From positions 62,001-126,000 of the forward strand of contig NW_021836180.1 of assembly GCF_006345805.1 (NCBI RefSeq): a DNA stretch of 64,000 nucleotides, given 5' to 3'. This DNA comes from Octopus sinensis (Eukaryota). The position numbers were made by a program, and so were the translations under genes. A model generated the notes under the pieces. That model made no database searches. It had not been told where the DNA came from and worked only from the letters and a program-made list of their open reading frames with translations. Positions within the stretch are counted from its first letter, which is position 1, and every line of letters starts with the position of its first letter. Of this stretch, positions 1-64,000 are shown piece by piece.

Positions 1-2330
1 GATGAAAATGTTTGATGTATATGTCTGATGAAAATGTCTGATAACAATATTTGATAAAAATGTTTGATAAAAATGTCTGATGAAAATGTTTGATAAAAAT
101 GTCTCATGAAAATGTTTCAGGAAAGTGTCTGATGAAAATGTTTGATAAAAATGTCTGATGAAAATGTTTGATGATTTCACACTTTGTTTCTTTCTAACAG
201 CTATCAATTTTTGATGCAAATGTATGATGAAAATGTTTGATGAAAATGTTTGATGAAAATGTTTGATGCAAATGTCTGATGAAAATGTTTGCTAAAAATG
301 TTTGATGAAAATGTTTGATAAAGATATTTGATGAAAATGTTTGATGTAAATGTTTGATGAAAATGTCTGATACAAATGTTTGATGAAAATATCTGATGTA
401 AATGTTTAATGAAAATGTGCGATGAATTTGTTTGACGAAAATATCTGATGAAAATGTCTGATGAAAATGCTTGATATGTTTGAGAAAAAATATTTGATGA
501 AAATATCTGATGAAAATGTTCGATGAAAATGCTTGATGAAAATATCAGATGAAAATGTTTCATGAAAATATCTGATAAAAATGTCATTCATCATATGATG
601 AAAATGTTTGATAACAATGTTTGATGAAATTGTTTGAGGAAAATGTCTGATGAAAATGTTTGATAAAAAAGTCTGATGAAAAGGTTTGATGATTTCACAC
701 TTTGTTTCTTTCTCACATCTATCAATTTTTGATGCAAATGTATGATGAAAATGTTTGATGAAAATATTTGATGAAAATGTCTGATGAAAATATCTGATAA
801 AGTGTTTGATTAAACGGTTTGATGAAAATGTCTGATGAAAATGTCTGATAACAATGATGAAAATGTTTGATGAAATGTTTGATAAAAATGTTTGATGAAA
901 ATGTCTGATGAAAATGTTTGATGAAAATGTCTGATGGAAATGTTTGATGAAAATGTTTGATGAAAATGTCTGATGAAAATATCTGATGAAATGTTTGACG
1001 ATAATATCTGATGAAAATGTCTGAAAATGTTTGATGAAATGATTGATAAAAATGTTTGATGGAAATATCTGATGAAAATATTTGATGAAATGGTTTATGA
1101 AAATGTCTGATGAAAATGTTTGATGAAAATGTTAGATAAAAATATCTGATGAAAATGTTTGATAAAAATGTCTGCTGAAAATGTTTGATGAAAAATGTTT
1201 GATAAAAATGTCTGATAAAAATGTTTGATGAAAATGTCTGATGAAAATTTCTGTTGAAAATGTGTAATGATACTGCTTGCTGAAAATGTCTGATGAAAAA
1301 TGTTTGATAAAGATATTTGATGAAAATGTTTGATGTAAATGTTTGATGAAAATGTCTGATACAAATGTTTGATGAAAATATCTGATGTAAATGTTTAATG
1401 AAAATGTGCGATGAATTTGTTTGACGAAAATATCTGATGAAAATGTCTGATGAAAATGCTTGATATGTTTGAGAAAAAATATTTGATGAAAATATCTGAT
1501 GAAAATGTTCGATGAAAATGCTTGATGAAAATATCAGATGAAAATGTTTCATGAAAATATCTGATAAAAATGTCATTCATCATATGATGAAAATGTTTGA
1601 TAACAATGTTTGATGAAATTGTTTGAGGAAAATGTCTGATGAAAATGTTTGATAAAAAAGTCTGATGAAAAGGTTTGATGATTTCACACTTTGTTTCTTT
1701 CTCACATCTATCAATTTTTGATGCAAATGTATGATGAAAATGTTTGATGAAAATATTTGATGAAAATGTCTGATGAAAATATCTGATAAAGTGTTTGATT
1801 AAACGGTTTGATGAAAATGTCTGATGAAAATGTCTGATAACAATGATGAAAATGTTTGATGAAATGTTTGATAAAAATGTTTGATGAAAATGTCTGATGG
1901 AAATGTTTGATGAAAATGTTTGATGAAAATGTCTGATGAAAATATCTGATGAAATGTTTGACGATAATATCTGATGAAAATGTCTGAAAATGTTTGATGA
2001 AATGATTGATAAAAATGTTTGATGGAAATATCTGATGAAAATATTTGATGAAATGGTTTATGAAAATGTCTGATGAAAATATCTGATGAAAATGTTTGAT
2101 AAAAATGTCTGCTGAAAATGTTTGATGAAAAATGTTTGATAAAAATGTCTGATAAAAATGTTTGATGAAAATGTCTGATGAAAATTTCTGTTGAAAATGT
2201 GTAATGATACTGCTTGCTGAAAATGTCTGATGAAAAATGTTTGATGAAAATGTTTGATAAAAATGTTTGATGAAAATGTTTGATAAAAATATCTGATGAA
2301 AATGTTTGAGGAAAATGTCTGATGAAAATG
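1..2330. repeat. 13-bp minisatellite (GATGAAAATGTTT / GATGAAAATGTCT) with a ~0.94-0.99 kb higher-order duplication
   Basis: Unit repeats throughout. Identical ORF translations at 406-594 and 1395-1583 (offset 989). A non-unit spacer (tttcacactttgtttctttct...ctatcaattt) recurs near 175, 692 and 1682. Confidence 0.95.
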
Positions 2331-2339
2331 TCTCACATC

Positions 2340-3319
2340 TATCAATTTACATTACTTTTCTCTCCTTCGCTCATTCAAACATTCTTTGGAAATTTTTTTT
2401 CCAGCACTTCTTTCTTTACTTTTCTCCATCTCACTCTCACACACTCTCTGTCCCTCCCTCTTCCCTCTTCCCTCTCTCGCCCTCACCCCTCTCTCTCTCT
2501 CTCTCTCTCTTTATTGCATTCTCCATCCCTCTGTATTAAATGACTAACATTCACATCTTCGTTTCTCTCTTTTTCTCTCACTTCTTTACTCACCCCTTCC
2601 TTTCTTCTTTCTCTCCTTCCTTCCTACCTTCCTTCCACTTCACATTCTTTCCTCTGTCCTTATTTCAATAAACAAAGAACATCCTTTAAATGACGCCATT
2701 AACTGCTATTTTCTAATTTTCTAATCGTTCATATTAAAGTGTTGTATGTTTTGGTTGGGGCTTTATGTTTGTTACAGTTTGTTATTGCTATTATCATTAT
2801 CATTATTACCGTGATTATCATAAACCTCATCATCATCCTCATCATCCACATCATCCTCATCATCATCCTCATCATCATCATCATTATTATTATTATTATG
2901 GTCGTTATTACATATTTGTTTGCTTGTCTCAGTTAATTGTTCTACAAATCACTCATTATTTTGTTACCGTATCGCATTTCTTGCCGATAAATTAGCCCTA
3001 CATTTTAATATCATTAGCGTTTTGGTCTTCTATCATCACCGTCGTCCTCATTATCATCATCAATGATTTTTGTCTGTAATGCTAGTATGATACGTCATCA
3101 TCATCGTCGTCGTCGTCGTCATCGTCGTCGTCGCCATCATCATCGTCGTCGTCGTCATCGTCGTCGTTGTCGTCATTATCAGCAACAGCAGCAGCCACAG
3201 CACAAGCATTATTAGCACCAAAGGCGTCATCGCTTACCTTCTTTTCTTTTTCCCTTCCTTGCATCATGCATGCTTTCATAACTTTTATCATCATCGCCAT
3301 CAACGCCATTATCCTCCTC

Positions 3320-3353
<34 letters not shown>

Positions 3354-3410
3354 CTACCACCATGAGCACTACTATCAATACTACCAACCTCACAATAGTA
3401 ATAATAATCC
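2340..3410. repeat. Low-complexity block: CT-rich tract, then (ATC)n/(ATT)n/(GTC)n trinucleotide repeats
   Basis: Read directly; accounts for the poly-I/H/D/M ORFs. Confidence 0.9.
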
Positions 3411-3444
3411 TTTTTACTATAAGCTCAATACTTGGAAAGGGGAA

Positions 3445-3598
3445 CTCGGATATTCGGGTTGACCCCAGTGCGCAGCTGGTACATAAATTATTGAGCCCGA
3501 AGGAAAGATAGGCAAAGCCGAACTCAAAATCTAATGCTGGACGTGATAACACTAAGCATCTTATCCGAAGCGTTACTAATTCTCCTAGCTCGCCGCCT
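3445..3598 (-). mobile_element. Degenerate tRNA-derived SINE (ggcggcgagctggcagaa family)
   Basis: Reverse complement aligns by eye to copies at 11538 and 24735. Confidence 0.7.
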
Positions 3599-3617
3599 TA
3601 CTCAAATGATAATATAC

Positions 3618-3757
3618 TGAGACCCCCTTCGGTCATGACTGACCATGGGATTGCACCTAGAAAGTTACCCTCCTAGACACAAGTCAGGGCAAGGTTGTTT
3701 ATGGAAGACCAGTAGACGCCCATGCATACCAGTCTCCTCTCTCTCCACGCCACCGAG
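3618..3757 (-). mobile_element. 3' part of CORE-like SINE
   Basis: Reverse complement of the 25140-25283 and 33030-33170 segments (gggtctc end). Confidence 0.8.
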
Positions 3758-4364
3758 GACATTTAAATTCTTTCTTGTTCTACGTATGAAACATCTAGGC
3801 CTTCTGCCTTCTAGTAACTGTCTCAAAAATGTTCGGCGGTCTACTTTTTCCGAGCATCTACGTATCATACTAGCATTACAGACAAATTCCGTGTTTCTCA
3901 TGTTAACAGCAAACAGTTCTCTGAAATCTTTTATGAAGATCACATAAACCGATTATTCACTTTTATTGGTAACTGCTGTTACTCAGATAAATCATGTTAT
4001 CTCCACAAAAACAGCGCGAACATTTTGAGGTCGTGTAACCACAGTTGTGTTTTTCCTCGCAATGAGGTCTGCTAAATCACAAGAGTTTCCTTGCTCTACA
4101 CTAAACATCTAAGCCTTCTGTCTACCACTATCTGTCTCAAGTTTTGTCCATACGCTTTTTTCCGAGTGTGTACCTATTATACAGACATTACAAATTCCAT
4201 GACACTCCTCGCATTTGTTCATCCTGACTCAACCTTCTGCAATATTTTATAAACAAACTGATGGTTCTGTCATTTCTCAAACCTTGACAAATCATTTTAT
4301 CGCAACAAAAAGATACATAAGCGTTAACGCTTTGCGATCATATAACCACAGTCGCGCTTTTAGT

Positions 4365-5695
4365 CAGTTCCGAAGATTTCATGGAAAGTTGCGGAGATTC
4401 CCCAATTCCTAGAAAATTGGTCGGAAACTTCCTTGAAAGTTCCAAGGATTTCATGGAAAGTTCAAGGTATTACCCAACACCCAAGAAAATTGGCCGGAAA
4501 CGTCCTGGGAAGTTTCGAGGATTTCATGGTAAGTTCCGAGATTCCCCAACTTGCTGCAAAAATTTGTAGGAAAATTCATTGGAAGTTCCGAGGATTTGAT
4601 GGAAAGTTCTGGGGATATCCTCAACTTTCTGTAAAATTGGTCGGAAACTTCCTTGGAAGTTTCGCGGATTTCATGGAAAGTTCCAGGATTTCCCCAACTT
4701 CCTAGATAATCGGTCGGAAATTTCCTGGAAAGTACCGACGATTCAATGGAAAGTATCGGGGATTCCACCAATTTCCTGGAAAGTTGGTCGGAGACTTCCT
4801 GGAAAGTTCCGGGGATTTCGTGGAAAATTCCGCGGATTCCAAAACATCCTGAAAAATTGGTCAGAAAGTTCCGAGGATTTCATGGAAGCTTCATGAAATT
4901 TCCTAAACTTCTTGGAAACTTCCTGGGAAGTTCCGAGGATTTCATGGAAAGTCCCGGTGATTCCCCAAATTCATGGGAAAATATTCAGAAACTTCCTGGA
5001 ATGTTCCGATGATTTCATGGAATGTTCCGGGGATTCCCGTACTTCCTGGAAAATTGATCGAAAACTTCTTGGAAAGTCCCGTGGATTTTATGGGAATTCC
5101 AAGGGTTTTCTGACTTCGTGTAAATTGGTATAAAACTTCCTAGAAAGTTCCGAGGATTATCTAACTTCCTTGTAAATTGGTCGAAAACTTCCTGGAAAGT
5201 TCCGAGGAGTTTCTAGCTTCCTTGTAAATTGGTCGAGAACTTCCAGGAAAGTTCCGTGGATTTTTTTAACTTCCTTGTAAATTGGTCGAAAACTTCCTGG
5301 AAAGTTCAGAAGATTTTTGTAAATTTCTGGAAATTGATCGAAAACTTCCTGGAAAGTTACGATGATTTTCTAACTTCCTTGTAAATTGGTCGAAAACTTT
5401 CTGGAAAGTTCCGAGGATTTTCTGACTTCCTTGTAAATTGGTCGAAAACTTCCTGGAAAGTTCCGAGAATTTTCTAACCTCCTGGAAATTGGTCGGGAAA
5501 CGTCCTGGAAAGTTCCGAGGATTATCTAACTTCCTTGTAAATTGGTCGAAAACGTCCTGAAAAGATCCGAGGATTTTCTAACTTCCTGGAAAATTGGTCG
5601 AAAACTTCCTAGAAGTTCCGAGGATTGTATAACTTCCTGGAAAATTGGTTGAAAACTTCATGGAAATTTCCGAGGATTTTATGGAAAGTTCAACA
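4365..5695. repeat. Satellite with ~73-74 bp units (4365-5120) switching to ~52 bp units (5120-5695); core aacttcctggaaagtt
   Basis: Spacing of the recurrent aaattggtcg motif. Confidence 0.9.
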
Positions 5696-5764
5696 AGAAT
5701 TTCCGGCGGTGCAGCTGTCACTTATAAACCCACGTGTGTTTATTTACATTTCTGAAGGAAAAAA

Positions 5765-6113
5765 AAACCTTTACCCTTACCCTTAACCCTAACCCCACAA
5801 TCTTTCATTTATACGAACGTGACTGATATGAAATATGTCATAAATATCAGTGACAAACTAAATTGAGACCGCAGGAAGTTGTTGATAAATAACAGCAGAA
5901 ATTGTATTCACCTCAATAGACGTCATTGATTGGTTGAAATTGCCGAAATGCAAGAAATTTAATAACAAATAGCTTACAAACTACAGAATTTTCTCAAGAA
6001 AGCCAAGAGAAAAAGATGTTTTATGTAACAGATTCTACCAGTATACGAAGTTTAAAAGTGTTTAGTTACAAAGAAATTATTTTTTAAATCTGCCGGTCAA
6101 AGTGAAAAGATCC
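5765..6113 (-). mobile_element. One arm of a long-TIR MITE with an adjacent (CCCTAA)-like tract
   Basis: Reverse complement of the arms at 43236 and 44514; cctttacccttacccttaaccctaacccc at 5768-5797. Confidence 0.75.
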
Positions 6114-6920
6114 AAACTTTCAAGTATGTCTATACTAGCATTAGTTTTATACATACATTTTTAATCTCAAAGTAGGCTGAAACAACACTGTAAGCTTACA
6201 GCTCTATCCTTGGTCTGTGGTTGGCCGAATAAATAAGCTCCCTCTACTGCGTCCAATTGTCACTTATATAATGTGTCTGCGGCCATGTTTAATTGAGTTC
6301 CTTAACTTCGTTTCTCCAAGAGTTTGTAGTTTGGTTCTATCGTGTTTGCGCTGGCGTCTCTCTGACAAGAACAACTCTTCGTCCAAGTGCGCTAACAGTA
6401 TCGACCAATCTCAATGCCGTTATCTCCCATGTTTACTAGAAACATTTCTATCAAGTCTCTTTCTATATACACAAAGTACATCTAATGTCTTCACACATTC
6501 ATTCACCACTACAGGCATCTCTATAAAACACAACTTTACCGAAATCTTATACAAGGCATTACATTGTATGTAACCCACTGCTGTGAATAAACTTTACAAT
6601 TGAACCAGTTGAGTTCTGTCCGTCTGTTTCTGTATACCAATTTCCCGTCCTTCCTTACTATTGAACAAACACATAGACACAGTTTTTAACGAGATACCAC
6701 TGTGGACACTTCATTGTGTTATAGCAACAAGCTACAAAGTAGTGACAAATTCACTATAATAGTGACCACCTTCACTATACTAATGACCAAAGACAGTCGG
6801 TGACCCCTTCACTATAACTTCCTCTTGGTTGGCCGCACTGCCTTCAGTTTTCGCATGCTGAAAGGAGGTACTCTTGTGGTTAAGTAACCGTGGTTTGACC
6901 GTTCTTTCTTGTGTTATGGA

Positions 6921-7545
6921 ATGAATACGGTCGCTCCGGTGGCAGTGTGCACCAAGGAAGAACGGAGATCAGTGGTCCGATTTCTCTGGTCTGAAGGTGT
7001 GTCAGGGGCTGAAATTCACCGCAGGTTTTCATTACAATATAGGGAAAGCACGCTACCATGTATGAGTAATATGTATGAGTGAGTCGAGAAGTTTAAAAAA
7101 CGGCAGGACAAGAGTGAAGTCGAAGTGGGAGCACGATGCCCATCAATCTCCACCGCTGACATGAAGATCCAAGAAGCTCGAGGAAGGGCTCTGCCGAAAC
7201 AATAACTGATCATCGATGAGGTGGTATGTTCTACGCAAATTAGTCAAGGTTCAGCATATGAAATCACTCAGGATAAGCTTCACTTCCATAAAGTCTGTGC
7301 GAGAGATACTATCAGTACCAAAAGAGCTTACCGAAGCACATAAGCGCAATCGTGTGAAGCTCTGCCAACAGCTACCACGATGATGGTGAAGCGTTTTTTT
7401 TAATGAATAGCCACAGGAGATGTGCACTGGTTCCATTACTTTGAGTCAGAATTCAAAAGGCAGAGAATGGATCGTAAACACCCAGAATCACCAGCGAAAA
7501 ATAAATTCAAAGCTGACTTACGCAGAAGAAGTAATGGTCACATTA
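6921..7545 (+). mobile_element. Decayed mariner-family transposase, N-terminal part
   Basis: EERRSVVRFLWSEGVSGAEIHRR helix-turn-helix region, VPKELT linker and IATGDVHWFHYFESEFKRQ (first catalytic Asp region), broken by stops and frameshifts. Confidence 0.85.
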
Positions 7546-7611
7546 ATTGTCATTGCACAGCAATGCACGTGTGTCATTTTGTCAGTCTGTCTGTCTCTCT
7601 GTTTAAATTTG

Positions 7612-7797
7612 GTTTTTTCCTTGAGGCTGGCCAAATTGGAGCAATCTAGAGTATAACCAGCCGAAATTGCATTGATAATCTGGAACTCGACTGAGGAAAG
7701 AAAACTCCGAATGACCCGTCCTTGTTCTTGTCCCATTTTTATATTCCTTTTTATATACATATGGCGGGGTACGTACACTTTGGTTTCTTATATGTAA

Positions 7798-7846
<49 letters not shown>

Positions 7847-8439
7847 ACGACTCTGTTATCCTTTCATTCTTTCTTTCTATCAGCCCCTTCACACTTACTT
7901 CACTCTTTCCACACTTCATTCTTTCATTTCCCCTCTCACATTTCCTGGCTTTCTCTTCATTCTTACCTTCCCCCCTCTTTCACTTCACTCTGTCTTTTTT
8001 CTCGTCCTTCCTTAATTCTTCAATCTCTTTGCTTCTACTTCCCTCCTCTCTCTTCACGTAACCGGTGTTCGGCCTGACCTTTCTTTCTTAGTTCGACTAC
8101 CATCCGTGCAACGTTTATATTCCTCCCCATGCCTGTCATCTCTTATGTCTCTGTCGTAAGGCTTCACTTCCGCACACGCCAGCTTGATTTAATTCATCCT
8201 TAGTCGAAAGACACCTGTTGTTAATGTCCTGTTATTTGCATTTGTATTTGTGTCTCCATTTTTTCTGTCCTAGTTTTTGTATACATTCGCTGCTTTCTTC
8301 CAATAAATCTAGTGCTCTTAGCTTAGTTTTTCCTTGGGGCTGGCCAGATTGGAGCAATCTCGAGTATAACCAGCCGAAATTGCATTGATAATCTGGAACT
8401 CGACCGAGGAAAGAAAACTCCGAATGACCCGTCCTTGTT
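7612..8439 (+). repeat. ~113-bp direct repeat pair (7612-7726 and 8326-8439)
   Basis: About 5 mismatches between copies; read directly. Confidence 0.85.
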
Positions 8440-8829
8440 TTTTCCTGTCCCTTTTTTGTATCATTTGTCTGGATGTTTTGCATTCTTGTCTCCTTTTTTG
8501 TATCCCTGACTAATTGAGTTGTCAACAAGTGACTAACTGATTTTTGCTTGGGGGTTCTTGTTTTTATAACTATCTAGAAGGATAGACATATCGTTGAGAA
8601 TAATGGATTTCGTTGGTGGTACTTGTTATCTTAATTCTAGCTTTTGGTGAAGTAGAAGGGGTTAGAAGGGTCAATTGCTGAAGACATTACGCATTTCGGC
8701 CTAGCTAAGGCATCTGACAAATGTAAACTGTCACAGGAAAATTATTGTTCCAACGTGAGAAAAGTTCTGTTGAACTGTTACTTGAAATTTGGCTATGGTG
8801 GATCGAAATCCACTTCATGCCTGCATGAT

Positions 8830-8831
<2 letters not shown>

Positions 8832-8918
<87 letters not shown>

Positions 8919-8931
8919 AATGTAAAATAAT

Positions 8932-8985
<54 letters not shown>

Positions 8986-9011
8986 GAGAGAGAGAGGGGG
9001 CGAGGGAGAGA

Positions 9012-9044
<33 letters not shown>

Positions 9045-9068
9045 GAGGAGGAGGAGGAGGAGTAGTAG
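8832..9068. repeat. Compound microsatellite (TA)n-(TG)n-(TA)n-(GA)n-(TAG)n-(GAG)n
   Basis: Read directly. Confidence 0.95.
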
Positions 9069-9910
9069 TATCTGTCGGTCTTGAGAGGCCATAGATTTGC
9101 GGCCGAAGAAATTATGTCAGCTGTTGATGCTTGTGCAGCGTCACACACACACACACACACACACACACAAGATGGTCTGTAGAAGAAAAGGCGCCAAAGA
9201 CAAGATTGTTAATGATAGGTTGCTTATCCCCAAAATGGTTAGGGTTTTTTTTGTTTTACAACATCGTCAAAGGTCAACCCAGCAACTGATAAAAACAAAT
9301 TCTTAGTGTGTTTACGAGGGACCTGAATGGTTAGCTGCATGCTGATGTCATAAATCCCTGACAAATCTTTTTGGGTGTTTACAATTATTTTTACGTCTGA
9401 GCACAGAGGGTTCGAGTTCAATTTCTAGATATATACCTGTTAGCTGGTTTAACAATAGTGTTGATTTTCATACTCCAATCCACGTAACGGGCTCCCAAAC
9501 AGGTCCCGCCCGCGCAGTTGCCCTTAGAGAGCTTGGGGCGACACAAGGCTATATACCAAAAATCACTTGCTTAGAATATTGCGAATGAGATAGAATCGGT
9601 TCTTTGAGGTTGTAAAACGAATTTCTTACCATTTAGCTATGTTGCATCCTGCGATACAAAGACCCACCTTCCTCATACGGAGTTTCACACTAATTCTACT
9701 TCGGGTTTAATTTTACTGTACACCTGTCTACGGAGTACTCGTCCACACACATGCTAATGTTTTTGAGTGTGAACGCACGTGGCTAAGTGATTAGGATATT
9801 TGACTAACAATCATAAGGTCGTGAGCAGTGGTGGCTCGTAGATAAAATTAGTTGGGGTGCAGCTTCAGAAAACTTTTAGCCATTGTTTTAATATTGTATG
9901 AAAGGAAACA

Positions 9911-9947
<37 letters not shown>

Positions 9948-10142
9948 TTGTCTATATATCTACTTTCTCTATAATGTTGCCACTTGATTTGAAAGTTTTT
10001 GTATTAATGGAAAACCTCTATAATTGGCTGATGAGTACTCAGCATCTTAAATCTGTTGTAATACTTACAACATTTAATAAAATGATGTAGTACGAAATGA
10101 TCGTACCAAATTACCGGAGTCATTCTTGTTGCTTATTTTGAT

Positions 10143-10174
<32 letters not shown>

Positions 10175-10813
10175 TACATAAACTTGATTGGTTCACGTTT
10201 TAGCCACTGCCGAGTAGTGTGTTTAATTTGTTCAGTGAACACCATCACGAATACCCCCTTGTTTTCCAAAGAATATAAACACGTATGTATGTATATTTTT
10301 CAAAGAATATAAACATGTATGTATGAATGTATAAGTGGAGATTTGCATGTTTTATTTTTTGTATGCATTCTCAAGTACATAGTTGCATATCTAGACATGC
10401 TCATATATATTTAAGTGATAAACTTCTGGAAAGTTTTACAGATTTTTACAGTTCCAGTGATGGATAGGATCTGTAGTCTTCGAATTAGCTTTCTCCTTTA
10501 TGGTTCTGAGAAGCCTAATTTCTCGAGAGTGTTATTTAGGCAATGTGTTATATATCCTAGAGCCTCAATAATTACAGATATAAACCTGAACTTGTAATCT
10601 GGATAGAGTAACTGTAGATTTCTCAATAGTTCAGCATAGGTGTTCTGTTTTTCACTGATCTTCAGCTATATGTTAACATCCGCAGTCTCCCTTCTCTGGG
10701 TATGCGTGCGTGCGTGCAAGGGAAATAACTTCCACTAGCAGAAAAAATTACACGAGTGATTTCCCTTGTACTCTTCCAACCAACTTAATACGTTATTCAT
10801 TCACGTCTCAATG

Positions 10814-11045
10814 TGGCGAACTGGCAGAATCGTTAGCAGGCTGGACACCGGTATTTCGCCCGTCTGAGTTCAAATTTTGCCGAGGTCGACTTTGCTTTTC
10901 ATTCTTTCGGGGTCGATAAATTAAGTTCCATTTACGCACTGTCGGGGTCGATAAATTAAGTTCCATTTACGCACTGGGATCGATTTTAATCGACTTAATC
11001 CCTCACCACCCAAATTTCAGGCTTTGTACCTATAGTAGAAATGTT
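10814..11045 (+). mobile_element. tRNA-derived SINE with a short internal tandem duplication
   Basis: A-box-like tggcagaatcgttag, B-box-like gagttcaaatt; tcggggtcgataaattaagttccatttacgcactg occurs twice. Confidence 0.8.
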
Positions 11046-11072
11046 ATTCATTCATGTGTCATCAATGGGATG

Positions 11073-11116
<44 letters not shown>

Positions 11117-11127
11117 ACTCTCTCTCA

Positions 11128-11167
<40 letters not shown>

Positions 11168-11537
11168 CATACTTTGTGTTCTCGCCAAAACCATCTCATA
11201 TTTTCCTTGGCAAAACGAAGAATACACGGGGGACGCGCTGGAACAACCACTCCGACTTGAGGGCAGAAGGTGTAAATGTTAGTGAGTTTATTTATATGAA
11301 AGTTGGATTTAGTGACGTGTTAGTGGTTGGGTTATTCGGTAAGGTCTGAGTTCGATTCCTGTCCTCGCGCTGTGTTTTGGAGCAAAGCACTTCATTTCAT
11401 ACTGTTCCAGTCTGTTCAGTGGGAAGAAATTGAGTAGTGCTTGTAATTCGAAGGATTTATCACATTCAGCCTTGTTACATTCTTGAGAACTATGTTAAGA
11501 GGATACGTGTATGTTGAATACTCAGCCACTTGTACAG

Positions 11538-11746
11538 TGAGCTGGCAGAAACATTAGCACGCTGGGTGAAATGCTTAGCAGTATTTCGTCTGTCTTTGTG
11601 TTCTGAGTTCAAATTCCACTGAAGTCGACTTTGTATTTCACCCTTTCAGGGTCGATAAATTAAGTACCAGTTGCGTACTGGGGTCGATCTAATCGACTGA
11701 CACCCTCCCCACAAAATTTCGGGCCTTGTGCCAAGAGTAGAAAAGA
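11538..11746 (+). mobile_element. tRNA-derived SINE
   Basis: Same family as the 10814, 20756 and 24735 copies; A/B boxes present. Confidence 0.85.
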
Positions 11747-12390
11747 ATTTCACGAACAGACCGTCCCATCGATTGGATCAATCGAAACTTGTGTCGTCGT
11801 GCCAGTGGGTTAACTGGTATGGGAATTAGTTTATTGGTGAATCAGAATAAGAATTCATTGTACTGGTGTAAGAATTAGAAGGTCTTTGATATAAGTCCTG
11901 GTAGCACAAGGGGGAGTCATAGTCACCTCAGTACTGCAAGCGTTAGTGATGTATGTGTTTGCAGTGTAAACATTTGTAGGACTATTTAGATGAAATGATG
12001 TATGTAGTAAGTGCAGAAAGTCTTCCTCAGAAATTTAACATTTGGGCTAATATTCACACATTCTTTTAGTCTTTTATTCTTTTACTTGTTTCAGTCATTT
12101 CACTGCAGCCATGCTGGAGCACCGTCTTTAGTCTCAAACAAATCGACTATAGGACTTATTCTTTGAAAGTCTAATACTTATTCTACCAGTCTCTTTTGGG
12201 ACATAAATTAGAATGATATTTTGATGGAAGGTTATAATTTAGATGACATAAAAACAGGAAGTTTGAGTCACTGAATCCTCAAAAGTGCTTAAATGTTTTT
12301 TTTTAATCTTGTTTTTAGTCTTGGAAATATATTTACATTTCACACAAAAAATAACACAAAATCAATAAATACAGGATTATGGTTTTATAT

Positions 12391-12396
12391 TTTATT
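12391..12396 (-). promoter_or_regulatory. Candidate polyadenylation signal (AATAAA) of VWA5A-like copy 1
   Basis: ~155 nt past the stop, inside a 3' block conserved in all four copies; also at 21504-21509 and 45903-45908; AATGAA at 47686-47691 in copy 3. Confidence 0.5.
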
Positions 12397-12551
12397 ATAT
12401 TTTACAGCTGTATAGATATACAAGATATTTTTTTACTGATATTTCAGAGGAATTAGTTGAGTGAAATATACATATATAATTCAAAATATTATAGTATTTT
12501 TCTCGGTTATACAGTAGTGAAAGTTTTAAAATATGAAATAAACAGAAATCG

Positions 12552-15062
12552 TTAGGCAACCATTTTGTTTTTTATGAAGTTTGTAGCTTTTTCTAGTAAC
12601 TTCTCTGAATTCAGTGGTTGTATATTCTGAGATTCCAGCCAAACAATTGCTTTCTTTTCCATTAATTCCCATTCACAATGCTGGGAAGCTAATTTTTCTC
12701 TTAGTACAGCAACAACAAGAGCTGTAGCCCATATTTTATCACTAACAGATGGATTCTCTTTGTTCAGGTCCTTAAGAGAAATATTGAGAGCTTGAGCCAA
12801 TTGATCGTCTAGATTCCAGAAACCAGAGAAAGCTTGTAAGTCAACCAAACATGTTAAAATGTTCTTAATTGTTGTCTCAGAAGACATAAAGGATTCTACA
12901 TCACTCACATTTAATGATCTTCTAAATGTCCGAGACAAGCAATTGGAACCCACAGAATCAGTACCAGAATCATGTTTATAAAAAATCCCAGAATTGTCAA
13001 CTACATTTTCCAAATAACAATTCTGATTTGCTTCCCCCATCATACATGGTAAAATCTCTTTATTTTTTGTCCCAGAAGTGAGAAACGATTTCTCATCACT
13101 CATACTGGATGGTCTTCTAAATGTCTGAGACAAGCAATTTAAATCGACAAACTCAAAGTCAGAATGCCCAAAATCAGCACCAGAATCCACACAATCAACA
13201 TTTATATATTCAAAGTCTTCTTCTAAATCAAGATCGGACTGATTGGCTGGGCAACTAGAAGCTTGTAGAGGTTGAGGTGGTGGTGGTGGTGGTGAAGAAG
13301 AAACCATGCAGGACTTTGGCATACATTCTGGAATACATTGCTTCAAACCAACAAAACTTGTGTACTTTGAAACTAAATTAGCCACTGTACCCAAATCGAT
13401 AATCTCTGATTTTATTTCATCACCTTTACCCAAATCTTCATTTAATTCCAATTCCTGTATTTTCCTTTTCACACAAAGACGGTGTATTGTCATTTCCTTA
13501 TTATTCTGTCCCAACAGACTTGCTTCAAAATCAAGTGAAAAGTCTGATTCACCAATTTTACCACAAAGATTCATTTTCACATTTTTGCAACTAGTCTCAG
13601 CTTCATGTAAAACTAGATAAAGGATTAATTTTTCTTCACTGAAAATACATGGCAGCCTTTCTGGAACTGAAATAAAGGATAATTCTTTATTGTTTTCACC
13701 ATGTTTGGCAGAGAGACAAACCGAAGATACAAATGGTTGCATTGACAATTTTAATAAACGCATAACTTTTGCCTTAAGGTTGTCGTTTGTCATCACAAAC
13801 TCTGCTTGTCCCTTCCCTGCACGGGCAATACCTTTGACCAATTCTGTAGAAGCTCCAGAACCAATACCAATTGTGAAGTATCGTGTGTTGTTTACTTGTG
13901 ACTTGACCAATTGAATGACATCGTTTGTGTTGTAGACTTCACCATCAGTTATTAAGAATACTTGTCGATGGAAATTTTGAAATGGTTTTTTGTCAGAGAG
14001 TGATTTCAGTGCATCAAGAATTTCTGTCCCACCTGAAGCATATAGATTTTTCTGGAATTTCAAAGCTTCATTCAGAGAATCTTCACTATATTCTCGGCTT
14101 CCTTCTCTGAACAGAAAATCAAAATAATTATTGAAGCTGATAACATTAAATGAGCAACCCAAAGGTAAACTTTTTAAGAAAAGTAGCAAAGTATCTTTTG
14201 CTGCTTTAATTCTCTCTCCATTCATGCTTCTTGAGCGATCAATAACAAAAATGTAGTCATTAGCGGCAGATTGTTTTACTTGTGGGAGTTTTGGAAATAC
14301 ATTTATCATCATAATATCTTTAGAAAACATTCCTTTAGAATTCTCATCTCTTTTCTCTAAAATTACTTGTGGTTTTTCTACATCTTCATAGTACACTTGC
14401 AGAAGAAGGTCTTTCTCAAAACTGAATTCCTTTGCCATTCTCACAGTAGCATGACACTTGTTATCCTGATATTCCACCTTAACTGGATGTTCTGATTTGA
14501 TGTCTTTGATTTGTGAATTCCAGTTGACAGAGGCATTGAAACTAAACTCTTTTGGTTTAGGTGCATTTTGATAATTTTCATCTGCAGGTTTAAGACCATA
14601 TCTGGGATTAAGCACAAATGGCATATGAAATTTCACTGCCCCATCAACTTCACAAGAAAGTTCAGAAACAAGGCATATTTGTAAATGGATCTTTTCATTT
14701 GCTGGAATATTACCTAAACTATACTCAAAAATATCGCCAGATGTACTTGTCTCTCGCAACAAAATGGCAGACTGACCTTTATCTACAGCTTCTTTGTATT
14801 CCTTTTTGGCAACATCTTTGTCTTTAGATTTAGCAACTAAATGGACATCACCAATTTTAGCTTCAAATTTATATACGGCACTGTCTTCTTCCACAGGGAA
14901 AACAAACTTAGCTTCTGTCTTGTGTTGGCTTTCATTTATATATTCAGCCTCGATGTTGACGTGTGACGTAAATCCATTAATGGAAATCGTGTGTGTGACA
15001 TAGAGAAGAGAAACTTTTGTTTTCTTTTCACAGATGATTCCAAATACCATTAAACAATCCAT
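12552..15062 (-). CDS. VWA5A: VWA5A-like protein, copy 1 (836 aa): VIT, VWA with MIDAS, 161-aa variable cassette, C-terminal helical domain
   Basis: VIT motifs (EAKFVFP, AVYKFEAKIG); MIDAS DRSRS...GGT...ITDGE; LVSKYTSFV; C-terminal LQAFSGFW...WATALVVAVL...EWELMEKKA. Start placed at MDCL by alignment to copy 3 and the upstream splice acceptor. Confidence 0.88.
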   Translation of the reverse strand: MDCLMVFGIICEKKTKVSLLYVTHTISINGFTSHVNIEAEYINESQHKTEAKFVFPVEEDSAVYKFEAKIGDVHLVAKSKDKDVAKKEYKEAVDKGQSAILLRETSTSGDIFEYSLGNIPANEKIHLQICLVSELSCEVDGAVKFHMPFVLNPRYGLKPADENYQNAPKPKEFSFNASVNWNSQIKDIKSEHPVKVEYQDNKCHATVRMAKEFSFEKDLLLQVYYEDVEKPQVILEKRDENSKGMFSKDIMMINVFPKLPQVKQSAANDYIFVIDRSRSMNGERIKAAKDTLLLFLKSLPLGCSFNVISFNNYFDFLFREGSREYSEDSLNEALKFQKNLYASGGTEILDALKSLSDKKPFQNFHRQVFLITDGEVYNTNDVIQLVKSQVNNTRYFTIGIGSGASTELVKGIARAGKGQAEFVMTNDNLKAKVMRLLKLSMQPFVSSVCLSAKHGENNKELSFISVPERLPCIFSEEKLILYLVLHEAETSCKNVKMNLCGKIGESDFSLDFEASLLGQNNKEMTIHRLCVKRKIQELELNEDLGKGDEIKSEIIDLGTVANLVSKYTSFVGLKQCIPECMPKSCMVSSSPPPPPPQPLQASSCPANQSDLDLEEDFEYINVDCVDSGADFGHSDFEFVDLNCLSQTFRRPSSMSDEKSFLTSGTKNKEILPCMMGEANQNCYLENVVDNSGIFYKHDSGTDSVGSNCLSRTFRRSLNVSDVESFMSSETTIKNILTCLVDLQAFSGFWNLDDQLAQALNISLKDLNKENPSVSDKIWATALVVAVLREKLASQHCEWELMEKKAIVWLESQNIQPLNSEKLLEKATNFIKNKMVA

Positions 15063-15078
15063 ATTGTATTTAAAATAC

Positions 15079-15100
15079 CTGTATAGAAAAAAAAAATAAA
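15079..15100 (-). promoter_or_regulatory. Splice acceptor of a 5'-UTR intron, copy 1
   Basis: ttttttttttctatacag|g, 16 nt before the ATG. Confidence 0.65.
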
Positions 15101-15197
15101 CAAAAATGAATGCAAAAAAACCCCAAAAAATGGAATTATTGAGGATCCTGATGATAATTACATGCAAAGATTAAAATAGCAACACAATTAATTCATA

Positions 15198-18196
15198 CTA
15201 GCAGTATAGCCCGGCGTTGGCTGGGATTAAGTTAGGATTATTAAGTGATCAAGCACTTTATTTGAAACCAAAATAAGTGACATTGACATCAAATTTGAGA
15301 GAAATCCGTTGAAATTGGTAAACTTTTGGCTGAAAATAGGTTGCAGGTAATTTGATTGGGAAATCCTATAAGGAATCGGTTTATCAATTATTTCCACTCA
15401 TCGATTGTTTTTTTTTTTTTGAGAACTTAAAGCATTCAAAGATCCTATGAGTCCTAAGTAATACTGGCATCAAGTTTGAGTAAAATATGTCAAAATTGGT
15501 AAAAGTTTTGGTTGAAAATGGGGTGTAGCCAATTTTAGTGAGAAATCCTATAAGGAATCGGTTTATCAATTTTTTTATCCTGATTGAATGGAAAACCCCA
15601 AATGGATACCTGCCACTGACAGTGTTTGGCCATGGGATTTGTTGATGGACACGGCGAAGCATGGTCTCACTGGGAACTGCGATCTGCGGAAGTCAAAAGG
15701 CATGTCCAACACCGAGGGATAAAGCTGCATCCTTGAAATGAAAACATTTTCACCCCTCCTGCATCCTGTAACAATGGTGGCCTCAGTCAAGAGGGGCGTC
15801 GGGGACTTGATTACTAAGTGGGTCTCATTGCACTGTTTAGGCGGAAGCAAGTTTCTGATTAGCATAATTGGGCATCCAACCCTTAGCCTAAGAATGTGAA
15901 GTGGAAGCCCTGCTAGCTCCAACGAGTTGAGAAACTTGACAGGGTAACTGACAATTTCTTGGTGGTCAGAGGTCCGGTCAATCAATTTGTAGATGCTCTC
16001 CTCACCCGGAATTTGGCTTATGAGCTGGTCGTTGATAGCATTGACAGCTACGTTTGTGGGGGCCAGGATGGTTCTTTCACTGAACCAATTGACGTCTGCA
16101 TAATTACTTTCCAGATTAAGGAACACTTTTCCAAAAGATCGGAAGGGTTGTCCATGGTGTTGCACATTTCAGAGATGGATATGTCACCCCTATCATTCTG
16201 AGGGACCTTGCCTTCTCCAAGGGCTAAAATGTCTTAAGCAAATGCTGCAGATGTGCTATAACCAAGCAAGTGCACATGCATGTTTGTGCTTAGGCTTAAG
16301 GTCGTAATCTGGAGCCACAACATGGATGACTTTAGGCATGCGCACACTTCATCAGCCCGGCTCCCTTTAGGGATGATAGAAAGGGTTTGCCAGAAATCTG
16401 AAAGCAATAGAGTTACACCACTCATAGAAGCTGTAGAATCCCTGATACTTTTCAGTGACCGGTCCAGTGCCTCAAGGGCACCCTTATTGGTCATTGTGCA
16501 TTCGTCCCATACAATGAGACGGTACAGTCTAAGAACTTCAGCTGAATTTTTGCCAATGTTGCAAGAAGGAACCTTGGCCCTCACCAAATGTAAAGGCAGC
16601 TTGAATGCTGAGTGCGCTGTCCTACCTCCCGGCAATAATGTAGCAGTGATTTCTGAGGAAGCAACATCTAATGAAATTTGTTTCTCGTGACGAATCTTGG
16701 CAAGTATTAATTGTGTTACAAAGGATTTGCCAGTACCTCTAGCAGCATTGAGGAAAAAATGCCGCCTGCCTGTTTTTCAATGGCACTGATGACAGTTTCG
16801 TACACCAGCCTCTGATCAGGGAGCAATTTCGATTCATTTACTCTCGTGTACTCTGCAAGGCCATCGTCATCATACGACAACTCCAGAAGTAACTTTGGTG
16901 GGAGTGTGTTAACGTCCTGTCACAATGAGGATGGCAAACTAAATGTGTTCGATGCTGCCCCACCCATTTTGAGCAGGGCATCCTCGATTTCAATCAGCGC
17001 ATTATTGTAGATCAGGTCATTGTATCCAATGTCAGCATTAGGGCACTGTTGCTTTGCCAGCCATCATTTGCCTTGACCACTGAGAAAGCAAAATTACGTA
17101 CAGAGAATTTCATAAACAGAAATGAATGGAAAAAGGTTTTAGATTAAATTTTTAAATTAACACTTGCCCGAATTTCACTAAGAAAAAAAGAAATTGGATT
17201 TTTTGCATGGAATCAACTACTAATATGCTATGGGACCCTTTTTGTGGTCTGAAAAACGGGGTGGTGTGTGGTGGAAGCCTCGGAAATTTCACCATATATT
17301 TTTCAATGTATGTGGGAAAATATGGAGATTAAGAATATGGAAAACATTTTTTTTTAATCTCAAATTTACCATGAAAAACTCCAGGCAAATTTTTAGACAA
17401 CACTTGCACAATTTTCACTAAGAAAAAAAAATTGGATTTTTTGCAGGGAATCAACTACCCTGGCCTCCTAATATGCTACAAAACCCTTTTTGTGGTCCGA
17501 GAAATGGGTGGGGTGGGGTGTGGTGAAGCCCCAGAAATTTTACCCATTTATATTGTGTAATTCACTAACAAATTGTTACCTACCTCTTTGCTTCTATGTT
17601 GTTAAATAAATAGATTCTCAACAAAACACTTTTTTCTCTGCGTAAAATAAAAACAAATCTCTTTCGCACCCAAAGTAATGTGTGTGTGTGAGAGGGGGTG
17701 GGGAGAAAGATGAACGATTTAAAATAAATATATTTTAATTGTTGTGTGAGAAAGTATATATAATCTGATTATAAAAAATAGTGTCTTTTAAAAACATCCT
17801 AAATTTGAATACTATATCTCGTGTTTAAGGAAAAAATTTTTTACATTTCTATTTTTGGTGAACGCTGTCATTTTCTCTATCTCTCCCTCACACGCACGCA
17901 CACACACACACACACATACATCAGAACACAACTTTTCTCTACCTCACACACACACACACACACACATTTTCACTTCGCTATAGCAAAAAGGGACTTAACT
18001 CATGTTAGCAAACTTCAAAATTGGTAAAAGTTAAGGTTGAAAATCGACTTTTACTACTACCTGCAGGTGCCTAGAGAAAAATAATTCAACGAATGTCCTC
18101 CTATAATTGGAGTGACATGAGTGCTAATTTGTGGACGTGCATAAACAACATTCACGTACACACACACACACACATCTTGCCTTTTATATATACAGA
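15198..18196 (-). mobile_element. Internally deleted Helitron (~3.0 kb) with both termini
   Basis: 5' A|TCTGTATATATAAAA at 18196; 3' hairpin cccagccaacgccggg then CTAG|T at 15198; helicase remnants in the same orientation; internal tandem duplications near 15290/15470 and 17170/17410. Confidence 0.88.
15600..17090 (-). pseudogene. Helitron Rep/Hel PIF1-type helicase remnants
   Basis: GTGKS Walker A, GGRTAHS, IVWDE, ILAPTN, LRVGCPIMLIRNL and QFPVRPCFAVSINKSHGQTL motifs, split by stops and frameshifts. Confidence 0.9.
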
Positions 18197-19462
18197 TATA
18201 AATATGGCAGGTCAGTCATGATTGTCACTTGTGTATATCCGAACTCTCAGTGACTAAACTGGCAAAAACACCAGGACTGCTTGGTGTGTAGAATGCTTTC
18301 TGGATTCACTGAAGAATGAAAAACAAGATCTGTCAAAGGTTTGATGAAGTCTGAGGAGGCACAGGTCATTCAATTACATTAAATTTATACATGTAAGAAT
18401 TTGCAAATTTCTGATTTGGTCTCTGGTTTGCATTTCTCAGATGATTACAGCCATGTAAAAATGCATCTAAACTAGAAGATGGAAATCTCTAAGAGAATAG
18501 CCTCCGATATGTGATTCACTGAATTTGCTGCAAATATTTTCATCATTTGTCTGCTATCATCATTTCTCAAATGTGTGACTGCTCCTACACAAAACTTCAC
18601 CACTGAAATCAAATCATGTCTAAATACATGATATCCAATCTCGTTACAACAAAATAGGGAGTAGTAAAACAGTTGACAACGGAATGAGTTAGACTTTTGG
18701 TATTTTATCCTGTGCTTATCTCTGTGTGTTTACGTATTCTTCACTCGGTGATGTCCTGTACTTGATGTGTATTTTTTATTTATTTATAACTGAATACCAC
18801 TTTTCTTTCTTTCTCTCTATCCCTCTACAATCATCTATACTTTCCATTTCTCCTCCCTCGTTCTTTGCTGCCATCTTCCTTGCACTCTGGATACATTTAT
18901 GGCTATAATAATGAGAAGCTCATGGGAGAATTCACTTATAGATATGTATGTAACCCAAATACAAAATCCAGAGTCTCTCAGTATAATGCTCAAAATATTC
19001 AAACTTAAATTGCATTGTCTTTACAGGGGACTGATTCTGCAAGGTAAAGGGTTGAGCAGATATAGAGGGAATTATGCAAATAAACATTATTATAAACTAT
19101 TACATTTAATATTTAAGCAATTATAAACCATTTTATATAATATATTCGATATTATTCCTGTACCTAATTTCTTTACCAGTATAATTGAATCTCTATGTAT
19201 AGATGTGTGTGTGTGTTTTGTGTCTTCTTGGTTTGACATGATATCACAGTCACTGACAAGTGTGGATATTGTACAAGCTCTGTCCTCCATTCTGAAAGCT
19301 TACTGGAAACATATCTGGCTATGAGGAAATATAACCTAACTTGGAAACAGGTAAGTGTCAGTGACAGCAAAGCTGACCTGTTCATACATTAACGAATTCT
19401 GCACGGCACATACAAAAGTAAACAACAATAATATAATGATGATGATGATGATGATGTGAAGT

Positions 19463-19915
19463 CGAAGACATTTGACTTTGCTAACACTGAATATGGATTC
19501 CATAAGTTTTGTGATAAAACTCTTCCAACATATTCCTGTGTCTTACAACACTACCCAACAAGTTGTACTTTTGGTCTTTAGTGTTTGTTCTATATTATCC
19601 CATCATGAAACTAAAATGGATTCATCTTAATTTTCATTCTTTTACTTGTTTCAGTTATTAAACTGCGACCATACTGGGGCACTGACTTGAAGATGTGAGT
19701 AGAGCAAATCTCTTAACAGAAATCCAGAATAAGATGTACACATAAATGTCAAGGCTTTTCAAATAGTTTCTAATATCATAAGAATGATAGTAATGATGAA
19801 CCAAGATAAAATACAGATGTGATAAACGTAGGATAGAGTTTTATACAATTATTTGTCTCAGATATTTATTTATTAAAACCTGTTTCTTTAAAGAATTTCT
19901 AATGACAAAAGATGA
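19463..19915. repeat. Downstream-flank block of copy 2, paralogous to 46842-47287
   Basis: Aligns by eye with only scattered mismatches. Confidence 0.9.
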
Positions 19916-19924
19916 GTCAGTTTA

Positions 19925-20215
19925 TCAACCGAGTCTATCGTGAATATTGTCGTGCCACCTTCCTTGAAACTGGAAGGAAGAACCATTTTCATTGTACTTG
20001 TGGCTATAGTGAAAGAATGTGTATGGTGGACATGACTGAAAGGTCTAGAGACAAACACTTTCCTCTCTGGTGAATCTCTCATCAACTTCTTTAAGTATTA
20101 CTTGAAGAGGAAGGTGAGAGTAGAGAGGGAAGTTTTGTCTAGTAAATGTTTAAAAAAAAGATGGGTGAATGTAGCAAGGATGGCATGTGTGAATGACAGA
20201 GCCAGCTTGAGCATA
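19925..20215 (+). mobile_element. Fragment of a non-LTR retrotransposon ORF2 C-terminus (Tx1/L1-like)
   Basis: IVLVAIVKECVWWT*LKGLETNTFLSGESLINFFKYYLKRKVRVEREVLSSKCLKKRWV resembles LINE C-termini (family from memory); absent from the paralogous flank. Confidence 0.5.
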
Positions 20216-20755
20216 ATCCTACGAACCAAAAAAAAAAGGGGAAAAGAGAGCCACTTACTGTAATGTGTTTATTTTTGCATGACACTATTGCCCAAGGTTT
20301 CCGTGGTCTTTTCTGTAGGCTTTTCTTTCCATAGATAAACTTAATCTGTTTTCTCTTTTTACATTGACATTTCTGTGATACACGATCCCTATTGATTACA
20401 CTCCCACTACCATTTTTTTTTCACGATCCCTTTTGATCGGAATTCGACCAACTTTTTTTTCTTCTTTTCTTCTTCTTCCCCAAAAGAAAAGCTCTACTTT
20501 GTATTTTTCCCCTCTGTATTTCAGCCCTGTGTGGCCAGTAAAGAAACATATAATGACCAAAGACAATGTGAACCTACAGCTAAATAATGATTGTTTTCCT
20601 CAATTTAGTAGTGTTAAATGCTGAGAACTCTGTTTAAATATCTCTAACTAATTCTCTACCATATCTCTGCTGAAGTGCATTGCCTTTGTTCCAATTAATT
20701 TTCAAAATAATGAAGAATTTAGTGATATAACTTTGTCAATATTAAGCTGGTGTTT

Positions 20756-20976
20756 TAGGGCAGCAAGCTGGCAGAATCTTTAGCACCCTGGGCAAAATGC
20801 TTTGCGGTATTTCATCTGTCATCACATTCTAAGTTCAAATTCTACCAAGGTCGACTTTGCTCATCATCCTTTCGGGGTCGATCAAATAAGTACCAGTTAC
20901 GTACTGGGGTCGATGTCATCGACTTAATCCCTTCCCACAAATTTGAGGCCTTGTACTTCCAGTAGAAAGGATTACT
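20756..20976 (+). mobile_element. SINE insertion with 12-bp TSD
   Basis: aagctggtgttt (20744-20755) and aaactggtgttt (20977-20988); empty site at 47485-47496. Confidence 0.85.
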
Positions 20977-21661
20977 AAACTGGTGTTTGGGACATAAATT
21001 AGAATAATATTTTGATGGAAGGTTACAATTTCGATGACATAAAAGTAAGAAGTTTGTCACAGAACCTGCAAAGTCTTGGAAATATATTCACACTTGATAC
21101 ACACAAAAAAAATAAATAATAATAATAACACAAAATCAACAATTACAGGATTATGCTACGTTTATATATTTGTTGAGCAAGATTTTTTTATGTGAAGTTG
21201 TGTGTTGAAACATAGACGCACATAGAGATATACACATGCGCAAATGAAGACACATACAATAGAAATACAAAATGGCTGACAGTTAGTAAGGAGAGACACA
21301 AATAAGAAAGAAGAAAGCAAAGGACCACTGATGTCACAGGAGTGTGACGAAAGAACTCTGGCCGAAATAAGATTAAGATTAATGTAAAAAATAAATAACA
21401 CTGAAGCAAAGTAACACCAAATATATAGTGCGTGTGTTTTTATTGGCTAAACTGGCAAAATGACCATTCCGAAATACAACAATATAGGATTATGGCTTTA
21501 TATTTTATTATATTTTATAGCTGTATAGATATATGAAATATATTTGTTTACAGATATTTTAGAGGAATTAGTAAAGTAATGATATATAAGTTAAAATGTT
21601 AAGGTATTTTTCTCAGTTATACAGTAGTGAAAGTTTTAATATATGAAATAAACAGAAATCG

Positions 21662-23945
21662 CTAGGCAACCATTTTGTTTTTTATGAAGTTTGTAGCTTT
21701 TTCTAGTAACTTCTCTGAATTCATTAGTTGTATATTCTGAGATTCCAGCCACACAATTGCTTTCTTTTCCATTAATTCCCATTCACAATGCTGGGAAGCT
21801 AATTTTTCTCTTAGTACAGCAACAACAAGAGCTGTAGCCCATACTTTATCACTAATAGATGGATTCTCTTTGTTCAGATCCTTAAGAGAAATATTGAGAG
21901 CTTGAGCCAACTGATCGTCTAGATTCCAGAAACCAGAGAAAGCTTGTAGACCAACCAAACATGTTAAAATATCTTTATTTGTTGACCCAGGAGACAGAAA
22001 GGATTCCTCGTCAGTCACACATGGTACTGTAAACGGGGGAGGTATGCAACTTGAATCCACAGAATCAGCACCAAAAGAATCACAACAAAAAGCAACATCA
22101 TCAATGTCGTCCAATCCTTCAGCAGCTACACGATAATTACTGTATGTTTGCGGTAATGCTAAACACATCATTGGCATGCTACACATTGGCATGCTACACA
22201 TTGGCATAAATTCTGGAACATGTTCATCCAAACCAACAAAACTTGTGTACTTTGAAACTAAATTAGCCATTGTACCCAAATCGATAATCTCTGATTTTAT
22301 TTCATCACCTTTACCCAAATCTTCATTTAATTCCAATTCCTGTATTTTCCTTTTCACACAAAGACGGTGTATTGTCATTTCCTTATTATTCTGTCCCAAC
22401 AGACTTGCTTCAAAATCAAGTGAAAAGTCTGATTCACCAATTTTACCACAAAGATTCAATTTCACATTTTTGCAACTAGTCTCAGCTTCATGCAAAACTA
22501 GATAAAGGATTAATTTTTCTTCACTGAAAATACATGGCAGCCTTTCTGGAACTGAAATAAAGGATAATTCTTTATTGTTTTCACCATGTTTAGCAGAGAG
22601 ACAAACCGAAGATACAAATGGTTGCATTGACAATTTTAATAAACGCATAACTTTTGCCTTAAGGTTGTCGTTTGTCATCACAAACTCTGCTTGTCCCTTC
22701 CCTGCGCGGGCAATACCTTTGACCAATTCTGTAGAAGCTCCAGAACCAATACCAATTGTGAAGTATCGTGTGTTGTTTACTTGTGACTTGACCAATTGAA
22801 TGACATCGTTTGTGTTGTAGACTTCACCATCAGTTATTAAGAATACTTGTCGATGGAAATTTTGAAATGGTTTTTTGTCAGAGAGTGATTTCAGTGCACT
22901 AAGAATTTCTGTCCCTCCCGAAGCATATAGATTTTTCTGGAATTTCAATGCTTCATTCAGAGAATCTTCACTATATTCTCGGCTTCCTTCTTTGAACAGA
23001 AATTCAAAATCATTATTGAAGCTGATAGCATTAAATGAGCAACCCAAAGGTAAACTTTTTAAGAAAAGTAGCAAAGTATCTTTTGCTGCTTCAATTTTCT
23101 CTCCACTCATGCTTCCTGAGCGATCAATAACAAAAATATAGTCATTAGCGGCAGATTGTTTTACTTGCGGAAGTTCTGGAAACACATTTATCATCATAAT
23201 ATCTTTAGAAAACATTCCTTTAGAATTCTCATCTCCTTTCTCTAAAATTACTTGTGGTTTTTCTACATCTTCATAGTACACTTGCAGAAGAAGGTCTTTC
23301 TCAAAATTGAATTCCTTTGCCATTCTCACAGTAGCATGACACTTGTTATCCTGATATTCCACCTTAACTGGATGTTCTGATTTGATGTCTTTGATTTGTG
23401 AATTCCAGTTGACAGAGGCATTGAAACTAAACTCTTTTGGTTTAGGTGCATTTTGATAATTTTCATCTGCAGGTTTAAGACCATATCTGGGATTAAGCAC
23501 AAATGGCATATGAAATTTCACTGCCCCATCAACTTCACAAGAAAGTTCAGAAACAAGGCATATTTGTAAATGGATCTTTTCATTTGCTGGAATATTACCT
23601 AAACTATACTCAAAAATATCGCCAGATGTACTTGTCTCTCGCAACAAAATGGCAGACTGACCTTTATCTACAGCTTGTTTGTATTCCTTTTTGGCAACAT
23701 CTTTTCTTTAGATTTGCAACTAAATGGACATCACCAATTTTAGCTTCAAATTTATATACGGCACTGTCTTCTTCCACAGGGAAAACAAACTTAGCTTCTG
23801 TCTTGTGTTGGCTTTCATTTATATATTCAGCCTCGATGTTGACGTGTGACGTAAAACCATTAATGGAAATCGTGTGTGTGGCATAGAGAAGAGAAACCTT
23901 TGTTTTATTTTCACAGATGATTCCAAATACCATTAGTCTATTCAT
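21662..23945 (-). pseudogene. VWA5A: VWA5A-like copy 2; two 1-bp deletions near 23704 and 23716 (761 aa if repaired); 86-aa cassette
   Basis: ORFs 23664-23945 and 21662-23647 together reproduce copy 3; cttttctttagatttgcaac versus ctttgtctttagatttggcaac. Confidence 0.8.
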
Positions 23946-23961
23946 GTTTGCAATGAAAGTG

Positions 23962-23985
23962 CTAGATAAAATAGAAGGAGAAACA
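23962..23985 (-). promoter_or_regulatory. Splice acceptor of a 5'-UTR intron, copy 2 (copy 3 equivalent at 50153-50176)
   Basis: tttctccttctattttatctag|c, 16 nt before the ATG. Confidence 0.65.
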
Positions 23986-24734
23986 TCTTATTTAGAAATG
24001 ATATATACATGTTGCATTTAAAAGGTTATTTTATTTTTGGCAAGAGATGATAGTGCTAAGTAAATATGACTTCTAATTGCCAGGTCCATTGACAGCAGTT
24101 ATCCTGATAATGTTCTTGGAGGTGCACATGTATGTGTGTGTGGAAGTATGAAGAATCTATTACCACTGCTGTTGCTGCTACAACTCCTACTACTACAAAA
24201 AGTACTGTTGCCACTGGTTGTGCCCTTGTGCTGGTGAATGAGGTAGAGATGGTACACAAATGATGACAATGTTGTCAGAGACAATCATATTTTGCTCCAG
24301 CTTGACCTTGTTCCTCCACAATGATAGTGAAAAGTGTATTGCCCATGACAATCCCATCTCTGTACATACACAGCTTATCTAGTTCTACATTATATAGTGT
24401 GATCCTCCTCATTTAGAGATGGCTGAGTGTGATATGAGGGAGAATTTGTTACTGTTTCTTGTTGGTATGTTATTGTTGTTGAAACTTAAGTCAAACCTAA
24501 ACAGACAAAACTATAATAAAAATAAATTCTAGTCACAATCAAGCCATCTCTCATGACACAGTTTATCTTAGACTATATCATCCTATGTGTTCTTCCTATG
24601 TTTTAAAGACTGCAGGTCATGACTTGAGAGAGGTGCTTGTTACTTGTAGCAGGTCAATAAACCCCATAGTGTATATTGAATTGGCTCATTATGTTTACTG
24701 TTGTTGTTGTTGTTGTTATCATCATCATTATCAT

Positions 24735-25915
24735 CATCATCAAAGCGGCAAACTCGCAGAATCGTTAGCATGCTGGGTGAAATGCTTAGCCGTATTTTGT
24801 CTGCTGCTATGTTCTGATTTCAAATTCTGGTCAACTTTGTTTTTCATCCTTTCCGAGTCGATAAATTAAGTACCAGTTAAACACTGGGGTCAATGTAATC
24901 AACTAGTCCCCTCCCACCAAATTTCAGGATTATTATTATTATTATGTGAAGGTGCAAGGCTCAGTGGTTAGAGCATCGAGCTTACAATCGTGAGGTTGTG
25001 AGTTCAAATCTCGGAGCGGGCTGCGTGTTGTGTTCTTGAGCAAGACACTTTATTTCACATTGCTCTAGTTCACTGAGCTGTAGAAATGAGTTGTGACGTC
25101 ACAGGTGCCAAGCTGTATTGGCCCTTTTGCCTTTCCCTTGGATAACACTGGTGGTGTGGAGAGGGGAGGCTGGAATGCGTGGGCGACTGCCGGTCTTCCA
25201 TAAACAACCTTGCCCGGACTTGTGCCTGAGAGGGTAACTTTCAAGGTGCAATCCCATGGTCAGTCATGACCGAAGAGGGTCTCAGCTCAGCATTATTATT
25301 ATTATCATAATTATTATTAAGGCAGTGAGCAGGCAGAATCGTTAGCATACCAGGCAAAATGCTAACCAGTATTTTACTTGTCTTCACAGTCTGAGTTTAA
25401 ATTCTGCCAAGGTTGACTTTGCCTTTCATCCTCTTAGGGTCAATAAAATAAGTACCAGTTGATCATCGGTGTTTACATTGATCACTGGAGTCGATGTAGT
25501 GTACTTCCCCTTTCCCTGAAAACTGCTGGCCTTGTGCCAAAATTTGAAACTATTATCATTTTTTGTCAGGGCATGGATTGGTAGAATCACTGGCGCATGG
25601 GGTAAAATGTTATGTGTTGTTTCTTCTGGCTCTTTATGTCCTGAGTTCAAATCCCACCAAGGTCAATTTTGCCTTTATTCTTTCAGATTCAACAAAATCA
25701 AGAAACAGTTAAATACTGGTGTCCATGGTACCAATTAAGCCCCTTCTACTCCCATTTCAAAATTTCAGGCCCTTTGCCCACATTAGAAATTATGATTTGT
25801 ATTAATTATTATCTCGTCAGTGATGAGTGAGCAGACTCGTTAGAATGTTGAACAAAATATTTAGTGGTATTTCATTCACTAAAACTGCTGGCCTTGTGCC
25901 AAAATCTGAAATCAT
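24735..25915 (+). mobile_element. Cluster of co-oriented SINEs, including a CORE-like SINE at 24946-25283
   Basis: A box ggctcagtggttagagc, B box gagttcaaatc, CORE-like gtgttcttgagcaagacactt; four further copies of the gctggcagaatcgttag family. Confidence 0.85.
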
Positions 25916-26253
25916 TATCTGTGGTAGTAGTAGTAGTAGTAGTAGTAGTAGCAGTAGTAGTACAAATGGGAGTAGTAGAAGCAGCAGCTTTAGTCATTTT
26001 TATTTTAGCTCAGACATGATTAAGGTAACCTAATTTCAAAGGTATTCTAACCATTAAAATCCTGTCTTTTTGTTAATTGAAGGAGGCTTGGCACTAGTTC
26101 TAGCATGTTGAGTGACTACATAGCATAAGAATGAAAGTAATTTTAAGGAATGCTCTCAAAAGCTATTCAAATAAACTGATATTGCCCTCAAATTTCGAAA
26201 TGCATAAAAATACAGCAATCGGTCATAGACTCATGTCATGTATTAATTATATA

Positions 26254-26652
26254 TACTCTTCTACTTGTTTCAGTCATTTGACTGTGGCCATGCTGGAGCA
26301 CCGCCTTAAGTCGAACAAATCGACCCCAGGACTTATTCTTTGTAAGCCTAGTACTTATTCTATTGGTCTCTTTTGCTGAACTGCTAAGTTACGGGGATGT
26401 AAACACACCACCATCGGTTGTCAAGCTATGTTGGGGAGAACAAACACAAACACATAAACACTCACACAAGTATACATATATATATATATATATACGACGG
26501 GCTTAGTTTCCATCTACCAAATCCACTCACAAGGCTTTGGTTGGCCCGAGGCTATAGTAGAAGGCACTTGCCCAAGGTGCCATGCAGTGGGAATGAACCT
26601 GGAACCATGTGGTTGGTAAGCAAACTACTTACCTCACAGCCACTCCTGCACC
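26254..26652 (-). mobile_element. Full-length tRNA-derived CORE-type SINE (related copies at 33271-33697 and ~38250-38614)
   Basis: Head gtggctgt..ggtaag...ggttcattccc, core caccttgggcaagtg, tail ggcggtgctccagcatggcc...gaaacaagta. Confidence 0.85.
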
Positions 26653-26679
26653 TATATAAAAAATGAAATATGCAGCATG

Positions 26680-27132
26680 TTGACAGAGCGGCTAACTGGC
26701 TTCCATACCAGTGGCACATAAAAAGCACCATTCGTGTGTGATCGTTACCAGTATTGCCTTACTAGCACTTGTGCCCGTGCTAGTAGGGTGCCAAGAGCAC
26801 CATCCGAGTGTGATTGTTGCCACAGGGCACCATTCATGCATGAACGTTACCAGCGCGGCCTTACTGGCACCTGTGCCGGTAGCACGTGTAAAAAGATTCG
26901 AGCGAGGTCATTGCCAGTACCGCCTGACTGGCCTCCGTGCAGATGGCATGTAAAAAGCACTCACTACACTCTCGGAGTGGTTGGCGTTAGGAATGGCATC
27001 CAGCTGTAGAAACTCTGCCAGATCAAGATTGGAGCCCGGTGCAGCCATCTGGTTTGCCAGCCCTCAGTCAAAATCGTCCAACCCGTGCTAGCATGGAAAG
27101 CGGACGTTAAACGATGATGATGATGATGATGT
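26680..27132 (+). mobile_element. RTE-type 3' UTR/tail with internal minisatellite, ending in (GAT)n
   Basis: Same tail follows RTE ORF ends at 34040-34436 and 34679-35180. Confidence 0.75.
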
Positions 27133-28320
27133 GAATTTCGTGCGCAGAAACTGTGTGGAAGCCATCTTTGTGTCTGAGTATAATATATATATGAATATAT
27201 GTGTGTGTGTTTGTGTGTATGAGCACAGGTGTAGCTGTGTGGTAAGAAGTTTGCTTCCCAACCATATGCTTCTAGGTTCAGTCCCACAGGGTGGAACATT
27301 TGAGCAAATGTCTTCTACTATAGCCTCGGGGACAAGTGAAGCCTAATAAGTGGATTTGGTAGACAGAATCAGAAAGAAGCACAGTGTGTGTATGTGTGTG
27401 TGAGAGAGAGAGTATTTCTTTATTCACCACAAGGTTGAGAAAAAGAGGGGACAAAACAAACGTTGGGGTCAGGGTATCGAATGAGACGAAACGTATGAAT
27501 AAACAAACAATTAAAATCTATACAATTAAATGAGAATGAGTGAATAACAAAAAATGAAGCAGAGGACGCAGTTGACCCCACAAACCCCATACTCACACTG
27601 AAGACTTTGCTTTCTCCTTTTTTACATTCTCAATTAAACAGGTTCTTTCACTCGCAACATATTTGCTATAGACTTCTATCTTTTACGAAACACACTTTGC
27701 GACAGGCATTTCTTCTCCAGCCTTATTTTCCGTTTCATGTGGAAAACGAAAAAGTTGATTAGCTGGAGACTGGAGATAAACATGCCTGTTGCAATTCCTT
27801 TTACTCTCGTCTTCTTTCACCATAGCAACTACCGAGAGAAAACAGGCTCGCTCCTCCCTAAGAGTTCGTGTATCTCCTTTTGTCCTCCACCACAACTGGT
27901 GTTTGTTTGCTTAAGTGTATGTAACTTAGCAGTTCGACAAAATAACCAACAGAATGAGAACCAGGGTTAAACAAAAAATATTGGAGTCAATTCGTTTGGC
28001 TAAAATCTCTTCAAGATGGTGCCCCAGTGTGGAATGACGTCAGCAGCTGGACGTCAGCAGCCGGGTGCGTTGACCGGAAGCTAGGGCAACCGGAAGGGGT
28101 CAGCGTCAGGCGTGCGCAGGGAGCGGGGAATTGCGCCCTTTCCAACGTGGGTCGTGGAGGTGACAAGACGTGTGAGGACGTCGCTAAGGATTTGGGCTAG
28201 CAGCTGCTATCGTTAGTGTTCGGGTCGGGGCTGTGTGGAAGGACTAGTCACCGCTGGAGGGTCTCCGTCACTAAGAAGAGAAGGTAGGTGCCTCTATATT
28301 CAAATCGCGCACACACTACA

Positions 28321-28332
28321 AGCTATTTCGGC
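28321..28332 (+). promoter_or_regulatory. Candidate primer-binding site complementary to tRNA-Phe nt 1-12
   Basis: agctatttcggc abuts the LTR; its reverse complement GCCGAAATAGCT matches the metazoan tRNA-Phe(GAA) 5' end as I recall it. Confidence 0.65.
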
Positions 28333-28364
28333 CATTCTTAAACATTTACATTTTTTTCAACACG

Positions 28365-29129
28365 ATGTCCGCAAAAATTAGGATCGCCAGTGACGTCGTC
28401 AGACCTTTTAGTAGCGAAGGCGATGTAGTGGCCTGGATTTGCAAAATCAGGCTGGTGGCAAGACTGCAGGGCATAAGCGACGTGGCGAGTCTTATGGCGC
28501 TGTATTTAGAAGGGAGTGCGTTAACGCTATACCTAGAGATGGATGAAGAGGAACGGCTCAGCGAGGAGAATATAGAGCGACGCTTGTGTGATGCCTACAC
28601 GGAATGCGAGTACACAGCTTTTGCTAAGCTAGGTGCAATCAGGTGGACGGGAGGCCAAGTGGATGACTTTGCATCAGAAGTTAGAAGGCTGGCGACTCTG
28701 GCCGGGTTTGCGGGAGAGGGACTGGAGAGAGCAGCCTGATTGGCGTTCGTGAATGGGTTCCCCGACGATGTAGGGATTCACCTACAACGACTGCCCGGGG
28801 TTAAAAAGATGCCGTTGAGCGAACTTGTAGCTCAGGCTCGCGTGTTGACGAGACACTCTGGGCGGAAGGCGATAGCGATGGCGGTGACGGAGGCGCGTAA
28901 AGACGGACGACGTCCCGAGAAAGAGGTACAGAAGTTTACCGTGCAACGACAGCGGCCGTTCTCAGGACGGTGTTTTAGATGCCAGGGACCACACATGGCG
29001 CGGGACTGTATGCAGCCGGGGCCCGTTTGCTATCGATGCAGGCAGACAGGGCACATTGCCCGTGATTGCGACCAGGGAAACGACCGCGGGGAAATTGCTG
29101 CTTCTCGAACTTTCCCCTCAAATGAGTAG
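28365..29129 (+). pseudogene. gag: Gypsy gag with in-frame stop at 28737-28739
   Basis: Two Zn knuckles, CFRCQGPHMARDC and CYRCRQTGHIARDC; in-phase G GGA AAC slippery heptamer at 29075-29081. Confidence 0.9.
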
Positions 29130-31944
29130 AGGTGCTATTGGAGACACTGCCATTGATTGACGTGGAGGCCGAGGGGGAGACGTTCAAGGCCCTTGTGGAT
29201 ACGGGCTGTACGACCACCCTGGTGACTTAGAGGGTGACGAAGGAATGGAACGGGGTGAGTAGTGTCCGGGCGGTCGACGGCAGTGAAATCCGTTGCAGAG
29301 GCAGCAGCAAGGTAGAGATAGTGGTGCGCGGCACGACGCTAAGGCTGCAGGCAATTGTGGCCGAACGCATGATAGATGGAGTTGACGTGGTGATGGGGAT
29401 GGACGCCATCAACTGCCTCGGTGGCGTCAGTGTTGTGGGAAATGAGGTCATGTTCGGAAGCGTGGGGGCGTCGTGCACTGCAAGTCAGGATCGCCAGAGA
29501 GAGCAGAGCCCCGCGAGGGACTGTGCAGCTTACACCATCGAGGACAAAGACTTTCAGGCTGCGTTCGATGGTCAGCGGTGGACGATAGAGTGGCGATGGA
29601 AGGACGGGCCCCCGACGCTGGAGAACAGGGTGAGCTGTTACCAGCATACCCTGAAAGGCCACGCCAGAGTCGAGTTTGAAGATGAGGTGGAGAGGTGGAT
29701 CGAGGAAGGGGTCCTTGTCCCTTGGAAGGAGGAGGTAGCGGGCGGAGTGCTACTCCTGATGGTGGTGGTGCAGCCTACGAAGGGAAAAGTCAGACCGGTG
29801 CTGGACTTCAGGGAGCTAAACCAGCACATATCGTGTCACACGGGAGGTGAGGCGACAGACGTTTCTGGCGAGGCATTACGTAAGTGGAGACAGTCGACTG
29901 AGGCAGCGACGATTGTCGACTTGAGATCGGCATACTTGCAGCTCCATGTGAGCGACAAACTGTGGCGATATCAGCTGGTGCAGTACAAGGGCCGGACGTA
30001 CTGTCTAACCAGGCTGGGTTTCGGGCTGAATTCCGCTCCGAAGATCATGGCGGCAGTGCTTAGGTCCGTCCTAGGGAAAGACGGCAAGATTAGAAAGGCC
30101 ACCAGCTCCTACATTGACGACATTTTGGTGGACGAAACTGTAGTGCCAGCCGACGAGGTAGTTAGACATCTGGAGAAGTTCGGACTGATTGCTAAGCCAC
30201 CGGAGTCGATTGAAGGGGGAGCCGCGCTGGGGCTGAAGCTGCGAAGAGTTGGATCAGGTGAATTGGTGTTCTGGAGAGGAAATGAAATCCCAGAGCTGAG
30301 TTCCAGCGTCAGCAGGAGAGAGCTGTTCTCGGTGTGTGGGAAGTTGGTCGGTCACTACCCGATCGCTGGATGGCTGCGCACGGCGTGTAGTTATACCAAG
30401 AGACGAGCAGAAGGAGAGAGGTGAGGCGACAAGGTGGGAGAAGGGACGGTGGCGATGATGCAGGAAATCCTAGAGAGGACAAGAGCGGAAGACCCGGTCG
30501 GGGGGAACTGGTACGTGCCCAAGACGAAATGCGGGACCGTCTGGTGTGATGCTAGCAGTATAGCGATAGGGGTGGTATTGGCAATCGAAGGCACTGCGTT
30601 GGAGGACGCGGCCTGGCTTTGGAAAGCAGATGATTTCAACCACATCAATGTCGCCGAATTAGACGCGCTGCTGAAAGGGGTGAACTTGGCCTTGAAATGG
30701 GGGCTGCGCACAATTGAAATCCGGACGGATTTGGCCACTGTGCTTGGCTGGGTAGGATCGGTGATCACTGGTGACAGGAGAGTGCGGACGAAAGGTGCTG
30801 TGGAGATGTTAGTGAAGCGCCGTCTAGGAGTTCTAGGTGAATTGATCGCCGAGTTCGGACTGAAGCTGAACGTGGTTTTCGAGCCTTCGGAGAAAAACAG
30901 GGCGGACGTACTGACCAGGGTGAAAAGAGCGTGGTTGGAAGAACTGGAGGAGGCCCGGAAAGGGATAGCTGTGGCGTGTTGGTTGGATGACTCTGAACTG
31001 AAGAAACTGCATGATATGCATCACCTGGGTGTGGACAGGACCCTGTATCTGGCAAAAAAAATTGATGCTGACGTCACTAGGAGAAGCGTCCGGAAGGTGG
31101 TCGGGAGCTGTGACAGGTGTCAGTCCATCAACCCTGCTCCGTGTGGGCATGAACAGGGAAGCCTTTCCGTGGAGCAGGACTGGAAAAGGCTAGCTGTGGA
31201 TGTGACACACTACCGTCAGCGAATGTACCTCTTTATGATCGACTGCGGGCCGGGCCGGCTGGCCATTTGGAGGAGTTGAGATCGGGCATTGCTGACGAGA
31301 TTGCGCAGATCCTGAACGGGATATTTTTAGAGAGAGGTCCCTTGGAAGAACTACTGTTGGACAACTGGGCAGCGTTTCGTTCGGAAGCATTGAGGGTTAT
31401 GCTTGATCGGTGGAATGTGCGACGCTTGTTCAGAGCAGCGTATAGGCTGAGCGGTAACGGGATCGTGGAGAGGCACCATCGGACAGTCAAGGCCATAGCG
31501 GAAAGAGGGCACATTTCGCCACTTGAAGCAGTTTTTTGGTACAACTTGTCTCCCCGATCCGGACAAGCTGAGGAATCTGTGCCGCAGAGAGCTGTGTTCA
31601 AATATGAATGGAGGCACCCGAGCAAAGTGCCGGAGGGTCACGAGGAAGAGAAGGGACCCATTCGCGTGAAAATAGGGGAGGAAGTCTGGGTCAAGCCACC
31701 AAAGGCGCGCTGTACGTCTCAATGGAGCAGAGGAACGGTGACGGCGATCAATTCCAGAAGCAACGTATCCGTAGATGGAACACCACGACACGTCTTGGAC
31801 CTTCGCAAGATTGTTGCTTCGACGGACGATGATTCTGGAGAGGGGGAGAACGAGGAGCCCAGCTTGAGAAGATCTCGACGAGCAAGGCGCTCTCCCGGTT
31901 GGATGGTGGACTACAACATGGAGCGGAGAGATTGTGATCTTTAA
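29126..31944 (+). pseudogene. pol: Gypsy pol (protease, RT, RNase H, integrase) with stops at 29228 and 30422 and a frameshift near 31270
   Basis: ALVDTG (29198), RPVLDFRELN, DLRSAYLQL, YIDD (30110), WCDAS, HHCC zinc finger, LAVD/LDN/GIVERHHRT integrase core; -1 frame relative to gag. Confidence 0.93.
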
Positions 31945-32510
31945 GATCAGGGTGGCGTGTGGGATGACGTCAGCAGCCGGGTGCGTTGACCGGAAGCTAG
32001 GGCAACCGGAAGGGGTCAGCGTCAGGCGTGCGCAGGGAGCGGGGAATTGCGCCCTTTCCAACGTGGGTCGTGGAGGTGACAAGATGTGTGAGGACGTCGC
32101 TAAGGGTTTGGGCTAGCAGCTGCTATCGTTAGTGTTCGGGTCGGGGCTGTGTGGAAGGACTAGTCACCGTTGGAGGGTCTCCGTCACTAAGAAGAGAAGG
32201 TAGGTGCCTCTATATTCAAATCGCGCACACACTACACCCAGTATGGCCACAGTCTAATGACTGAAGCAAATGTATATATATATATAAATATGAGGTAACA
32301 AACAAAGGAAAAAATTCCTTCAAAGGTATGTGTAAAACATCCAATTCACTTGTATGTTGGTTGAATACCACATAAATATGGGTATAATGCAAATTACATA
32401 TAATAAATTAAATAGAGAGTTACAAATGACAATCAAATAATTTATTTATATCATAATATAACATAATATACTATGAATATAATATAAGAAACAATCATTT
32501 AAAAAAACAA

Positions 32511-32598
32511 AATAGCCAACAATTTGTTTCGACTTATATACATTTTTTAATATATAAACAATTCAATTCCCTTATATATAAGCCTCATCAGGGCAACT
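32511..32598 (-). ncRNA. Type I hammerhead ribozyme motif (Penelope-like); duplicate at 58702-58789
   Basis: CUGAUGA (32591-32585); 10-bp stem II ggcttatata/tatataagtc; GAAAC; short stem III; GUU triplet (32520-32518); stem I agttgcc/ggctatt with one mismatch. Confidence 0.7.
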
Positions 32599-32832
32599 GG
32601 TGTGTAGAAAGACTTCTTCAGTGTTATGTGTCATGTCTTCAATATTTTGAAGAATTGTATTATTCGGAAGTGAAATATTTTCAGTCTCGCATCACTGCGT
32701 CTTGTTCCATCATTTCGCTCGCTTTCTCTTTTTATTCTACTCGCTGGCATTCATTATTGTTAGGCCCTCAAAAGCGGCGAGCTGGTAGAATTGTTAGGAT
32801 GCTGCACAAATATATTAGCAGTATTTCTACCG

Positions 32833-33170
32833 GTGAAGGTGTATGGTTCAGTGGTTAAAGCGTCGATCTTACGACCATGAGGTTGTGAGTTCGAGTCCCA
32901 GACCGGGCTGCATGTTGTGTTCTTGAGCAAGACACTTTATTTCGCGTTGCTCCACTTCACTCAGCTGTAGAAATGAGTTGCAACGTCACAGGTGCCAAGC
33001 TGTATCAGCCCCTTTGCCTTTCCCTTGGATAACACTGGTGGCGTGAAGAGGGGAGGTCAGTATGCATGGGCGACTGCCGGTCTTCCATAAACAACCTTGC
33101 CCGGACTTGTGCCTCGGAGGGTAACTTTCTAGGTGCAATCCCACGGTCAGTCATGACCGAAAGGGGTCTC
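32833..33170 (+). mobile_element. CORE-like SINE following a truncated SINE head
   Basis: Same family as 24946-25283. Confidence 0.85.
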
Positions 33171-33763
33171 AATTCAAATTCAATAAGGGAATTGAATCGT
33201 TTGTATATTAAAAAATGTATATAAGTCGAAACATATTGTTGGCTGTTTTGTTTTTTCAAATAATTGTTAGTTACTCTTTTACTTGTTTCAGTCATTTGAC
33301 TCCGGCCATGCTGGAGCACCGCCTTTAATCGAGCAACTCGACCCCGGGACTTATTCTTTTGTAATCCTAGTACTTATTCTATCGGTCTCTTTTGCCAAAC
33401 TGCTAAGTAACGGGGACATAAACACACCAGCATCGGTTGTCAAGCAATGCTAGGGGGACAAACACAGACACACAAACGCACACACATACACACATATATA
33501 TATATGTATATATATACATATATATATATATATACGACGAGCCTCTTTCAGTTTCCATCTACCAAATCCACTCACAAGGCTTTGGTCGGCCCGAGGCTAT
33601 AGTAGAAGACACTTGCCCAAGGTGCCATGCAGTGGGACTGAACCTGGAACCATGTGGCTGGTTAGCAAGCTACTTACCACACAGCCACTCCTGCACCTAT
33701 ATTATATTATATTCATAGTATATTATGTTATAATGTAAATAGATAATTGGATTGTCCTTTGTA

Positions 33764-34436
33764 CAGCTTTCCTCATCCATTCATAGTACATGACCATACC
33801 AATGAGAGACGTTTGTGTTGGTATGGTCATATACTGTGGATGGATGAGGAGAGCTGTGAAGAAGTGCCACTCCCAAACAGTGGTAGGAATCCAGGGTAGA
33901 GGGAGACCCAAGAAGACATAGGATGAGGTGGTGAAGCATGACCTTCAAATATTAAGCCTCACAGAGGCAATGACAAAAGACCGAGACCTCTGGAGGTATG
34001 CTGTGACTGAGAAGACCCCGCAAATAAAGTGAATCTTCAGTTGTAACCTACACCAGTGTTGCATAGCCAGCCCACTCAAAAGTACCTTGGATCGTAGAAT
34101 GACATGCCATTCTTGAGGTGACCTATTGAGTCAAGTAGATCAACATCAAATCAAATGGAAATTGTAGTTGTGAGCCCGTGCTGGTAGCACGTAAAAAGCA
34201 CCATCCAAATGTGGCCAATGCCAGTGCCGCTTTGACTGGCTTCCGTGCTGGTGGCATGTAAAAGGCACCCACTACACTCTTGGAGTGGTTGGTGTTAGGA
34301 AGGACATCCAGCTGTAGAAATACTGCCAGGTCAGATTGGGGCCTAGTGCAGCCTCCTGGTTTCCCAGACCCCAGTCGAACCGTCCAACACATGCCAGCAT
34401 GAAAAACGGACGTTAAACGATGATGATGATGATGAT
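33764..34436 (+). mobile_element. 5'-truncated RTE LINE with a foldback at its 5' end
   Basis: RRLCWYGHILWMDEESC...GRGRPKKT*DEVVKHDLQILSLTEAMTKDRDLWRYAV, then 3' UTR and (GAT)n. Confidence 0.85.
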
Positions 34437-34678
34437 TGATATTACTCTTTACTCTTTTACTTGTTTCGGTCATTTGACTGCGGCCATGCTAGAGCACCGC
34501 CTTTAACTGAGCAACTCGACCCCAGTTTGAACTCGGAATGTAGCGATGGGTGAAATCAATGAACAGTAATGACATGTTTGCAGGGTGAAAGCAAAAGATT
34601 GCCGATAAACGTTAGAAAAGCAATTCCTTCCTTTTCGCGTGCTGTGTTCAGCTCTAACTTGTTCTTTGTAAGCCTAGT

Positions 34679-35389
34679 ACATCATCGTCGTTTAATGTCC
34701 GCTTTCCATGCTAGCATGGACGATTTTGACTGAGGGCTGGCAAACCAGATGGTCTTACCAGTCTCCAATCATGATATGGCAGAGTTTCTACAGCTGGATG
34801 CCCTTCCTAACACCAACCACTCCGAGAGTGTAGTGGAAGCTTTTTATGTGACACCGGCATGGGGGCCAGTCAGGCAGTTCTGGCAACGACCTCGCTTGAG
34901 TCTTTTTACACATGCCACCAGCACAGGTGCCAGTAAGGTGGCATTGGTAACAATCATGCTTGAATGGTGCCCTTTTACGTGCCACTGGCATGGAAGTCAG
35001 TTGGCTGCTCTGGCAACGATCACACTTGGATGGTGCTCTTGGCACCCTACTAGCATGGGCACAAGTGCCAGTAAGGCGACGCTGGTAACAATCACACTCG
35101 TATGGTGCTCTTTGCACCCTGCCAGCATGGACGCCAGTCATCAAATTTGATTTTGATTTTGCTTTTGATTGGTTTGATTTGATTTTACTTGCCTCAACAG
35201 GTCTTCACAAGCAGAGTTTTAGTGACCAAAGAAGGAAAGGTTATGCACAAGTGGGCTGGTTACGCCCCTGGCATAGGCCATGAGATTATGGTTTCATTTG
35301 GTTTGCCAAGTCTTCTCATGCACGGCATATTTCCAAGGGTCTCGGTCACTAGTCATTTCCTTGGTGAGGCCTGAAGTTCGAAGGTCGTG

Positions 35390-35392
<3 letters not shown>
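34679..35392 (-). mobile_element. 5'-truncated RTE LINE, convergent with the previous copy
   Basis: KHDLRTSGLTKEMTSDRDPWKYAVHEK ORF end plus the same 3' UTR and tail. Confidence 0.85.
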
Positions 35393-35437
<45 letters not shown>

Positions 35438-35650
35438 TATGTGTGTGTGTGTGTGTGTGTGACTGCGTGTGTATTGTTGGCGATTTTCTTTTTCTGTCTT
35501 CCCTTCCTTGGACCTTTCCTCTTTCTGCTTCTGATGAAGAGCTCCACTCGAAACTTTAAATCCTCCTTCTTTCTTTCCTTCCAAATAACACTATACTTGT
35601 TCCCCGTCCTTGCGTTGTTGTGTTTTCTCTTTGTTCATGTTCGGATTAAC

Positions 35651-35700
<50 letters not shown>

Positions 35701-35718
35701 TATTTATATATATATATA

Positions 35719-36117
35719 CTAGCAGTATAGCCCAGTGTTGCTTGAGCTAGTTTTCTTTTCGACCCTTTAGAATTGGAATTTTTGAAAAGTAAAAATTTTG
35801 CATTATGTAGCTTGTTATTCTCTTTAAGTGAACATTTTTCTGGTTGAAATACCCCGAAAAATGACGACACAGCAGTCAAATAATCGTAAAAAATAGGGAT
35901 TTTCATAGAAAATATAGCACCTTTTTGATGTAAACAAGCTTTGGTGTTAACAAGGTCCGATTTGAATTTTTTCTTCCACAGACGGAAGAGCAAGCCTTAT
36001 TCTATCATACACTCAATTTTGGTCAACTTGTGCCGCAGGGTCTCGGAGGAGATAGTGTTAGTTGAAGGCTACCAAACCTGCCACACACAGACAACTTCAG
36101 CTTTATATATATAGAGA
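35719..36117 (-). mobile_element. Non-autonomous Helitron (399 bp); duplicate at 61915-62313
   Basis: A|TCTCTATATATATAAAG 5' end; CTAG|T 3' end with a subterminal sequence related to the 15198 element. Confidence 0.8.
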
Positions 36118-36639
36118 TACACACACACACACACACACACACACATAAATGTGTGTGTGTTTTTGTATGTACGTTTTTGTATATATTTATACATTTGTGT
36201 GTCTAGATAGCTAGCTATCTATAAACACACACACACACATACACGTATGTATATGTATTCTTTTATTCATTTCAGTTATTTGACTACGTCCATGCTGGAG
36301 TACCGTCTTAAATCAAACAAATCAACCCCAGGTCTTATACCTTGTATGCCTACTACTTATTCTATTGGTCTCTTTTGCCGACTGTTAGGTTATGAGGATG
36401 TAAACACACCAACATTGGTTGTCAAGTGATGGTGGGGGATACAAACACAGACACACACAAATATACACTCGCAGAGATACCCGGCCTTCGTGGGATTAAA
36501 ATGGCATAGATTTTTATTGTTTTACTTGTTTCAGTCATCTGACTGCAGCCATGCTGGAGCACCGCCATTGGTCAAGAAATCAACCACAGGATTTATTCTT
36601 TGTAAGCCGAGTACTCATTCTGTCAGTGTCTTATACCAA

Positions 36640-36875
36640 ACTTATTTCTTTACTACCCACAAGGGGCTAAACACAGAGGGGACAAACAAGGACAGACAAA
36701 TGGATTAAGTCGATTATATCGACCCCTGTGCGTAACTGGTACTTATTTAATCAACCCCGAAAGGATGAAAGGCAAAGTCGACCTCGGCGGAATTTGAACC
36801 CAGAACGTAACAGCAGATGAAATATGGCTACGCATTTCGCCCAGTGTGCTAACAACTCTGCCAGCTTGCCGCCTT
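36640..36875 (-). mobile_element. Full-length tRNA-derived SINE
   Basis: Reverse complement of the ggcggc(g/a)agctggcaga family. Confidence 0.8.
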
Positions 36876-37061
36876 TGCTAAGTTACAGGAATGTAAACAC
36901 AGCAACACCAGTTAGCAAGCAATTGTTGGGCTACAAACACAAAACATGCACACACATACACATATACACGACAGTCTTCTTTCAGTTTCCGAGTACGAAA
37001 TCCACTTACAAGGTTTTGGTTGACCTGAGGCTATAATAAGCATATATATATTATATATATA

Positions 37062-37851
37062 GTAGCTGACATACCCCGTAATTTCCAGGAAAGCGGGCTC
37101 ATCCCTTAGTTCTGTTCTCATAATTGTTTTGCTAATTCAGTAACAACAATACAAAGTATGTAGCCCTTAAAGTATGTAGCCTTGAGAATACCGAACTGTC
37201 TTACAAAGGATCTTGTTTTTTGGAATTCCCAATAAGTTATGAATACTCAAATTGTGAAGTCAGTTATGTAATAACATGAAATTTATTACCCTATAGTAAG
37301 AATTCAAATAATGTAGCCCCAAAAAGGGCTTTAATATGTTCCCAGAGTATATAGATTTTAGGAGGAAATACTAAATGCTTTTGTGCGTTCCCAGAGAATA
37401 TTCCCCTCAGCAGCGCTAGTGTTGCTATATTTGTGAATAAGTCACTAACCGAAATAAGTGGATCTATTGTTTAGGAGAATACTATTTACTTGTTTAAGCG
37501 TTGTCTTGGATAAATTGAGAAAATAACTAAAACACTTCAAATACTAAGAAATAAGCATAATGAAAATGAATGGGTTATTTCCCTTGATGGTTATTTCCAG
37601 GAGGGAATGGGTTATTTCCCTTGGAAGCTTAAAATAATTACTCACACCGTTCACTCATGCCCAAATGTTATTCCTCTTGCTGTTTACCCGAACATTTTTT
37701 CGAAATCAATTAATACTTAAAACCTCCCCAGATACATAAGGAATGTACGTTTGAAGTTTAAGAAAAATTGGTCAAGCCATTTTGATGCAAAAACGAGAAC
37801 ATACCGATACACACACACACGCACAAACACTTTCAGTTTTAATATATAAGA
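37062..37851 (-). mobile_element. Non-autonomous Helitron-like element (~790 bp)
   Basis: A|TCTTATATATTAAAAC 5' end at 37851; 3' cccg...cgggg hairpin then CTAC (CTRR mutated). Confidence 0.6.
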
Positions 37852-38997
37852 TTACTGGCTTCTTTCAGTTTCTGTCTACCAAATCCACTCACAAGGTTTT
37901 AGTTGTCCCAAGGCTGTAATAGAAGACACTCGCCCATGATGCCACGCAGTGAGACTGAACCTGGAACCATGTGGTTGGGAAGCAGGCTTCTTACCACAAA
38001 GCCATGCTGTGCCTTACATATATACGTGTGGATATATGCACACATATATACAAAAAAGATGTATGCATATGAAATATAATGGGTGTATGTGTGTGTTTGT
38101 GTGACCAACTAGAAGTACATAGAACTGAATACGGCATGCAAAAAGTAAATAAAAAAAATTTTCTACGTAAATTAATGAACAATCAAATTTTGACAGTTCT
38201 GAGGGATATACCGAAAGAATGTCCGTTTAACTTTTATATTTTTCTTTGTTTCAGTTATTAAGACTGTGGCCATGCTGGGACATCGTCTTGAAGAATGTTT
38301 TTACTTGTATGAATTGATCCCAGAACTATTTTCTTTTTTCTTTATGTCTGGAACTTATTCATTAGTTTCTTTAGCCAAACCGCTAAGTTACAGAGATGAA
38401 AACACCAACACTGGTTGTCAAATGGTGGCGGGGGGGGGGGGCAAACACTGACACACACACACCTGACAGGCTTCTTCTAGTTTCCATCTACCAAATCCAC
38501 TCACAGGGCTTTGGTCGGTCCAAGGCTCTCGTAGATAATGCATACCCAAGGTGCCATGCAGTGGGACTGAACCCGAAACTATGTGGTTGGGAAGCAAGCT
38601 TCCTACCACACAGTCCTCTTACAATGAATAGATGTTTAGCAGACTCTCTCTCTCTCTGTTATATATACATGAGTACGGACGTAGTAGATAACAGCTAGCC
38701 TTTGGCCACTGTTTTGCACCCTGTTGTATTGGTTGGTATTGGCGCACTTTTGTCTCTTGCTCTGTTACACACCAATGTGCAACCCAACCAATCGAAGCCT
38801 TCTATCAACCGTGTAGTGTACTAAAGGGGCCTTTCTCATCACCTCTCCTTCGCATGGTCGTTTACAGATAATACACCTGACATCCTGTCTGACAGGTACG
38901 GGACTTAAATAGGAAGATCGCCTCGGTTTTATTTAAGTTCTATCTTTATGCCATCTTTATTACCTCTGGCATTTTAAAAGCTTTATATAATACAAAG

Positions 38998-39031
<34 letters not shown>

Positions 39032-39954
39032 GTATGTGAATTCGGAACGTCTGTGTGAGAGAGTGTGCATGTGAGAGGAAGAGAGTAAAAGTGAGAGGAA
39101 ATGTGTGTGTGTGAGGCAGAGAGAAAGGGGGAGAATGTGTATGTGTGTGAATGTGTGTTTGAAGGCGCGGAAGAGACAGATTGAATGCGTTCATGTATGA
39201 AAGAGAAAGAGAAGTATTTCAGTGAAAACGAAGCAGCTCCTTAGAAGTTGCTCAATTTGCACGAAATAGCAGCCAATTCTTTTGAAATCTCATCCTACCG
39301 TCTTAAATAAAGAAATACACCCAGGACTATGTTATCCTGTATATATGAAAAGGCGCACGCATGGAGCAGGTTTGATCATAGGTGTCGCTCGATCAGTGTT
39401 GTCATGGAGTTACGATAACACGTAACTCTTAGTGATGAGAGAATATAAACAGATGAAAAGCAACTGAGAAATTATAGACACAAATCAATTAGATAAGAAA
39501 AACATTGATTTGGTCACTCGACAACAGTTATCGCAGTTCAATAAAAACACATTTTAACAACTTCCTATAGCAAAGAAAATGTAATTTCACTGACCCGAAA
39601 GAGTTAAATATGTAAGGAAAGAAAAAAAAATGGATAAAGAAAAGTTGAAAATCAATTAAAAAATGAAAATGGATTAATTCGGGGGGGAACCGTTGAATAA
39701 AACAAAACGATTTATCATAGTCGAAGTAGATATCTAACAATTTTTTATGTATTTATCGAAGTTAAAGTAGATATCTAACAACTTCTTGAGGCAAAAGAGG
39801 CGTGGCTGTGTGGTAAAAAGCTTGCTTTCCAATTACATTGTCACGGATTCGGTTCAACTGCGTAGCACCTTGGACAGGTGTTTTGCACTGTAGCCTTCGA
39901 CCAACCAAAGCCTTCTGAGTTTTTTTTTTTAGAATGGAGGATATGAGGAGTGGG

Positions 39955-40154
39955 TACTATTTAAAAAGAGTGGTCCCGGTGCGCGCACTCGTGTACTCGC
40001 GCAACAGCGCTAGCTAGTCGTGACTAGTCGATCCTAAAACGACTACCTAGCAAAGTAAATAAAACACAAAAACACACAGTAAGGATCGACCAGTCACGAC
40101 TAGCTGGCGCGGATGCGCGAGTACGCGCACCGGGATCACTCTCTGTATATAGTA
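39955..40154. mobile_element. 200-bp foldback MITE with ~80-bp TIRs, CpG-rich
   Basis: agagtggtcccggtgcgcg...gctagtcgtgactagtcgatcct pairs with aggatcgaccagtcacgactagc...cgcgcaccgggatcactct; TA at both ends. Confidence 0.8.
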
Positions 40155-42499
40155 TCTTAGGAGTGTTCGCCAGGATGATTTAAACTAATAGGTATGTAAC
40201 CCAAATTCCTGACAGTAACATATAAATATATATGTGAAGCGAGTGTCCTACTCATCTCTTTCCAAAAGCATAAAAGTCCGTACGTTTTACGCATGCGTAG
40301 ATTTCACCTGAAACAGCAGACGACAAAATATGAAGCCCTCACCAGAAAACTCGATATGCTAGAAATAACAGCTAAACGTCCGAAAATATCTTTTCCTCAG
40401 CTTAACGCCCTTTTTTCTTTCTTTTTTTCTTTTCTCTAAATCTTAACTCTCCGTATCTATTTGAATCTTGTTGCCATGCTACAAATTATCTTCGTGTTGT
40501 GTTTATAAAGAAATAGTAAATAATTCGTACCGAAAATTTTGTTAAATATGCGTATTTGTATCAAGTTGAACTGCAACGAACCTGTGTGTGCTGCTACAGC
40601 CAATGCCACCATATTTCAAGCAGGGGTATTAGAAAAGTTTTCCATTACAATTTGTGATTAAATTAATAAGTAAGATTAATATTTATAATGAATTTGCCAT
40701 TTTCGATGGGTGTGCACCGCACACCAAGCACATCCAGAATATACGCCCAGCGTGTGTGTGTGTTTCCTAAGAAAATTTGAAATGAAAAATTCTTTTTGGA
40801 TCTTTTCTTTTAGATGGACGGAATTTTCTAGTTAACTAAAAAAATTTGAAACTTCGTATACTGGTAGAATGTGTCAAAACAAAACATTATTGGATCCTTT
40901 TTTTTTTTCCATATTCATAAACACCGTATGTTTCCAGGAGGATTAAACAGAAAAAAAAAATTTTTTTAAAAAGTGAAAAATTTTAAAATTGGGGGGGGGG
41001 GGATTAAAATTTTGAAAACGTATTTTTATTTAAGCAAAGTCGCTCGTAATCTCCGATTTCGAAAACGTAGGAATCCAAAGAAAGTTATGAAAAAAAAAAA
41101 AAAAAAAAAACAGAAGGGGTGCTTGCACTTTACCCCCACCAAGAAACCGATAGAATATGTGCTAGGTTTTAAAAATATGTCCTGGGGTCGATTTGTTCGA
41201 CTAAAACACATCAAGGCGGTGCTCCAGCATGACCGCAGTCAAATGCCTGAAACAAGTAAAAGATAAAAGGTACCCATCACACAAGTGCGTCTCCCACCCG
41301 ACATCGACGGAAGCTGTATAGTGACCAAAATTACTTTGTCGATTCATTCGACTAAGATTCCTTAAGGCGGTGCCCCAGCATGACCACAATCAAATCACTG
41401 GAACAAATAAATGATAAAAGAAAGGTAACAACTGGCCCCATGGCAAAATAACGGGTTAACATGCAGTTTACAGATGAAAAAAGAAAATAGTGTCAATATA
41501 AAAGTGAAAGCGAATTGCAATGAAAATTAGAGGCGTCAATATCGCCATCCTATAATTTCAAGTGGAAAATATATCTTCATAGACAAGGGCGGAAAATAAG
41601 TCCGAATTAAAAAATTAAAAAGCATTTCCCAAATAATGAATATAAATCATTTATAGAGAAAATAAATATTGATTATGTCACTTGTCAATGATGATCGAAG
41701 TCCAATATAGATGTTTTAGCAACTTTTTACAGAAAAGTAAAAGCAATATCACCAACTTCGAGGAAATAGATTTCAAAAAGGGGTAAAAATACGTTTAAAA
41801 GCAATAGAAAAACTAATGAGCACAAACTAATTATAAGAAAAGACTGTTGTTTAGATTAAGTCATTTGTCAATTATCACGGTCCATGAAGAAGCTTTAAAA
41901 TTATCGCAGTAAGTTGTTACTTACCTGTTGAGAGAAATAAAAGGTGAAATATGTCTCGTTGATAAGTTTAAAGTTTATAATTCAAGAGGATAAAATAAAC
42001 AACGAGTATATATCCGGGTTTCTTTTCTGCCAAAAGAAATTGTACGAAACGGAACTGCGTATATATGAAGTGGAAAGTAATCTTACAGATTGGTTGAATA
42101 TCTTAATAGCTTAGAAGTTCTGTTCTCCACGTAAAATGCATCAACAGAAAAGTACGAGCAACCCGGTTAAGCGAGAAACGTAAATTCATTAATAAAACAA
42201 ATTTTAAGTATAATACCAAAGCAGATGATGAACCAGATTATATAATGGTGCGCCACCAACAACAAATTAGACGGAGAAGGGGAGGACGAAGAGAGAGAGA
42301 GAGAAAGAGAGAGGAGGCGTGGGAGAGGCCAGCAACGCCCATCAATGCATTTATATTGACAATTACGAAAACCTCTTTCTACAACCACTTGGGACCTCTT
42401 GGTGTTCAATTGATATTTTTCTTACTTTTTATTTCCTTTTTTCTCCTCTTCGCTCCTGTTTGTGTTCGGTTTGGATTTGTATTTTAATGTGGTTTTATG

Positions 42500-42545
<46 letters not shown>

Positions 42546-43235
42546 GACCTTTATATAAATAAATAACGTGAAATACACGAAGAGACGAACAAAAAGACAA
42601 ATAAGTCATTCAAGCCTTTATTCTTCAGTCAGAAACTGATCCCTCATCGCAGATTTCGGCTGTTTAATTCTGAGATCCGCTCTGAATCAGCCAGCCACAG
42701 AAGGAAAGAATGAAACGCAAGAGACGAACAGGAAACAAAAAAATCTTTTTTGGGGACAGTAACGATTGAAAACATGAATGACACAGGCGCCCTACGGCTT
42801 TGAGACAAAAAGAGAGACACAAAAATAATAATAATATGTATATATATATATTCCTCTTTATATATATAGTGAGATACTACAATAAACATATTTCGATTGG
42901 AAAAACAACAAAAAATGAGGAATGTAAAAACTAATTGCGAAACGAAATAGTTTCATTTGGTGTAAACGGATGCAATATGTATCCTTGTGTAAATAATATT
43001 ATCATAGTTAAACCAAGCTGTGAATAAGCCAAAGATTTGGTGTTGGTGTTGATAGCTAATCGTATATCTCTTGTGTGCCATGTTTGTCATTGTAGATTCT
43101 GTGATCAAATCCTGGAGGGGGTTTCCTCAATGCAAGGGGTCTATCCTGCATACATTGTAACGTATAGTCTGTTATTCAATTACTTGTTTTAATTATTGGA
43201 CATCTGCCATGTTGGGGCACTGTTTTCAGAGGTTT

Positions 43236-43445
43236 AGTTATCTTTTCGCTTTGACCGGCAGATTTTAAAAATAATTTCTTTGTAACTAAACACTTTTAAA
43301 CTTCGTATACCGGTAGAATGTGTTTATAAAACATCTTTTTCTCTTGGCTTTCTTGAGAGAATTATGTAGTTTGTAAGCTATTTGTTGTTTAATTTCTTGC
43401 ATTTCGGCAATTTCAACCAATCAATGACGTCTATTGAGGTGAATT
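43236..43445 (+). mobile_element. Solo arm of the long-TIR MITE family
   Basis: Aligns to 44514-44720 and to the reverse complement of 5905-6113. Confidence 0.75.
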
Positions 43446-44513
43446 TTTTTTTAACCCTGAAATACTGTAAATGTGTGTGTTTCTTTTGATGAAAGGGTGT
43501 TTTAAGAGAGATTTGCTATATTTGTAGTAGCTCAAGTTACCAGACACACACACACGTGTGTGTGTGTGTGTGTGTGCATGTGTGTTTTGTTGTGGGGAAA
43601 AAAATACTTTCTCTCGGAATATTTTGCACGATAATTTTTAAAGAAATCTGGTCATCTTTCTTACTGCCAACCATCGCACTTCAGATTACAATTGTTAATT
43701 GTTGGAAGTCAAGTAGACTGAGATGCACATATACTGTTACCGTATAGAGTGGAAGTTCAATACGAAGTCTTGAACTCATTATCCTGTGGTTAGTAACCCA
43801 TTACCTTAAAGTTGAAACCATTAAGTCTTTAAACATTATTTTGTTTGGTTTTCTTTCGACTGTTGCCATGATGATGTATCGCCTTCAAAAATTTAATTGA
43901 TCATACTGACCTCAATACGTATTTCAATCTGGCATTTATTTTATAGATCTCTGCTTGATGAACTTCTAACTTGGAGACATAGTGGGACGAATGACTGTGT
44001 AGTTGAGAAGTTTGCTTCCCAACCATATGGTTCCATGTTCAGTCGCTTTGCATAGTAGCTTGGGCAAGTGTTTTCTACTATAGCCCCTAGATCAACCACA
44101 GATATCTGACTGAATTTGGTAAACGGAAACTGCAGGGTTGTTAATCACAAAATGACCGAAAAGCATGTTCATAAGGTAGAGTTGTTTGCTTCATGTTCCA
44201 CGTGTGCTAATTCTGCCCGTAAGAAAGAAACAATGTGACTGTAGGTCATTACACCTGGGCAACTATACACCTAAAACCACACTAATAGCTTAGGAGTGAA
44301 ATTTAGGATTTCACAGTTTTCTGTGAATTGATTTTGATAAAACTTTTCCCAGCTGGTTTGCACACTATAGCAACACTATTGTTTTGTTTTCATTATTTTG
44401 CGTAACGTCCTTTCATTTTTTTTTATTTCAGATTCTTCAGTTTTTGGGTGTACCACACTAATAACTTTTAAATGAAAATAGTCTATCTAGACATTTTTCC
44501 AGAAAGTGAAGGG

Positions 44514-45250
44514 GGATCTTTACCTTTTGACTGACAGATTTTAAAAATAATTTTTTGTAACTAAACACTTTCAAACTTCGTATACTGGTAGAATGTGTCA
44601 CATAAAACATCTTTTAATCTTGGCGTTGTTGAGAAAATTCTGTATTTTGGAAGTTATTTCTTGTTAAAGTTGTCGTATTTTGGTAATTTCAACCAATCAA
44701 TGACGTGTATTCAGCTGAATAAAATTACTGCTGTTGTTTGTTAACTACAACTATTGGCGTGTTTGTCACTGTTATTTTTGACATTGTTCATGCATTTGTA
44801 CTGGTTTTAGCTTTAAGGTGTTAGGGTTAGGATTTTAGGGTTAAGGTTTTAGGGTTAGGGTTTTAGAGTTAGGTTTAAGGTTTTAGGGTTAGGGTTGGGG
44901 TTTTAGGGTTAGGGTTACGGAAAAAAATGAAAAATGAAGCACGAACAATTATGGTGGTGCTATAAAGTAAACATGCTTCAGATACACTCGTTTATTCATA
45001 CAAACGTAACTGAGATTAAATATGTCATAAATAAAACGACAAACGAAATATACACTGCCGGAAGTTGTTGATAAGAAACAACAGCATTAATTTTATTCAT
45101 CTGAATACACGTCATTGATTGGTTGAAATTACCGAAATATGACAACTTTAACAAGAAATAACTTCCAAAATTTGAGAATTTTCTGTGACACATTCTTACC
45201 AGTATACGAAGTTTGAAAGTGTTTAGTTACAAAAAATTATTTTTGTTACA
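44514..45250 (+). mobile_element. Long-TIR MITE (~240-bp arms) with an internal degenerate (TTAGGG)n tract at 44820-44917
   Basis: The right arm is the reverse complement of the left arm but lacks the terminus; telomere-like tract read directly. Confidence 0.8.
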
Positions 45251-46064
45251 AAACTTTACAACCATGATATTTAGGGTTCAGTCCCACAAGACAATACCTT
45301 CAGCAAGTGTCTTCTATTATAGCCGAGAGCAGACCAATTCCTTGTGAGTGTGTTTGGTACACAGGAACAGGGTGGAGGCCCATTTTGTGTGTGTGTGTGA
45401 GTGTGTTTATTATACCTCCTCATAATTTAGCTGTTCTACCATAGAGACTGATGGAATAACTACCCAATTTTAAAATAAATGAGTTTTGGGGTTGATGTGT
45501 TTAACTAAAAAATGCCTTTTAGGTTGTGACTTAGAATGGCTGCAGTCCAACGACCAAAATGAGTTGTGGATAAAAGACGGGATATGGTATACACATAGTT
45601 ACATTAAAATTCCGATTCACAAAACGTGTACAGGGCCAGAAATGTGTGTAGAGTATGTAATTGATTTAATCAATTTTATTTCTTAATTGGCCATTCTTTT
45701 ATGGACATCAAAAGCATAAAAAGCAAAGCCAAGATTGGTGACTATTGCACCTACAGCTAAAAAAAGAAAAAAATCAAATAATTCAGTTCCATGCAGAGTT
45801 AAATGTTCAGTACTCAGTTTGAATGTCTTTAAACTTCATATATTCATATTGCACACAGAAAATAACACAAGTTCAATAAATATAAGGATTATGGTTTTAT
45901 ATTTTATTATATTTTACAGCTGTATAGATATATAAAATATTTGTTTATTGATCTGTTACAGGAATTAGCTGAGTAAAAGTAATGATATACAAGTTAAAAT
46001 GTTAAGGTATTTTTCTCAGTTATACAGTAGTGAAAGTCTTAAAATATGAAATAAACAGAAATTG

Positions 46065-46841
46065 TTAGGCAACCATTTTGTTTTTTATGAAGTTTGTAGC
46101 TTTTTCTAGTAACTTCTCTGAATACAGTGGTTGTATATTCTGAGATTCCAGCCACACAATTGCTTTCTTTTCAATAAATTCCCATTCACAGTGCTGGGAA
46201 GCTAATTTTTCTCTTAGTACAGCAACAACAAGAGCTGTAGCCCATACTTTATCACTAACAGATGGATTCTCTTTGTTCAGATCCTTAAGAGAAATATTGA
46301 GAGCTTGAGCCAATTGATCATCTAGATTCCAGAAACCAGAGAAAGCTTGTAGATCAACCAAACCTGTTAAAATGTCCTTAATTGTTCCCTTTGAAGAGGT
46401 TAAGTCTGAGTGAGGTGACTGTCTTGAATTCTCAGCATTTATACTTAAGGAATTATTTATGGAAGCATACATTCCAGCTATATCTTCTCTCGGACGTACT
46501 GGCATTGGCATAGAGTGTTGTAAAACTCTGTTGTAAAACTTACGGAACATTCTTACTATTGCAGGAACATTCTTACTACGAGAACGCCTGGCTTTAGGTG
46601 TAAATGTCCTAGAGACTGTTTGAATAGCAACTGGAACATGTTCATCCAAAGCAACAAAACTTGTGTACTTTGAAACTAAATTAGCCATTGTACCCAAATC
46701 GATAATCTCTGATTTTATTTCATCACCTTTACCCAAATCTTCATTTAATTCCAATTCCTGTATTTTCCTTTTCACACAAAGACGGTGTATTGTCATTTCC
46801 TTATTATTCTGTCCCAACAACCTTGCTTCAAAATCAGTGAA
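46065..46841 (-). pseudogene. VWA5A: VWA5A-like copy 4: 3' third only (stalk + 91-aa cassette + C-terminal domain), open frame
   Basis: Homology starts abruptly at DFEA; no VIT or VWA domain; 3' UTR block conserved. Confidence 0.85.
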
Positions 46842-47841
46842 GACATTTGACTTTGCTAACACTGAATATGGATTCCATAAGTTTTGTGATAAAACTCTTC
46901 CAACATATTCCTGTGTCTTACAACACTACCCAACAAGTTGTACTTTTGGTCTTTAGTGTTTGTTCTATATTATCCCATCATGAAACTAAAATGGATTCAT
47001 CTTAATTTTCATTCTTTTACTTGTTTCAGTTATTAAACTGCGACCATACTGGGGCACTGACTTGAAGATGTGAGTAGAGCAAATCTCTTAACAGAAATCC
47101 AGAATAAGATGTACACATAAATGTCAAGGTTTTTCAAATAGTATCTAATATCATAAGAATGATAGTAATGATGAACCAAGATAAAATACAGATGTGATAA
47201 ACGTAGGATAGAGTTTTATACAATTATTTGTCTCAGATATTTATTTATTAAACCCCGTTTCGTTAAGGAATTTCTAATGACAAAAGACAATATGAAGCCT
47301 GGTGAGTAATGAACCTATAGCTACATAATGATTATTTTACTTAGTTTTGTAGAGTTAAATGCTTGCTACTCAGTTTGAATGTCTTTAACTGTTTCTCTAC
47401 TATATTTCAGTTGAAATGCATGGCATTTGTTTTGATTAATTTTCAAAATAATGAAGAATTTAGTGATATAACTTTGTCATTATTAAGCTGGTGTTTGGGA
47501 CATAAACTACAACGATGTTTTGAGGGAAGGTTATAATTTCATAACAAACAGGAAGTTTGTGTCACTGAATCCCCAAAAGTGCGTAAATGGTTTTTTTCAA
47601 TCTTGTTTTTAGTCTTGGAAATATATTTACATTTCACACAAAAAAATAACACAAAATCAACAAATATAGGATTATGGCTCTATATTTCATTATATTTTAC
47701 AGCTGTATAGATATATAAAATATTTGTTTACAGATATTTTAGAGGAATTAGTAAAGTATTGATATACAAGTTAAAATGTTAAGGTATTTTTCTCGGTTAT
47801 ACAGTAGTGAAAGTTTTAAAATATGAAATAAACAGAAATCG

Positions 47842-50136
47842 CTAGGCAACCATTTTGTTTTTTATGAAGTTTGTAGCTTTTTCTAGTAACTTCTCTGAAT
47901 TCATTGGTTGTATATTCTGAGATTCCAGCCACTCAATTGCTTTCTTTTCCATTAATTCCCATTCACAATGCTGGGAAGCTATTTTTTCTCTTAGTACAGC
48001 AACAACAAGAGCTGTAGCCCATACTTTATCACTAAGAGATGGATTCTCATCGTTCAGATCCTTAAGAGAAATATTGAGAGCTTGAGCCAATTGATCATCT
48101 AGATTCCAGAAACCAGAGAAAGCTTGTAGATCAACCAAACATGTTAAAATGTCCTTAATTGTTCCCTTTGAAGAGGTTAAGTCTGAGTGAGGCGACTGTC
48201 TTGAATTCTCAGCATTTATACTTAAGGAATTATTTATGGAAGCATACATTCCAGCAATAACTTCTCTTGGACGTACTGGCATTGGCTCTGATTGTTGTAA
48301 AACTTTTTTGGACTTACACAAAAGTTTTGGTTGTGGCGAAGAAGCACAATAACGTATGGCTCTATGTTTTGGAGCTGCCATAGAGGCCATTTGAAAATCC
48401 AATCGAACATGTTCATCCAAACCAACAAAACTTGTGTACTTTGAAACTAAATTAGCCATTGTACCCAAATCGATAATCTCTGATTTTATTTCATCACCTT
48501 TACCCAAATCTTCATTTAATTCCAATTCCTGTATTTTCCTTTTCACACAAAGACGGTGTATTGTCATTTCCTTATTATTCTGTCCCAACAGACTTGCTTC
48601 AAAATCAAGTGAAAAGTCTGATTCACCAATTTTACCACAAAGATTCAATTTCACATTTTTGCAACTAGTCTCAGCTTCATGCAAAACTAGATAAAGGATT
48701 AATTTTTCTTCACTGAAAATACATGGCAGCCTTTCTGGAACTGAAATAAAGGATAATTCTTTATTGTTTTCACCATGTTTAGCAGAGAGACAAACCGAAG
48801 ATACAAATGGTTGCATTGACAATTTTAATAAACGCATAACTTTTGCCTTAAGGTTGTCGTTTGTCATCACAAACTCTGCTTGTCCCTTCCCTGCGCGGGC
48901 AATACCTTTGACCAATTCTGTAGAAGCTCCAGAACCAATACCAATTGTGAAGTATCGTGTGTTGTTTACTTGTGACTTGACCAATTGAATGACATCGTTT
49001 GTGTTGTAGACAGCACCATCAGTTATTAAGAATACTTGTCGATGGAAATTTTGAAATGGTTTTTTGTCAGAGAGTGATTTCAGTGCACTAAGAATTTCTG
49101 TCCCTCCCGAAGCATATAGATTTTTCTGAAATTTCAATGCTTCATTCAGAGAATCTTCACTATATTCTCGGCTTCCTTCTTTGAACAGAAATTCAAAATC
49201 ATTATTGAAGCTGATAGCATTAAATGAGCAACCCAAAGGTAAACTTTTTAAGAAAAGTAACAAAGTATCTTTTGCTGCTTCAATTTTCTCTCCACTCATG
49301 CTTCCTGAGCGATCAATAACAAAAATATAGTCATTAGCGGCAGATTGTTTTACTTGCGGAAGTTCTGGAAACACATTTATCATCATAATATCTTTAGAAA
49401 ACATTCCTTTAGAATTCTCATCTCTTTTCTCTAAAATTACTTGTGGTTTTTCTACATCTTCATAGTACACTTGCAGAAGAAGGTCTTTCTCAAAATTGAA
49501 TTCCTTTGCCATTCTCACAGTAGCATGACACTTGTTATCCTGATATTCCACGTTAACTGGATGTTCTGATTTGATGTCTTTGATTTGTGAATTCCAGTTG
49601 ACAGAGGCATTGAAACTAAACTCTTTTGGTTTAGGTGCATTTTGATAATTTTCATCTGCAGGTTTAAGACCATATCTGGGATTAAGCACAAATGGCATAT
49701 GAAATTTCACTGCCCCATCAACTTCACAAGAAAGTTCAGAAACAAGGCATATTTGTAAATGGATCTTTTCATTTGCTGGAATATTACCTAAACTATACTC
49801 AAAAATATCGCCAGATGTACTTGTCTCTCGCAACAAAATGGCAGACTGACCTTTATCTACAGCTTGTTTGTATTCCTTTTTGGCAACATCTTTGTCTTTA
49901 GATTTGGCAACTAAATGGACATCACCAATTTTAGCTTCGAATTTATATACGGCACTGTCTTCTTCCACAGGGAAAACAAACTTAGCTTCTGTCTTGTGTT
50001 GGCTTTCATTTATATATTCAGCCTCGATGTTGACGTGTGACGTAAAACCATTAATGGAAATCGTGTGTGTGGCATAGAGAAGAGAAACCTTTGTTTTATT
50101 TTCACAGATGATTCCAAATACCATTAGTCTATTCAT
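47842..50136 (-). CDS. VWA5A: VWA5A-like protein, copy 3 (764 aa, intact); 89-aa cassette
   Basis: Uninterrupted ORF; MIDAS DRSGS...GGT...ITDG; same domain layout as copy 1. Confidence 0.92.
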   Translation of the reverse strand: MNRLMVFGIICENKTKVSLLYATHTISINGFTSHVNIEAEYINESQHKTEAKFVFPVEEDSAVYKFEAKIGDVHLVAKSKDKDVAKKEYKQAVDKGQSAILLRETSTSGDIFEYSLGNIPANEKIHLQICLVSELSCEVDGAVKFHMPFVLNPRYGLKPADENYQNAPKPKEFSFNASVNWNSQIKDIKSEHPVNVEYQDNKCHATVRMAKEFNFEKDLLLQVYYEDVEKPQVILEKRDENSKGMFSKDIMMINVFPELPQVKQSAANDYIFVIDRSGSMSGEKIEAAKDTLLLFLKSLPLGCSFNAISFNNDFEFLFKEGSREYSEDSLNEALKFQKNLYASGGTEILSALKSLSDKKPFQNFHRQVFLITDGAVYNTNDVIQLVKSQVNNTRYFTIGIGSGASTELVKGIARAGKGQAEFVMTNDNLKAKVMRLLKLSMQPFVSSVCLSAKHGENNKELSFISVPERLPCIFSEEKLILYLVLHEAETSCKNVKLNLCGKIGESDFSLDFEASLLGQNNKEMTIHRLCVKRKIQELELNEDLGKGDEIKSEIIDLGTMANLVSKYTSFVGLDEHVRLDFQMASMAAPKHRAIRYCASSPQPKLLCKSKKVLQQSEPMPVRPREVIAGMYASINNSLSINAENSRQSPHSDLTSSKGTIKDILTCLVDLQAFSGFWNLDDQLAQALNISLKDLNDENPSLSDKVWATALVVAVLREKIASQHCEWELMEKKAIEWLESQNIQPMNSEKLLEKATNFIKNKMVA

Positions 50137-53100
50137 GTTTGCAATGAAAGTGCTAGATAAAATAGAAGGAGAAACATCTTATTTAGAAATGATATATACA
50201 TGTTGCATTTAAAAGGTTATTTTATTTTTGGTGAGAGATGATAGTGCTAAGTAAATATGACTTCTAATTGCCAGGTCCATTGACAGCAGTTATCCTGATA
50301 ATGTTCTTGGAGGTGCACATGTATGTGTGTGTGGAAGTATGAAGAATCTATTACCACTGCTGTTGCTGCTACAACTCCTACTACTACAAAAAGTACTGTT
50401 GCCACTGGTTGTGCCCTTGTGCTGGTGAATGAGGTAGAGATGGTACACAAATGATGACAATGTTGTCAGAGACAATCATATTTTGCTCCAGCTTGACCTT
50501 GTTCCTCCACAATGATAGTGAAAAGTGTATTGCCCATGACAATCCCATCTCTGTACATACACAGCTTATCTAGTTCTACATTATATAGTGTGATCCTCCT
50601 CATTTAGAGATGGCTGAGTGTGATATGAGGGAGAATTTGTTACTGTTTCTTGTTGGTATGTTATTGTTGTTGAAACTTAAGTCAAACCTAAACAGACAAA
50701 ACTATAATAAAAATAAATTCTAGTCACAATCAAGCCATCTCTCATGACACAGTTTATCTTAGACTATATCATCCTATGTGTTCTTCCTATGTTTTAAAGA
50801 CTGCAGGTCATGACTTGAGAGAGGTGCTTGTTACTTATAGCAGGTCAATAAACCCCATAGTGTATATTGAATTGGCTCATTATGTTTACTGTTGTTGTTG
50901 TTGTTGTTATCATCATCATTATCATCATCATCAAAGCGGCAAACTCGCAGAATCGTTAGCATGCTGGGTGAAATGCTTAGCCGTATTTTGTCTGCTGCTA
51001 TGTTCTGATTTCAAATTCTGGTCAACTTTGATTTTCATCCTTTCCGAGTCGATAAATTAAGTACCAGTTAAACACTGGGGTCAATGTAATCAACTAGTCC
51101 CCTCCCACCAAATTTCAGGATTATTATTATTATTATGTGAAGGTGCAAGGCTCAGTGGTTAGAGCATCGAGCTTACAATCGTGAGGTTGTGAGTTCAAAT
51201 CTCGGAGCGGGCTGCGTGTTGTGTTCTTGAGCAAGACACTTTATTTCACATTGCTCTAGTTCACTGAGCTGTAGAAATGAGTTGTGACGTCACAGGTGCC
51301 AAGCTGTATTGGCCCTTTTGCCTTTCCCTTGGATAACACTGGTGGTGTGGAGAGGGGAGGCTGGAATGCGTGGGCGACTGCCGGTCTTCCATAAACAACC
51401 TTGCCCGGACTTGTGCCTGAGAGGGTAACTTTCAAGGTGCAATCCCATGGTCAGTCATGACCGAAGAGGGTCTCAGCTCAGCATTATTATTATTATCATA
51501 ATTATTATTAAGGCAGTGAGCAGGCAGAATCGTTAGCATACCAGGCAAAATGCTAACCAGTATTTTACTTGTCTTCACAGTCTGAGTTTAAATTCTGCCA
51601 AGGTTGACTTTGCCTTTCATCCTCTTAGGGTCAATAAAATAAGTACCAGTTGATCATCGGTGTTTACATTGATCACTGGAGTCGATGTAGTGTACTTCCC
51701 CTTTCCCTGAAAACTGCTGGCCTTGTGCCAAAATTTGAAACTATTATCATTTTTTGTCAGGGCATGGATTGGTAGAATCACTGGCGCATGGGGTAAAATG
51801 TTATGTGTTGTTTCTTCTGGCTCTTTATGTCCTGAGTTCAAATCCCACCAAGGTCAATTTTGCCTTTATTCTTTCAGATTCAACAAAATCAAGAAACAGT
51901 TAAATACTGGTGTCCATGGTACCAATTAAGCCCCTTCTACTCCCATTTCAAAATTTCAGGCCCTTTGCCCACATTAGAAATTATGATTTGTATTAATTAT
52001 TATCTCGTCAGTGATGAGTGAGCAGACTCGTTAGAATGTTGAACAAAATATTTAGTGGTATTTCATTCACTAAAACTGCTGGCCTTGTGCCAAAATCTGA
52101 AATCATTATCTGTGGTAGTAGTAGTAGTAGTAGTAGTAGTAGCAGTAGTAGTACAAATGGGAGTAGTAGAAGCAGCAGCTTTAGTCATTTTTATTTTAGC
52201 TCAGACATGATTAAGGTAACCTAATTTCAAAGGTATTCTAACCATTAAAATCCTGTCTTTTTGTTAATTGAAGGAGGCTTGGCACTAGTTCTAGCATGTT
52301 GAGTGACTACATAGCATAAGAATGAAAGTAATTTTAAGGAATGCTCTCAAAAGCTATTCAAATAAACTGATATTGCCCTCAAATTTCGAAATGCATAAAA
52401 ATACAGCAATCGGTCATAGACTCATGTCATGTATTAATTATATATACTCTTCTACTTGTTTCAGTCATTTGACTGTGGCCATGCTGGAGCACCGCCTTAA
52501 GTCGAACAAATCGACCCCAGGACTTATTCTTTGTAAGCCTAGTACTTATTCTATTGGTCTCTTTTGCTGAACTGCTAAGTTACGGGGATGTAAACACACC
52601 ACCATCGGTTGTCAAGCTATGTTGGGGAGAACAAACACAAACACATAAACACTCACACAAGTATACATATATATATATATATATACGACGGGCTTAGTTT
52701 CCATCTACCAAATCCACTCACAAGGCTTTGGTTGGCCCGAGGCTATAGTAGAAGGCACTTGCCCAAGGTGCCATGCAGTGGGAATGAACCTGGAACCATG
52801 TGGTTGGTAAGCAAACTACTTACCTCACAGCCACTCCTGCACCTATATAAAAAATGAAATATGCAGCATGTTGACAGAGCGGCTAACTGGCTTCCATACC
52901 AGTGGCACATAAAAAGCACCATTCGTGTGTGATCGTTACCAGTATTGCCTTACTAGCACTTGTGCCCGTGCTAGTAGGGTGCCAAGAGCACCATCCGAGT
53001 GTGATTGTTGCCACAGGGCACCATTCATGCATGAACGTTACCAGCGCGGCCTTACTGGCACCTGTGCCGGTAGCACGTGTAAAAAGATTCGAGCGAGGTC

Positions 53101-56100
53101 ATTGCCAGTACCGCCTGACTGGCCTCCGTGCAGATGGCATGTAAAAAGCACTCACTACACTCTCGGAGTGGTTGGCGTTAGGAATGGCATCCAGCTGTAG
53201 AAACTCTGCCAGATCAAGATTGGAGCCCGGTGCAGCCATCTGGTTTGCCAGCCCTCAGTCAAAATCGTCCAACCCGTGCTAGCATGGAAAGCGGACGTTA
53301 AACGATGATGATGATGATGATGTGAATTTCGTGCGCAGAAACTGTGTGGAAGCCATCTTTGTGTCTGAGTATAATATATATATGAATATATGTGTGTGTG
53401 TTTGTGTGTATGAGCACAGGTGTAGCTGTGTGGTAAGAAGTTTGCTTCCCAACCATATGCTTCTAGGTTCAGTCCCACAGGGTGGAACATTTGAGCAAAT
53501 GTCTTCTACTATAGCCTCGGGGACAAGTGAAGCCTAATAAGTGGATTTGGTAGACAGAATCAGAAAGAAGCACAGTGTGTGTATGTGTGTGTGAGAGAGA
53601 GAGTATTTCTTTATTCACCACAAGGTTGAGAAAAAGAGGGGACAAAACAAACGTTGGGGTCAGGGTATCGAATGAGACGAAACGTATGAATAAACAAACA
53701 ATTAAAATCTATACAATTAAATGAGAATGAGTGAATAACAAAAAATGAAGCAGAGGACGCAGTTGACCCCACAAACCCCATACTCACACTGAAGACTTTG
53801 CTTTCTCCTTTTTTACATTCTCAATTAAACAGGTTCTTTCACTCGCAACATATTTGCTATAGACTTCTATCTTTTACGAAACACACTTTGCGACAGGCAT
53901 TTCTTCTCCAGCCTTATTTTCCGTTTCATGTGGAAAACGAAAAAGTTGATTAGCTGGAGACTGGAGATAAACATGCCTGTTGCAATTCCTTTTACTCTCG
54001 TCTTCTTTCACCATAGCAACTACCGAGAGAAAACAGGCTCGCTCCTCCCTAAGAGTTCGTGTATCTCCTTTTGTCCTCCACCACAACTGGTGTTTGTTTG
54101 CTTAAGTGTATGTAACTTAGCAGTTCGACAAAATAACCAACAGAATGAGAACCAGGGTTAAACAAAAAATATTGGAGTCAATTCGTTTGGCTAAAATCTC
54201 TTCAAGATGGTGCCCCAGTGTGGAATGACGTCAGCAGCTGGACGTCAGCAGCCGGGTGCGTTGACCGGAAGCTAGGGCAACCGGAAGGGGTCAGCGTCAG
54301 GCGTGCGCAGGGAGCGGGGAATTGCGCCCTTTCCAACGTGGGTCGTGGAGGTGACAAGACGTGTGAGGACGTCGCTAAGGATTTGGGCTAGCAGCTGCTA
54401 TCGTTAGTGTTCGGGTCGGGGCTGTGTGGAAGGACTAGTCACCGCTGGAGGGTCTCCGTCACTAAGAAGAGAAGGTAGGTGCCTCTATATTCAAATCGCG
54501 CACACACTACAAGCTATTTCGGCCATTCTTAAACATTTACATTTTTTTCAACACGATGTCCGCAAAAATTAGGATCGCCAGTGACGTCGTCAGACCTTTT
54601 AGTAGCGAAGGCGATGTAGTGGCCTGGATTTGCAAAATCAGGCTGGTGGCAAGACTGCAGGGCATAAGCGACGTGGCGAGTCTTATGGCGCTGTATTTAG
54701 AAGGGAGTGCGTTAACGCTATACCTAGAGATGGATGAAGAGGAACGGCTCAGCGAGGAGAATATAGAGCGACGCTTGTGTGATGCCTACACGGAATGCGA
54801 GTACACAGCTTTTGCTAAGCTAGGTGCAATCAGGTGGACGGGAGGCCAAGTGGATGACTTTGCATCAGAAGTTAGAAGGCTGGCGACTCTGGCCGGGTTT
54901 GCGGGAGAGGGACTGGAGAGAGCAGCCTGATTGGCGTTCGTGAATGGGTTCCCCGACGATGTAGGGATTCACCTACAACGACTGCCCGGGGTTAAAAAGA
55001 TGCCGTTGAGCGAACTTGTAGCTCAGGCTCGCGTGTTGACGAGACACTCTGGGCGGAAGGCGATAGCGATGGCGGTGACGGAGGCGCGTAAAGACGGACG
55101 ACGTCCCGAGAAAGAGGTACAGAAGTTTACCGTGCAACGACAGCGGCCGTTCTCAGGACGGTGTTTTAGATGCCAGGGACCACACATGGCGCGGGACTGT
55201 ATGCAGCCGGGGCCCGTTTGCTATCGATGCAGGCAGACAGGGCACATTGCCCGTGATTGCGACCAGGGAAACGACCGCGGGGAAATTGCTGCTTCTCGAA
55301 CTTTCCCCTCAAATGAGTAGAGGTGCTATTGGAGACACTGCCATTGATTGACGTGGAGGCCGAGGGGGAGACGTTCAAGGCCCTTGTGGATACGGGCTGT
55401 ACGACCACCCTGGTGACTTAGAGGGTGACGAAGGAATGGAACGGGGTGAGTAGTGTCCGGGCGGTCGACGGCAGTGAAATCCGTTGCAGAGGCAGCAGCA
55501 AGGTAGAGATAGTGGTGCGCGGCACGACGCTAAGGCTGCAGGCAATTGTGGCCGAACGCATGATAGATGGAGTTGACGTGGTGATGGGGATGGACGCCAT
55601 CAACTGCCTCGGTGGCGTCAGTGTTGTGGGAAATGAGGTCATGTTCGGAAGCGTGGGGGCGTCGTGCACTGCAAGTCAGGATCGCCAGAGAGAGCAGAGC
55701 CCCGCGAGGGACTGTGCAGCTTACACCATCGAGGACAAAGACTTTCAGGCTGCGTTCGATGGTCAGCGGTGGACGATAGAGTGGCGATGGAAGGACGGGC
55801 CCCCGACGCTGGAGAACAGGGTGAGCTGTTACCAGCATACCCTGAAAGGCCACGCCAGAGTCGAGTTTGAAGATGAGGTGGAGAGGTGGATCGAGGAAGG
55901 GGTCCTTGTCCCTTGGAAGGAGGAGGTAGCGGGCGGAGTGCTACTCCTGATGGTGGTGGTGCAGCCTACGAAGGGAAAAGTCAGACCGGTGCTGGACTTC
56001 AGGGAGCTAAACCAGCACATATCGTGTCACACGGGAGGTGAGGCGACAGACGTTTCTGGCGAGGCATTACGTAAGTGGAGACAGTCGACTGAGGCAGCGA

Positions 56101-59100
56101 CGATTGTCGACTTGAGATCGGCATACTTGCAGCTCCATGTGAGCGACAAACTGTGGCGATATCAGCTGGTGCAGTACAAGGGCCGGACGTACTGTCTAAC
56201 CAGGCTGGGTTTCGGGCTGAATTCCGCTCCGAAGATCATGGCGGCAGTGCTTAGGTCCGTCCTAGGGAAAGACGGCAAGATTAGAAAGGCCACCAGCTCC
56301 TACATTGACGACATTTTGGTGGACGAAACTGTAGTGCCAGCCGACGAGGTAGTTAGACATCTGGAGAAGTTCGGACTGATTGCTAAGCCACCGGAGTCGA
56401 TTGAAGGGGGAGCCGCGCTGGGGCTGAAGCTGCGAAGAGTTGGATCAGGTGAATTGGTGTTCTGGAGAGGAAATGAAATCCCAGAGCTGAGTTCCAGCGT
56501 CAGCAGGAGAGAGCTGTTCTCGGTGTGTGGGAAGTTGGTCGGTCACTACCCGATCGCTGGATGGCTGCGCACGGCGTGTAGTTATACCAAGAGACGAGCA
56601 GAAGGAGAGAGGTGAGGCGACAAGGTGGGAGAAGGGACGGTGGCGATGATGCAGGAAATCCTAGAGAGGACAAGAGCGGAAGACCCGGTCGGGGGGAACT
56701 GGTACGTGCCCAAGACGAAATGCGGGACCGTCTGGTGTGATGCTAGCAGTATAGCGATAGGGGTGGTATTGGCAATCGAAGGCACTGCGTTGGAGGACGC
56801 GGCCTGGCTTTGGAAAGCAGATGATTTCAACCACATCAATGTCGCCGAATTAGACGCGCTGCTGAAAGGGGTGAACTTGGCCTTGAAATGGGGGCTGCGC
56901 ACAATTGAAATCCGGACGGATTTGGCCACTGTGCTTGGCTGGGTAGGATCGGTGATCACTGGTGACAGGAGAGTGCGGACGAAAGGTGCTGTGGAGATGT
57001 TAGTGAAGCGCCGTCTAGGAGTTCTAGGTGAATTGATCGCCGAGTTCGGACTGAAGCTGAACGTGGTTTTCGAGCCTTCGGAGAAAAACAGGGCGGACGT
57101 ACTGACCAGGGTGAAAAGAGCGTGGTTGGAAGAACTGGAGGAGGCCCGGAAAGGGATAGCTGTGGCGTGTTGGTTGGATGACTCTGAACTGAAGAAACTG
57201 CATGATATGCATCACCTGGGTGTGGACAGGACCCTGTATCTGGCAAAAAAAATTGATGCTGACGTCACTAGGAGAAGCGTCCGGAAGGTGGTCGGGAGCT
57301 GTGACAGGTGTCAGTCCATCAACCCTGCTCCGTGTGGGCATGAACAGGGAAGCCTTTCCGTGGAGCAGGACTGGAAAAGGCTAGCTGTGGATGTGACACA
57401 CTACCGTCAGCGAATGTACCTCTTTATGATCGACTGCGGGCCGGGCCGGCTGGCCATTTGGAGGAGTTGAGATCGGGCATTGCTGACGAGATTGCGCAGA
57501 TCCTGAACGGGATATTTTTAGAGAGAGGTCCCTTGGAAGAACTACTGTTGGACAACTGGGCAGCGTTTCGTTCGGAAGCATTGAGGGTTATGCTTGATCG
57601 GTGGAATGTGCGACGCTTGTTCAGAGCAGCGTATAGGCTGAGCGGTAACGGGATCGTGGAGAGGCACCATCGGACAGTCAAGGCCATAGCGGAAAGAGGG
57701 CACATTTCGCCACTTGAAGCAGTTTTTTGGTACAACTTGTCTCCCCGATCCGGACAAGCTGAGGAATCTGTGCCGCAGAGAGCTGTGTTCAAATATGAAT
57801 GGAGGCACCCGAGCAAAGTGCCGGAGGGTCACGAGGAAGAGAAGGGACCCATTCGCGTGAAAATAGGGGAGGAAGTCTGGGTCAAGCCACCAAAGGCGCG
57901 CTGTACGTCTCAATGGAGCAGAGGAACGGTGACGGCGATCAATTCCAGAAGCAACGTATCCGTAGATGGAACACCACGACACGTCTTGGACCTTCGCAAG
58001 ATTGTTGCTTCGACGGACGATGATTCTGGAGAGGGGGAGAACGAGGAGCCCAGCTTGAGAAGATCTCGACGAGCAAGGCGCTCTCCCGGTTGGATGGTGG
58101 ACTACAACATGGAGCGGAGAGATTGTGATCTTTAAGATCAGGGTGGCGTGTGGGATGACGTCAGCAGCCGGGTGCGTTGACCGGAAGCTAGGGCAACCGG
58201 AAGGGGTCAGCGTCAGGCGTGCGCAGGGAGCGGGGAATTGCGCCCTTTCCAACGTGGGTCGTGGAGGTGACAAGATGTGTGAGGACGTCGCTAAGGGTTT
58301 GGGCTAGCAGCTGCTATCGTTAGTGTTCGGGTCGGGGCTGTGTGGAAGGACTAGTCACCGTTGGAGGGTCTCCGTCACTAAGAAGAGAAGGTAGGTGCCT
58401 CTATATTCAAATCGCGCACACACTACACCCAGTATGGCCACAGTCTAATGACTGAAGCAAATGTATATATATATATAAATATGAGGTAACAAACAAAGGA
58501 AAAAATTCCTTCAAAGGTATGTGTAAAACATCCAATTCACTTGTATGTTGGTTGAATACCACATAAATATGGGTATAATGCAAATTACATATAATAAATT
58601 AAATAGAGAGTTACAAATGACAATCAAATAATTTATTTATATCATAATATAACATAATATACTATGAATATAATATAAGAAACAATCATTTAAAAAAACA
58701 AAATAGCCAACAATTTGTTTCGACTTATATACATTTTTTAATATATAAACAATTCAATTCCCTTATATATAAGCCTCATCAGGGCAACTGGTGTGTAGAA
58801 AGACTTCTTCAGTGTTATGTGTCATGTCTTCAATATTTTGAAGAATTGTATTATTCGGAAGTGAAATATTTTCAGTCTCGCATCACTGCGTCTTGTTCCA
58901 TCATTTCGCTCGCTTTCTCTTTTTATTCTACTCGCTGGCATTCATTATTGTTAGGCCCTCAAAAGCGGCGAGCTGGTAGAATTGTTAGGATGCTGCACAA
59001 ATATATTAGCAGTATTTCTACCGGTGAAGGTGTATGGTTCAGTGGTTAAAGCGTCGATCTTACGACCATGAGGTTGTGAGTTCGAGTCCCAGACCGGGCT

Positions 59101-61587
59101 GCATGTTGTGTTCTTGAGCAAGACACTTTATTTCGCGTTGCTCCACTTCACTCAGCTGTAGAAATGAGTTGCAACGTCACAGGTGCCAAGCTGTATCAGC
59201 CCCTTTGCCTTTCCCTTGGATAACACTGGTGGCGTGAAGAGGGGAGGTCAGTATGCATGGGCGACTGCCGGTCTTCCATAAACAACCTTGCCCGGACTTG
59301 TGCCTCGGAGGGTAACTTTCTAGGTGCAATCCCACGGTCAGTCATGACCGAAAGGGGTCTCAATTCAAATTCAATAAGGGAATTGAATCGTTTGTATATT
59401 AAAAAATGTATATAAGTCGAAACATATTGTTGGCTGTTTTGTTTTTTCAAATAATTGTTAGTTACTCTTTTACTTGTTTCAGTCATTTGACTCCGGCCAT
59501 GCTGGAGCACCGCCTTTAATCGAGCAACTCGACCCCGGGACTTATTCTTTTGTAATCCTAGTACTTATTCTATCGGTCTCTTTTGCCAAACTGCTAAGTA
59601 ACGGGGACATAAACACACCAGCATCGGTTGTCAAGCAATGCTAGGGGGACAAACACAGACACACAAACGCACACACATACACACATATATATATATGTAT
59701 ATATATACATATATATATATATATACATATATACGACGAGCCTCTTTCAGTTTCCATCTACCAAATCCACTCACAAGGCTTTGGTCGGCCCGAGGCTATA
59801 GTAGAAGACACTTGCCCAAGGTGCCATGCAGTGGGACTGAACCTGGAACCATGTGGCTGGTTAGCAAGCTACTTACCACACAGCCACTCCTGCACCTATA
59901 TTATATTATATTCATAGTATATTATGTTATAATGTAAATAGATAATTGGATTGTCCTTTGTACAGCTTTCCTCATCCATTCATAGTACATGACCATACCA
60001 ATGAGAGACGTTTGTGTTGGTATGGTCATATACTGTGGATGGATGAGGAGAGCTGTGAAGAAGTGCCACTCCCAAACAGTGGTAGGAATCCAGGGTAGAG
60101 GGAGACCCAAGAAGACATAGGATGAGGTGGTGAAGCATGACCTTCAAATATTAAGCCTCACAGAGGCAATGACAAAAGACCGAGACCTCTGGAGGTATGC
60201 TGTGACTGAGAAGACCCCGCAAATAAAGTGAATCTTCAGTTGTAACCTACACCAGTGTTGCATAGCCAGCCCACTCAAAAGTACCTTGGATCGTAGAATG
60301 ACATGCCATTCTTGAGGTGACCTATTGAGTCAAGTAGATCAACATCAAATCAAATGGAAATTGTAGTTGTGAGCCCGTGCTGGTAGCACGTAAAAAGCAC
60401 CATCCAAATGTGGCCAATGCCAGTGCCGCTTTGACTGGCTTCCGTGCTGGTGGCATGTAAAAGGCACCCACTACACTCTTGGAGTGGTTGGTGTTAGGAA
60501 GGACATCCAGCTGTAGAAATACTGCCAGGTCAGATTGGGGCCTAGTGCAGCCTCCTGGTTTCCCAGACCCCAGTCGAACCGTCCAACACATGCCAGCATG
60601 AAAAACGGACGTTAAACGATGATGATGATGATGATTGATATTACTCTTTACTCTTTTACTTGTTTCGGTCATTTGACTGCGGCCATGCTAGAGCACCGCC
60701 TTTAACTGAGCAACTCGACCCCAGTTTGAACTCGGAATGTAGCGATGGGTGAAATCAATGAACAGTAATGACATGTTTGCAGGGTGAAAGCAAAAGATTG
60801 CCGATAAACGTTAGAAAAGCAATTCCTTCCTTTTCGCGTGCTGTGTTCAGCTCTAACTTGTTCTTTGTAAGCCTAGTACATCATCGTCGTTTAATGTCCG
60901 CTTTCCATGCTAGCATGGACGATTTTGACTGAGGGCTGGCAAACCAGATGGTCTTACCAGTCTCCAATCATGATATGGCAGAGTTTCTACAGCTGGATGC
61001 CCTTCCTAACACCAACCACTCCGAGAGTGTAGTGGAAGCTTTTTATGTGACACCGGCATGGGGGCCAGTCAGGCAGTTCTGGCAACGACCTCGCTTGAGT
61101 CTTTTTACACATGCCACCAGCACAGGTGCCAGTAAGGTGGCATTGGTAACAATCATGCTTGAATGGTGCCCTTTTACGTGCCACTGGCATGGAAGTCAGT
61201 TGGCTGCTCTGGCAACGATCACACTTGGATGGTGCTCTTGGCACCCTACTAGCATGGGCACAAGTGCCAGTAAGGCGACGCTGGTAACAATCACACTCGT
61301 ATGGTGCTCTTTGCACCCTGCCAGCATGGACGCCAGTCATCAAATTTGATTTTGATTTTGCTTTTGATTGGTTTGATTTGATTTTACTTGCCTCAACAGT
61401 CTTCACAAGCAGAGTTTTAGTGACCAAAGAAGGAAAGGTTATGCACAAGTGGGCTGGTTACGCCCCTGGCATAGGCCATGAGATTATGGTTTCATTTGGT
61501 TTGCCAAGTCTTCTCATGCACGGCATATTTCCAAGGGTCTCGGTCACTAGTCATTTCCTTGGTGAGGCCTGAAGTTCGAAGGTCGTG

Positions 61588-61635
<48 letters not shown>

Positions 61636-61848
61636 TATGTGTGTGTGTGTGTGTGTGTGACTGCGTGTGTATTGTTGGCGATTTTCTTTTTCTGTCTTCC
61701 CTTCCTTGGACCTTTCCTCTTTCTGCTTCTGATGAAGAGCTCCACTCGAAACTTTAAATCCTCCTTCTTTCTTTCCTTCCAAATAACACTATACTTGTTC
61801 CCCGTCCTTGCGTTGTTGTGTTTTCTCTTTGTTCATGTTCGGATTAAC

Positions 61849-61894
<46 letters not shown>

Positions 61895-64000
61895 TATTTA
61901 TATATATATATATACTAGCAGTATAGCCCAGTGTTGCTTGAGCTAGTTTTCTTTTCGACCCTTTAGAATTGGAATTTTTGAAAAGTAAAAATTTTGCATT
62001 ATGTAGCTTGTTATTCTCTTTAAGTGAACATTTTTCTGGTTGAAATACCCCGAAAAATGACGACACAGCAGTCAAATAATCGTAAAAAATAGGGATTTTC
62101 ATAGAAAATATAGCACCTTTTTGATGTAAACAAGCTTTGGTGTTAACAAGGTCCGATTTCAATTTTTTCTTCCACAGACGGAAGAGCAAGCCTTATTCTA
62201 TCATACACTCAATTTTGGTCAACTTGTGCCGCAGGGTCTCGGAGGAGATAGTGTTAGTTGAAGGCTACCAAACCTGCCACACACAGACAACTTCAGCTTT
62301 ATATATATAGAGATACACACACACACACACACACACACATAAATGTGTGTGTGTTTTTGTATGTACGTTTTTGTATATATTTATACATTTGTGTGTCTAG
62401 ATAGCTAGCTATCTATAAACACACACACACATACACGTATGTATATGTATTCTTTTATTCATTTCAGTTATTTGACTACGTCCATGCTGGAGTACCGTCT
62501 TAAATCAAACAAATCAACCCCAGGTCTTATACCTTGTATGCCTACTACTTATTCTATTGGTCTCTTTTGCCGACTGTTAGGTTATGAGGATGTAAACACA
62601 CCAACATTGGTTGTCAAGTGATGGTGGGGGATACAAACACAGACACACACAAATATACACTCGCAGAGATACCCGGCCTTCGTGGGATTAAAATGGCATA
62701 GATTTTTATTGTTTTACTTGTTTCAGTCATCTGACTGCAGCCATGCTGGAGCACCGCCATTGGTCAAGAAATCAACCACAGGATTTATTCTTTGTAAGCC
62801 GAGTACTCATTCTGTCAGTGTCTTATACCAAACTTATTTCTTTACTACCCACAAGGGGCTAAACACAGAGGGGACAAACAAGGACAGACAAATGGATTAA
62901 GTCGATTATATCGACCCCTGTGCGTAACTGGTACTTATTTAATCAACCCCGAAAGGATGAAAGGCAAAGTCGACCTCGGCGGAATTTGAACCCAGAACGT
63001 AACAGCAGATGAAATATGGCTACGCATTTCGCCCAGTGTGCTAACAACTCTGCCAGCTTGCCGCCTTTGCTAAGTTACAGGAATGTAAACACAGCAACAC
63101 CAGTTAGCAAGCAATTGTTGGGCTACAAACACAAAACATGCACACACATACACATATACACGACAGTCTTCTTTCAGTTTCCGAGTACGAAATCCACTTA
63201 CAAGGTTTTGGTTGACCTGAGGCTATAATAAGCATATATATATTATATATATAGTAGCTGACATACCCCGTAATTTCCAGGAAAGCGGGCTCATCCCTTA
63301 GTTCTGTTCTCATAATTGTTTTGCTAATTCAGTAACAACAATACAAAGTATGTAGCCCTTAAAGTATGTAGCCTTGAGAATACCGAACTGTCTTACAAAG
63401 GATCTTGTTTTTTGGAATTCCCAATAAGTTATGAATACTCAAATTGTGAAGTCAGTTATGTAATAACATGAAATTTATTACCCTATAGTAAGAATTCAAA
63501 TAATGTAGCCCCAAAAAGGGCTTTAATATGTTCCCAGAGTATATAGATTTTAGGAGGAAATACTAAATGCTTTTGTGCGTTCCCAGAGAATATTCCCCTC
63601 AGCAGCGCTAGTGTTGCTATATTTGTGAATAAGTCACTAACCGAAATAAGTGGATCTATTGTTTAGGAGAATACTATTTACTTGTTTAAGCGTTGTCTTG
63701 GATAAATTGAGAAAATAACTAAAACACTTCAAATACTAAGAAATAAGCATAATGAAAATGAATGGGTTATTTCCCTTGATGGTTATTTCCAGGAGGGAAT
63801 GGGTTATTTCCCTTGGAAGCTTAAAATAATTACTCACACCGTTCACTCATGCCCAAATGTTATTCCTCTTGCTGTTTACCCGAACATTTTTTCGAAATCA
63901 ATTAATACTTAAAACCTCCCCAGATACATAAGGAATGTACGTTTGAAGTTTAAGAAAAATTGGTCAAGCCATTTTGATGCAAAAACGAGAACATACCGAT
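48405..64000 (+). repeat. Segmental duplication, unit B (continues past the window end)
   Basis: Near-identical to 22216-37808; contains second copies of all SINE, RTE and Helitron features there. Confidence 0.95.
54219..58427 (+). mobile_element. Duplicate of the Gypsy element (LTRs 54219-54511 and 58149-58427; TSD CCCAG)
   Basis: Same flanks, same lesions and same inter-LTR differences as 28028-32236. Confidence 0.97.

Follow-up and report, generated by a model that had tools for sequence, protein, structure and literature searches.

Four VWA5A-like gene copies lie in tandem on the reverse strand of the window, the 64,000-nucleotide stretch of Octopus sinensis contig NW_021836180.1 analysed here. 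The array is probably the product of birth-and-death and concerted evolution in a family of putative cytosolic adaptors, in which a freely evolving tether joins two folded modules. It documents a cephalopod-specific tandem expansion of VWA5A, a poorly understood, conserved and probably intracellular family, and appears to be a clean natural example of conversion and segmental duplication that homogenise the folded domains but spare a disordered linker, whose old lineages survive. An earlier note, made from the sequence alone, had described a hypervariable cassette between constant regions and had proposed a diversifying, bait-like module. The pattern is real but fairly ordinary; an immune "bait" system is not demonstrated, and the array does not reveal a new mechanism of immune diversification.

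Organization of the Array

The features of the array, in window coordinates, are as follows.

12552-15062, reverse strand: copy 1, an intact single-exon VWA5A-like coding sequence of 836 aa plus stop (body 13344-15062; cassette 12861-13343, lineage A1, 161 aa; C-terminal domain 12555-12860)
12846-13165, reverse strand: internal in-frame duplication in the copy 1 cassette, two 125-nt repeats, 75% identical
12350-12551, reverse strand: conserved 3' UTR of about 200 nt with AATAAA, common to all four copies (equivalents of copies 2, 3 and 4 just below 21662, 46065 and 47842)
21662-23987, reverse strand: copy 2, a VWA5A-like gene with its frame broken by two 1-nt deletions (cassette 21971-22228, lineage A2, 86 aa, acidic, 7 Cys; C-terminal domain 21665-21970)
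46065-46841, reverse strand: copy 3, a 5'-truncated fragment with the body reduced to its last 65 codons (cassette 46374-46646, lineage B, 91 aa, basic; C-terminal domain 46068-46373)
46836-47287, no strand assigned: repeat adjoining the copy 3 truncation point, 98.5% identical to 19460-19912
47842-50136, reverse strand: copy 4, an intact single-exon coding sequence of 764 aa plus stop (body 48418-50136; cassette 48151-48417, lineage B variant, 89 aa; C-terminal domain 47845-48150)
22216-37808, no strand assigned: first copy of a segmental duplication, from 12 nt inside the copy 2 cassette, with the copy 2 body and 13.8 kb upstream
48405-64000, no strand assigned: second copy of the segmental duplication, from 12 nt inside the copy 4 cassette to the window end

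Three full-length copies had been reported in the earlier note. Copies 1 and 4 are indeed intact, but copy 2 is not: relative to copy 4, its deletions lie at about 23717 and 23705, 12 nt apart, and shift its first 96 codons into another frame. They could be real or assembly indels. The homology of copy 3 to the other copies stops at 46841, beside a repeat that is probably a dispersed or mobile element. The earlier counts of differences were accurate. Over the 573-aa body, copy 1 and the last copy (copy 4) differ at exactly 20 positions; the 102-aa C-terminal domain is present in all four copies, with 5-9 differences per pair where about six had been given.

At least 14 copies or fragments are present in the genome, mostly on this contig, where copy 4 has a 100% identical counterpart 26.2 kb further on and the copy 3 fragment recurs exactly one 26.2-kb unit further. 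The 22-kb Argonauta locus examined holds one copy, versus the expanded family in Octopus. The O. vulgaris ortholog of copy 1 (P0013) is annotated as a single exon, and single-exon coding sequences that include the cassette are annotated for O. vulgaris and Argonauta homologs. The octopus VWA5A-like genes are an Octopus-lineage tandem expansion of intronless genes. Pseudogenes and fragments make up about half of the copies, which is consistent with birth-and-death evolution.

Could the array, with its frameshifts, be largely an artefact of haplotype or repeat mis-assembly on an unplaced contig, so that the homogeneity of the scaffold is overstated? The 26-kb units are 99.8-100% identical, the two deletions of copy 2 are close together, NCBI flags a neighboring model as LOW QUALITY, and the genome is split over 13,516 contigs. 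Nevertheless, this explanation is quite unlikely. In an independent chromosome-level assembly of O. vulgaris, two 22-kb loci sampled about 73 kb apart reveal a cluster of at least six copies or fragments in which the same three cassette lineages (A1, A2, and B) occur. Copies with A1 and with B cassettes are also present on C16, a contig of chromosome scale, and copies 1 and 4, which are not products of one duplication, differ at only the 20 body residues noted above.

Linker diversity might instead be made at the RNA level, by splicing a full-length body to the cassette and C-terminal exon of a downstream truncated copy (copy 4 to copy 3), with partial copies serving as alternative 3' exons. 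Two NCBI models, P0006 and P0007 (766 aa), do join the copy 4 body to the copy 3 cassette and C-terminus; one canonical GT-AG junction is possible (48498/46728), and copy 3 retains an open frame and a 3' UTR with AATAAA. We nonetheless consider such splicing very unlikely. The sole possible junction, AAG/GTGATG to ...GGGTAAAG/GTG, has no polypyrimidine tract and sits in a stretch identical between copies 3 and 4, the classic artefact of spliced alignment of tandem duplicates, and the homologous B fragment of O. vulgaris contains a premature stop. No transcript or assembly contig encoding the exact copy 4 protein or the NCBI chimeric model is on record, and a look-up of DNA for O. bimaculoides P0014 likewise returned nothing. 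The scallop isoforms X1 and X2 were considered as a parallel for splicing and were ruled out; they differ at the extreme C-terminus, in repetitive read-through, and not in the linker.

Relationship to VWA5A and Other VIT-VWA Proteins

The identification of the genes as VWA5A-like stands: VIT and VWA domains with an intact MIDAS are combined with a conserved C-terminal domain, and NCBI gives this name to homologs from octopus, scallop, abalone, and amphioxus. Among named proteins, the nearest to the copies in the window are those of O. sinensis. A Pfam search matched VIT (PF08487, E 4e-28, copies 1 and 4) and VWA (PF13768, E 1e-23); the VIT match of the copy 2 open reading frame is partial because of the frameshift. 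In the translations the DxSxS motif of the MIDAS is intact and reads DRSGS or DRSRS, accompanied by GGTE and TDG, and T372, D373, and G374 are invariant in homolog alignment A2. At the N-terminus the pattern FG.I...V.L is conserved across phyla, and in the modelled fold a strand is made up of residues 8-11. Alignment and model together suggest that the N-terminus is a conserved strand, which argues against a signal peptide.

Metazoan VWA5A proteins (VWA5A is also BCSC-1 or LOH11CR2A) likewise have a VIT and VWA_3 body bearing a DxSxS MIDAS, followed by a linker that varies and by about 100 aa of conserved, helical C-terminal domain; they too appear to lack a signal peptide, and total about 760-840 aa. 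The octopus array differs from them in its single-exon coding sequences (found in Argonauta too), in its tandem expansion in Octopus, in its three linker lineages of opposite charge, and in its recent 26-kb segmental duplications. The same VIT-VWA fold is seen in ITIH1 (PDB 6fpy), the top structural match of the octopus body (E 3.9e-32, about 620 columns), although sequence identity is only 14%. The ITIHs differ in being secreted, with signal and propeptides, and have no C-terminal domain of the octopus type.

The Cassette

All four cassettes lie between SKYTSFV(G/A)L and ILT(C/G)LV, are stop-free, and have exactly the positions and lengths first assigned to them. Their stop-freeness is not due to chance: only 0-0.5% of nucleotide shuffles of the cassettes are open, and the other two frames hold 4-19 stops. 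Frame-breaking indels are absent from every cassette, including those of copies broken elsewhere. The ratios of D/E to K/R in cassettes 1-4 are 24/12, 15/2, 7/15, and 8/13; the value previously given for copy 2 is confirmed, but the 7 versus 15 ascribed to the fourth cassette belongs to the third. That classes A and B carry opposite net charge would be striking if drift alone were at work, and was counted against the preferred reading.

The description of the cassettes as largely unalignable applies between classes but not within them. Cassettes 3 and 4 share 69% identity in protein and 87% in DNA, with near-identical C-terminal halves, and cassettes 1 and 2 have their last 35 or so residues in common. 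Three lineages can be distinguished, A1 and A2 (acidic/Cys-rich) and B (basic), with identities of 62-100%, 63-82%, and 63-99% within the core sets; across lineages identity falls to 18-45%. Within A2, O. bimaculoides P0012 diverges most, sharing only 46-49% identity with the other members. A1 and A2 are found also in O. vulgaris and O. bimaculoides, and B also in O. vulgaris only. These comparisons indicate that the cassettes are three old lineages, not individually hypervariable segments and not an open-ended repertoire.

The copy 1 cassette is long because of its in-frame internal duplication, in which the repeats (12846-12970 and 13041-13165) lie 195 nt, or 65 codons, apart. The duplicated A1 form is present also in O. 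vulgaris P0013 and in P0016, and the cassettes of copy 1 and P0013 show no substitutions in 160 codons and one Pro-codon indel. That the linker is poorly conserved in VWA5A-type proteins is borne out by family-wide lengths of 64-318 aa. AlphaFold pLDDT is about 28 across the cassette versus about 90 in both flanking domains, and in the AF2 model of copy 4 it falls below 50 at residues 577-660, within the cassette (574-662). The cassette is predicted to be intrinsically disordered; the low pLDDT could come in part from a shallow alignment.

Other origins for the cassette were considered and rejected. In the 2.7-Gb genome, the only matches to cassette DNA outside VWA5A-like copies are two short stretches of proline codons, which rules out a transposable element or dispersed repeat. 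Class B is not class A DNA read in a shifted frame, since its other two frames reach z of at most 1.6 against A; in frame 0 the two classes reach z = 2.1 at best. An unrecognized intron was ruled out because the cassette is stop-free beyond chance and lies inside the single-exon annotations of O. vulgaris and Argonauta.

Selection on the Body and the Cassette

The body is under purifying selection, with pN/pS of 0.41 (P = 0.003); in comparison with Argonauta the values are 0.13 for the body and 0.15 for the C-terminal domain. For the cassette, pN/pS pooled over independent pairs (NG86 counts on few sequences) is 1.45, which is not different from 1 (P = 0.16). Pairwise values range from 0.8 to 1.9, with 1.2-1.9 in several pairs, and the cassettes of copy 3 and locus L003 are separated by eight non-synonymous and no synonymous changes. 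The corresponding pS values for cassette, body, and C-terminal domain are 0.043, 0.019, and 0.008. Because point estimates for the cassette exceed 1, weak positive selection is possible. The earlier note had named dN/dS near 1 together with frame-breaking indels as the signature of a neutral linker; a neutral-like pN/pS is what was found in the cassettes, but frame-breaking indels were not.

These data bear on the view that positive selection diversifies the cassette as a recognition or bait module, with an immune-like or cargo-selecting role, and that the paralog repertoire displaying it on a homogenized scaffold is kept for its diversity. Such a module would fit the pN/pS of 1 or higher in almost every close pair, the frame that is always kept, the opposite charge and unequal Cys content of the cassette classes, the shuffling of modules among copies, and the expansion of the family in Octopus relative to the single copy in the Argonauta locus. 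It is unlikely, however, given that the pooled pN/pS is not significantly above 1, that the lineages number only three, that the copy 1 cassette is unsubstituted with respect to its O. vulgaris ortholog, that the segment is predicted to be disordered, that A2M/TEP features are absent and no signal peptide is apparent, and that roughly one copy in two is broken or truncated. The proposal of diversifying selection on the cassette is not upheld.

Nor does the analogy with the bait regions of A2M/TEP proteins hold. They are alike in placing a poorly conserved segment between conserved parts in a multi-copy family, but the octopus segment serves as a terminal tether, joining one domain to another, and is no protease bait enclosed in a cage. 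The octopus proteins are without MG, A2M, or thioester domains (the Pfam search returned only VIT and VWA families), apparently without a secretion signal, the N-terminus being a putative strand of the fold, and without significant positive selection. Structural matches of the body are to ITIH and VWA proteins, and a literature search on VWA5A in octopus or mollusc hemocytes returned nothing relevant.

Homogenization of the Scaffold

The two copies of the segmental duplication are 99.795% identical over 15,603 columns, with a period of 26.19 kb, and their alignment indicates that a single, very recent segmental duplication of 26.19 kb accounts for some of the apparent homogeneity. Copies 1 and 4 lie outside a common duplication, yet their bodies differ at only 20 of 573 residues. 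One breakpoint of the duplication lies at the cassette edge. Such an exact boundary would be improbable for random crossover within the 1.7-kb body, and was counted against the preferred reading.

The claim that the scaffold is homogenized relative to the linker is supported by comparisons between species. Within O. sinensis, copies of different cassette classes differ at 0-1 of 60 and 1-6 of 102 flanking residues, whereas copies of the same class in O. sinensis and O. bimaculoides differ at 2-9 of 60 and 6-10 of 102. The paralogs of O. bimaculoides are less homogenized (6/60 and 8/102 differences), and orthologs can still be recognized when O. sinensis is compared with O. vulgaris, as for copy 1 and P0013. 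These patterns point to concerted evolution in O. sinensis versus O. bimaculoides, with a weaker signal within O. bimaculoides. Exchange between copies is seen in L018, with a mosaic cassette whose 5' piece resembles that of copy 4 and whose remainder resembles that of copy 2, and in L004, which has an A1 cassette and a C-terminal domain that clusters with those of B-cassette copies, including its neighbor L003 (SH-aLRT 93; 1 aa difference).

In birth-and-death and concerted evolution of the adaptor family, the very recent 26-kb segmental duplications, unequal crossing-over, and gene conversion would keep both folded modules near-identical among paralogs. The linker, in which residues seem to be under no detectable constraint and the frame alone is kept, would gain substitutions, in-frame indels, and internal duplications. 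Once diverged, it would halt homology-dependent conversion tracts at its edges, so that old linker lineages persist on a homogenized scaffold; recombination breakpoints would therefore accumulate at or inside the cassette. Functionally, the proteins may consist of a cytosolic, MIDAS-dependent binding module and a helical docking domain, with a flexible linker as the tether between them. The charge of the linker, acidic and Cys-rich or basic, may tune the tethered module; a selected recognition surface is without support.

The C-Terminal Domain and PARP4

The C-terminal domain, modelled as six helices in 102 aa (pLDDT 90), is without a Pfam model but has 660 relatives at E ≤ 1e-3. In the relatives that were checked it is nearly always at the C-terminus of VIT-VWA or VWA proteins, with exceptions that include C2-domain proteins. 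Seven of its residues, Q, G, W, T, W, K, and W, do not vary.

The earlier note likened this domain to the MVP-interacting region of PARP4. The top match of profile A1 in the PDB is PARP4 1571-1643, at a marginal E of 7.6e-4; it is colinear with the match of the body (octopus residues 35-575 to PARP4 639-1180, E 3.6e-36) and covers about half of MINT. Single-sequence phmmer of the domain against the PDB gave no match, and a Foldseek search of the PDB with the pLDDT-90 model did not place PARP4 among the best 50 matches. PARP4 (PDB 9bw6, 9bw7, and 11jf) has the same order of domains, with VIT-VWA, a long, poorly conserved spacer (about 1180-1562), and a C-terminal helical domain, MINT (1562-1724), of which only the first half aligns to the octopus profile. 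The octopus proteins are without the BRCT, WGR, and PARP catalytic domains; MVP itself is encoded in the octopus genome (PF01505 matches on contig C26). The MVP contacts of MINT are S1614 and K1618, in the basic h4-h5 region, and R1689 (PMC12280208). S1614 and K1618 fall within an 11-residue PARP4 insertion that is missing from both the profile and the octopus proteins, the latter carrying an acidic loop (NDENPSLSDK) at this position, and R1689 lies outside the alignment. Since S1614 and K1618 have no octopus equivalent, vault binding cannot be inferred. The profile alignment suggests a distant resemblance to the first half of MINT, and the C-terminal domain of VWA5A-type proteins may be related to this vault-docking domain. 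If so, the relationship would bear on the role of VWA5A proteins.

The top Foldseek match of the C-terminal model is an axonemal VWFA protein of Trypanosoma brucei (PDB 9e5c, chain 4s), the only solved chain that matches the whole length, C-terminal domain included. It aligns to the full-length octopus model with E 1.6e-25 over 894 columns and to the C-terminal domain alone with probability 0.97 and TMq 0.63 (profile E 3.7e-3). The trypanosome protein differs in being a protist flagellar doublet component, with 14-18% identity to the octopus proteins. It shows that this architecture is able to dock into a large cytoskeletal assembly; an axonemal role for the octopus proteins is without support.

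A more elaborate model would treat the copies as a modular adaptor array, with a MIDAS-bearing VIT-VWA head docked by a MINT-like domain into a large assembly (the vault, another cage, or a cytoskeletal structure). The three exchangeable, disordered linkers, either basic or acidic and Cys-rich with repeats of the D-F-V-D-S type, would determine which cargo or partner is bound, and new combinations would arise by splicing or by exchange of cassette plus tail among tandem copies, including truncated donors such as copy 3. We consider this model highly improbable.

Gene Copies and Their Annotation

Four tandem VWA5A-like copies lie on the minus strand:

12552-15062, minus: copy 1, open frame of 836 aa
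21662-23987, minus: copy 2, same family as copies 1, 3 and 4
46065-46841, minus: copy 3, a 3′ fragment
47842-50136, minus: copy 4, open frame of 764 aa

Pfam searches of the copies return VIT (E 4e-28) and VWA_3 (E 1e-23) and no other family. Among named proteins, the nearest are entries of O. sinensis, O. vulgaris, O. bimaculoides, and Argonauta hians titled "von Willebrand factor A domain-containing protein 5A-like", and the O. vulgaris and Argonauta homologs are annotated with a one-exon CDS. A 3′ UTR of ~200 nt with an AATAAA signal is common to all four copies.

The constant-variable-constant architecture described in the earlier note is real. The 573-aa VIT-VWA body, in which copies 1 and 4 differ at 20 positions, and the 102-aa C-terminal domain, or tail, with 5-9 differences per pair, were reproduced. 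The coordinates of the intervening linkers, or cassettes, proved exact; these are 161, 86, 91, and 89 aa long and all stop-free, and their openness exceeds chance (0-0.5% of shuffles are open, and other frames hold 4-19 stops). Among the copies described as full-length, 1 and 4 are intact, but copy 2, compared with copy 4, has lost a single nucleotide at each of two sites 12 nt apart, which shifts the frame of its first 96 codons. Copy 3 homology stops at 46841, against a repeat also present at 19460-19912.

Two NCBI protein models, P0006 and P0007, join the body of copy 4 to the cassette and tail of copy 3 across a 1.77-kb pseudo-intron (46728-48498). A single canonical junction is possible for this join; it is weak and lies inside sequence identical in copies 3 and 4. 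True splicing of the two copies is a testable alternative, but the models are probably chimeras produced by spliced alignment. P0008, the model of a frameshifted neighbor, is flagged LOW QUALITY.

Three Cassette Lineages

Sixteen cassettes were compared, from O. sinensis, O. vulgaris, O. bimaculoides, and Argonauta together with the homologous protein P0016. Rather than a hypervariable set, the Octopus cassettes and P0016 form three groups, two acidic and Cys-rich (A1, A2) and one basic (B), with inter-group identities of 18-45%; the cassettes are unalignable only between classes.

Members of the cassette lineages (P, proteins; L, further genomic loci)
A1: copy 1, L004, O. vulgaris P0013, O. 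bimaculoides P0014, P0016; identity 62-100%
A2: copy 2, L018, O. vulgaris P0010 and L031a; identity 63-82%
B: copies 3 and 4, L003, L008, O. vulgaris L032a; identity 63-99%

O. bimaculoides P0012, also A2, is 46-49% identical to the other A2 members, and the Argonauta cassette has no close match in any lineage (22-35% identity). The great length of the copy-1 cassette is due to an in-frame internal duplication of 65 codons, likewise present in P0013 and P0016. The L018 cassette is a mosaic, with a copy-4-like 5′ piece and the rest A2. All classes begin with shared residues (DEHV or KK..P), contain an M-P-M motif, and agree in the final ~10 residues; the Argonauta linker consists of Cys-Met-Pro repeats and then an acidic run, ending as in the Octopus classes. 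The shared start, motif, and ending argue that the classes are diverged descendants of a single ancestral linker. Origin of B from A by frameshift was tested and rejected.

Class A cassettes (e.g., 13040-13260, minus, and L004) contain recurrent short motifs, D-(F/S)-(V/E)-(D/F)-(S/V), such as DFVDS, DSVDS, DFEFVD, and EEDFEYI. These acid-flanked aromatics appear similar to short linear interaction motifs.

Duplication, Conversion, and Selection

Self-comparison of the window aligns 22216-37808 with 48405-64000 at 99.8% identity across 15.6 kb. The duplication unit is 26.19 kb; it recurs past the window, where exact matches to copies 3 and 4 (100% identity) are found. The identity block starts 12 nt within the cassettes of copies 2 and 4: body and upstream region are virtually identical, the cassettes differ (A2 versus B), and the tails are 95.5% identical. 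Judged from sequence, this cassette edge is a recombination junction. The contig is unplaced and may contain assembly errors.

A search of the 2.7-Gb genome (13,516 contigs) found at least 14 copies or fragments; cassette DNA was absent elsewhere, two short proline-codon matches aside. Intact are copy 1, copy 4 and its twin, L003 and L004 (both on the chromosome-scale contig C16), and the outparalog L009 (76% identical). Several remaining copies are frameshifted, truncated, or heavily degenerate, and the family has the pattern of birth-and-death evolution.

Nei-Gojobori counts pooled from five phylogenetically independent close pairs, although small, indicate purifying selection on the body (pN/pS 0.41, P = 0.003; pS 0.019). 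The diversification proposed for the cassette was not borne out, its pN/pS of 1.45 being not different from 1 (P = 0.16; pS 0.043); the C-terminal domain gives 1.22 from 14 changes in all (pS 0.008). Against Argonauta, dN/dS is 0.13 for the body and 0.15 for the tail. The copy-1 cassette and its O. vulgaris ortholog show no substitution in 160 codons. The excess of cassette pS over flank pS points to homogenization of the flanks rather than solely to selection at the amino-acid level within the cassette.

Within O. sinensis, copies of different lineages differ at 0-1 of the 60 final body residues and 1-6 of the 102 tail residues; same-lineage copies of O. sinensis and O. bimaculoides differ at 2-9 and 6-10, respectively. 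Species-specific flank residues are common to both O. bimaculoides paralogs. The tail of L004 (A1) clusters with B-cassette copies, including its neighbor L003 (SH-aLRT 93), and the cassette tree is deep (branches 0.1-0.5) versus a flank tree depth of at most 0.04.

Predicted Structure

AlphaFold2, run on an 18-sequence alignment, gives pLDDT values of ~90 in body and tail and below 50 at residues 577-660, inside the cassette (574-662); alignment depth may be partly behind the low cassette values. The N-terminus is predicted to form a conserved strand within the fold rather than a signal peptide. ITIH1 is a structural match to the body (E 3.9e-32), and the T. brucei axonemal VWFA protein (9e5c_4s) matches the model over its full length (E 1.6e-25).

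The architecture is best explained by duplication and conversion on either side of a disordered tether free of constraint: two constrained folded modules would be subject to recent segmental duplication and gene conversion, and the tether between them would block conversion. Copies 1-4 are probably not a diversifying bait-like system.

The C-Terminal Domain and PARP4

The C-terminal domain has no Pfam model. It has 660 relatives at E ≤ 1e-3; in most of those examined it is the C-terminal part of VIT-VWA or VWA-only proteins, which span many phyla, and the remainder are C2-domain proteins or lack a Pfam match. Modelled alone, it forms six helices (pLDDT 90).

A 32-sequence profile searched against the PDB has as its top match PARP4 1571-1643 (E 7.6e-4), colinear with a strong body match to PARP4 639-1180; the PARP4 MINT domain spans 1562-1724 (PMC12280208). 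Foldseek did not retrieve PARP4 among the best 50 PDB matches to the domain model. The domain is plausibly homologous to MINT. In PARP4, the residues S1614 and K1618, which contact MVP, sit in an 11-residue insertion specific to that protein, and the octopus loop at this position is acidic. MVP is encoded in the octopus genome; MVP binding by the octopus proteins is not inferable, and the case for vault docking is weak.

A protein of the T. brucei flagellar doublet microtubules (PDB 9e5c chain 4s) contains the domain as well, and large C2-domain proteins (P0097, P0162) bear several copies of it. This distribution makes it a mobile helical module, restricted neither to VWA5A nor to PARP4.

Other Elements in the Window

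1-2331: satellite, 13-bp unit (GATGAAAATGTTT), ~180 copies, 74% matches
4366-5680: tandem arrays, periods 52, 73, and 147 bp, 69-85% matches
15575-16776, minus: two adjoining PIF1-like helicase ORF fragments
24946-27122 and 32833-34973: older repeats, duplicated at 51137-53313 and 59024-61172
28050-32236, plus: LTR retrotransposon, duplicated at 54241-58427

The satellite explains why the window starts with a GC content of 25.6% and a strong GC skew. The helicase fragments (PF05970, E 1.8e-41; Pif1 2B domain, E 1e-10), just upstream of copy 1, are probably what is left of a Helitron/Helentron-type element or of a decayed helicase. The LTR element is G-skewed, with 55% GC versus ~37% background, and sits inside the 26-kb segmental duplication, copied along with the unit. 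Its 271-bp LTRs are 98.9% identical; examined piecewise, its broken ORFs match a gag zinc knuckle, RT, RNase H-like, and integrase zinc-binding domains. The older repeats on either side of it, 85-89% identical, comprise two direct and one inverted (26824-27122 versus 34680-34973); this arrangement points to a previous duplication or to a pair of mobile-element copies.
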